Made by a program: the position numbers and the translations under genes
The notes under the pieces: generated by a model
Told to the model about the DNA's origin: nothing
Databases searched by the model: none
Seen by the model: only the letters and a program-made list of their open reading frames with translations
Origin: Fervidibacillus albus
Lineage (GTDB): Bacteria > Bacillota > Bacilli > Bacillales > Caldibacillaceae
Assembly: GCF_026547225.1 (NCBI RefSeq)
Contig: NZ_CP106878.1
Span: forward strand, 1-32,000
Direction of reading: 5' to 3'
Length of the DNA stretch: 32,000 nucleotides
Shown: positions 1 to 32,000 of the stretch, piece after piece
Numbering within the stretch: the stretch's first letter is position 1
How the letters are laid out: every line of letters starts with the position of its first letter

Positions 1-1551
1 TATGAAGTCGTCACCTCGATGCCTTCTGAAGGTTTATCTGACGATCAAGTGTATGTAGACACAACAACAGGCGAATTGACTTTTAAAAATACGATTGATG
101 CGAACAGTACGATTAAAGTCGATTATGTAACTGACAAACGAATTGAAACGGCATCGATTACCGAAGATACAACTTCGATTACATTACGGGGTGCCCTTGT
201 AGAAAACTCTGTATCGATTACGATGGGAGACAAAACGCTTACGACAAGTGGGAATTCCCTTAATTACGATCACGGGGGATATATAACGGAAGTAGGAACA
301 ATCGACTACACAACGGGCATAATTACGTTTAACGACGATTTCAAATCTTTGTTCCAAGAGGAGATGGCCAAAGTAGACGTTCCGGAAGATTCCGAAGAAG
401 AACCTGAATTAGAAATAAAAATTGAGTCGAAGCAATATTATACATCCTTTGGCATGACGACATACAACGAAGACGGTAGCGAAAATAAAGAGACGTTTCT
501 TATTCAAGGTGCTGAATCATTGAACACCGTCATTTCTCGGGTGAATAGTAGCGATGCGGGGGTCACAATGTATTACGACTCTTTTACGGACCAAATGACG
601 ATCACCCGAAATGATACAGGAGATTTGAATTCGAGCGGTGACGATATCGTATTGAATGGAGACTTTGTTAATCAATTATTGCAATTTGAAAGTGGAACGA
701 TCCAAGACGGAAAAAATGCTAAGTTTGAAATTAACGGATTAGTAACCGAGCGGATGTCGAACACATTTTCCATGAACGGTGTCACTTTTACTTTGAAAAA
801 TACAACGATTGGGGACGACGGCAACGACACCGGGGAACGAATTACCGTAAACGTAAACGATGATACAGAAACGCTTTTTGAAAATATTAAAAGTTTTGTA
901 GAAAAATATAATGAGCTTATTGGAAAAATCGAAGAAAAACTAAATGAAGAAGAGTATGACGACTACGAACCATTGACGGATGATGAACGAGAAGAATTGT
1001 CGGAGAGTCAGCAAGAAAAATGGGAAAACTTGGCAAAAAGTGGTTTGCTCCGAAATGACTCCATCCTCTCCAGTTTTATAACAAATGTTCGGACGGATAT
1101 TTATACACCAGTCAGCCAAGAGGACTTAGACCCGACAATGCGTTCCCTTTCTGCTATCGGAATTACAACAACATCTGATTATATGAGTGGAAAGTTGGAA
1201 ATTGATGAAACCGCATTGAAAGAAGCGATTGAAAAGGATCCGGAATCGATTGAAAAATTGTTTAACGGAACAGGGGAAACGGACAGTCAACAGGGAATCA
1301 TTCGAAGGCTTTCGGAACAAGTAGATGCTACGATGGATTTAATAACAGAACGGGCAGGAAATGCCTTTACTGTTAATAGCCAGTTCACCATCGGAAAGCA
1401 GTTGGATGATCTCGATGATCAAATTGAAGACTATGAAGATCGATTAACCGATTTGGAAACGAGGTATTATAGCCAATTTACAGCGATGGAAACCGCTATT
1501 CAAGAAGCAAATACTCAAGCTGCTTATTTGGCACAATTTTTCTCGTATTAA
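1..1551 (+). CDS. fliD: flagellar filament cap protein FliD (5' end lies outside the window)
   Basis: The frame is open from base 1, with no stop before the first Met at 19. The central NAKFEINGL..ERMSNTFSMNGVTFTLK and the C-terminal RYYSQFTAMETAIQEANTQAAYLAQFF are typical FliD signatures. fliS and fliT follow. More than 510 aa are visible without the N-terminus, so this is a long variant. Confidence 0.85.
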   Translation, partial: YEVVTSMPSEGLSDDQVYVDTTTGELTFKNTIDANSTIKVDYVTDKRIETASITEDTTSITLRGALVENSVSITMGDKTLTTSGNSLNYDHGGYITEVGTIDYTTGIITFNDDFKSLFQEEMAKVDVPEDSEEEPELEIKIESKQYYTSFGMTTYNEDGSENKETFLIQGAESLNTVISRVNSSDAGVTMYYDSFTDQMTITRNDTGDLNSSGDDIVLNGDFVNQLLQFESGTIQDGKNAKFEINGLVTERMSNTFSMNGVTFTLKNTTIGDDGNDTGERITVNVNDDTETLFENIKSFVEKYNELIGKIEEKLNEEEYDDYEPLTDDEREELSESQQEKWENLAKSGLLRNDSILSSFITNVRTDIYTPVSQEDLDPTMRSLSAIGITTTSDYMSGKLEIDETALKEAIEKDPESIEKLFNGTGETDSQQGIIRRLSEQVDATMDLITERAGNAFTVNSQFTIGKQLDDLDDQIEDYEDRLTDLETRYYSQFTAMETAIQEANTQAAYLAQFFSY

Positions 1552-1839
1552 ATTATAGGAAGATGGGCGACAAGACACATTTCATAATTATCGATTTGGG
1601 TAAGGACATCTATGAGTTTACTCATTAGATTGCCATCATTCAAAATCGTATTGCCCATCTTCGAAAAAAGTTTTTTATTTAGTTTGAGGTATTCCCAAAT
1701 TAAAAACTTATCCGGCTGATTTTCTTTTTATCAAAGAATTCTCCGTGTCTAATCTATTTTCAAAAAACAAAACTGCTATTGTATAATAAAAACAAAATTC
1801 GAGATGTGAAAAGTTCATTTTTTTAAAGGAAAGGTGGAT

Positions 1840-2244
1840 ATGATGGCAATCCAAAATCCATATCAAGCGTATCAGACGAATTCCGTAAATACCGCAACTC
1901 CTGGCGAGCTCACTTTGATGCTTTACAACGGTTGTTTAAAATTTATCCAGATGGCAAAGGTGGCCATTAATGATAAAAATTTTGAGGAAAAGAATAAAAA
2001 TATTCAAAAGGCCCAAGATATCGTTTCGGAATTGATGAGCACTTTGAATATGGATATTGAAATTTCCCACCAAATGATGCCATTATACGATTTCGTTCGG
2101 ACAAAACTGATCGAAGCAAACGTAAAAAATAATGTAAAAAGTTTAGAAGAGGCGGAATCGATTGTCACTGAATTTCGTGATACGTGGAAACAAGTCATCC
2201 AAATTAACCGGAAACAAACGTACGATAAAGGTGGCCAAGCGTAA
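1840..2244 (+). CDS. fliS: flagellin-specific chaperone FliS
   Basis: About 134 aa with a FliS-like N-terminus (NPYQAYQTNSVNTATPGELTLMLYNG). The RBS AAAGGAAAGGTGG lies upstream. The ORF track starts at GTG 1834; ATG 1840 or 1843 is more likely. The stop overlaps the next start (TAATG). Confidence 0.9.
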   Translation: MMAIQNPYQAYQTNSVNTATPGELTLMLYNGCLKFIQMAKVAINDKNFEEKNKNIQKAQDIVSELMSTLNMDIEISHQMMPLYDFVRTKLIEANVKNNVKSLEEAESIVTEFRDTWKQVIQINRKQTYDKGGQA

Positions 2245-2591
2245 TGAACCCTTTGAAACAATTTTATTTACTAACAGCGGAATTGGTTCAACTGTTAGAA
2301 AAAACAGATGCGAGTCACCGAAAGGAAACGATTCAAAAAATGAATCAATTATTTGAAAAACGGGAAGAGGTGTTGAAACAAATCGCACCTCCTTTTTCAC
2401 GTGGAGAAAAACAACTCGGACAGCAAGCGTTACAGCTGAACGAAAAACTCGTCCGGCTATTAACAGAAGAAAAAAACACCATCGGAACCGAATTAGCAAG
2501 TGTTCGCAAGCAAAAAAAGGTACAACAAAAATACGTCAATCCGTACGCCCAAATCCAAACGGACGGCATCTTTTACGACAAAAAAAAATAA
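2244..2591 (+). CDS. fliT: probable flagellar chaperone FliT
   Basis: A 115-aa helical protein translationally coupled to fliS (TAATG overlap). It sits in the position of fliT in the B. subtilis fliD-fliS-fliT operon. The call rests on size and synteny, not on motifs. Confidence 0.6.
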   Translation: MNPLKQFYLLTAELVQLLEKTDASHRKETIQKMNQLFEKREEVLKQIAPPFSRGEKQLGQQALQLNEKLVRLLTEEKNTIGTELASVRKQKKVQQKYVNPYAQIQTDGIFYDKKK

Positions 2592-2592
2592 A

Positions 2593-2631
2593 GTGGGTCG
2601 GGGGGACAGGAACCTCGACCCACCTTTTTTT
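2593..2631 (+). terminator. intrinsic terminator of the fliDST unit, built from one GC-rich palindromic unit
   Basis: GTGGGTCGGGG-GGACAGGAA-CCTCGACCCAC gives an 11-bp stem with 1 mismatch, followed by CTTTTTTT. It starts 1 nt after the fliT stop. Confidence 0.75.
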
Positions 2632-2800
2632 GGAAATTGGGGGCTAGGTGGGCCAAGAGAACCGGAACCTTGACCCAATTTGTGACGGAAGCGGGCCAAA
2701 AGAACCGGAACCACGGCCCTGGGTCAAAAGAACCGGAACCTTGACCCACCACGACAAGAAAAAATCATTCGAAAACAGGGTCGGGATAGGAACTGGAACA
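2593..2800 (+). repeat. cluster A of the GC-rich palindromic unit family (4 copies plus 1 degenerate)
   Basis: Copies at 2593-2623, 2648-2677, 2691-2719 and 2720-2749, with a degenerate copy at 2778-2800. All have the GAACC core on the + strand. Confidence 0.85.
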
Positions 2801-2986
2801 ATGGTTCCATATTCTCGGACTCAGGCCTAATATTTATTGAATATTCTTAAAATTACGCAATCTATATTTTTAGAATCGTTTCCAACTCGTTCGAAATTTC
2901 GACAAATTTTTTGCATTGAAAAGAAGGATTTTATGTATGGAATATAGAAATAATATATATAGTTATTATAAAGGAGGAGTTCGCAC

Positions 2987-3532
2987 ATGAGATACATTAT
3001 ACGTGGAGAAAACATTGAAGTAACTCCGGCTTTACGGGACTATACCGAAAAGAAGATTTCCAAGTTAGAAAAATATTTTACCGAAACTCCCGATGCAAAC
3101 GTATATGTCAATTTGAAAGTGTACCCGGATAAAAAAGCGAAAGTGGAAGTGACGATTCCGCTTAAGTATATTACGTTACGGGCAGAAGAAATGAATGAAG
3201 ATATGTATGCTGGCATCGATTTAATAACTGATAAATTGGAAAGACAAATTCGTAAACATAAAACGAAAATTAACCGGAAAGTTCGGGAAACGGGAATGAA
3301 AGATTTATTCGTCAACGGACCAACACTTACCGAACCGGAAAAGAAAGAAGAAGAAATTGAAATTGTTCGTGTAAAACGTTTTGATTTAAAACCGATGGAC
3401 AGTGAAGAAGCCGTCTTGCAAATGAACATGCTCGGTCACAACTTTTTCGTCTATACCGATGCCGAAACGAATTCGACGAACATCGTATACAAACGGAAAG
3501 ACGGAAAATACGGTCTGATTGAAACGAACTAA
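2987..3532 (+). CDS. hpf: ribosome hibernation promoting factor, long form (YvyD/HPF)
   Basis: 181 aa. The N-terminus MRYIIRGENIEVTPALRDYTEKKISKLEKYF is near-identical in pattern to B. subtilis YvyD. The C-terminal dimerisation region (FFVYTDAETN..IVYKRKDGKYGLIE) is present. RBS AAAGGAGGAG. Confidence 0.93.
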   Translation: MRYIIRGENIEVTPALRDYTEKKISKLEKYFTETPDANVYVNLKVYPDKKAKVEVTIPLKYITLRAEEMNEDMYAGIDLITDKLERQIRKHKTKINRKVRETGMKDLFVNGPTLTEPEKKEEEIEIVRVKRFDLKPMDSEEAVLQMNMLGHNFFVYTDAETNSTNIVYKRKDGKYGLIETN

Positions 3533-3548
3533 CTTGAGTTTAGCCCAG

Positions 3549-3582
3549 CCCCTGCGATCACTCATATCGCATGGGGTTTTTT
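3549..3582 (+). terminator. intrinsic terminator after hpf
   Basis: CCCCTGCGAT..ATCGCATGGGG forms a hairpin with one bulge, followed by TTTTTT. Confidence 0.7.
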
Positions 3583-3619
3583 ATTTTTGAATATAAAGAA
3601 GTATAAACGAAATTGTTTG

Positions 3620-3935
3620 AATCTGGGGATTTTCGTTAAAATTCGAGGGAATTTCGCGTTAATTCGAGGAAAATTTGTATGAATTCAAGGAAATTTCGAA
3701 TCAATTCGAGGAAAATTTGTATGAATTCAAGGAAATTCCGTGTCAATTTGAGGAAAATTAGCGTGAATTCGAGGAAATTCCGCGTTAATTTGAGGAAAAT
3801 TTGTATGAATTCGACGAAATTCCACAACAATTCAAAGAAAATTTGCATCAATTCGATTAAATTTTGCTTAAAACCGAGGAATTTCGACTTCAATTTGTAG
3901 AAATCTTGAGTAAACCCGAGAAAAATTCTGTAAAT
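3620..3935. repeat. tandem array of about 14 units of exactly 21 bp (consensus AATTCGAGGAAAWTTYSYRTN) with degenerate edge units
   Basis: Unit starts fall at 3640, 3661, 3682, 3703, 3724, 3745, 3766, 3787, 3808, 3829, 3850, 3871, 3892 and 3913, with no phase slip. Units 3661 and 3703 are identical. Alternating subtypes give a 42-bp higher-order repeat. Confidence 0.95.
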
Positions 3936-4054
3936 CCCCCGACTTCTGAAAAAATATTGTTATCATTACATAAAGGGATAAACTTTAGAAAATTTCCGAA
4001 TTCATCGGTAAACGGAAAATGAGTTGAAAATACAAATTCAAAGAGGTGAACACA

Positions 4055-5659
4055 ATGGACTTTTTACATTATCCATATCGTTCTCAACGGATGGCCACGT
4101 TTGCGAAAAAAGGAATGGTTGCCACATCCCAGTCACTTGCAGCCCAAGCCGGGTTGGACATTTTAAAAAAGGGAGGAAATGCCGTTGATGCTGCGATTGC
4201 TACAGCGGCTGCGTTAACGGTCGTTGAGCCTACTTCAAACGGGATCGGTGGAGATGCCTTTGCAATCGTTTGGATGAAAGATAAAATATACGGTTTAAAT
4301 AGTAGTGGCCCTTCGCCGAAAACAATATCGATCGAATCGGTAAAAAATCGGGGTTACGAACATATGCCGACCCATGGGATGATTCCTGTAACCGTTCCAG
4401 GAGTTCCAGCGGCGTGGGGAGCTTTAGCTGAACGATTTGGTAGACTCCCTCTAATCGAAAGTTTGCAACCGGCGATAACCTATGCACGGGAAGGATATCC
4501 AGTTAGCCCAACTTTAGGAAAATATTGGAATCTAGCGTATAAAAAATTTAAACAATTATTGAAAGGGGACGAATTTCGTTATTGGTTCGATACGTTTGCA
4601 CCGAACGGACGGGCTCCGAAAATCGGGGAATTATGGAACTCAGCTGATCATGCCAAAACGTTACAATCCATCGGCGAATCAAACGGTAAAAGTTTTTACA
4701 AAGGGGAACTAGCAGAAAAAATCGATGCATTTTTTAAAAAACATGAGGGGTTTTTAACAAAAGATGATTTGTCCGCTTTTAAACCGGAATGGGTGGAGCC
4801 AATCCGCACTAATTACAGAGGATACGACATTTGGGAAATCCCTCCGAACGGGCAAGGAATCGTCGCATTGATGGCACTATCAATTGTAAAAGGATTCGAT
4901 TTTTACGCAAAGGACGACATTGAAACGGTGCATAAACAAATTGAAGCGTTGAAACTGGCGATGACTGACGGAAAAGCGTATATTACCGATCCACACCATA
5001 TGGAAATCGCCATCGCTGAATTGTTATCGGAAAAATACGCTACGATGCAGAGGAAAAAAATTAAGGATACCGCTCTTATGCCACAACCGACAAATCTAGG
5101 GAAAAGTGGAACGGTTTATTTGGCAACTGCTGATGAAGAAGGGAATATGGTTTCGTATATTCAAAGCAACTATATGGGATTCGGTTCAGGGATTGTTGTT
5201 CCAGAAACGGGAATTGCGATGCAAAATCGGGGAGCGGACTTTTCCCTCGACCCGAATCACCCGAACGCTTTACAACCGGGAAAACGAACGTATCATACAA
5301 TCATCCCGGGATTTATAACGAAAGGGGAGGCTGCCATCGGTCCCTTTGGTGTGATGGGAGGATATATGCAACCTCAAGGCCATATGCAAGTCGTGATGAA
5401 CATGATTGATTTTCATTTGAATCCCCAAGCTGCCCTCGATGCACCCCGTTGGCAATGGATCGAAGGGAAACGAGTGATTGTCGAACCGGATTTTCCGAAC
5501 GATATTGCCCAAGGATTAGCGAGAAAGGGTCATGAAATTCAAATTTCTTTAGATCATGGTGCTTTCGGAAGGGGACAAATTATTTGGCGAGATCCAGAAA
5601 CCGGCGTACTAATGGGAGGAACGGAAAAACGAACGGACAGTGCCATCGCTTCATGGTAA
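4055..5659 (+). CDS. ggt: gamma-glutamyltransferase family protein without signal peptide (YwrD-like)
   Basis: 534 aa. GGT-family N-terminus (GMVATSQSLAAQAGLDILKKGGNAVDAAIATAAALTVVEPTSNGIGGD) and an autoprocessing/catalytic Thr context (GKSGTVYL). RBS AAGAGGTG lies 6 nt before ATG 4055, so the ORF-track GTG 4046 is probably too early. Confidence 0.88.
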   Translation: MDFLHYPYRSQRMATFAKKGMVATSQSLAAQAGLDILKKGGNAVDAAIATAAALTVVEPTSNGIGGDAFAIVWMKDKIYGLNSSGPSPKTISIESVKNRGYEHMPTHGMIPVTVPGVPAAWGALAERFGRLPLIESLQPAITYAREGYPVSPTLGKYWNLAYKKFKQLLKGDEFRYWFDTFAPNGRAPKIGELWNSADHAKTLQSIGESNGKSFYKGELAEKIDAFFKKHEGFLTKDDLSAFKPEWVEPIRTNYRGYDIWEIPPNGQGIVALMALSIVKGFDFYAKDDIETVHKQIEALKLAMTDGKAYITDPHHMEIAIAELLSEKYATMQRKKIKDTALMPQPTNLGKSGTVYLATADEEGNMVSYIQSNYMGFGSGIVVPETGIAMQNRGADFSLDPNHPNALQPGKRTYHTIIPGFITKGEAAIGPFGVMGGYMQPQGHMQVVMNMIDFHLNPQAALDAPRWQWIEGKRVIVEPDFPNDIAQGLARKGHEIQISLDHGAFGRGQIIWRDPETGVLMGGTEKRTDSAIASW

Positions 5660-5660
5660 T

Positions 5661-5822
5661 GGATCAAGGGGATCGCAACTTCGGTATTAAAGTGGGCCAA
5701 AAGAACCGGAACCCCGCCCCACCCCGCCCCACCAAAACTGGGTCAAGGGAACCGGAACCTCGACCCAGGGGAGCGGGTCAAAAAGTGGGTCAAAAGAACC
5801 GGAACCCCGCCCCACCTCGACC
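5661..5822 (+). repeat. cluster B of the GC-rich palindromic unit family (3 copies plus partials)
   Basis: Copies at 5692-5722, 5739-5767 and 5785-5815. Partials at 5661-5680 and 5772-5783. CCCGCCCCAC is duplicated locally at 5713-5732. The cluster starts 2 nt after the ggt stop. Confidence 0.85.
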
Positions 5823-5981
5823 TATTGTCGTTGCTATTTTTGAAAATCATTAGTAGACTAAATACGGACCAATTCCTATTACAACAAGGAAACATATTGT
5901 TTTTACGATTGGTCGAAAGAATTACGAGGCGAAATCAATCTATTAAAAAACAGTTATGGACTAAAACAAGAAGGTGAAGAC

Positions 5982-6551
5982 GTGAAGTACTTAAACATTT
6001 TTCTCGCCTTTTTCCGTGTGGGCATATTTGGTTACGGAGGCGGACCGAGTTCCATCCCCCTCGTGGAAAAGGAAGTCGTGGGGCGTTATAAATGGATGAA
6101 CGATGAAGATTTTTCCGATTGTTTAGCTATAGGGAATGCCTTACCCGGTCCGATCGCTACGAAACTAGCAGGATATATCGGTTATCGGGTCGGCGGATTT
6201 TTAGGCATGACAATTGCTTTAATTGCGACCATTTTACCGACCGTTTTCTTAATGATTGTTTTTTTAACGGTTTTGAATCAGTATAAAGATCAGCCTTGGG
6301 TTCAAGGCATGTCAAAGGCGGTCATTCCCGTTGTCGGCGTTATGCTAGGCATATTGACTTGGGAATTTGTGAAAAGAACGAAAGGCTCCTTTGGTTGGAT
6401 GAAAACCGTATTATTACTTGTCATTTGTTTTGTGTTAATGGAACCATTATCCATTCATCCTGCCATTTTAATCATCGTTTTTATTTTCGCTGCTTTATTG
6501 AAAAAAACGGATGATTCAACCAAAACGGAACGAAAGGTGAAGTCCCCATGA
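5982..6551 (+). CDS. chromate transporter (CHR family) short-chain subunit 1
   Basis: 189-aa polytopic protein with the CHR signature GYGGGPSSIPLVEKEVV...GNALPGPIATKLAGYIGY. GTG start after AAGGTGA. Paired with the next gene, as in B. subtilis ywrB/ywrA. Confidence 0.85.
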   Translation: MKYLNIFLAFFRVGIFGYGGGPSSIPLVEKEVVGRYKWMNDEDFSDCLAIGNALPGPIATKLAGYIGYRVGGFLGMTIALIATILPTVFLMIVFLTVLNQYKDQPWVQGMSKAVIPVVGVMLGILTWEFVKRTKGSFGWMKTVLLLVICFVLMEPLSIHPAILIIVFIFAALLKKTDDSTKTERKVKSP

Positions 6552-7078
6552 TTTATTGGAAAATTTTTCTCGCGTTTTTTATTCCAGGTATTTTAGGGTA
6601 TGGAGGCGGTCCAGGAACGATTCCTCTCGTGGAAAAGGAAGTCGTGGATCGGTACGGATGGATGGATCATCAACAATTTAGTGAAATGATTGCCCTCGGA
6701 AACGCTTTGCCCGGCCCGATTGCTACAAAAATGGCCGGATATATCGGATTTATGCAAGGAGGGGTTCTCGGATCTGTCGTTGCCCTAGTCGCCATCGTTG
6801 CCCCAACTTTAATTTTGATGATTGGCTTACTTAGCATTTTACAAAAATATAAAGACTCCCCGAAAGTAAAACAGCTAAGTCAAAATGTTCGTCCAGTCAT
6901 TGCGGTTTTATTAGGTGTGCTTACTTATGATTTTTTATTTGACTCTTTCCAGGGGATTGGCGGATGGCAAACGTTGATCATAGCTGTTCTCACTTACTTT
7001 TTTCTAGAACTTCGGAAAGTTCATCCTGCCTACGTCATTATCGGAGCCCTCGTTTACGGAGCCCTTTTTTTAGGCTGA
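6548..7078 (+). CDS. chromate transporter (CHR family) short-chain subunit 2
   Basis: 176-aa paralogue of the previous ORF (GYGGGPGTIPLVEKEVV...GNALPGPIATKMAGYIGF). The ATGA start/stop overlap indicates translational coupling. Confidence 0.85.
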   Translation: MIYWKIFLAFFIPGILGYGGGPGTIPLVEKEVVDRYGWMDHQQFSEMIALGNALPGPIATKMAGYIGFMQGGVLGSVVALVAIVAPTLILMIGLLSILQKYKDSPKVKQLSQNVRPVIAVLLGVLTYDFLFDSFQGIGGWQTLIIAVLTYFFLELRKVHPAYVIIGALVYGALFLG

Positions 7079-7292
7079 ATACCACCTGTTCGAAAATTAT
7101 TTGCGTTTTTCAAAAGGAAAGGAAAGACGAAACGAAATTCGACCCAAAAGAACTACGCGAAAAAATGAACGGTAGGACGAAAACGACGGAAAGGCGATCG
7201 TAAGCTAAACAATTTTAATCCATGCCGAATCTCCTCTATGAAAAAGTATGAGTTGATGAAAGTGAAAATGGCCATGTGGAACATTTCCTATG

Positions 7293-7340
7293 ACAAAAAA
7301 TAAAGGTGGATGAAGACCGGTTCAAGCCTTCATGTCCACC
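7293..7340 (-). terminator. intrinsic terminator of the minus-strand gene 7343..7843
   Basis: On the minus strand, GGTGGACATGAAGG..loop..CTTCATCCACC is followed by TTTATTTTTT. Confidence 0.7.
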
Positions 7341-7342
7341 TT

Positions 7343-7843
7343 TTACTGTCTGTTTTCTAACGTTTCTTCAATGATTTGTGTCGCTACATTAGGAATTTTT
7401 TCGTCTGTAAAACCGTAATACCAATCCAGATTCGTTTCAAAACGTTGGCTAAATTTCGCTACGATTTCATCCAATATCCCAACAGCTTCTTTATATACGC
7501 TTAAATCTTCCTCTGAAACATTGCCATCGTCAATTGCTTTTTCTAACACAGAATCGATCTCATCAAGCAATTCATTTGCTTCTCCGACAAATTCCAATTG
7601 TATCAAAAAGAATCGTTCAGCAATGCTCTCTATGTATTTTCGACCTTCCTCTGTTTTTGCTGCTTCATTCAGATCCACAGTCTTCATATCATCTAATGTT
7701 TGACTGATCGCGTACATCGATTCCTTCCAAACAGCACCAGCCTCTCTCTTCGCATCCATTGTTTTGCTATAAAAGTACACATTTGCTACGAGAGATATGA
7801 GTAATCCAATGATCACAGAAGGAATGACAATCTTCTTTTTCAT
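7343..7843 (-). CDS. hypothetical membrane-anchored protein (N-terminal TM helix, acidic helical ectodomain)
   Basis: 166 aa. RBS AAGGAGA lies 5 nt before the ATG. MKKKIVIPSVIIGLLISLVANVYFY looks like a signal-anchor. I recognise no family. Confidence 0.6.
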   Translation of the reverse strand: MKKKIVIPSVIIGLLISLVANVYFYSKTMDAKREAGAVWKESMYAISQTLDDMKTVDLNEAAKTEEGRKYIESIAERFFLIQLEFVGEANELLDEIDSVLEKAIDDGNVSEEDLSVYKEAVGILDEIVAKFSQRFETNLDWYYGFTDEKIPNVATQIIEETLENRQ

Positions 7844-8004
7844 TAGTTTCTCCTTTTCATTGTTTTCTTTTATTATAGCGCATAGCCAATATAACTTCTA
7901 ACAATTTTCCGTCTACAATGAATTGTCGGATATTTCACCGTAAAAAAGCTCTTGTTCGAACAATTAGAAATTAGCTTTTATGCCCCGATAATTAGTTGTC
8001 ATTC

Positions 8005-8718
8005 TTATAATTTTTCATTTATTAATTTTTTAACCTTTTGATAGGCAGCTAATTCAGACATTTCTAAAGGAGAATAATCACCTTCAGCTTGTGGTGGAAC
8101 AAACCGAGAAACTTTCCCATTTTTAATATTAAATTTTCCTTGATGTGCCCCTAATACAACATAATGTTCTTCATTCAATGATGATGCAAAAAAATCGGTC
8201 TTGTCAGCGAATAATAAGACTTTATCGTTCATTTCCATGTTTGGAACACCATTAAATACTACTTTCACTTTTTCTTTTAATTGTTCTTTAGGATAATCTT
8301 TAAATTTCTTTCCAATACCTGCTTCTTCTTTCGTTGTGATTCCTCCTGGCTCCATAACCGTTAAAACTTGCCCAACTTGAACGTCTCCTTTTAATACTTT
8401 TTCTACTTCTACATTCACTTTCGTATAAACAGTCCGATCTTCACCCACTTGCCAATTGAAAGACTCCGTTTCTAACACTTTTCCCTCAATGATTAGTGAA
8501 GCGTCTTCTGTAAGGTCCTCAATACTATTATATATTCTAGTAAAATCTACTTTTGTAACTATTTCATCCATCTTTTCTTCGGTACCTAATTGAGTCTGAT
8601 CTAATTTTACAGATGATTCAGCCAAACCAACTTCTTCACTTTTATTATCATTATAATTTAAATAAATTAACATACCTACTGTTAGAAGTGAAGCGATGAT
8701 AATCAGAGATTTTTTCAT
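8005..8718 (-). CDS. hypothetical secreted or membrane-anchored protein
   Basis: 237 aa counted from ATG 8718, which has the RBS AAAGGGAGA upstream. The ORF-track start at 8772 lacks an RBS. MKKSLIIIASLLTVGMLIYL looks like a signal-anchor, and the remainder looks beta-rich. The gene is AT-rich and I recognise no family. Confidence 0.55.
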   Translation of the reverse strand: MKKSLIIIASLLTVGMLIYLNYNDNKSEEVGLAESSVKLDQTQLGTEEKMDEIVTKVDFTRIYNSIEDLTEDASLIIEGKVLETESFNWQVGEDRTVYTKVNVEVEKVLKGDVQVGQVLTVMEPGGITTKEEAGIGKKFKDYPKEQLKEKVKVVFNGVPNMEMNDKVLLFADKTDFFASSLNEEHYVVLGAHQGKFNIKNGKVSRFVPPQAEGDYSPLEMSELAAYQKVKKLINEKL

Positions 8719-9278
8719 TTTCGATCTCCCTTTCATAAAATGAATATAAGTGATTGATTCCATATAAATCATCCGATTGCGCTACATTCACAGCTTTACC
8801 ATAGCCAATCGACCTATAACAGCATATTTATTTGAATCCCACTACATTAGAAATTTTACGATATTTTAGAAAAAAAATCAAACAAAATATTATGAATCTT
8901 TTATACAAATATAGTTAACAAAAGAACAATGAAGGAATGATGAGTGAATTACTTTTTAAATAGAGAATGAGAGGAAGGAGAAAAATTTGCCTAAGGAAGC
9001 ACGATGAAGTATAAAATGTGCTTACAAATTACACCTGAAAAAATTGCATGCAAATATTTGACTCAAACCACCTATAACCGATTGTTGTCACACATTACTG
9101 ATAATGTTAATATAAAAAATATGTTAAAATAAATGTGATTTGTAAAAATGTAGTGATCAACGAAAAACGAACATATTTCGTAAAATGTCCAACTTTCTAT
9201 TTTTAAACTTACCAATCGGATTTTAGGAACTATTTTGCACGGCCAAAAGGTTTTTTAATTTAAAGGAGCGTTGTTCAC

Positions 9279-11795
9279 ATGGCAAGTATTTTAAATAAAA
9301 TTTTTGATTTCAACAAACGGGAACTGAAGCGTTTGGAAAAAATCGCCGACAAAATTGAAGCTCTTGCCCCGGACATGGAGAAATTATCTGATGAAGCATT
9401 GCGGGGAAAAACGGATGAATTCAAAGAACGACTGGAAAAAGGGGAAACATTGGATGACCTATTAGTCGAAGCTTTTGCCGTTGTTCGGGAAGCAAGCCGT
9501 CGGGTGCTCGGTCTATATCCGTTTCGGGTGCAATTAATGGGGGGCATTGTCCTTCATGACGGGAATATTGCGGAAATGAAAACGGGGGAAGGGAAAACGT
9601 TAACGTCCACGATGCCCGTCTATTTAAATGCTTTGGAAGGAAAAGGTGTCCACGTCATTACCGTCAACGATTATTTGGCGAAACGGGACGCGACGGAAAT
9701 GGGCCAAATTTACGAATTTCTCGGTCTTACAGTCGGTCTCAACTTACATGAAATGTCCAAAGAAGAAAAACAAGCCGCCTACCAAGCGGATATTACGTAC
9801 GGAACGAATAATGAGTTCGGGTTCGACTATTTGCGGGACAACATGGTGTTATATAAAGAACAAATGGTGCAACGGCCGCTTAATTACGCAATTATTGACG
9901 AAGTAGACTCGATTTTAATCGATGAAGCGAGAACGCCGCTAATCATTTCCGGATCGGCGAAAAAATCGACCCAATTGTATATGCAGGCGAACGCCTTTGT
10001 CAAAACGTTGCGAAAAGAAGACGATTATACCGTAGATGAAAAAACAAAATCGGTTCAATTGACCGAAGACGGGATTACGAAGGCGGAAAAAGCGTTCGGT
10101 ATCGATAATTTATTCGATATTAGCCACGTTACATTGAACCACCATATTAATCAAGCTTTACGGGCAAATGTCATTATGCAACGGGACGTGGATTACGTCG
10201 TACAAGAAGGAGAAATCGTCATCGTTGACCAATTCACCGGACGTTTAATGAAAGGACGCCGGTATAGCGACGGATTGCACCAAGCGATCGAAGCGAAGGA
10301 AGGCGTAGAAATTCAAAATGAAAGTATGACGATGGCAACGATCACCTTCCAAAACTATTTCCGTATGTATAAAAAATTAGCCGGGATGACCGGTACAGCG
10401 AAAACGGAAGAAGAAGAGTTCCGAAACATTTACAATATGAACGTTTATGTCATTCCAACGAATAAACCGATTGTACGGGATGACCGCCCTGACTTAATTT
10501 ATAAGACGATGGAAGGAAAGTTTCGCGCCGTTGTAAACGATATTGAAGAACGCCACCGGAAAGGACAACCCGTTCTCGTCGGTACCGTGGCGATTGAAAC
10601 TTCGGAACTCGTCTCCCAATTGTTAAAAAGAAAAGGGATTCCCCATAACGTATTGAATGCGAAAAACCATGCTCGGGAAGCGGAAATTATCGCCCAAGCC
10701 GGACAAAAGGGTGCGGTGACGATTGCGACGAACATGGCTGGACGGGGAACGGATATTAAATTAGGTGAAGGGATAAAAGAGTTAGGCGGATTGGCCGTCA
10801 TCGGTACGGAGCGCCATGAAAGCCGTCGGATCGATAACCAATTACGGGGACGTTCCGGACGGCAAGGAGATCCTGGTGTTACGCAATTTTATTTGTCGAT
10901 GGAAGATGAATTGATGCGTCGATTCGGTTCCGACAATATGAAGTCGATGATGGAACGGCTCGGTATGGATGATTCTCAACCGATTCAGAGTAAAATGGTT
11001 TCCCGCGCCGTCGAATCCGCCCAAAAACGGGTGGAAGGAAATAACTTCGATGCCCGGAAACAGTTGTTGCAATACGATGATGTCATTCGCCAACAACGGG
11101 AAATTATTTATAAACAACGGTTTGAAGTGATCGATTCTGACAACCTCCGGGAAATCGTCGAAAAAATGATTAAAACGGTGATCGAACGGCATGTCTCTTC
11201 CTTTGCGCCGATGGAAGAAAATCCGGAAAATTGGAATTTAGAAGGACTCGTTCAATTTTTGGAAGGGAACTTATTACACCCTGGAGATGTGACTGTCGCC
11301 GATTTGTCCGGCAAAGAACCGGAACAAATGATCGAGCACATTTTAGCAAAAGTGACCGACCGTTATAATGAAAAAGAAGAATTGCTCGGACCGGAAAAAA
11401 TGCGTGAATTTGAAAAAGTCATTTTGCTTCGGACGGTAGATACGAAATGGATCGATCATATCGACGCGATGGATCAACTCCGACAAGGTATCCATCTTCG
11501 CGCATATGGACAAACCGATCCTCTCCGTGAATATCAAACGGAAGGATTCGCCATGTTTGAAAATATGATCGAATCGATTGAAGAAGATGTGGCGAAATAT
11601 ATTATGAAAGCCGAAATTGTGAACAACTTGAAACGGGAAGAAGTCGCCAAAGGCCAAGCAGTTATTCCAAATTCCGATGGGGACAAGCCGAAACGAAAAC
11701 CGATTCGAAGGAAAGTGAAGGTCGGTCGAAATGATCCGTGTCCGTGCGGAAGTGGGAAAAAATATAAAAATTGCCACGGACGATTCGAATCGTAA
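9279..11795 (+). CDS. secA: preprotein translocase ATPase SecA
   Basis: 838 aa. Walker [14 protein letters not shown]-like [21 protein letters not shown], and the C-terminal zinc-binding tail [14 protein letters not shown]. Confidence 0.98.
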
Positions 11796-12158
11796 ATTCC
11801 ACTTCTTCCGCTTTTTAGAAGAAGCGGCACATGGTCTCTTAAGTAAATTTTGAAAAAACCACTTGAAAAGGAAAAACCCGATCAGGGGGAGCGCAATATG
11901 CCTCCTCCTTTTCCTCGCATTTTCCCGTCATACGACATATCATAACGATGGGAATTCCGAAGTGTCTGTAACTTCGAAAAGATTTTCGCGAATCCTGTTG
12001 GCACGGTTCGGTTTGATCCGTGTCTATTCGACTGAATTAGAGTGGAACGGACGAGAAAGTTTTGTCGAAATATTTCCTGGAAAATAACCTATATTTTCAT
12101 CGGGACACATATTTTTTACAATAAACAAGTACAAAAGTTTTCATAGAGGTGATTAGTT

Positions 12159-13260
12159 ATGGAATTATCGGAAATTCGTAATGAGTTGGAAAAAACAGCT
12201 AAGCGATTAGCGGACTTTAGGGGGTCTCTTTGACTTAGAAAATAAAGAAACCCGGATTATGGAATTGGATGAAATCATGGCCGATCCGAATTTTTGGAAC
12301 GACCAAGAAAAAGCCCAATCCGTTATTAACGAAGCAAACGGATTGAAAGAGCAAGTGAATGAATTTAAAGAGCTAAATGAAATATACGAGAACCTAGAAA
12401 TTACTTTCGAACTTTTAAAGGAAGAAGAGGATCCCGATTTAAAGGCGGAATTGGAATCGGAGTTAGGTGTGTTAGGAAAAAGACTGAACGATTTCGAACT
12501 GCATCTTCTTCTAAGTGGACCTTATGATAAAAATAACGCCATTTTGGAACTACATCCCGGTGCGGGTGGAACGGAATCCCAAGACTGGGGCTCCATGTTG
12601 CTACGCATGTATACGCGTTGGGCAGAGAAAAAGGGGTTCAAAGTGGAAACGTTAGACTACTTGCCGGGTGACGAAGCCGGGATTAAAAGTGTCACCTTAT
12701 TAATTAAAGGACATAATGCATACGGTTATTTGAAAGCGGAAAAAGGGGTGCATCGTCTCGTACGGATTTCACCTTTCGATGCTTCCGGGCGCAGACATAC
12801 TTCCTTCGTATCCTGTGATGTTATGCCGGAGTTTACTGGAGACGTACAAGTTGATATTCGAAGTGAAGATTTAAAAATCGATACGTATCGTTCCAGTGGT
12901 GCAGGGGGTCAGCACGTCAATACGACCGATTCAGCCGTTCGGATTACCCATATTCCGACTGGGATTGTCGTTACTTGCCAATCGGAACGTTCGCAAATTC
13001 AAAACCGTGAAAAAGCGATGAATATGTTGAAAGGGAAATTGTATCAACGAAAATTGGAAGAACAAGAACGGGAATTGGCAGAGATTCGCGGAGAGCAAAA
13101 GGAAATCGGTTGGGGAAGCCAAATCCGTTCATACGTGTTCCATCCGTATTCGATGGTGAAGGATCATCGAACGAATGTGGAAGTTGGAAACGTACAAGCG
13201 GTGATGGACGGCGATATCGATCGATTCATCGATGCGTATTTACGCTCGACAATCCAATAA
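12159..13260 (+). CDS. prfB: peptide chain release factor 2, expressed by a programmed +1 frameshift (12159..12230 joined to 12232..13260)
   Basis: Frame 0 reads [24 protein letters not shown] and then stops at TGA 12231. The +1 frame continues [28 protein letters not shown] (RISPFD) and GGQ ([11 protein letters not shown]) motifs are present. Predicted product is 366 aa. Confidence 0.95.
12219..12234 (+). promoter_or_regulatory. RF2 autoregulatory +1 frameshift site
   Basis: AGGGGG TCT CTT TGA C: an SD-like AGGGGG lies 3 nt upstream of the slippery CTT and the in-frame TGA followed by C. This is the same architecture as E. coli and B. subtilis prfB. Confidence 0.92.
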
Positions 13261-13278
13261 TCCAATCGAAATTTTATG

Positions 13279-13311
13279 AAAGGGCGGTCTATGAAAAACC
13301 GTCCTTTTTTA
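13279..13311 (+). terminator. intrinsic terminator after prfB
   Basis: AAAGGGCGGT..ACCGTCCTTT forms a hairpin with 1 mismatch, followed by a T-run. Confidence 0.7.
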
Positions 13312-13474
13312 ATTGGAAGAAAAACATCGATCCGTTTTTGTACGTTTGTAAAAGCATTATGATAACAGATTATGGAAAAATATTGAAATTGTAATATGCA
13401 CAATCACGGAATTGAAAAGAAGGATATGCTATACTCAAAGTAAATCAAACGATTGGTTTTTAAGGGGGATTTTC

Positions 13475-13792
13475 GTGAAAAAAACATACTTATTATTGAT
13501 CGGTTTTTTGGTAGTCGGCCTGTTGTCTGCGTGCGGAGGAGATGAAGATTCCGCCGATCACGTTGCAACGTCCGATTTGTCTGGGGAAGAGTTGTACATG
13601 CAATATTGTTCCAGTTGCCATGGAGGTGACTTGAAGGCAGGATACGCGCCGGATTTGGACAATGTCGGATCGAATTTTACTGTAGAAGAAATTGAAGATA
13701 TTATCGTCAACGGATATAAATCAATGCCTCAAGGACTATTAAAAGGTGATGATGCAAAAAAAGTTGCCGAATGGCTAGCCGAACAAAAATAA
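13475..13792 (+). CDS. cccB: membrane-anchored (lipoprotein) cytochrome c-551
   Basis: 105 aa counted from GTG 13475, which follows the RBS AAGGGGGA. Lipobox LLSAC, heme-binding CSSCH, and a distal Met (YKSMP). Located between prfB and ftsE, as in B. subtilis. Confidence 0.85.
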   Translation: MKKTYLLLIGFLVVGLLSACGGDEDSADHVATSDLSGEELYMQYCSSCHGGDLKAGYAPDLDNVGSNFTVEEIEDIIVNGYKSMPQGLLKGDDAKKVAEWLAEQK

Positions 13793-13795
13793 AAA

Positions 13796-14000
13796 GTGGG
13801 CCGAGGTTCCGGTTCTCTCAGCCCACTTTTTCGCTGGTGGGTCGAGGTTCCGGTTCTCTCAGCCCACTTTTTCGCTGGTGGGTCGAGGTTCCGGTTCTCT
13901 CGGCCCACTCCTCTCAGCCCACTCTCTCAGCCCACTTCATCCCAGTGGGTCAAAGGAACCGGAATCACGGCTCATTCCTTTGAATTCGAACCTCGACCAA
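13796..14000. repeat. cluster C of the GC-rich palindromic unit family: 3 x 41-bp tandem units in reverse orientation, partials, and one forward copy
   Basis: Reverse-orientation copies at 13796-13826, 13837-13867 and 13878-13908, each followed by TTTTTCGCTG (the first two) or by partial arms. Arm fragments at 13909-13935. A forward copy at 13945-13973. The first unit plus TTTTT probably terminates cccB. Confidence 0.85.
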
Positions 14001-14271
14001 CTTTTCCTTTGAATTCCAATAAAAAAGAAGAAAAAACCTGTTTTCATTTTTCTATTTTTCCGTATAATTATAAGCAAATAAAAATTTTTGACAAAATCCG
14101 CGGAGAAATTCTAGGTTTTAGGCCGATAGTCCTTATTTGAAATATAAATGTAAAATAATTTCATCTTATTTTGTCAAAATTTGATGATATAATGATTCTT
14201 GAGACCTACATATGCAAGGTTGAAAGAACACTAGTTGAACAAAATGACAGAAAATACAGGTGATTTGCAGA

Positions 14272-14958
14272 ATGATCACAATGAAGGAAGTTTATAAAAG
14301 ATATCCGAATGGTGTTGTCGCCGCAAATGGAATTGATATACAAATCGACCAAGGGGAATTTGTTTACGTTGTCGGAGCAAGTGGTGCTGGAAAATCGACA
14401 TTTATCAAAATGATGTATCGAGAAGAAAAACCGACAAGCGGGCAAATTATCGTCAATGGAATCGACATTACGAAACTGAAAAATAGCAAAGTTCCCCTTT
14501 TCCGAAGAAATATCGGTGTCGTTTTCCAAGATTTCAAACTGCTACCAAAACTAACAGTTTATGAAAATATCGCCTTTGCCCTTGAAGTTATTGAACAGTC
14601 TCCCCGTATGACGAAAAAGCGGGTTCTCGAAGTGTTGGACCTCGTTAATTTGAAACATAAAGCCCGCATGTTCCCAACCGAGCTATCCGGTGGCGAACAA
14701 CAACGGGTTTCGATTGCCCGTTCCATCGTCAACTCTCCACGTGTCGTTATTGCTGATGAACCGACCGGAAATTTAGATCCGGAAACGTCTTGGGAAATTA
14801 TGCGTATTTTTGAAGAAATTAATGCACGGGGCACGACCATCGTTATGGCCACCCATAATAAGGAAATCGTCAACACGAAAAAACATCGTGTAATTGCAAT
14901 TGAAAACGGACTGATTGTCAGGGATGAACAGCGGGGGGATTACGGATATGAAAATTAG
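14272..14958 (+). CDS. ftsE: cell-division ABC transporter ATP-binding protein FtsE
   Basis: 228 aa counted from ATG 14272, with AGGTGA 8 nt upstream. MITMKEVYKRYPNG matches the B. subtilis FtsE start. Walker A GASGAGKST, signature LSGGEQQRV, Walker B VVIADEPTGNLD. Confidence 0.95.
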   Translation: MITMKEVYKRYPNGVVAANGIDIQIDQGEFVYVVGASGAGKSTFIKMMYREEKPTSGQIIVNGIDITKLKNSKVPLFRRNIGVVFQDFKLLPKLTVYENIAFALEVIEQSPRMTKKRVLEVLDLVNLKHKARMFPTELSGGEQQRVSIARSIVNSPRVVIADEPTGNLDPETSWEIMRIFEEINARGTTIVMATHNKEIVNTKKHRVIAIENGLIVRDEQRGDYGYEN

Positions 14959-15844
14959 GACACTCGGTCGACATATCAAAGAAAGTGGAAAAAGCATCGC
15001 AAGGAATGGCTGGATGACCTTTGCCTCAATTAGTGCGGTAACGGTCACCCTTTTACTCGTTGGTGTTTTTTATGTAATCTTGATGAATTTAAACGAAGTA
15101 GCAACATCTATAGAAAAGGATGTATCCATTAAAGTTTTAGTTGATACAACAGCAGATGAAACCGAACGAGAAGAACTTTTAAACAATATAAAAACAATTC
15201 TCAAAATCGATTCGATTGTTTATTCCTCGAAAGACGAAGAATTGGATGAATTGATTACGAGTTTTGGCGAGGAAGGAGAACTGTTTAAAGAATTATATGA
15301 AGAACGAAATCCACTAAACGATGCCTTTATTATTAAAACGAAGGATCCATTGGACACGATGGAAGTGGCACAACAAATCGAAACATTCGATTACGTTTAT
15401 AAGGTGAACTACGGAAAAGGGGAAGTGGAAAAATTATTCGATGTAATCGATACGAGTCGAAATGTCGGATTGGCACTCATTATCGGATTATTATTTACCG
15501 CTATTTTCCTCATTTCCAATACGATTAAAATTACGATCAATTCGCGCAGAAGAGAAATTGAAATCATGCGTTTAGTCGGAGCAACAAACGGATTTATTCG
15601 CTGGCCATTCTTCTTGGAAGGTTTATGGCTCGGCATCCTCGGATCGGTCATCCCGATTACGCTAATCGTTTTATTGTATAAAGAAATTTACTCCTACATC
15701 CAACCGAAACTGGAAGGTAATTTTATTCAAATATTAGAATTCACACCATTTATTTATGAGGTAAGCGGACTAATACTCGGACTCGGTTGCGCAATCGGAG
15801 CCCTTGGTAGTTTGCTTTCCGTCCGCAAGTTTCTAAAAGTTTAA
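14948..15844 (+). CDS. ftsX: cell-division ABC transporter permease-like protein FtsX
   Basis: 298 aa counted from ATG 14948, overlapping the ftsE end by 11 nt. MKIRTLGRHIKESGKSIARNGWMTFASISAVTVTLLLVG is the FtsX N-terminus pattern. Four TM segments with a large first extracellular loop. Confidence 0.93.
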   Translation: MKIRTLGRHIKESGKSIARNGWMTFASISAVTVTLLLVGVFYVILMNLNEVATSIEKDVSIKVLVDTTADETEREELLNNIKTILKIDSIVYSSKDEELDELITSFGEEGELFKELYEERNPLNDAFIIKTKDPLDTMEVAQQIETFDYVYKVNYGKGEVEKLFDVIDTSRNVGLALIIGLLFTAIFLISNTIKITINSRRREIEIMRLVGATNGFIRWPFFLEGLWLGILGSVIPITLIVLLYKEIYSYIQPKLEGNFIQILEFTPFIYEVSGLILGLGCAIGALGSLLSVRKFLKV

Positions 15845-16038
15845 TAGCCTATACACCAAATTGAAAGAACAAATAAAGAACATGAATAATATTTCAGATA
15901 ACTGTCTATTTCCTAGATTTATTTAATCTGAGATTTCAAGACGCTATGGAAAAAGACGGTTTCATGAACTTGCTTTTTTCGGGGAATTGCGGTCCCCATA
16001 CATAAATTTTAAGAAAAAGAAGAGAGGAGGAAGCGGAT

Positions 16039-17283
16039 TTGAAAAAAATGTGGGGATTGATCTTCACTGTCCTGCTCGTGTTTGGGACAACTTTAAGCGG
16101 TGCAACAGTTTCGGCGGACAAATTAGAAGAGTTGGAAATTCAACAACAAGAAATTAATGAAAAATCGTCTGAAATTGAATCGGAAATGACCGAAAAGGAA
16201 AAGGAACTGGAAGAAATTCAAAACAAGCAGGAAGCCCTTAAACAAGAGATACAACAGTTGGATACGGACATCCAATCCTTAACGGAAAGTATTGACAGCA
16301 ATAATACTGAAATCGAAAAGAAAAACGAAGAAATCGCCCAATTACAAGAGGAAATTCAAGAATTACAGGAGCGGATTGAAGAGCGGGACGAGTTGTTGAT
16401 GGAACGGGCCCGAGCCATTCAAGCGACGGGTGGAACGATCAGCTATTTGGAAGTGTTGCTTGGGGCGGAAAGTTTCACCGATTTTATTTCTCGCGTAACT
16501 GCTGTCACAAAAATTATTGAAGCGGACAAAGAAATTTTAGAAGAACATAAAAAGGATCAAGATAGTTTAGAAGAAAAGAAGGAACTTGTAGAAGAAGATA
16601 GGGAAAAATTGGAACAGTTGAAGGAACAATTGCAATCGCAAAAAAATGAGTTGGAAAGTAAACGGACGGAAAAGGATCAAGTGATGGCGCAGTTAGAGGA
16701 AGAAGAAGTGGCCATTGAAGAATATTACATGGATTTACAAGAACAACAAGAATTGTTAGCTGCTCAAGAAGCTGCCGTTGAAAAGGCGATGGAATTGGAA
16801 AAACAGCGAATTGAGGAAGAATTGCGTCGGCAGGAAGAAGCGGCAAATAACGGGACGACGATTCCAGTGGCTAGCGGTACGTTTATACGACCGGCGGCGG
16901 GTCCTGTCACATCCGAATTTGGTCCAAGGTGGGGAACAACCCATTACGGTATTGATATCGGAGGTACGACGAGTGGCGTTGCTGGTGATCCAATTTATGC
17001 AGTGGCAGCAGGTGTCGTCAGCAAATCGTATTATTCTACTAGTTACGGAAACGTCGTTTTCATCACTCACTATATCGATGGACAAGTATACACGACCGTT
17101 TATGCCCACTTATTGTCAAGAGGTGTAAGCGAAGGACAAATTGTCAATCAAGGCGATGTCATCGGTAAAATGGGAACGACCGGTTACTCGACAGGTGTCC
17201 ATCTCCACTTTGAATTCCATGTCGGTGAATGGAATTACGCCAAATCGAATGCGGTCAATCCAAGGAACTATATTAATTTTTAA
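16039..17283 (+). CDS. secreted coiled-coil M23 (LytM-type) peptidoglycan metalloendopeptidase
   Basis: 414 aa. TTG start 8 nt after GAGGAGG. Signal peptide ending in VSA-DK, then about 230 aa of heptad-rich E/K/Q/L coiled coil. The C-terminal M23 domain has intact HxxxD (HYGIDIG) and HxH (GVHLHFEF). Confidence 0.88.
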   Translation: MKKMWGLIFTVLLVFGTTLSGATVSADKLEELEIQQQEINEKSSEIESEMTEKEKELEEIQNKQEALKQEIQQLDTDIQSLTESIDSNNTEIEKKNEEIAQLQEEIQELQERIEERDELLMERARAIQATGGTISYLEVLLGAESFTDFISRVTAVTKIIEADKEILEEHKKDQDSLEEKKELVEEDREKLEQLKEQLQSQKNELESKRTEKDQVMAQLEEEEVAIEEYYMDLQEQQELLAAQEAAVEKAMELEKQRIEEELRRQEEAANNGTTIPVASGTFIRPAAGPVTSEFGPRWGTTHYGIDIGGTTSGVAGDPIYAVAAGVVSKSYYSTSYGNVVFITHYIDGQVYTTVYAHLLSRGVSEGQIVNQGDVIGKMGTTGYSTGVHLHFEFHVGEWNYAKSNAVNPRNYINF

Positions 17284-17296
17284 CATTGGATACACG

Positions 17297-17336
17297 AATG
17301 CCCCGAAGGTAAGGAAAAACCTTTGGGGCATTTTTT
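17297..17336 (+). terminator. intrinsic terminator after the M23 hydrolase gene
   Basis: AATGCCCCGAAGGT..ACCTTTGGGGCATT gives a 14-bp stem with 1 mismatch, followed by TTTT. Confidence 0.8.
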
Positions 17337-17790
17337 AATAAATGGCTGCCGAATTTTTAAACGAATGTAGGCATTTACCTTCTTCCAACCTCATTTAAGT
17401 GGACGGTGTTTCAACATAAAAAACATCTTCTATGAAATAGGGTGCCTCCAATCAAGTAGATAGAATAGGTTCATAGGAGACTGAAAAATTTTTAACGGGA
17501 TTCTGTTTCGCGAAAAAATAAAAGGAGTTACTCGTTCTAAAATAATTAGGATTCGAACGGTAGGGTGCATAGGGGAAATACTTAGTTAACTACCGATTAC
17601 GAAATGGACTTCCCGTTTGATCCTGCGGCTATACATTCATGTAGGTTGGGGACCATATCATATAAAGCAAGGGGATGCCCTTTTTAAACGGAAAGACGTC
17701 CCAAGTTTCCTGTGAATCCATCTTTCCTTTGGCATCCCCATCATAAATTGCAATATTATGAAAAGAACTTTTTAACGTCCGTTTCTATTT

Positions 17791-18759
17791 TTATTCCCCG
17801 GTAGCGACGACATCCCGCTTTGTAAACACAAGCCAGGAAACGACGAGAAAAGCAAGAAAGTGTACAATTAATATAGTAATCGAAAATCCAAGTGTCATCC
17901 CTTCGACTAAAACATTTCCTGTCTTATATTGTTGCAAGTCAATGTTCGCAAAGAGGATATATTTTACCCAATCGTATCTCGATAAAATACTGACAATAAT
18001 ATTTCCTCCCATCAGTAGGAAAATACCGACACCAATCGCTAATGAACTGTTTCGGAAAATCGTCGAAATCATAAAGGCCAGGGTCGTCATCATAATAAGG
18101 TTGACGATGCTATATCCGTAAGATGACAATAATTCAGATATTATTGGAACAGCATTGAATCCTTCTGCCGTAGAAATGACGATTTTCGGATTGATGCCTT
18201 CAAAGCCGAAGAAAATCGTTCCCGTAAGCAACGAAAAAATCATTAAAAAGATCATCGTAATCAGTCCAAAAACGAACACTGACGTAAACTTACTGAACAG
18301 TACGGTCGTGCGTGAGACGGGGCGAATTAAAAGCAATTTTAATGTCCCCCAATTATATTCATTGGAAATAATTCCAGCTCCGATAATAATCGTAAATAGA
18401 CTAATAACGGAAACAAGTCCCACATTATCAAGGGTAAACTGCCATGCACCATAGTTTAATGGACGAATGTCATTTTCCAAGTAGTAATTGTTTTTGGCAA
18501 TCTGTTCACCATTATAGGAAATGATAAAATCGTCGTCTCCAACTTCCGCAATTTCTTCTTCTAATTGCTTGTTCTCTTCTTGCAATTCTTCCCGCCAATT
18601 ATCGGTATACGTAGAGTTCAATTCATCAAAGGTTCGCGTTAAAAATGCACCGAAAAGTAGTAACGCGGCTAAGGAGAGGTACATTACCCACGTCGACTTA
18701 CGTATAAAAATTTTAAATAATTCATTTTTAATTAGTCGAAAAAACTTACTCAATGACAT
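17791..18759 (-). CDS. ABC-2 type transporter permease
   Basis: 322 aa with an N-terminal TM helix, a large loop and then five more TM helices (ABC-2 topology). It overlaps the upstream ATPase gene by 14 nt. The SD spacing is very short, so translation is probably coupled. Confidence 0.75.
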   Translation of the reverse strand: MSLSKFFRLIKNELFKIFIRKSTWVMYLSLAALLLFGAFLTRTFDELNSTYTDNWREELQEENKQLEEEIAEVGDDDFIISYNGEQIAKNNYYLENDIRPLNYGAWQFTLDNVGLVSVISLFTIIIGAGIISNEYNWGTLKLLLIRPVSRTTVLFSKFTSVFVFGLITMIFLMIFSLLTGTIFFGFEGINPKIVISTAEGFNAVPIISELLSSYGYSIVNLIMMTTLAFMISTIFRNSSLAIGVGIFLLMGGNIIVSILSRYDWVKYILFANIDLQQYKTGNVLVEGMTLGFSITILIVHFLAFLVVSWLVFTKRDVVATGE

Positions 18760-19666
18760 TCCCTCCCGTCAATTCCAAAAATTGATCCTCAAGGCTTGCC
18801 TGAACAGCGGTGACACCAAAAATAGAAATATCCTTTTCAACGAAAGATTTCACAACTGTAGGAATATGGTCTCGTTTCATCTCAACAACGAGACGGTTTT
18901 TCTCTTCCATAAATGGGATTTCCATCTCCGTGAGAACGCCCTTGGCTACGTCGATTTCTTGAATATCAAAGATGACTTTCGTATTTTCGTTTTCATCGAC
19001 ATCAACTTCTCCAACCACTCGTTCGGTAATTAATTCTCCATGTTGAATAATACCGATCTGATCACAAATCAGTTCGATTTCAGCAAGTAAGTGACTGGAA
19101 ATGATGACGGCGACTTGCTCCACGTCGGCTAATTTGCGAATATATTCACGAATTTCCCGAATACCTGCCGGGTCGAGACCATTTGTCGGTTCGTCAAGGA
19201 TTAATACTTTCGGTTTATGTAAAATCGCTTGAGCAATGCCGAGACGTTGGCGCATTCCTAATGAATATGTTTTCACTTTTTGATGGATAACTTTTTCCAA
19301 GCCGAGTAAAGAAACGACCTCTTTGATGCGATCTTTCGGTAAATGATCATACATATTGGCAAAATGTTTTAAATTTTGCATGCCCGACATAAACGGATAA
19401 AATTTTGGATTTTCGACAATGGCACCAACGTTTCGAATCGATCCTGTAAAGTTATGGCGAATGCTCTCTCCTAATATTTTAATATCCCCACCGGACATAT
19501 TCATCAACCCGACGATCATTCGAATCGTTGTCGTTTTCCCAGCCCCGTTCGGACCGATTAAGCCGTAAACCTCCCCTTGCTTCACTTGTAAGCTAATTCC
19601 TTTGATGATTTCTTTTTTCTTGATCGTCTTTTTCACATCGATCAATTGCAGTGCAACATCTTTCAA
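18746..19666 (-). CDS. ABC transporter ATP-binding protein
   Basis: 306 aa counted from TTG 19666, which has AAGGAGGG 6 nt upstream. The ORF-track start at 19711 lacks an RBS. Walker A GPNGAGKTT, signature YSLGMRQRL, Walker B VLILDEPTNGLD, H-loop SSHLL. Confidence 0.9.
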   Translation of the reverse strand: MKDVALQLIDVKKTIKKKEIIKGISLQVKQGEVYGLIGPNGAGKTTTIRMIVGLMNMSGGDIKILGESIRHNFTGSIRNVGAIVENPKFYPFMSGMQNLKHFANMYDHLPKDRIKEVVSLLGLEKVIHQKVKTYSLGMRQRLGIAQAILHKPKVLILDEPTNGLDPAGIREIREYIRKLADVEQVAVIISSHLLAEIELICDQIGIIQHGELITERVVGEVDVDENENTKVIFDIQEIDVAKGVLTEMEIPFMEEKNRLVVEMKRDHIPTVVKSFVEKDISIFGVTAVQASLEDQFLELTGGNVIE

Positions 19667-19995
19667 TTGTATCCCTCCTTGAAAAAACACATTGATATTG
19701 TTTACGAACACTAGTTGTTAAAAGTTTCCTTTTTCGAAAAAAATTTTAATGATTATTGTGGGAACTAATATAAACTCGAACGTTTCATATAATCATTGAT
19801 TTTTTCCGAATGGGTGACAAAAAAACTCTTCAACAAATTATACACAAAAGATTAAGGGTTCGTATAATTCCCGGCTTTCGTGAAAAGTTATAAACATTAG
19901 TTCGTCGGTATCAATCTGTTTGCATACGTAGTGAAATGAAAAGGAATAACGCAAAAGAGTTGTCGAATGATTTTTTTGGAAAGGAGGGGAAAAAG

Positions 19996-21576
19996 GTGAT
20001 TCGATTGTTCAAATCGTTTTCGTATTTAGTCGTACTCATGTTAATCGCGTTCAGTATGCCCCATCCGCTACTTGCCAATCCCGCTCCTTCCGAAAGACCG
20101 AACTTTTCCATGACAATTCTGCATACGAATGATAGTCACGGGCACGTTGAACGGTATCCGTTGTTAGCTACGGCGGTTCAACGATATGAAAAGGGAAATC
20201 GGCCGACATTACTTCTCCACGCCGGCGATGTGTTTACTGGGACGCTTTTTTTTACCGCGTATAAAGGAAAGGCCGATGTCGATTTTATGAATCAAATCGG
20301 CTACGACGCGATGGTAATTGGGAATCACGAATTCGATATTCATTCCGAAGCGTTAGCGAATTTTATTAACGATGCGAAATTCCCCCTCCTTACGTGCAAC
20401 ATCGATTTTTCAAACGACGATATCCTCCGCGAATTGTATACGGAGCAGATGGAAGTAGCCAAGGGGGGACGCGTTTATCCCGCTATCATTCAAACCGTTA
20501 ATGGGGAAAAAATTGGAATCATCGGAGCTACGACAGAACGTACCCCCGACATTTCCAATCCTCATCCTTCGATTCAATTTCTTAGTGCGAAAAAACGAAT
20601 AACTGAAATGGTTGACCGTTTCGAATCGATGGGAATGAATAAAATTATTTTGCTATCCCATTTAGGTCTTGCCATGGATAAACAAATCGCCAAACAAGTG
20701 GATGGGATCGATTGTATTATCGGTGGCCATTCCCATCATTCATTGAAAAAACCGATCTATATAAAAAAAGAAGAACCGACCATCATTGTGCAAAGCGGGG
20801 AGTATTTGGAACATTTAGGAGTTTTGAATGTAACGTTCAATCATCGAGGCGTCATTACAAAATTTGATGGAAAACTGTTGGAATTAAATGAAAACGATTT
20901 GACGAAGGATGAACAAATGGCCGAGTTGTTGGAACGCTATGAAAAGGGAATTGAACAACTGGCAAATACGAAAGTCGGAAAAACGGCCGTCTATTTGCAA
21001 GGAAAACGGAAAAAGGTACGTACGGGAGAAACGAATCTTGGAAATTTGATCGCTGACATTTTTTTGTGGAAGGCAAAAGATAAGGAACCGAAAACGCAAA
21101 TCGCTTTCATAAACGCCGGTAGCATCCGTACATCCATTTCCAAAGGGATTGTAACGGTGGCAGACATTCGAAATGTATTACCCTTCGAAAGTGAACTCGT
21201 CCTGTTACAGATAAAGGGAATGGATCTAATCGATATTTTGGAAAAGAGTGTAGCTCATTATCCGAAGGTGACGGGTGCTTTTTTACAAGTTTCTGGTATC
21301 CGTTTTTCTTTTAATCCGAAAGGGGAGCCAGGTGCGCGCATTGGAAAGGTGGAAGTAAAACAGGAGAATGGAGATTACTCACCAATTGATGGTACAAAAA
21401 CGTATTGGGTCGTGACAACGGAGTACTTAGCTAGGGGAAAAGAAGGATATGACATTTTAAAAAAATTTCCATTCGAGCAGTTATCCGTGAAAGATTATGA
21501 AGCTTTATCCGATTTTCTTCGACAAAAGGGGACCGTTGCGCCGAAAAAGGAAGGAAGAATTACGAAAATAAAGTGA
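19996..21576 (+). CDS. secreted bifunctional metallophosphatase/5'-nucleotidase
   Basis: 526 aa counted from GTG 19996, which follows AAGGAGGGG. Signal peptide VIRLFKSFSYLVVLMLIAFS..LLA. Calcineurin-like motifs HTNDSHGH, GDVFTG, GNHEFD and GGHSHH, plus a C-terminal 5'-nucleotidase domain. Confidence 0.88.
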   Translation: MIRLFKSFSYLVVLMLIAFSMPHPLLANPAPSERPNFSMTILHTNDSHGHVERYPLLATAVQRYEKGNRPTLLLHAGDVFTGTLFFTAYKGKADVDFMNQIGYDAMVIGNHEFDIHSEALANFINDAKFPLLTCNIDFSNDDILRELYTEQMEVAKGGRVYPAIIQTVNGEKIGIIGATTERTPDISNPHPSIQFLSAKKRITEMVDRFESMGMNKIILLSHLGLAMDKQIAKQVDGIDCIIGGHSHHSLKKPIYIKKEEPTIIVQSGEYLEHLGVLNVTFNHRGVITKFDGKLLELNENDLTKDEQMAELLERYEKGIEQLANTKVGKTAVYLQGKRKKVRTGETNLGNLIADIFLWKAKDKEPKTQIAFINAGSIRTSISKGIVTVADIRNVLPFESELVLLQIKGMDLIDILEKSVAHYPKVTGAFLQVSGIRFSFNPKGEPGARIGKVEVKQENGDYSPIDGTKTYWVVTTEYLARGKEGYDILKKFPFEQLSVKDYEALSDFLRQKGTVAPKKEGRITKIK

Positions 21577-21724
21577 GGAAACCTTTTCGCCTTCGAACAA
21601 AGAAGAAAAAGGAGAGAATTACGTAACGTACAACCTATTGGCCAAAGGAAAAAAATAAAATCGATATCATGACTAAGGGACAGGTCGAACACGGGATTTG
21701 TATTTCCGAAACATATAGGGTAAA

Positions 21725-21756
21725 AAAAGAACAAAGGAGTCCCCCTTTGTTCTTTT
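21725..21756. terminator. bidirectional terminator between the convergent nucleotidase and yebC genes
   Basis: A perfect 13-bp stem, AAAAGAACAAAGG / CCTTTGTTCTTTT, with a 6-nt loop. The A-run and T-run flanks give a U-tract on both strands. Confidence 0.8.
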
Positions 21757-21783
21757 ACTGTGAATTATTTACAGATCGACATT

Positions 21784-22503
21784 TCACTCACCTAAATCCA
21801 CATTATGGTATACCCGTTGTACGTCATCCAAATCTTCCAACACGTCGATCAATTTTTCAAATTGTTGTTTCGCCTCTTCTGTCAAAGTGACTTCATTTTG
21901 TGGAAGCATCGTCAATTCGGCGACCGTGAATTCGTCAATTCCAGCACCTTTCAACGTTTCTTGAACGGCATGGAATTGTTCCGGTTCGGCGTAAATAATG
22001 ACCGCGCCATCCTCTTCGAAAATATCCCGCACGTCTAAGTCTGCTTCCATTAAAATTTCCAATACATCGTCAGCCGTCTTTCCTTCTAGTCCGATGACAG
22101 CAGTAGAATCAAACATATACGAAACGGAACCGTTCACACCGAGATTGCCACCGTTTTTATTGAAAGCGGCACGGAGATCGGCTGCGGTCCGATTGACATT
22201 ATTTGTTAATGCATCGACGATAATCATCGAACCATTCGGGCCGAAACCTTCGTAGCGAAGCTCATCGTAATTTTCATCTGAACCACCCTTTGCCTTTTCG
22301 ATGGCCCGATCGATAATATGTCTCGGAACATTGTATGTTTTTGCCCGTTCGAGGACGAATTTTAACGCTTGGTTGGATTCGGGGTCGGGTACGCCTTGTT
22401 TTGCGGCCACATAAATTTCACGTCCGAATTTCGCATAAATACGACTCGTATTCTTATCCTTCATGGCCTTCTTTTCTTTAATGTTATTCCATTTACGTCC
22501 CAT
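21784..22503 (-). CDS. yebC: YebC/PmpR family DNA-binding transcriptional regulator
   Basis: 239 aa counted from ATG 22503. [30 protein letters not shown] is the canonical YebC N-terminus. Confidence 0.92.
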
Positions 22504-22801
22504 TACCAACACTCACCTTCATTAAAGTTTTACATGTCCATAGTAATACAAAAAGGCGGGATTCTACAATCATTTTTTCACGATCGTCACGAAATTACGC
22601 ATATTTTCAAACATTGTATGAAACGTTACAAAAATCGCGAAATTTAAAATCTGTGTTAGTTGACGAGGGAAGATCAATTTCGAAACGAAAATGATCAATT
22701 CCTGTTTGCACAAACGCCTTTTCAATACGTGGAAGAATCGACTCCTCCACATAAGTTGTCCCATTCTATCATAAAAATGGTTTACGAAGGGGGGACAGCT
22801 T

Positions 22802-24232
22802 TTGAAAAGACGAACGTTTATTATCCTATGGATCTGTTCGATGCTCGTTGCATCAGTATGTACGTACTTCGGGATTCAATTTTTTCCAAAATCAATGTTC
22901 ACCGGGCATGAAATCAGTAAGGAAGGAACGACGGTTGATTTATCCAAGGTGGAAAAAGCGGTGCAAATCATTTTGGAATCGTATGTGGAAGATGTGGATG
23001 AAAAGGTACTCGTAGAAGGGGCTGTGGAAGGGATGCTCGAACGATTACAAGATCCATACTCGGTTTATTTGAATGAAGAACAATCGAAGGAGTTTCGTCA
23101 ATCATTGGAATCATCCTTCGAAGGAATTGGTGCGGAAATTAGTGAAGTGGACGGGAAAATTTTAATTATATCTCCGTTGAAAAATTCGCCTGCAGAAAAG
23201 GCTGGACTGAAACCGTATGACGAAATCGTAGAGGTCGATGGAGAGCCGATTACAAATATGGACGTATACGATGTGATGATGAAAATTCGTGGGGAAAAGG
23301 GGACGAACGTATCTTTAAAAATTGTACGGGAAGGAATGCAAAAACCGATTGTTATCGACGTCCTTCGCGATCAAATTCCGATTGAAACTGTCTTTTCAAA
23401 TAACATTCACCATCAAAACAAAATCATCGGATATTTAGAAATTACGTCTTTTGCCCAAAATACGGGAAAGGATTTTGTACACCATTTGCACACTTTGGAA
23501 AAGGAAAAACTCGATGGACTCATCATCGACGTTCGGGGAAATCCGGGGGGACTGTTATCGAGTGTGGAAGAAATCGTCCAAGAAATTGTGACGAATGAAA
23601 AACCGTATGCACAAATCGAAGGGAAAAATGGAAAACGCCAACCGTTGTATACGAACCGAACGGAGAAAAAACCGTATCCGATCGTCGTATTGACGGATAA
23701 AGGGAGTGCATCGGCTTCAGAAATTTTAGCTGCAGCATTAAAGGAAGGCGAAGGGTACCCGCTTATCGGGGAAAAGACGTTCGGAAAGGGGACCGTCCAA
23801 CAACAAATTGAACTGGGGGATGACACTTTTATGAAATTGACGATGTATAAATGGTTGACTCCGAACGGCCGTTGGATTCACGGAAAAGGGATCGAGCCGG
23901 ATATAACAGTTGAACAATCGGATTTGTTTCACTTGCATCCGATTCAAATTGACCATCCCCTTGAAAAGGATATGAACAATGAACAAGTGAAATATGCCCA
24001 AGAACTTTTACAAACGATCGGTTTTGAACCGGGCCGAACAGACGGTTATTTTAACGAACGGACAGAACAGGCAGTGAAACATTTTCAACAAGAACACGAT
24101 TTGCCGACCACGGGCATAATTGACGACCGTACCGTTTACGAAATGGGAAAGATCGTCCTTCAAGAGATGAATAAGATGGAAAACGATCGACAGTTGCAAA
24201 TGGCATTGAAATATTTCGAATATAGTTCGTAA
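22802..24232 (+). CDS. ctpB: S41 carboxy-terminal processing protease with PDZ and C-terminal peptidoglycan-binding domains
   Basis: 476 aa. TTG start after GAAGGGGGG. N-terminal TM helix, PDZ domain (GAEISEVDGKILIISPLKNSPAEKAGLKPYDEIVEVDG), catalytic Ser in GSASASE and Lys in TFGKGT. PG_binding_1-like tail (GRTDGYFNERTEQAVKHFQQEHDLPTTGIIDDRT). The symbol is assigned by synteny (ftsX...ctpB-minJ). Confidence 0.8.
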   Translation: MKRRTFIILWICSMLVASVCTYFGIQFFPKSMFTGHEISKEGTTVDLSKVEKAVQIILESYVEDVDEKVLVEGAVEGMLERLQDPYSVYLNEEQSKEFRQSLESSFEGIGAEISEVDGKILIISPLKNSPAEKAGLKPYDEIVEVDGEPITNMDVYDVMMKIRGEKGTNVSLKIVREGMQKPIVIDVLRDQIPIETVFSNNIHHQNKIIGYLEITSFAQNTGKDFVHHLHTLEKEKLDGLIIDVRGNPGGLLSSVEEIVQEIVTNEKPYAQIEGKNGKRQPLYTNRTEKKPYPIVVLTDKGSASASEILAAALKEGEGYPLIGEKTFGKGTVQQQIELGDDTFMKLTMYKWLTPNGRWIHGKGIEPDITVEQSDLFHLHPIQIDHPLEKDMNNEQVKYAQELLQTIGFEPGRTDGYFNERTEQAVKHFQQEHDLPTTGIIDDRTVYEMGKIVLQEMNKMENDRQLQMALKYFEYSS

Positions 24233-24368
24233 AAGAAACGAGCGAATTTTCGAAGGAAAAGAAAACGCACTCCACGTCCAGATTATAGGTAGAAAATCAT
24301 ATAGGTTTTTCAAAAAATTTTTGCTAAAATAAAAGTAATAAACGTTTTGGACGAGGGGGTGCCCTTCA

Positions 24369-25559
24369 TTGGAAGATGGACTTTTACAAATACTTTTCGG
24401 AATCGGCAAATTTTTTCTCCATCCGTTATTGTATCTTGGACTTTTTTATGCGATTTATCTCGGTTACATTCGGGTGAAACGGGAGAGAAAAGATTTCCAT
24501 ATTCGTGTACAAGACGGCTGGTTTGAAGCTCGTACATACTTGGCGAAAGGGTTCATCCCGGGAGTCCTATTGTCGGTCGTCATTTTTCTCATCGGGTTTC
24601 ACGTATCCCTCTCCTTCGTCATTCTATCGGGATTCGTCATCTTATTGTTCGGGCTCCTATTGAAACCGGGCCTCCTTTCCCCTGCCTTTACGATTGGCTT
24701 TACCTTTTTCTTTCTGTTTGCGATGGATGCTTTCCAATGGGAACTGTCAATTTTAAATATTACCCTTTCGACGAATGACGGAGGGTTCCTTTCCGAAATC
24801 GCTCTACTTATCGGTTTTATGGTCATCGTTGAAGGATGGTTGATTCAAAGAAACGGCTCGAAACATACGTCTCCGAAAATCATCCGAAGTAGACGGGGCT
24901 TAAAGGTTGGCATCCATGAATCGAAAAGGATATGGCTCGTTCCACTGCTTTTCCTTATTCCAGAGGGGAGTTTTTCGTCACCTTTCGATTTTTGGCCGGT
25001 CGTCCCCGTAGGTAGTGAAACGTTCTCGGTTTTACTCGTTCCGTATTGGATCGGTTTTTCCCAACAAATCCGAATTTCTTTGCCAAAGGAAGGACTACGT
25101 GCGATTGGAAGGCAAGTGATTTTCGTCGGGTTTATCGCAACGGTCTTCGGTGTTGTTAGTTTTTCGTACCCGATGTTATCGATCGTCGCCGTTCTTTTCG
25201 CGATGGTCGGAAGAATCGTGATTCCGATCGTTCAACGGTTTCAAAATAACACCTATCCGTATTATTTTTCGAAAAACGAACGGGGAATCGTCGTATTAGA
25301 CATTATTCCCGGTTCACCGGCGGAAAAAATGGGCATCCAAATCGGGGAAATAATAAAAACAGTCAATGGAATATCCGTCGCTAACGAACAAGAATATTAC
25401 GCGGCTTTGCAACGAAATCGGGCGTTTTGCAAATTGGAAGTTATCGACGAACAAGGTGAGAACCGGCTCGTCAATCGTGCCCTTTATGAAGGCGAGCATC
25501 ATGAACTCGGTGTCATCTTCATCGATGCAGAAAAACAGTGGGACACCGATGCAGGATAA
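24369..25559 (+). CDS. minJ: polytopic membrane protein with C-terminal PDZ domain, MinJ-like division-site determinant
   Basis: 396 aa. TTG start after GAGGGGG. Multiple TM helices and a C-terminal PDZ domain (VLDIIPGSPAEKMGIQIGEIIKTVNG). Size, architecture and position after ctpB match B. subtilis MinJ (YvjD). Confidence 0.65.
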   Translation: MEDGLLQILFGIGKFFLHPLLYLGLFYAIYLGYIRVKRERKDFHIRVQDGWFEARTYLAKGFIPGVLLSVVIFLIGFHVSLSFVILSGFVILLFGLLLKPGLLSPAFTIGFTFFFLFAMDAFQWELSILNITLSTNDGGFLSEIALLIGFMVIVEGWLIQRNGSKHTSPKIIRSRRGLKVGIHESKRIWLVPLLFLIPEGSFSSPFDFWPVVPVGSETFSVLLVPYWIGFSQQIRISLPKEGLRAIGRQVIFVGFIATVFGVVSFSYPMLSIVAVLFAMVGRIVIPIVQRFQNNTYPYYFSKNERGIVVLDIIPGSPAEKMGIQIGEIIKTVNGISVANEQEYYAALQRNRAFCKLEVIDEQGENRLVNRALYEGEHHELGVIFIDAEKQWDTDAG

Positions 25560-25564
25560 TTCCA

Positions 25565-25606
25565 GTGGGTCGAAGGTGGGTCGAGGGGACGCGAACCTCG
25601 ACCCAC
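25565..25606. repeat. cluster D: one perfect GC-rich palindromic unit plus a half-copy, a likely terminator between convergent genes
   Basis: Half-copy GTGGGTCGAAG at 25565-25575. The full unit at 25576-25606, GTGGGTCGAGG-GGACGCGAA-CCTCGACCCAC, has a perfect 11-bp stem. Confidence 0.85.
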
Positions 25607-25655
25607 TTGCGTCATTTTATGAAGTTTCCGCCCCCCTTTTTATAGACCACATCAT

Positions 25656-26429
25656 TCATCCTCTCCTTTCATCTCCTCTCACGTCCGTCAACTTCTCCGC
25701 TCTCCCTCGTCGTTGTTTTTCACGAAACACAAGCCAAATGAACAAACTAAAAACGATCAAAAGTCCCTCCATCGAAACGATATACCACGGATACGGTCCT
25801 AAAAGATTGAGTAAACTTGCAATTTCTGGTTTTCGGCTTAAAAACATATAATTTCCCCCGGTCCAATGATTCACGAGCAAAATAATTGGTAGTAAGACAT
25901 TTAAAAATAGGACGATTTTTACAACCGATCGAATCGTCGGCCGGTATTCTTTAACCCACGTGTAATACAGAGCGATCCAAATCATAACGATATGTGTGTA
26001 AAAAAAGTGGATAAATCGGAAATGGGGGAAATTGTAATGCAAAAGCGGTGTCGCAATCGCCTGGGTTGCACCTAAGAGGGCGGTAAACAAAAACAATTCA
26101 TAAACGGCTTTTTTCTCTGTCAAAAGCAAAATAATGGCCAAGATTAAACTAATATTACAAAGTTCGAGGGGAAGGGATTGATACGTATGCCAAATGCCGT
26201 TTTTATACATCCAATAATGGTAAGCTGATTCAAAAATGATAAGGGAGATGGCGATTCCAATCCCGATTTTTCTAAAAGACCATTTTGCCAATCTCCTTTG
26301 AAAAATGAAAATAATCGCTGCTCCGGCAAAAAATAAAACGAGCATAAACAGATGGGTCGCAGAAAACATTTGAAACGGATTGTCCTCATACATAATGCCG
26401 AACCAATTCACCTTTTCCCTCCCTTTCAT
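25656..26429 (-). CDS. TIGR02206/YwaF-type integral membrane protein
   Basis: About 257 aa with seven or more TM helices and a conserved-looking LPLELCN motif. GGGAGG lies 5 nt before ATG 26429. GTG 26411 is an alternative start. The family assignment is from memory of YwaF-like proteins. Confidence 0.65.
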   Translation of the reverse strand: MKGREKVNWFGIMYEDNPFQMFSATHLFMLVLFFAGAAIIFIFQRRLAKWSFRKIGIGIAISLIIFESAYHYWMYKNGIWHTYQSLPLELCNISLILAIILLLTEKKAVYELFLFTALLGATQAIATPLLHYNFPHFRFIHFFYTHIVMIWIALYYTWVKEYRPTIRSVVKIVLFLNVLLPIILLVNHWTGGNYMFLSRKPEIASLLNLLGPYPWYIVSMEGLLIVFSLFIWLVFREKQRRGRAEKLTDVRGDERRG

Positions 26430-26645
26430 TGAATCCTCCCACAAAATAAAATAGACGTCCGGTTTCTTTTATTTTACGTAATTGTTACCAAAGGGGAAAC
26501 ATCGAAAACGTCCAGCGCATAAAAAATCGAAAAAGACATATTTCAAAAAAATGTAACAAAGGTAAAACACTGTCATCTTTTTCATGGCGAAAGCGTTTTA
26601 CAGGAAAAGTATGAATTAAACAATGTTTATAGGAGGGTCAGCCCC

Positions 26646-26762
26646 TTGGAAGCGCGGGAACGGATTTTACAAACGACGATGAATTTGATTAGTGAAGAAG
26701 GGTTTGAGATGCTCACGTCGTTGCGGAAGATTGCCAAAAAAGCAAAGGGCCAAAGGATTTAG
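26646..26762 (+). pseudogene. truncated TetR-family regulator (N-terminal HTH fragment only, 38 codons)
   Basis: AGGAGGG RBS followed by a TTG start. The translation LEARERILQTTMNLISEEGFEMLTSLRKIAKKAKGQRI* matches the start of the TetR_N HTH pattern (RERIL..A..L..E.GF...S...IA..AG). It stops where the AT-rich block containing the convergent small gene begins. Confidence 0.55.
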
Positions 26763-26779
26763 AAGATCAATGAATACAA

Positions 26780-27079
26780 TCAGGATTGTTGAGCAGGATC
26801 TTTCTTTGAAGCACTGATCATTAATAAAATTGCAGTGATGATATGCAAAGTCATACCGACGAATGGAATCCATCCAACACAAGAGGTAACGATGCCTAAA
26901 ATGCTTGGAGCTATTTCGCTATCTTCTTTTAAACTAAAGACTAATGTTACAATATGAAGGATTAGCATTACGATTAAAGGGGTCCATAAAAACCCGATAA
27001 TAATACTTGCACCAATAATCGGAATACCTAAAAATGCCTCCATTCCTCCAGTGACCCATTTTAAAACTTTTGAAACCAT
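26780..27079 (-). CDS. small hydrophobic membrane protein (99 aa, about 3 TM helices), function unknown
   Basis: GGAGG lies 6 nt before the ATG. There is an internal repeat of a G(I/W)IP(I/F)xG...HI(V/I)T pattern. The surrounding DNA is AT-rich. Confidence 0.6.
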   Translation of the reverse strand: MVSKVLKWVTGGMEAFLGIPIIGASIIIGFLWTPLIVMLILHIVTLVFSLKEDSEIAPSILGIVTSCVGWIPFVGMTLHIITAILLMISASKKDPAQQS

Positions 27080-27450
27080 AAATGGCCTCCTTTCACTAAT
27101 ATAGTTATAGGATTATAAATGCATTTTATAATAACTTTCAAACAGATACAATGAATCGTATTAATATTTTATCTGTTAATAAATTACTAAAAAATTTTAT
27201 CGGTATATTCAACCTGTTTACAATTAAATCCTTTATGCAAATATCCCCATTTTTTATGCAAAATGGTTTTTGAATGATCTTCATTTAATAAAAGGTAGCA
27301 AAGCATTCGTAGTTATGAATCTGTGGAATAAACGTTTTTTCTAATTCGTTTTCTTGGAATTGTACGATCGTGAGTAGAGTTAGGTCCTATTTATTATTGC
27401 AAGATATAGAAACTGACGGGGGAAGAAGGTTCGAATTGAATAAAAACAAT

Positions 27451-27479
27451 TTGTATAGTATAGGGGGGTATAGTATAAT
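27451..27479 (+). promoter_or_regulatory. sigma-A type promoter of csoR-copZ-copA with a candidate CsoR operator in the spacer
   Basis: TTGTAT, 17 nt, TATAAT. The spacer holds TATAGTATA-GGGGGG-TATAGTATA, so the G6 tract at 27463-27468 is flanked by direct 9-mers. ATAGTATAGGGGGGTAT resembles the B. subtilis copZA operator ATACCCTACGGGGGTAT as recalled from memory. Confidence 0.5.
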
Positions 27480-27544
27480 ATAATTACCGTACAATATTAC
27501 TACGAATTTTCGTTTGTTAATATGTCTATGAAAGGGGGAAGAAA

Positions 27545-27880
27545 ATGGTTGATATGGAATTGAGCGAGCAGTCGGGGGTTTTGGGTGATACGTGTAGCAA
27601 TCGAAAAAGCCATCATTCAGAGGCAACGAAAAAAAACTTGATTAACCGTCTAAACCGAATCGAAGGTCAAATTCGTGGAGTAAAAGGGTTGATTGAAAAG
27701 GACACATATTGCGATGATGTCTTAAACCAAATTGCATCCATTCAATCCGCATTAAACGGGGTTTCGAAAATTCTCCTTGAAGGCCATTTGAAAACATGTG
27801 TTGTCGAACGGATTCAAGATGGAGATATGGACGTATTGGATGAGTTTCTCGGAACGATCCAGCGAGTGATGAAAAAATAA
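27545..27880 (+). CDS. csoR: copper-sensing transcriptional repressor CsoR
   Basis: 111 aa. NRLNRIEGQIRGVKGLIEKDTYCDDVLNQI...EGHLKTCV carries the C-H-C Cu(I) ligand pattern of CsoR. RBS AAGGGGGAA. Confidence 0.93.
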   Translation: MVDMELSEQSGVLGDTCSNRKSHHSEATKKNLINRLNRIEGQIRGVKGLIEKDTYCDDVLNQIASIQSALNGVSKILLEGHLKTCVVERIQDGDMDVLDEFLGTIQRVMKK

Positions 27881-28061
27881 AATTGGACAAAACGGATTTC
27901 CCTTCGCTTTTTCAAGAAAGTTTTGAGGCGGATTAATAAAGGAAAAACCCAAGCCATTGGACACTTTAATAAAAAAGGAGATTGAAGGGGAGACGTTCAT
28001 TTCACCGGATATTCAGTACAAAAATCAACTTATGATTAAAAATTAGAAAGGAGAAAGATCA

Positions 28062-28265
28062 ATGGAAAAAGTAACGTTAGAAGTACAAGGAATGTCTTGT
28101 CAACATTGTGTAAAGGCAGTGGAAGGAAGTGTGGGCGCATTAAACGGTGTCGCAAACGTCGTCGTTCACCTTCAAGAAGGAAAGGTCGATGTGGAATTCA
28201 ACCCAGGAGTCGTATCTTTAGAAGCAATCAAAGAAACAATCGAAGACGAAGGATATGAAGTGTAA
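28062..28265 (+). CDS. copZ: copper chaperone CopZ
   Basis: 67-aa HMA domain with the GMSCQHC metal-binding motif. RBS AAAGGAGAAAG. Confidence 0.95.
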   Translation: MEKVTLEVQGMSCQHCVKAVEGSVGALNGVANVVVHLQEGKVDVEFNPGVVSLEAIKETIEDEGYEV

Positions 28266-28279
28266 TTCGACTAACCAAA

Positions 28280-28578
28280 GTGGGTCGAGGGTGGGTCGAG
28301 GGGACAGGAACCTTGACCCAGAACGAGCGAAAGTGTGCCAAGGGGACAGGAACTTTGAACCAGGATGAGCGAAAGTGTGCCAGGCCAAGGGGACAGGAAC
28401 CTTGACCCAGAACGAGCGAAAGTGTGCCAAGGGGACAGGAACCTTGACCCAGGATGAGCGAAAGTGGGCCAAGGGGACAGGAACCTTGACCCAGGATGAG
28501 CGAAAGTGGGCCAAGGGGACAGGAACCTTGACCCAGAATGAGCGAAAGTGGGCCAAAAGAACCGGAACCACGACCCAC
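28280..28578 (+). repeat. cluster E: 7 tandem copies (period 42 bp, one 47 bp) of the GC-rich palindromic unit plus the conserved linker RRAYGAGCGAAA
   Basis: Units at 28291-28320, 28333-28362, 28375-28409, 28422-28451, 28464-28493, 28506-28535 and 28548-28578, with a half-copy at 28280-28290. The array occupies almost the whole 337-bp copZ-copA spacer. Confidence 0.95.
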
Positions 28579-28602
28579 TTCGGCGAGATAGAGGTGTGAA
28601 CT

Positions 28603-31029
28603 ATGGCAACGAATAAAAAAGAAGTCACTTTCCAAATTACCGGAATGACATGTGCGGCTTGTGCAAACCGGATTGAAAAAGGCTTAAAAAAAATCGATGG
28701 CGTCGAACAGGCGAATGTGAACTTGGCGTTGGAGAAGGCGAAAATTACATTCGATCCGGAAAAAACCGACCAAACGGCTTTCCAACAAAAAATTCGCGCT
28801 CTCGGCTACGATGTCGTCACTAATCGTGTAGAATTCGACATTACCGGAATGAGTTGTGCGGCCTGTGCGAACCGAATCGAAAAAAGCTTGAACAAAATGG
28901 ATGGAATTACCGAAGCTTCCGTCAACCTCGCTTTGGAAAACGCAACGGTACAATACAATCCACAACTCGTATCAACAGACGACATCATCGGTCGAATCGA
29001 AAAACTCGGCTACGGTGCATTGGATAAAGCGAATCAAAATGAGGAACAAGGAGATCTTCGAGAACGGGAAATCCGGAAACAATGGCGAAAATTTTTTATA
29101 TCTGCACTCCTTTCCTTCCCGTTATTATGGACGATGGTTGGCCATTTTTCTTTTACGTCCTTTTTATACGTACCTGAACTGTTCATGAATCCGTGGGTAC
29201 AATGGCTACTTGCCACACCGGTCCAGTTTCTGATTGGATGGCAATTTTACACGGGTGCTTATAAAGCGTTGAAAAATAAAAGTGCGAATATGGACGTTTT
29301 GGTCGCCATGGGAACGTCAGCCGCATATTTTTATAGTCTATTTTTAATTTTTCGCTCCCTTTTAGCAAATGAGTCTCCACCCGTCCTCTACTTTGAGACG
29401 AGTGCAGTGCTAATCACCCTTATTTTGCTAGGGAAATATTTCGAAGCGAAGGCGAAGGGGCGTTCATCGGAAGCAATTAAAAAATTGATGGGCTTAAAAC
29501 CGAAGACAGCAACGGTTATCCGAGACGATAAGGAACAAACCATCCCACTAGATGAAGTAATCGTCGGCGATGTGATTCAAATTCGTCCCGGTGAAAAAAT
29601 ACCAGTAGACGGTATCATTTTATCCGGGCAATCGGCGGTCGATGAATCAATGTTAACCGGAGAAAGCATTCCTGTCGATAAAAGAAAAGGGGATTTCGTA
29701 TTCGGTGCAACGATGAATCAAAACGGCTTTTTACAAATGAAAGCGACAAAGGTCGGAAAGGATACGGCCCTTGCCCAAATCATTCAAGTCGTGGAAGAAG
29801 CTCAAGGATCGAAGCCGCCTATTCAACGGTTAGCCGATCAAATCTCCGGTATCTTTGTTCCAGTAGTCATCACAATTAGCATCATCACATTTTTCATTTG
29901 GTATTTATGGTTAGAACCGGGGCAATTTGCTGAAGCATTGGAAAACATGATTGCCGTTTTAGTCATTGCGTGTCCGTGTGCGTTAGGATTGGCAACTCCA
30001 ACATCCATTATGGCCGGGTCAGGCAGGGCAGCGGAATTCGGCATATTATTTAAAAGCGGCGAACATTTAGAACAAACGCATAAAATTGATACGGTTGTTC
30101 TCGATAAAACGGGAACGGTCACAAACGGAAAACCGACGTTGACAAACGTGCACCTTGTAAATGGATGGGATGAAACACAAATTTTACAAATGATCGGTAC
30201 TGCTGAACGAAATTCTGAGCATCCGCTAGCTAAGGCGATTGTAGAAGGGATACGTGAAAGGGGAATTTCCTTTCTCGATTCTGAACGTTTTCAATCCATT
30301 CCCGGTTTCGGTATTGAGGCAATCGTGCGTGGCAAAAAGGTTCTTGTTGGAACGAGGCGACTAATGAGTGAAAACGGCATCGAATTTCAGGACGTATCGG
30401 TGAAAGTAGAGCAATTGGAAGAGGATGGAAAAACGGTCATGTATGTGGCGATTGATGGACAATTTGCAGGGCTCGTTGCCGTGGCAGATACGATCAAATC
30501 GACTTCTAAGCAGGCTGTAAAACGACTTCTTGATATGGGATTGGATGTTGTAATGATTACGGGAGACAATGAACGAACGGCCCGAGCAGTCGCAAAACAA
30601 GCGGGGATTCAAACGGTGATTGCAGAAGTACTTCCGGAAGATAAGGCGAAGGAAATTCGAAGCTTGCAACAAGAAGGAAAACGGGTGGCGATGGTCGGCG
30701 ATGGAATAAACGATGCCCCGGCCCTTGCAATGGCGGATATTGGGATTGCCATCGGTACAGGTACGGATGTGGCGATGGAAGCGGCAGATGTGACGTTGAT
30801 CCGCGGCGATTTAAACGGAATTGCCGATGCGATGTACATGAGTGGAAAAACGATTCAAAATATCCGGCAAAACTTGTTTTGGGCTTTTGCCTACAATTCG
30901 GTCGGTATTCCAATTGCGGCGATGGGCTTTTTAGCTCCGTGGCTCGCCGGTGCTGCAATGGCTTTCAGTTCTGTTACAGTCGTTCTGAACGCATTGCGGT
31001 TACAACGGGTGAAAATAAGTCACGGTTGA
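28603..31029 (+). CDS. copA: copper-translocating P1B-type ATPase CopA
   Basis: 808 aa. Two N-terminal HMA domains (GMTCAAC and GMSCAAC), the membrane CPC motif, the phosphorylation site DKTGT, and the hinge [17 protein letters not shown] lies 6 nt before the ATG. Confidence 0.98.
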
Positions 31030-31226
31030 AGATTGATAATAGAAGGATATTCGATTGGGAAAAGTGATATGAATTGTGTTATTAGGACGATCCAACATTT
31101 GTAAACAAAATTCGTATGACAAAGAGATTGCCAAACGCATCATTGACGAAGAAGCAGGTAAACGTAAGAAAACTAGCACTCCTTTTCCCTCGTTTTTTTA
31201 AAACCAAAAGGAAATTATATTAAAAT

Positions 31227-31278
31227 AATTGTCGTCGACCTCCAGTAGTGCAAAAAACCCGGGGGATCGACGACAATT
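31227..31278. repeat. perfect 12-bp inverted repeat with a 28-nt loop
   Basis: AATTGTCGTCGA (31227-31238) pairs with TCGACGACAATT (31267-31278). The loop contains AAAAAACCCGGGGGA. TGTGATTTTTT follows. Confidence 0.8.
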
Positions 31279-31336
31279 TGTGATTTTTTCACAAACTCTA
31301 TTTATCCTTGTTCTAACAACATTTTTCAATAACTAG

Positions 31337-31365
31337 TTGTCAAAAAAATGCCACTTTGTTATAAT
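31337..31365 (+). promoter_or_regulatory. candidate CRISPR leader promoter
   Basis: TTGTCA, 17 nt, TATAAT, with an extended -10 (TGtTATAAT). It lies about 55 nt upstream of the first repeat inside an AT-rich leader. Confidence 0.6.
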
Positions 31366-31418
31366 ATTTCTGAAAAATCGTACAACCAAAAAATGTTGAT
31401 TTACCAACATTTTTTAGG

Positions 31419-31788
31419 GTTTTGATCTTACCTATGAGGGATTGAAACTATAAATCTTCATTGCGTGTCTGTTATAATATTCATAACGTTTTGATCTTAC
31501 CTATGAGGGATTGAAACTCACCACCTCTTATCGTCAATTTTAATCTGTTCTTCGTTTTGATCTTACCTATGAGGGATTGAAACTGCGACGACATCTAGTT
31601 TGTCGCAGGTCGATGATAGTTTTGATCTTACCTATGAGGGATTGAAACACAAAAAAATTGCGCCCGATCACGCTCAATTGGACGAGTTTTGATCTTACCT
31701 TCCATTCCAGCCAATTGGCGTTGTTTTTTTGCTTTGTCTAGTAGATTATTTGCTTTAGTTTTTCTCCTACCTTTAAAGGGTTAGGAAC
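31419..31788 (+). CRISPR. small CRISPR array: 4 identical 30-bp repeats, 4 spacers, then a truncated and a degenerate terminal repeat
   Basis: The repeat GTTTTGATCTTACCTATGAGGGATTGAAAC occurs at 31419, 31488, 31554 and 31619. Spacers are 39, 36, 35 and 37 bp. The fifth repeat matches only over its first 15 nt (31686-31700). A degenerate repeat, GTTTTTCTCCTACCTTTAAAGGGTTAGGAAC, lies at 31758-31788. The ATTGAAAC 3' end is typical of type I/III repeats. Confidence 0.9.
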
Positions 31789-32000
31789 GTTTTTTCTTCG
31801 GAAGGACATCCACCTTGAGCATTGTTTTCTTTAACCTAATAAAAAGACGAAGTGAAACAGTAACGAATTATTCCTAATGTCACTGTATAATTTACTTCAA
31901 ACGTAGAAAAAGAACGAATCTAATAACCTCACATACTTTTAACTTCTAGAACTTCCTATCCATAAACAAAATTTTTCCATCACAACAGTTCAAAAACGAT

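Follow-up and report, generated by a model that had tools for sequence, protein, structure and literature searches.

What is the short GC-rich palindrome that recurs behind several genes in a 32,000-nt stretch of the Fervidibacillus albus genome (i.e., the whole stretch of DNA analyzed here; hereafter, the window), and to which class of repeats does it belong? The initial annotation counted 19 full copies in five clusters, compared them to REP/BIME elements, and did not recognize them as a named family. We consider it probable that the palindrome represents a family of repetitive extragenic palindromes (REP type) that belongs to the genus Fervidibacillus and has relatives in other Bacillaceae. 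The family is new to description and lies within the well-known REP class; it is not a new kind of element.

Repeat units in the window

Three independent scans agreed on the positions of all 19 full copies (Table 1), which are the positions originally reported. A degenerate 20-mer (two or fewer mismatches) gave 19 matches in the window versus 0 in 100 dinucleotide shuffles, and the same 19 units were recovered by a 31-mer consensus scan and by a covariance model run with its filters off, which detected nothing else. All 19 are intergenic. The previously mentioned partial copies are likewise present, as arm duplications and degenerate units (Table 1); one of the latter (5660-5684) matches a subtype-2 unit at approximately 19 of 25 positions.

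Table 1. Full units, partial copies, and degenerate copies in the window (position 1 is its first nucleotide).
Feature	Units or sequence	Span	Strand	Identified by
Cluster 1, four units	2593-2623, 2648-2678, 2691-2721, 2719-2749	2593-2749	+	All three scans
Degenerate partial unit, downstream of cluster 1	GGGTCGGGATAGGAACTGGAAC	2778-2799	+	Read from sequence; below scan thresholds
Degenerate unit directly 3' of ggt stop codon (5657-5659)	TGGATCAAGGGGATCGCAACTTCGG	5660-5684	+	Read from sequence
Cluster 2, three units	5692-5722, 5738-5768, 5785-5815	5692-5815	+	All three scans
3'-arm duplication in cluster 2 (10 nt)		5723-5732		
Partial 5' arm in cluster 2 (degenerate)		5773-5784		
Cluster 3a, three inverted units	13796-13826, 13837-13867, 13878-13908	13796-13908	-	All three scans
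Two 3'-arm tandem duplications	TCCTCTCAGCCCAC, TCTCTCAGCCCAC	13910-13936	+	Tandem-repeat period 13, 3.1 copies
Cluster 3b, one decayed direct unit	13945-13975	13945-13975	+	All three scans
Degenerate fragment near cluster 3b	GAACCTCGACC	13988-13998		
Cluster 4, 5'-arm duplicate (11 nt) and one full unit	25565-25575 (duplicate), 25576-25606	25565-25606	+	All scans
Cluster 5, 5'-arm duplicate and seven 31-nt units	28280-28290 (duplicate); units from 28291, 28333, 28380, 28422, 28464, 28506, 28548	28280-28578	+	All scans

The unit clusters matched no Rfam family at the gathering threshold, and permissive scans of Rfam gave chance-level matches only (E ≥ 0.14). No similar DNA was found in plasmid and phage collections, and no described family in the literature searched matches the unit, in keeping with its being unnamed. 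The only match to Rfam in the window at the gathering threshold is a separate, genuine CRISPR array (31419-31648). The repeat arrays were themselves considered as CRISPRs and rejected; their spacers are 10 to 16 nt long and identical to each other, whereas those of CRISPRs are unique and approximately 30 to 40 nt long.

Structure and strand asymmetry of the unit

At 31 nt, the unit is a GC-rich imperfect palindrome whose 11-bp stem encloses a 9-nt loop, and it thus has the general form of a REP (i.e., an imperfect palindrome of 20 to 40 nt forming a stem-loop). The mean G+C content of the units is 64% (versus 40.4% for the window), as expected from the GC richness first noted against a background of approximately 40%. 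Both ends (GTGGG...CCCAC) lie within the stem, and the only one-sided flanking signal is the AA that usually occupies positions -2/-1 on the 5' side. As RNA, the units fold with a mean energy of -11.7 to -12.6 kcal/mol. The loop core is near-invariant (GAACCGGAAC or GGACAGGAAC), and the two loop subtypes originally distinguished (AGAACCGGAACC and GGGACAGGAACC) are real. The GAACC core, which had been described as invariant, is only nearly so (GAATC in the unit at 13945 and GAACT in that at 28333), and GGGACGC makes up the first half of the loop in the unit at 25576. Conservation is higher in the loop than in the stem; between orthologous units, the arms change and the loop stays. A search for the arms only (TGGGNC-N(13-21)-GNCCCA) returned an inner length of exactly 17 bases in all matches, with a GGAAC core in 50 of 51.

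The two strands differ in their capacity to fold. Stem positions are paired at 88.7% on the strand with the GGTTCC loop and at 73.4% on its complement, and the former is the better folder in 72 of the 94 units pooled from the window and Fervidibacillus halotolerans; these figures count copies, not events, so that a few founder variants could account for part of the asymmetry. The F. halotolerans stems contain 174 wobble pairs and 80 mismatches on one strand and 24 wobble pairs and 230 mismatches on the other. Pairing under stem variation is kept, via G.T/G.U pairs, on the GGTTCC-loop strand only. This asymmetry points to a hairpin that is read as a single strand, on one strand of the DNA. It would be meaningless for a double-stranded site of the DNA-uptake or nucleoid-protein type, located behind genes as in Neisseria and Haemophilus, although the arms do form an inverted AAGTGGGYC pair with a fixed 17-nt spacing and the random orientation of the units (see below) would fit such a site. 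The invariant asymmetric loop, the duplication of half units, and the between-genus covariation of stems around a constant loop also do not follow from a duplex site, which we consider extremely improbable.

Cluster organization

Units occur singly or in arrays, and neighbors are arranged overwhelmingly in one direction (52 of 55 neighboring pairs are head-to-tail), and the three inverted pairs belong to the cccB cluster in both species and to L112:5459-5535. The resemblance to REPs proposed in the initial annotation was therefore retained, while that to BIMEs was not; the family is head-to-tail and is neither REPIN- nor BIME-like. Units do also occur inverted, as had been reported, in cluster 3a. 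Linkers of 10 to 16 nt recur (e.g., the 12- to 13-nt tttccaggaaatg, cattttctggga, and caaattttggaa), and the tandem periods of the arrays are 41 nt (cluster 3a) and 42 nt (cluster 5; linker GAAYGAGCGAAA). Cluster 5 takes up the copZ-copA spacer, stopping 24 nt short of the copA start. The break points of partial copies are mostly at the stem end or in mid-loop. A long hairpin can form between the cluster 3b unit and the first inverted unit of cluster 3a, and the folding of positions 13785 to 13990 has a z score of -7.8; for the direct array, the gain in folding over shuffles is marginal (z = -2.0).

Comparison with Fervidibacillus halotolerans

The window is orthologous to positions 2.19 to 2.22 Mb of F. 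halotolerans (about 73 to 90% nucleotide identity). Outside that region, 21 scattered 8-kb blocks sampled from F. halotolerans contain at least 75 further units, in line with the high genomic copy number that had been predicted and with the numerous extragenic copies typical of REPs. Four of the five window clusters occupy sites that are orthologous in F. halotolerans. Copy number differs at three of these (4 versus 3, 3 versus 2, and, in the copZ-copA spacer, 7 versus 2 units in the window and F. halotolerans, respectively), and at the fourth (cccB) the two species amplified different units. Each species also has one cluster that the other lacks; the F. halotolerans site corresponding to cluster 4 holds a half-similar terminator only. 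The loop subtype differs between orthologous units, while the first unit of cluster 1 is identical to its ortholog (31/31) and that of cluster 3a is nearly so (30/31). The initial annotation had reasoned that old, locus-specific terminators would be indicated by a lack of further copies together with identical copies at orthologous loci; instead, copies are many and orthologous clusters differ. Thus, the arrays expand and contract locally through tandem duplication of whole and half units. The orthologous location of four of the five clusters in species that are approximately 20% diverged lends no support to recent transposition. Among 20 genes examined in the vicinity of F. halotolerans clusters, no transposase gene was present, and no target-site duplication is visible at the units.

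Position and orientation relative to genes and replication

The clusters had been described as always beginning 1 to 15 nt after a stop codon. Those of the window do so approximately when partial and degenerate copies are counted (about 1, 0, 3, 5, and 14 nt for clusters 1 to 5), but the first full units lie 1, 32, 3, 16, and 25 nt from the stop codon. Approximately two-thirds of clusters abut a stop codon; units lie mostly 0 to 25 nt from that of the upstream gene, and in co-directional spacers 18 of 24 clusters are closer to the upstream stop than to the next start (often 0 to 7 nt off). About one-third of the F. halotolerans clusters are situated elsewhere in long intergenic regions, and units also occur upstream of genes and in 1-kb noncoding stretches (L002 and L087). 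Adjacency to stop codons is therefore a strong tendency and not a rule. One F. halotolerans open reading frame reads through two units.

The identities of ggt, cytochrome c551 (cccB), copZ, hpf, ftsE, and copA were confirmed, including three of the five upstream genes originally named (ggt, cccB, and copZ). The gene in the fliT position (2244-2591), 1 nt past whose stop codon cluster 1 begins, matched no family and owes its name to synteny only, and for the minJ-like gene the only similarity, a weak one, is to HtrA-type protease families in their PDZ-containing portion. Cluster 3a starts 3 nt past the cytochrome c551 stop codon, and cluster 4 sits between convergent genes (24369-25559 on the plus strand and 25656-26444 on the minus strand).

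A T-tract adjoins either side of 26 of the 94 units and is absent from the other 68; those that have one include the first unit after fliT (T7) and that after cccB (TTTTT, also present after the second inverted unit). Most units thus lack the form of a canonical terminator. At several loci a separate canonical terminator adjoins the unit, and other 3' ends in the window carry unrelated terminators, as noted earlier (e.g., 3553-3571 after hpf). These observations bear on a view of the units as ordinary intrinsic terminators or 3' stabilizer hairpins, immobile and kept alike by gene conversion or convergence. Such hairpins would be expected directly 3' of stop codons and at orthologous sites, the T-runs and cross-species conservation of the first fliT and cccB units agree with them, and conversion is suggested by orthologous units of differing loop subtype. 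Nevertheless, termination needs neither an invariant loop of 9 to 11 nt nor arrays of three to seven units with partial copies, and would not place units upstream of genes or in long noncoding stretches, nor the same loop in other genera and beside RayT genes (see below). With T-tracts at so few units, we regard this view as quite improbable.

Over both genomes, units are oriented almost at random with respect to the upstream gene (37 versus 25 units; roughly 8 versus 11 clusters), and no bias relative to the replication strand was detected by local GC skew (18 versus 20 clusters). Functions that need one particular loop sequence in mRNA are therefore disfavored. One such function would be a structured RNA or protein-binding motif acting through its loop, e.g., GGA loops (ACAGGAAC) that titrate CsrA, with the seven-unit array as a sponge. 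Loop conservation exceeding stem conservation, the one or two GGA motifs exposed in the loop in the GGAACC orientation, the presence of that orientation in the sense transcript for 15 of the 19 window units, and the flagellar fliD-fliS-fliT neighborhood of cluster 1 all accord with this motif. It is nonetheless very unlikely, as pairing is better on the complementary strand, which has a UUCC loop, Rfam yields no match, and the fold of the direct array is marginal, in addition to the near-random orientation.

Related units and RayT genes

Units with a GGGGACAGG[A/C]AC loop occur in other Bacillaceae (i.e., Sutcliffiella halmapala and a Robertmurraya metagenome-assembled genome), where the loop is the same and the stems co-vary. 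In Prevotella-like contigs, units with this loop flank genes for RayT (REP-associated Y1 transposase); the search pattern behind this link fixed 21 of 27 bases, and the Prevotella-like units score just 14 to 20 bits on the Fervidibacillus model. One such gene (L126:177-989) encodes a 270-aa Y1_Tnp protein (48.7 bits on PF01797, cutoff 23; E = 6e-18 on NF047646) that carries NHVH and YIHQNP motifs and matches the model of REP-associated transposases; proteins of this type are labeled "REP element-mobilizing transposase RayT" by JGI. The gene is bordered by GGGGTCGTGGGGACAGGCACTTGACCCAC and, at its opposite end, by an inverted doublet, and a second RayT gene, whose product is 65% identical, is flanked likewise. 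Searches of the window and of 168 kb of F. halotolerans (tblastn; profile from 120 RayT homologs) detected no Y1 transposase or RayT gene.

RayT and the TnpA of IS200 are sister enzymes (PMC6006769), and the units could be conceived as end hairpins of nonautonomous IS200/IS605 derivatives (PATE- or MITE-like), in which left-end and right-end hairpins of the same orientation, with a short linker between them, would travel as single-stranded DNA with the help of a TnpA acting in trans. The direct arrangement with recurrent 12- to 13-nt linkers, the one-strand-only pairing reminiscent of top-strand hairpins, and the lack of visible target-site duplication are shared with these elements. We consider this origin unlikely. 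The orientation bias relative to the replication strand that marks single-strand "peel and paste" elements is absent, no IS200-type TnpA or TnpB is encoded in the window or the 168 kb of F. halotolerans, long homogeneous arrays of up to seven identical hairpins are unlike left-end/right-end pairs, and the sole transposase seen beside same-loop units is RayT-like.

Comparison with known repeat families

The units share with the REPs/BIMEs of Enterobacteria and Pseudomonas their size (20 to 40 nt), GC-rich imperfect palindromy, high copy number, and extragenic location, mostly at gene 3' ends and within operons; the copZ-copA array parallels that of E. coli malE-malF. Liang, Rudd, and Deutscher reportedly found in 2015 that E. 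coli REPs 15 nt or less from a stop codon lower upstream expression. Clusters with conserved linkers, G.T stem pairs, and frequent stop-codon contact are also common to both, G.T pairing, clustering, and stop-codon overlap being described traits of REP families (PMC3733652). The Fervidibacillus units differ in their host (a low-GC Gram-positive thermophile), in their large near-invariant loop, in the absence of a GTAG tag, and in their head-to-tail arrays, whereas BIMEs alternate inverted Y/Z units with defined linkers; here, linkers recur but units are direct. The REP survey of 2013 lists no Firmicutes, describes head-to-tail REP dimers as rare, and reports GTGG as a variant tag for Opitutus terrae only (PMC3733652).

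REPIN-RAYT systems (Bertels and Rainey 2011; RayT/TnpA-REP) similarly involve hairpin repeats apparently read as single-stranded DNA, and the inverted doublets beside RayT in Prevotella-like contigs resemble them. A REPIN consists of two inverted REPs that form one long hairpin and replicate as a unit; in Fervidibacillus, inverted pairs are rare and RayT was not found in the sequences searched. The GTAG/CGTC REP superfamilies, including SMAG of Stenotrophomonas, are also stem-loops with subfamilies distinguished by complementary stem changes, occur as singletons, dimers, or reiterated groups near ORF ends, and use G.T pairing (PMC3733652). Their loops are mostly 2 to 5 nt long, and the Fervidibacillus units lack the GTAG/CGTC tetranucleotide end that defines them (PMC3733652). 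Among Firmicutes, STAR (Staphylococcus aureus), BOX/RUP/SPRITE (Streptococcus pneumoniae), and bcr1 (Bacillus cereus group) are likewise dispersed intergenic repeats but have no sequence similarity to the unit. STAR, like the Fervidibacillus units, is GC-rich in a low-GC genome and reiterated at roughly 40-nt spacing. bcr1, RUP, and BOX, at 100 to 200 nt, are MITE-like or modular and bear terminal inverted repeats, unlike a single 31-nt hairpin (PMC3733652).

Possible dispersal and roles

For a REP-type family such as this one, a loop-recognizing protein would read the hairpin as a single strand, and the RayT genes flanked by same-loop units in Prevotella-like contigs make a RayT-class HUH Y1 transposase the likeliest dispersal agent. 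Once transcribed, the hairpins may act as 3' stem-loops that shield upstream mRNA or attenuate read-through (e.g., setting the level of copZ above that of copA). Units abutting a stop codon may interfere with translation termination, and the minority with T-tracts (fliT and cccB) probably serve as the intrinsic terminators of those genes.

More tentatively, the GGGGACAGG-loop hairpin might represent a cross-phylum REP superfamily, extending from Prevotella (Bacteroidota) to Bacillaceae (Bacillota) and served by one RayT clade (NHVH and YIHQNP motifs; long C-terminal domain). The Fervidibacillus units would then be orphaned or served in trans, multiplying head-to-tail rather than as REPINs, and would have been recruited behind stop codons as hairpins that adjust expression ratios (e.g., copZ:copA). 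Such a connection, if real, would give Bacillaceae their first described REP/RayT-type system.

Hairpin units in the window and in Fervidibacillus halotolerans

The positions and sequences of the 19 units in the initial annotation were reproduced when all five stretches were re-read. A degenerate 20-mer core (≤2 mismatches) matched the window 19 times and 100 dinucleotide-preserving shuffles not once, a scan with the 31-mer consensus returned the identical 19 units, and a covariance model built from 94 units (19 from the window and 75 from F. halotolerans; filters off) recovered the same 19 and none besides. The units are GC-rich as first described (mean, 64% versus 40.4% for the window). The tandem arrays at 13796-13909 (41-nt period) and 28291-28577 (42-nt period) were confirmed, as were short single-arm duplications in the window clusters. 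Upstream of the clusters (Table) lie genes for gamma-glutamyltransferase, cytochrome c551, and CopZ and one whose product weakly matches HtrA-type proteases in their PDZ-containing part; fliT was assigned by position only. The initial annotation placed every cluster 1 to 15 nt after a stop codon, which holds if the partial or degenerate copies ahead of three clusters are included but not for full units (1 to 32 nt).

CRISPR-like and integron attC-like readings of the arrays were dropped, given identical spacers of 10 to 16 nt, the absence of a GTTRRRY core, and the housekeeping nature of the upstream genes. Elsewhere in the window, which has no cas gene, a CRISPR array carries four 30-nt repeats (GTTTTGATCTTACCTATGAGGGATTGAAAC; Rfam CRISPR-DR2, 45.7 bits each), spacers of 35 to 39 nt, and a degenerate fifth repeat near 31687.

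We scanned one genome per species with TGGGYCRRRRGRACMGGAACC. Among the matches listed, only F. halotolerans MEBiC13594 (2.94 Mb) had many, in at least 21 separate 8-kb blocks, and other genomes mostly had one each. Matches in high-GC genomes (Tsukamurella, Streptomyces, and others) were single, several with coding-like flanks, and were set aside as chance or conserved coding sequence. The 21 blocks contain at least 75 units (≤5 mismatches to the consensus) at positions 0.16 to 2.6 Mb; the further genomic copies anticipated in the initial annotation are thus present.

Coordinates of unit clusters and neighboring features (L numbers are DNA segments: L002, L026, L036, L046, and L087, F. halotolerans; L126, L128 to L130, L132, L135, and L136, metagenome contigs)
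Feature	Location	Also in	Context
Cluster after fliT-position gene	window 2593-2749		stop codon to first full unit, 1 nt
Cluster after ggt	window 5692-5815		32 nt
Cluster after cccB	window 13796-13975		3 nt
Cluster after gene for PDZ-like protein	window 25565-25606		16 nt
Cluster between copZ and copA	window 28280-28578		25 nt
CRISPR array	window 31419-31710
Insertion (~2 kb)	window 7079-9078		minus-strand ORFs 7343-7843 and 8005-8772
21/42-nt tandem array	window 3598-3933	L036:635-1303	hpf-ggt spacer
"cctgaatta" motifs	L002:5270-6500	L087:2480-3640	interleaved with hairpin units
Wadjet-like four-gene set	L046:729-7679 and L002:1-1443		F. halotolerans 2.328-2.337 Mb
PTS EIIA-IIB-IIC ORF	L026:4406-6418		F. 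halotolerans
Chimeric unit GTGGGTCAAGGGGACGGTTCCTTTGACCCAC	L020:361-391
Direct array of TGGGTCATGGGGACAGGAACCATGACCCA units	L128:800-1040		LSQX01031236.1 (1.8 kb; 45% GC)
RayT-type Y1 transposase gene and flanking units	L126:90-1024	L132, L135, L130, L136	Prevotella-like metagenome contigs

Genomic position and orientation

Thirty-nine clusters were placed on genes called by codon usage, with long ORFs as the training set; they lie in co-directional (24), convergent (8), and divergent (6) spacers. In the co-directional spacers, 18 of the 24 clusters are nearer to the upstream stop than to the following start. The distance to the upstream stop is often 0 to 7 nt, and at times the stop codon TAA directly adjoins GTGGG. 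A stop codon lies within approximately 25 to 35 nt of about 26 of the 39 clusters (read by eye from the gene map), and the remaining clusters include seven in two long non-coding stretches (L002 and L087). Of 55 neighboring pairs of units, 52 are arranged head to tail. Both co-oriented (37) and anti-oriented (25) units occur with respect to the upstream gene, and the clusters exhibit no replication-strand bias (18 versus 20 relative to the local leading strand). Neither a target-site duplication nor a conserved target was readable at singleton insertions.

A T-tract is present on either side of the unit in 26 of the 94 cases, and at several loci the unit adjoins a canonical terminator of its own standing; most units are therefore probably not themselves terminators. 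In the cccB cluster RNA, an inverted unit pairs with a direct unit in a long hairpin (z = -7.8). The direct copZ-copA array as a whole folds marginally beyond shuffles (z = -2.0), and its single units fold individually.

No transposase was found beside the largest F. halotolerans clusters or around the genes that clusters bracket, where all genes are ordinary (e.g., those encoding pullulanase, Wadjet-like JetABCD, PTS, GH31, enoyl-CoA hydratase, and a ferritin-like protein). The Wadjet-like set (DUF2397, DUF2398, SbcC/SMC-like, and DUF3323+DUF2399) is bordered on both sides by the largest unit clusters seen in this genome. The 3' end of the PTS ORF reads through hairpin units, which may have extended or replaced its C-terminus.

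Unit anatomy and strand asymmetry

The gapless alignment of the 94 units yielded the consensus GTGGGYCAARGGAACCGGAACCTYGACCCAC, in which nearly every column of the loop positions 12 to 22 is at least 90% conserved. When we searched with the arms only, allowing 13 to 21 inner bases, all interiors were 17 nt long and 50 of 51 had the GGAAC core; the loop is therefore an integral, constrained part of the unit and not a spacer. In the GGAACC orientation, A precedes the unit at position -1 in 71 of 94 units and at position -2 in 60 of 94, and the opposite flank of the 94 units carries no A-type signal.

Stem mismatches are one-sided, being mostly A.C or C.A in the GGAACC orientation and hence G.U or G.T on the complement. 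For F. halotolerans, the stem-cell counts (Watson-Crick, wobble, and mismatched) are 571, 24, and 230 on the GGAACC strand and 571, 174, and 80 on the complementary GGTTCC strand. The pair-counting tool scored 73.4% of stem cells as paired on the former strand and 88.7% on the latter, both far above slid controls. Since a perfect palindrome has identical arms on either strand, this asymmetry can be defined only relative to the loop. Strand-biased mutation as its source is ruled out, because loop orientation is random with respect to both genes and replication. Read most simply, the hairpin would matter in single-stranded form, on the GGTTCC-loop strand, with the caveat that the copies do not count as independent events. 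The loop of the chimeric unit at L020 fuses both orientations (GGGGAC and GGTTCC), a structure that template switching or conversion inside a hairpin would produce. At L033, the orientation of a recurrent linker, tttccagaaaatg, with respect to the loops is the reverse of that at other loci.

Turnover at orthologous spacers

The window aligns in reversed order with F. halotolerans positions 2,192,001 to 2,224,000 (73 to 90% nucleotide identity). Unit numbers in the window and in F. halotolerans are 4 versus 3 after fliT, 3 versus 2 after ggt, and 7 versus 2 plus a chimeric unit between copZ and copA. The first unit after fliT and its flanks are identical (31/31) and the rest of the spacer has diverged; the second orthologous unit differs in loop subtype. 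After cccB, an inverted unit adjoining the stop is common to both species (30/31 identical); the window has amplified this inverted unit three-fold with a 41-nt period, and F. halotolerans has amplified a direct unit three-fold. Two units follow the chromate-transporter gene (6548-7078) in F. halotolerans and none in the window. A full unit after position 25559 of the window corresponds to only a half-similar terminator in F. halotolerans. This comparison indicates that the sites are old and that copy number and loop subtype are turning over, and it directly shows local tandem and partial duplication of units. Breakpoints of partial copies fall mainly at the end of the stem or in the middle of the loop (GAACCG|GAACC).

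The same chromate-transporter spot in the window holds an insertion (31 to 37% GC; two ORFs with no Pfam match) that F. halotolerans lacks. The hpf-ggt spacer contains an unrelated tandem array (AATTCGAGGAAATTTCGCATC; about 12 to 16 copies), and ORFs spanning the array had no Pfam match. In the orthologous F. halotolerans spacer, a related 21-nt unit (TTTACCCGAATTC...) makes up a longer array. Similar "cctgaatta" motifs occur at two other F. halotolerans loci (Table).

Similar hairpins in other organisms

The family, not recognized as a named one in the initial annotation, had only chance-level matches in Rfam at two thresholds. Plasmid and phage collections contained no DNA similar to the array (blastn), a viral contig scan gave three singleton matches, and the translated array, used as a protein query for mis-called ORFs elsewhere, had no match. 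The literature searched held nothing on the unit sequence, on repeats in Fervidibacillus, or on REP in Bacillaceae.

Hairpins with the loop GGGACAGGAAC and AT-rich flanks were found on low-GC Bacillaceae contigs (Sutcliffiella halmapala and a Robertmurraya MAG); their stems are related or co-varying, and the best scored 39.8 bits on the Fervidibacillus model. In metagenomes, the strict full-unit pattern had no match, and the looser pattern GGGTCNNNGGGACAGGAACNNNGACCC detected 12 contigs. One of these (L128) carries a window-like direct array (linkers, ~45 to 80 nt; 27 to 34 bits on the Fervidibacillus model); no arrangement found outside the genus comes closer to that of the window. Most of the other contigs have a G+C content of about 40 to 54%, and one (L129) has Bacteroidales-type neighbors (e.g., HU-HIG and BspA-like repeats).

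On four contigs, with remnants on a fifth, the gene encoding a 270-aa protein lies between units (a single unit, GGGGTCGTGGGGACAGGCACTTGACCCAC, on one flank and an inverted doublet, CGGGTCGTGGGGACAGGAACATTGACCCAAGTCTGGGTCAAGTGCCTGTCCCCATGACCCG, on the other), and the loop of both is GGGGACAGG[A/C]AC. The protein matched Pfam Y1_Tnp (48.7 bits; cut-off, 23) and, short of the curated cut-off of 80 bits, the NCBIfam model "REP-associated tyrosine transposase" (RayT; 65 bits; E = 6e-18). Its motifs NHVH and YIHQNP are tabulated for a Bacteroidetes RayT subclass (PMC6006769). It has 6368 homologs (E ≤ 1e-10), some named RayT by JGI and some from Prevotella or Xylanibacter; such doublets also flank a 65%-identical homolog, and the flanks of a 51%-identical homolog from X. 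brevis carry GGGGACAGGTCA-type motifs. A doublet also occurs inside the called RayT ORF of L136, and L130 has several RayT paralogs or fragments. These associations appear to link the loop class to a RayT clade, although the search pattern itself accounts for part of the resemblance. On the Prevotella-like contigs, units scored only 14 to 20 bits on the Fervidibacillus model, and no RayT was detected in the window or in the F. halotolerans, Sutcliffiella, and Robertmurraya segments examined (tblastn and a profile of 120 RayT homologs).

Discussion

REP families consist of 20- to 40-nt stem-loops with frequent G.T pairs and with subfamilies that differ by complementary stem changes; they occur as singletons, dimers, and reiterated groups, and their ends touch or supply stop codons (PMC3733652). 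The Fervidibacillus family shares these traits. However, the surveyed families are defined by a GTAG or CGTC tag, which its units lack, and head-to-tail dimers, dominant here, are rare among them (PMC3733652). The REP/BIME-like label of the initial annotation consequently stands for the generic REP definition but not for the specific GTAG/CGTC, REPIN, and BIME tests, which were negative. Its REP-like interpretation is supported: the element behaves as a REP does and has the hairpin form, copy number, and extragenic position of the generic definition. The units form hairpins with strand-specific pairing and a constrained loop, mostly follow stop codons, and grow in number by tandem duplication. 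A RayT-class enzyme would disperse them, and the 3' hairpins would affect mRNA and translation termination.

REP-type repeats are well studied in Proteobacteria. A broad survey found REP families in Proteobacteria, Cyanobacteria, Chloroflexi, the PVC group, Chlorobi, Bacteroidetes, Spirochaetes, and Thermotogae but none in Firmicutes (PMC3733652), and the present family belongs to Bacillaceae. Since copy number varies at shared sites between species, the units are usable as a strain-typing marker. Their arrays also give rise to false ORFs and may mark operon-internal attenuation points (e.g., copZ-copA). The RNA decay machinery of Gram-positive bacteria differs from that of Escherichia coli. 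With its small genome (2.9 Mb), a thermophilic member of the Bacillaceae that carries a clean family would offer a compact system for asking how hairpins are dispersed in the absence of inverted doublets, what recognizes the conserved loop, and whether a stop-codon-touching hairpin tunes translation or mRNA life in Gram-positives.

Follow-up and report, generated by a model that had tools for sequence, protein, structure and literature searches.

A phased 21-bp repeat array between hpf and ggt of Fervidibacillus albus belongs to a lineage-specific repeat family associated with NERD nuclease genes

The spacer between hpf and ggt of Fervidibacillus albus carries a non-coding array of phased 21-bp direct repeats, which is one of seven arrays with a common core in this genome and has counterparts, partly at the same loci, in Fervidibacillus halotolerans. 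The core of this array is also the core of the array abutting the gene of a NERD/Zn-ribbon/winged-helix protein, and across Bacillales genera the association between NERD (PF08378) genes and phased repeats exceeds that at control loci. No description of 21-bp arrays linked to NERD genes was found in the literature on 21-bp arrays, Fervidibacillus and the NERD domain, and we propose this pairing as new. Our preferred explanation, to which we assign a probability of roughly 0.5, is that the hpf-ggt array may be an orphan copy of a lineage-specific 21-bp phased repeat family providing docking sites for a NERD nuclease on curved DNA.

Results

The phased array between hpf and ggt

The window, i.e., the whole stretch of DNA analysed here, comprises bases 1-32,000 of the 3.15-Mb single-contig genome of F. 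albus, a circular chromosome. Reading the phase across 3598-3975 identified 14 units of exactly 21 bp between 3640 and 3933, starting at 3640, 3661 and so on to 3913 without any indel. Tandem Repeats Finder (TRF) reported a period of 42 bp at 3640-3863 (5.3 copies, 83% matches, 0% indels, score 273) as well as a period of 21 bp at 3640-3895 (12.2 copies, 69% matches, no indels). The period-42 call confirms that two subtypes alternate and give the array a higher order of 42 bp. An earlier sequence-only reading of the window had described the slip-free phasing and the alternation, and both hold, the latter over the first 224 bp. The same reading had proposed decay towards both edges, which is true of the 3' edge (units from 3850 on), whereas the 5' edge is sharp. 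The neighbours that it named, hpf and ggt, were confirmed by Pfam (Table 1). In the well-kept units the core reads AATTC-R-N-G-G-AAA and contains a TTC-N3-GAA dyad between A/T tracts.

The surroundings of the array are shared with close relatives. The terminator hairpin of hpf is kept in F. halotolerans (NZ_CP106877.1) and in the Logan contig L169 (run SRR28496335), and the left junction TTTGAATCTGGGGA is identical or nearly so in both, placing the insertion point at the same site in three genomes. Elsewhere in the window, 41-42-bp tandem clusters at 13796-13909 and 28291-28577 belong to a second, GC-rich palindromic family (GTGGGCCAAG...GACCCA) that also occurs at many other sites of the genome.

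Table 1. Features of the hpf-ggt region, family arrays and the NERD gene on the F. albus chromosome.
Feature	Position	Strand	Evidence
hpf (ribosome hibernation factor), upstream neighbour	2987..3532	+	Pfam PF02482 and PF16321, E 1e-28
Intrinsic terminator of hpf, 6-bp stem and T run	3553..3581	+	Terminator scan, hairpin at 3553-3571
Conserved left junction TTTGAATCTGGGGA (3616-3629), directly 5' of the first unit	3616..3639	+	
Well-kept part of the array, 10.7 units, two alternating subtypes (42-bp higher order)	3640..3863	+	TRF, phase listing, logo
Decayed units 11.7-14, 21-bp phase kept	3864..3933	+	Phase listing
Right flank common to both species, contains TGTTATCAT (3958-3966)	3934..3967	+	Sequence comparison
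ggt (gamma-glutamyltranspeptidase), downstream neighbour	4055..5659	+	Pfam PF01019, E 1e-153
Array 1 (window array)	3640-3935		
Array 2	97,940-98,400		
Array 3	2,279,445-2,279,700		
Array 4	2,281,959-2,282,978		
Array 5	3,036,817-3,037,866		
Array 6 (decayed)	3,054,302-3,054,643		
Array 7	3,061,143-3,062,187		
NERD gene	3,060,030-3,061,040 (320-aa gene at 3,060,030-3,060,992, minus strand)		

A family of arrays in the two Fervidibacillus species

The array served as a BLAST query against the F. albus genome, and family members were also sought by whole-genome TRF and with the core AATTCGAGGAAA, allowing up to two mismatches. Further arrays exist in both genomes, seven arrays with a common core being present in F. 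albus (Table 1) and six in F. halotolerans, where they reach 1.7 kb (approximately 80 units), and all of them are intergenic. Comparison of flanking genes identified four loci that are syntenic in both species, namely hpf-ggt and the loci at a transketolase gene, a gene of 793 aa and an alcohol-dehydrogenase-like gene, while a uvrB array is found in F. albus only and an array at 2.405 Mb in F. halotolerans only, so that arrays were gained or lost at two of about eight loci. Both flanks of the hpf-ggt array are conserved in F. halotolerans, where about 30 units with different cores (GGGTAAA, AGGGAAA) stand between them, and this shift from the GAGGAAA of F. albus to GGGTAAA/AGGGAAA is genome-wide. 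In contig L169, of which hpf is 99.5% identical in DNA to that of F. albus, only about three units are present (727-901 region), and the 120 bases following them match nothing in the F. albus genome. The unit number at hpf-ggt is therefore variable among relatives, with about 3, 14 and about 30 units in three close genomes, a ten-fold range of length. Higher-order repeats within arrays indicate ongoing block duplication, the duplicated blocks including segments that are out of register, and decayed arrays exist as well, e.g., downstream of phoU. A global pattern scan of genome contigs returned F. halotolerans and scattered single matches in unrelated phyla; this exact-pattern scan missed genome G015, although G015 has three consecutive units matching the pattern.

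In F. albus, a gene pair encoding a SulP permease and a universal stress protein (Usp) is located between two direct 21-bp arrays (2,279,445-2,282,978), while F. halotolerans has a single array at this place and a SulP gene was not found in its genome, a difference that resembles cassette insertion or deletion by array-to-array recombination. At 3,036,817-3,039,504 of F. albus, an array and a GC-rich hairpin (REP-like) element together form a 354-bp higher-order repeat, directly upstream of a DUF2397 (PF09660) gene, which could be part of a defence operon of the Wadjet (SMC) type. The repeat-rich region 3,047,610-3,053,987 of F. albus holds two paralogous genes for cell-wall-anchored 5'-nucleotidase-like proteins of 1309 and 641 aa, and the larger of the two genes is, in F. 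halotolerans, flanked by two 21-bp arrays.

Conserved core, free spacer and predicted curvature

The unit of the family consists of a core of about 12 bp, AATTC-R-N-G-K-AAA, and about nine free bases. A logo over 326 units gave A1 A2 T3 T4 C5 R6 n7 G8 k9 A10 A11 A12, followed by T, A or C and almost never G, and then by about eight positions with almost no information. To compare core and spacer in unselected units, each base was set against the base 21 positions further on and labelled by phase; across 13 arrays this lag-21 identity reached 68% at core positions but only 33% at those of the spacer, the latter being about the chance level for the composition. Neighbouring units thus share their core and their spacing but not their spacer, an iteron-like pattern that would not be expected from slippage alone. 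The sequence-only reading had compared the geometry to that of iterons, with a fixed spacing of two helical turns and cores on one face of the helix, and the conserved core with its free spacer agrees with this.

The steps AA, AT and TT cluster at unit positions 0-2 and 9-13, and A/T tracts recurring about every 10.5 bp, as in helically phased A-tract DNA, predict strong curvature. In silico, three dinucleotide wedge models, parameterised from the literature, predicted the window array to be more curved than all of 1,500 random 126-bp windows of the F. albus genome. Under the Bolshoy-Trifonov and De Santis models, the predicted curvature also exceeded that of at least 99.7% of column-permuted arrays, a control that keeps both repeat structure and composition. 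Over 168 bp of the array the predicted ratio of end-to-end distance to contour length was 0.38-0.53.

Association of phased repeats with NERD genes in Bacillales

In both Fervidibacillus species the largest array is found 100-240 bp upstream of a NERD gene of about 320 aa. This main copy of the family has 50-80 units and abuts the promoter of the NERD gene; in F. albus it is a 1-kb AATTCGAGGAAA array, and the gene that it precedes is the only NERD gene of about 320 aa in the genome. An adjacency of NERD gene and array was predicted beforehand for other genera and held in two genomes of two other families, G015 (array at 1,250,583-1,250,978, NERD domain at 1,251,573) and G190 (array at 2,708,719-2,708,828, NERD gene at 2,708,945-2,709,874), both with AATTCnnGnAAA cores.

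Full-length NERD homologues are present in 229 of 301 sampled Bacillales genomes, often as several paralogues (9-11 per genome in some). We examined the 30 best NERD loci, of which 28 lie outside Fervidibacillus, for TRF repeats with a period of 19-22 bp or a multiple thereof. Repeats with a period of 20 or 21 bp or a multiple were present at 20 of the 28 loci from other genera, related genomes among these not being independent samples, compared to 8 of 38 hpf loci and none of 30 loci of the accessory nuclease family Mrr_cat under the same TRF criteria (Fisher p of 5e-5 and 2e-9, respectively, with no correction for phylogeny). Among the 30 NERD loci, 19 carried repeats in the 400 bp preceding the gene, mostly 25-180 bp from the start codon, while 8 carried them downstream and 5 on both sides. 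A period of 21 bp was modal in all sets (18 of 28 NERD loci, 6 of 38 control loci). Since 21-bp repeats also occur at 8 of the 38 hpf control loci, not every array needs a NERD protein. As a separate observation, 21 bp is by far the commonest minisatellite period in the 10-35 bp range in intergenic DNA of Bacillales, even at control loci (seen in the NERD and control loci L071-L168), and at several hpf loci of other genera 21-bp repeats of unrelated sequence are found less than 500 bp from hpf.

The cores are shared as well. Many upstream NERD arrays from different families have GCCGATATAT-like cores, the Fervidibacillus core read towards the NERD gene is TTTCCTCGAATTC, and upstream of NERD genes there is a 3.3-fold enrichment of the degenerate element CGAWWW, which mostly faces the gene and has a modal spacing of 21. 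Orphan arrays share the NERD-linked core in genome G013 and in a sister genus (G007), where TTTTCNGGAA occurs at 21-bp spacing 173 times as compared to 0 in a reversed control, 151 of the 173 two-unit matches being on one strand. The G007 matches listed include at least nine arrays within about 300 kb (C5:237,517-527,876), a region that also holds the NERD gene and hpf. Furthermore, a NERD homologue is present in 39 of 41 genomes with AATTC-type arrays versus 190 of 260 others (one-sided p of about 0.001, calculated by hand and with no correction for phylogeny). The NERD protein family is essentially chromosomal, as it was found on 1 of 72,556 plasmids and 0 of 50,697 phages.

Some observations speak against a strict pairing. 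The orientation of the array relative to the NERD gene is not fixed, that of G007 being inverted compared to Fervidibacillus; genomes with 9-11 NERD paralogues show few arrays of any one core; and in genus g79 (core AATTCRACCAC) NERD adjacency was absent among the places listed. Nevertheless, the association of NERD genes with phased repeats across Bacillales genera exceeds that of the controls.

The NERD protein

NERD is a large domain family for which, to our knowledge, almost no biochemistry is available; B. subtilis, used as a search control, has no NERD protein. An AlphaFold2 model built on an alignment of eight sequences (mean pLDDT 87.5) predicts a helical region at the N-terminus, a nuclease core of mixed alpha/beta structure, a C4 zinc ribbon and, at the C-terminus, a winged helix with its elements in canonical order (alpha1 258-269, beta1, alpha2 276-283, alpha3 288-297, beta2, beta3). 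Foldseek matches of the model to the PDB were weak (E above 1e-3), and nearly all of the top-ranked ones were nucleases of the restriction-endonuclease fold, with the R2 endonuclease domain, VC1899, Bax1, Can2/Card1 and Hjc at the top. A PDB sequence search, PADLOC and PHROGS gave no informative match for the protein. In 30 homologues drawn from many families, E62, D95, E108, K110 and four cysteines do not vary. The predicted PD-(D/E)xK active site is thus intact, and these invariant residues, together with the matches to restriction-endonuclease-fold nucleases, suggest that the protein is likely an active enzyme.

The orthologues of the two Fervidibacillus species differ at 60 of 320 positions (19%). 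In a segment chosen in advance, consisting of a loop and the predicted recognition helix alpha3, 8 of 14 residues differ (p 0.0015), and this divergence of the putative recognition helix parallels the genome-wide change of the core between the species. Across the 30 homologues, no pattern was seen that would correspond to a simple code linking alpha3 residues to cores.

Discussion

Proposed docking sites for a NERD protein or a minisatellite

We infer that each core would be a candidate docking site for the NERD/zinc-ribbon/winged-helix protein, and that an array would present a row of such sites two turns apart on one face of intrinsically curved DNA, where they might be coated cooperatively. 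Orphan arrays could arise by short-range spread from the nuclease locus, and the window array, filling the presumably untranscribed spacer between the terminator of hpf and the predicted promoter of ggt, would then affect ggt, if at all, as a side effect.

The main rival explanation is a neutral or selfish minisatellite that has no protein partner and is sustained by slippage and unequal crossing-over, with the adjacency to NERD genes arising from operators of another regulator or from long spacers. This would account well for the labile copy number at hpf-ggt, for the gain or loss of arrays such as those at uvrB and 2.405 Mb, for the block duplication and decay of arrays, and for 21 bp being the modal minisatellite period even at control loci. 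However, slippage homogenises all positions alike, whereas the spacers are at chance level and the cores are kept across arrays, loci and species. In addition, the presence of the array together with both flanks at hpf-ggt is common to the two species, and such repeats are lacking at the Mrr_cat loci, although these also encode an accessory nuclease family. A minisatellite thus fits the copy number but neither the contrast between core and spacer nor the association with NERD genes, and we regard it as unlikely, although it is the alternative to be taken most seriously.

A further possibility, offered tentatively, extends the docking of NERD proteins at the cores to a partnership resembling that of RAYT and REP, in which the nuclease would recognise the core and keep or spread arrays near its own gene, and direct pairs of arrays would serve as recombination sites for cassettes, the SulP-Usp pair being an example. 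If real, such a partnership would also account for the dominance of the 21-bp period among the minisatellites of Bacillales.

Relation of the array to ggt

The sequence-only reading had considered the array as an extended operator of ggt. The 3' end of the array is situated about 25 bp before TGTTATCAT, a conserved element resembling an extended -10 and predicted as such for ggt, the ATG of which (4055) follows AAAGAGGTG by 7 nt; the consensus promoter scan did not list TGTTATCAT at 3958-3966 among its elements. An upstream element of curved DNA or an operator, evolved to control the transcription of ggt, would be in agreement with this position, with the exceptional predicted curvature of the array, and with the NERD-linked array likewise ending just upstream of the promoter region of its gene. 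In three other genera of the family (G002, G004 and G007), however, hpf is directly followed by ggt across a spacer of 230-520 bp in which no 21-bp periodicity was found, indicating that the hpf-ggt spacer is older than the array, which was acquired in the Fervidibacillus lineage; in four genomes of three further genera (G005, G006, G008 and G010) hpf is followed by secA. Moreover, one array of the family sits between convergent genes, where no promoter is expected, and the length of the array varies ten-fold among close relatives. The sequence-only reading had pointed to an Lrp/AsnC-type gene of B. subtilis and noted that the window has no such gene; none is nearby, and no Lrp/AsnC, partition or Rep gene was found near the window array, which together with the array-free hpf-ggt spacers speaks against a wrapped operator of the Lrp/AsnC type. 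Since the array is one member of a dispersed family, is missing from three genera with the same gene order and is reduced to about three units in a nearly identical strain, its length is not conserved and it is, as judged from these comparisons, not an ancestral or finely tuned operator of ggt. A role evolved for the control of ggt is accordingly improbable.

Chromosomal position and orientation

As judged from GC skew and dnaA, oriC maps to 2.797 Mb in F. albus and 2.594 Mb in F. halotolerans. In both species, all arrays are located within about 520 kb of oriC with the core on the leading strand. These observations could point to a chromosome-organising or centromere-like system (cf. RacA/ram and ParB/parS) that marks the origin-proximal third in one orientation to replication. 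Fervidibacillus follows this rule, but G015 and G190 do not: arrays with similar cores (AATTCTTGAAAA and AATTCCTGAAAA) are found there on both strands and at distances from the origin of up to 25-28% of the chromosome. No par genes are adjacent to arrays. When distances are counted from the NERD gene, F. albus has arrays at -24, -7, 0, +93 (window array), +187 and -780 kb, and F. halotolerans has them at 0, +29, +34, +93, -96 and about 760 kb; the 93 kb between NERD gene and window array run across the coordinate start of the circular chromosome. Four of the five orphan loci of F. albus are thus within 190 kb of the NERD gene, and arrays cluster around this gene in G007 as well. The array positions fit clustering around the NERD gene better than the origin rule, and a chromosome-organising role is very doubtful.

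Coding, RNA and other readings

The two open frames described by the sequence-only reading, 3679..3900 on the + strand (73 aa) and 3636..3893 on the - strand (85 aa), are present, and a GAGGA is found 8 nt before an ATG in subtype-A units; however, no frame is open in the other 12 arrays, the sister arrays of 1.1-1.9 kb having 6-30 stops in each frame and an occasional unit of 20 bp breaking the reading frame. RNA folding of either strand against shuffled sequence gave no significant fold (z of -0.6 and -1.1) and Rfam had no match at the window array. A basic (+) heptad peptide, a hydrophobic (-) one or a structured RNA therefore has a negligible probability, and the coding options are refuted at the level of the family. 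The non-coding nature that the same reading favoured is supported by the stops in the sister arrays and by the position between a terminator and a promoter-like element. Its interpretation therefore stands where it called the array non-coding and iteron-like, and falls where it considered a ggt operator or a peptide. For annotation, the consequence is that an open frame within an array of this kind should not be entered as a gene.

Three further candidates were tried and rejected. Regarding GAATTC as an EcoRI-type site, its depletion outside the arrays is mild (observed to expected ratio 0.79, similar to that of other palindromes), and only 66 of 1,244 GAATTC sites are in arrays. A CsrA sponge or Shine-Dalgarno decoy, as suggested by GGA/GAGGA in the core, does not agree with the GGGTAAA of F. 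halotolerans and the unrelated cores of other genera. Finally, the known Bacillus motifs of CodY, Spo0A, Noc and the sigma-B -10 element matched only partially, and the matches are not kept between the two species.

Significance and comparison with known systems

If the arrays are recognition sites of NERD proteins, hundreds of orphan nuclease genes would gain a defined DNA substrate that can be tested by gel shift. Such recognition would also explain the otherwise puzzling excess of 21-bp tandem repeats in intergenic DNA of Bacillales and would open an approach to typing loci that vary in copy number, such as dru. Cassette insertion and deletion, as well as strongly curved DNA beside promoters, might then have a hitherto unrecognised origin.

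Among known repeat systems, CRISPR has repeats of 21-48 bp and spacers of similar or greater length, unlike the 12-bp core and 9-bp spacer of the arrays, and Rfam matched only the real CRISPR repeats of the window, i.e., four repeats on the - strand at 31419-31648 that match CRISPR-DR2 with 45.7 bits each. The partition sites parC (R1, pSK41) and sopC (F) are likewise phased direct repeats, which are coated cooperatively by a small protein on curved or wrapped DNA; in contrast, the arrays described here are lineage-specific, labile in length and present many times per chromosome, and no parA, parM, parR or sopB was found near them when the ORFs at all seven F. albus arrays were inspected and Pfam was run on the flanking genes. 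The dru repeats of the SCCmec hypervariable region, with units of 40 bp, are non-coding and strain-variable and have no established function (PMC3636274). When compared by behaviour only, dru and STAR of Staphylococcus resemble the arrays as non-coding direct repeats of variable copy number in Bacillales, whereas the period of 21 or 42 bp and the core are different here.

The iterons bound by Rep proteins (F, P1, pPS10, R6K) are closer in geometry, being direct repeats of about 20 bp that are two turns apart, lie upstream of the promoter of a winged-helix gene and have a conserved spacing with variable bases between the sites. Unlike iterons, the arrays are chromosomal, occur at many loci with up to 80 units, are associated with a protein of nuclease fold rather than Rep, and are accompanied by neither DnaA boxes nor an AT-rich unwinding region. 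The window array has hpf and ggt as neighbours, and the eight densest clusters of DnaA boxes in F. albus are all at 2.797-2.958 Mb (the top two at 2,796,804 and 2,938,210), none of them at an array, which differs from a plasmid origin.

The REP/RAYT system of proteobacteria (REPINs) differs in that its repeats are hairpin palindromes and its partner is a Y1 HUH transposase, whereas the arrays are 21-bp tandem direct repeats with free spacers that form no significant fold, the partner candidate is a PD-(D/E)xK NERD (PF08378) protein with a winged helix, and four arrays are syntenic between species. Both nevertheless consist of short, intergenic, dispersed and lineage-specific repeats of which most copies are gene-less, while one resident gene is flanked by its own repeats, and it was this flanking by own repeats through which the partnership of RAYT and REP was recognised.

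Follow-up and report, generated by a model that had tools for sequence, protein, structure and literature searches.

Most REP elements are located downstream of a coding region, and part of them have been co-opted as terminators or as mRNA stabilisers (PMC3733652, PMC3337134, PMC3184786). Inside operons, REP copies in the malE-malF and hisJ-hisQ spacers of E. coli and Salmonella favour the upstream fragments of the message, according to references cited in PMC3184786, a source that also records the use of MIRU units for genotyping. A GTRG or GTGG degeneracy occurs in a few REP families, with a GTGG tag for one family only (PMC3733652), and a Firmicute carries the terminator-like repeat SPRITE near the 3' ends of its coding sequences (PMC3049150). 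REP-like families in Bacillaceae are poorly documented. Here we describe such a family in a 32,000-nt stretch of the Fervidibacillus albus genome (the window), and we consider it likely that the array of palindromes between the copper genes copZ and copA of this bacterium is a local tandem expansion of it, that is, of a lineage-restricted, dispersed, GC-rich REP-like palindromic repeat with a terminator-like form. Copies of the family follow closely on the ends of many genes in F. albus and in its sister species F. halotolerans, and the cop array is therefore best regarded as an ordinary REP-like element and not as a purpose-built copper switch.

The copZ-copA gap reported by a sequence-only reading of this DNA was confirmed in its length of 337 bp, as was the copA ribosome-binding site GAGGTG that follows the last unit; the distance from that unit to the copA start codon is 24 nt (Table 1). 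Tandem Repeats Finder placed the array at 28291-28577, with a period of 42, 6.7 copies, 86% matches, 4% indels and a score of 410. Read by hand, it consists of six units made of a 30-nt palindrome and the 12-nt linker RRAYGAGCGAAA. The seven 42-bp units first proposed thus keep their period and their single 5-nt insertion, and the count is to be amended to six such units, one palindrome that lacks the linker and has a different loop subtype, and an additional half arm. The arrangement of a half arm followed by a full copy at the head of the array recurs at 25566-25606, and all seven cop units stand in direct orientation. The near-identity ascribed to the units was overstated, given the 86% matches and the stem mutations in units 2-4, where a G-to-T change is found in the stem and folding is weak on both strands. 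Decay of three units out of seven counts against selection on each hairpin, and with the poor hairpins predicted for units 2-4 the array is, as modelled, a weaker barrier than its length implies. A CRISPR reading of the array was rejected, since unique spacers are lacking, the 12-nt linker is itself repeated and Rfam gave no match. A CRISPR array does lie just downstream of copA (31419-31648, continuing towards the window end; Rfam CRISPR-DR2, repeat GTTTTGATCTTACCTATGAGGGATTGAAAC), and F. halotolerans has the same one, followed by cas6, cas7, cas5, cas3 and cas4.

Table 1. Features of the cop locus and palindrome clusters, in window positions; energies are those of predicted hairpins
Feature	Position	Strand	Remarks
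fliT cluster, 4 copies	2593..2749	+	begins 2 nt past the stop codon of the fliT-like gene
ggt cluster, 3 copies	5692..5815	+	begins 33 nt past the ggt stop codon; linker GGGAGCGGGTCAAAAA joins two copies
cccB cluster	13796..13975	.	begins 4 nt past the stop codon of the cytochrome c gene; three tandem 41-bp units in opposite orientation
PDZ-gene cluster, half arm and one full copy	25566..25606	+	7 nt past the stop codon; convergent genes
Putative promoter and CsoR operator ahead of csoR	27430..27485	+	TTGTAT, 17 nt with ATAGGGGGGTAT, TATAAT; read directly
csoR, copper-sensing repressor	27545..27880	+	Pfam PF02583 Trns_repr_metal, E 2.9e-29
copZ, copper chaperone, one HMA domain	28062..28265	+	Pfam PF00403, E 1.4e-17
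copZ-copA spacer	28266-28602		337 bp
Extra left half arm	28280..28290	+	GTGGGTCGAGG, ahead of unit 1
Unit 1	28291..28332	+	palindrome GTGGGTCGAGGGGACAGGAACCTTGACCCA and linker GAACGAGCGAAA; sense -17.2 kcal/mol, antisense -12.1 kcal/mol
Unit 2, decayed	28333..28374	+	GTGTGCC... and ACTTTGAACCA; weak hairpin on either strand, sense -3.9 kcal/mol, antisense -1.6 kcal/mol
Unit 3, 47 bp	28375..28421	+	5-nt insertion; left arm GTGTGCCAGGCCAAGG vs GTGTGCCAAGG; sense -8.3 kcal/mol, antisense -12.7 kcal/mol
Unit 4, weak hairpin	28422..28463	+	G-to-T change in left arm; sense -6.6 kcal/mol, antisense -8.6 kcal/mol
Unit 5, intact	28464..28505	+	sense -12.4 kcal/mol (C-A mismatch), antisense -15.7 kcal/mol (G-U)
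Unit 6, intact	28506..28547	+	one linker base different from unit 5
Unit 7, no linker, other loop subtype	28548..28578	+	AAAAGAACCGGAACCAC; GTGGGCCAAAAGAACCGGAACCACGACCCAC; sense -6.6 kcal/mol, antisense -11.5 kcal/mol
copA ribosome-binding site	28591..28596	+	GAGGTG; 12 nt past the last unit
copA, copper-exporting P-type ATPase, two HMA domains	28603..31029	+	Pfam matches

A degenerate 30-mer for the palindrome matched the window 23 times against 0.00 expected from shuffled sequence, and an nhmmer profile of the 31-nt core gave 19 matches at five loci of the 32-kb window, all of them intergenic. All five clusters follow the stop codon of a + strand gene at a distance of 2-33 nt, the genes being fliT-like, ggt, one for a cytochrome c (cccB), one with a PDZ domain, and copZ. 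The neighbours of four clusters are co-directional, those of the fifth convergent. The view of the array as a design specific to the cop genes, taken by a reader who had missed the four other loci, is not supported by this distribution. The basic module is the 31-nt imperfect palindrome GTGGGYCRARRGRACMGGAACCYYGRCCCAC, with an 11-bp stem (10-11 bp), a 9-nt loop, about 60% GC for the element and a core that ends in GTGG in 16 of 21 copies. It often has AAA ahead of it, so that the other strand often reads as the palindrome followed by TTT(TT)CGCT. The AGCGAAA of the cop linker is the reverse complement of the TTTTTCGCT found after each hairpin of the 41-bp cccB array, and at the ggt locus two copies are joined by a related linker; on this comparison the cop linker is part of the repeat family and not a cop-only feature.

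Most copies at the other loci share the orientation of the cop units, and mixed orientations occur only in the cop spacer of F. halotolerans and at the cccB locus, where one copy in + orientation comes after the three opposite ones. GC skew identifies the + strand as the leading strand, so orientation relative to transcription and orientation relative to replication are confounded in this window. Neither the 32-kb window (Pfam) nor the called genes of loci L025 and L026 include a gene for RAYT, an IS200/IS605-like tyrosine transposase, and no other mobilising protein was identified. That the family has been mobile is suggested by the loop sequence, which plays no part in the structure and is nonetheless shared between unlinked loci. 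Two further features of the window were seen in passing: an AT-rich tandem array in the hpf-ggt interval (3598-3933; 21-bp period, 42-bp higher order, unit about AATTCGAGGAAATTTCGCATC, ~16 copies), which has a longer array of a related 21-mer at the conserved orthologous position in F. halotolerans (L026 5910-6562), and a classic prfB +1 programmed frameshift site at 12215-12235, where CTTTGAC follows the Shine-Dalgarno-like AGGGGG.

The history of the family was read from a comparison at the species level between the two Fervidibacillus genomes present in a collection of 5.8 billion proteins. A search for exact matches to CopZ and CopA of the window gave no record. CopA and SecA of the window are 100% identical to F. 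albus proteins. Identity between F. halotolerans and the window is 85% for CopA and 95% for SecA (71% and 86-87% for the next relatives), the two species are syntenic over the compared part (window 20099-31656), and at the F. halotolerans SecA locus the gene order agrees with the remainder of the window. In the 43 kb of F. halotolerans examined we counted ~20 matches at five loci, of which four are orthologous to the sites behind fliT, ggt, cccB and copZ and one follows chrA. Copy numbers and arrangements at the orthologous loci differ between the two species, and we take the clusters to be old and fixed in position, with copy number shifting locus by locus. The first fliT unit is identical over all 31 nt of the core (F. 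halotolerans L026 4997-5027), and the cccB terminator unit is a single hairpin followed by TTTTTT in F. halotolerans and three tandem units in F. albus. Conservation of position between the species indicates little recent movement.

The F. halotolerans copZ-copA spacer measures 140 bp and holds ~3-5 units (about three full and two partial) in mixed orientation, without the AGCGAAA linker. Set side by side, the two spacers show elements that evidently predate the split of F. albus from F. halotolerans, and an amplification of the 42-bp palindrome-plus-linker module to six copies that evidently took place in F. albus only and after the split; the recent expansion proposed earlier is in this respect borne out. 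At the orthologue of the 25566-25606 site, F. halotolerans has a terminator after the PDZ-domain gene (GTGGGTTAGGGGGACAAGGATCTCCCTTTTTTT, L001 6393-6425) that resembles a decayed family copy and whose left arm overlaps the stop codon. In the convergent spacer after that gene a distinct short repeat, GGATCTAATCGGCCGATYCC, occurs twice (L001 6470-6560). Two F. albus genes without a Pfam match (166 and 255 aa, 7343-8772 on the - strand) lie between chrA and secA and are missing from the F. halotolerans chrA-secA interval, which has three copies of the palindrome family instead.

Beyond these two genomes, no member of the family was found at 22 further loci around copA relatives, most of them from Bacillales. 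A degenerate 28-mer found a single match in a metagenome collection, inside a high-GC coding region and attributable to chance, and BLAST of the spacer against plasmid and phage collections gave no match. Rfam returned nothing on the array, either at gathering thresholds over the whole window or at E up to 1 over the spacer. The family appears to be undescribed, with no Rfam model and with occurrences in two genomes only.

Folding of the individual units gives five of the seven cop units a better structure as antisense RNA, with units 1 and 2 better as sense. The C-A mismatch that was claimed for every sense stem is present in units 3-6, and unit 1 reverses the pattern, being fully paired on the sense strand. 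Across 21 copies of the family, pairing extends to 87.7% of stem cells on the strand trailed by TTT..CGCT and to 76.8% on the other, against 23-54% in a slid-partner control; G-U cells number 34 and 10, respectively, and the difference between the strands arises because G-U stands on one strand where the other has C-A. This G-U/C-A asymmetry is a property of the entire dispersed family. The earlier description of an array oriented to fold best as antisense RNA is thus right for most of the units and lacks support where it treats the orientation as part of a cop design. Compensatory change in the stems of the 21 copies did not exceed shuffle controls, and the counts therefore give no independent proof of a selected RNA fold. 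A global fold of the 337-nt spacer (z-score -2.0 sense, -4.2 antisense) is uninformative because the repeats cross-pair, and per-unit and span-limited folds were used in its place.

Some members of the family have the shape of an intrinsic terminator. They stand at operon ends: the hairpin of the first fliT unit (-20.9 kcal/mol) is followed by CTTTTTTT and the first two hairpins of the cccB array by TTTTTCGCTG on the + strand, and a U-tract is present in both cases, with 7 U at 2593-2630 and 5 U at 13796-13877. A consensus terminator scan is blind to every hairpin of the family because it allows loops of 3-8 nt and the family loops have 9 nt. The cop array was rejected as an intrinsic terminator: its sense strand carries no U-tract, as had been noted before, with only 0-2 U in the 8 nt past each hairpin, and its antisense U content is below the usual criteria. 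T makes up 11.6% of the sense strand of the spacer and never stands in runs longer than 3; the longest run in the F. halotolerans spacer is 2.

A consensus scan found no sigma-70-like promoter within the spacer or between the array and copA, so that transcription of copA most likely starts at the CsoR-controlled promoter ahead of csoR and runs through the array. This putative promoter and operator, nearly identical in F. halotolerans (L001 9316-9362), would drive csoR-copZ-copA as a single operon; the scan did not list it because its -35 hexamer is weak. Sequestration of the copA ribosome-binding site by the right arm of unit 7 was also considered. The predicted pairing (CACUUC/GAGGUG, 6 bp) is weak and not conserved in F. 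halotolerans, and was therefore dropped as a mechanism; in a span-limited fold the site is predicted to be about half unpaired. Several other Bacillaceae (L002-L015) have a different layout, with a terminator-like hairpin ACGTGC..GCACGT and a T-run directly after copZ (e.g., L007 10247-10314) and a CsoR-box-like palindrome, ATACCC-N-GGGTAT, immediately ahead of the copA ribosome-binding site, which suggests separate CsoR control of copA in those species. The Fervidibacillus copZ-copA spacer has neither the post-copZ terminator-like hairpin nor the CsoR-box-like palindrome.

The account that we favour begins with a terminator-derived element at a gene 3' end, the usual residence of the family. 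Its palindrome-plus-linker module was probably amplified by slippage or by unequal recombination or exchange, and only terminator-incompetent forms of the element would have been tolerated at the copZ-copA position. We propose that the array persists inside an operon because the form present there cannot terminate sense transcription. The intact sense hairpins (units 1, 5 and 6; -12 to -17 kcal/mol) may act as passive barriers to 3'-to-5' exonucleases, and by analogy with REP elements such a barrier would favour csoR-copZ fragments over copA. We saw no sign that the array arose to serve that end. Read-through, processing, stabilisation of the upstream message and the origin of the expansion are the steps that we infer here. 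A regulatory role in the CopZ:CopA ratio is, by the same analogy, plausible, and a dedicated part in regulating copper homeostasis is conceivable but lacks support.

Among the alternatives, the one that survives best is that the array is neutral, selfish or slippage-generated DNA without measurable effect on cop expression, a possibility that we take seriously while thinking it unlikely. The decay of units 2-4 and the variable copy number at each orthologous locus fit it, and a copA ribosome-binding site predicted to be about half unpaired means that translation is not blocked. However, intact GC-rich hairpins of the stability given above would be expected to impede 3' exonucleases in mRNA, and the lack of sense U-tracts in either species suggests that selection has filtered the forms allowed in the spacer.

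Alternatively, the array could be a selected device specific to the cop genes, with hairpins that protect a processed csoR-copZ message or attenuate copA and so yield a high CopZ:CopA ratio. Elements have been retained in the spacer of both species, the terminator-like hairpin after copZ in other Bacillaceae suggests that uncoupling of copZ from copA is common, and enterobacterial REP elements in intercistronic spacers act in this way, at least in the references cited in PMC3184786. This idea strikes us as improbable, however, given that the family also follows the unrelated fliT, ggt and cccB genes and the PDZ-domain gene, that three of the seven units are decayed, that the two species differ in the number and layout of their units, and that the array lacks any copper-responsive feature. 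A broader and equally speculative proposal is that Fervidibacillus possesses a portable terminator repeat system hitherto undescribed in the Bacillaceae, in which copies with a T-run would end operons and tandem copies without one would block exonucleases and uncouple cistrons. In the same proposal, the structure would be selected on one RNA or ssDNA strand and copies would persist across species at the same gene 3' ends. If it were true, the cop locus would produce the chaperone, CopZ, in larger amounts than the pump, CopA.

Less probable still is a stack of terminators that blocks antisense transcription coming from copA. The better antisense folds of five units, the UUUCGCUC that follows six of the seven antisense hairpins and the better pairing of the whole family on that strand all point in this direction, and the sequence-only reading had called these hairpins terminator-like. 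The U content speaks against that description: UUU gives way to CGCUC, with 4 U in 8 nt (3 at unit 3, 1 at unit 1) and no run longer than 3, less than is usually required of an intrinsic terminator. A search for antisense promoters gave no convincing site, the best candidate being a 9/12 match inside copA that is no better than shuffled sequence. Copies of this orientation also occur where the downstream gene is itself on the + strand, which leaves nothing to block, and the F. halotolerans spacer has mixed orientations. Finally, a translated or MIRU-like repeat, in which an ORF through the array with a 14-codon period (predicted repeat peptide GTGTLTQ[ND]ERK) couples copZ to copA, is scarcely credible: although the 42-bp period is divisible by 3 and one + phase is open (ORFs 28280-28405 and 28375-28599, the second stopping 3 nt short of the copA ATG), the frame is lost at the 5-nt insertion, there is no overlap of the ORFs with the copZ stop codon, array ORFs on both strands lack a Pfam match, the period of the sister array at cccB is 41, and F. 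halotolerans has no equivalent ORF.

An expansion of a dispersed REP-like repeat, the reading that we favour, makes this locus a small clean case of the spread of terminator-shaped repeats, their persistence at orthologous gene ends and their tandem expansion, and of how selection might filter the form of a repeat that is tolerated inside an operon as against at its end. It also counsels caution in copper biology, where annotating the array as a small RNA or a regulatory element specific to cop would first require transcript data. Stop codons are missing from the GC-rich units, and the long mechanical ORFs of 114-136 aa that consequently extend through the arrays are likely to be mis-called as genes; genome annotation should suppress such spurious array ORFs, examples being those at 13796-14140 and the three across 28218-28635.

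How, then, does the Fervidibacillus element compare with the systems described elsewhere? The REP-like analogy drawn by the sequence-only reading was correct. As in REP families, we find a GC-rich imperfect palindrome of ~30 nt in extragenic copies, dispersed over five loci of the window and mostly just downstream of genes, single as well as clustered, with conserved linkers, also between cistrons of operons, and with some copies possibly co-opted as terminators. Of the properties by which REP elements are recognised, the short imperfect palindrome (20-40 bp) and the position downstream of genes are both present; the end is GTGG and not GTAG, which is the RAYT cleavage site in GTAG-type REPs or REPtrons, where the repeats flank a RAYT gene, and the host belongs to the Bacillaceae. 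Because GTRG or GTGG degeneracy is known from some REP families, the GTGG end does not exclude kinship. The composite forms of REP differ in their orientation. BIMEs and REPINs alternate, whereas the units of the cop array are all direct, and this excludes a REPIN, in which two inverted REPs form one long hairpin (definition in PMC3337134); a BIME, with alternating REPs and conserved linkers (PMC3337134), is matched in the repeated linker and not in the orientation.

In the Firmicutes the likeness to pneumococcal SPRITE is closest in setting, with a low-GC host, a hairpin and T-rich tract near the 3' ends of coding sequences, occurrence in close relatives only and a proposed co-option as terminator (PMC3049150). 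SPRITE is, however, ~105 bp long and AT-rich with an 18-bp duplex, whereas the Fervidibacillus element has 31-42 bp, ~60% GC and a stem of 10-11 bp, and it forms direct tandem arrays. BOX of pneumococcus is likewise a dispersed Firmicute repeat with an internal module, boxB (~45 bp), in variable tandem number and with orientation-dependent effects on neighbouring genes (PMC3049150), which we count as a likeness; its boxA and boxC ends with terminal inverted repeats have no counterpart in flanking modules at the cop array.

The tandem arrangement itself has a parallel outside the Firmicute repeats just discussed. MIRUs (mycobacterial interspersed repetitive units) occur as direct tandem arrays whose copy number varies. 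As described in the account of them in PMC3184786, they are also intergenic units of 40-100 bp inside polycistronic operons and are co-transcribed, but their ORF ends overlap the flanking genes and they are not simple palindromic hairpins, whereas in the cop array the frame is broken and nothing overlaps. SPRITE is thus nearest as regards the type of host and the terminator-like placement at the 3' ends of genes, and BOX is resembled in the variable tandem module; in size and composition the element departs from both. What is new is a lineage-restricted member of the REP-like families; the kind itself is already known.
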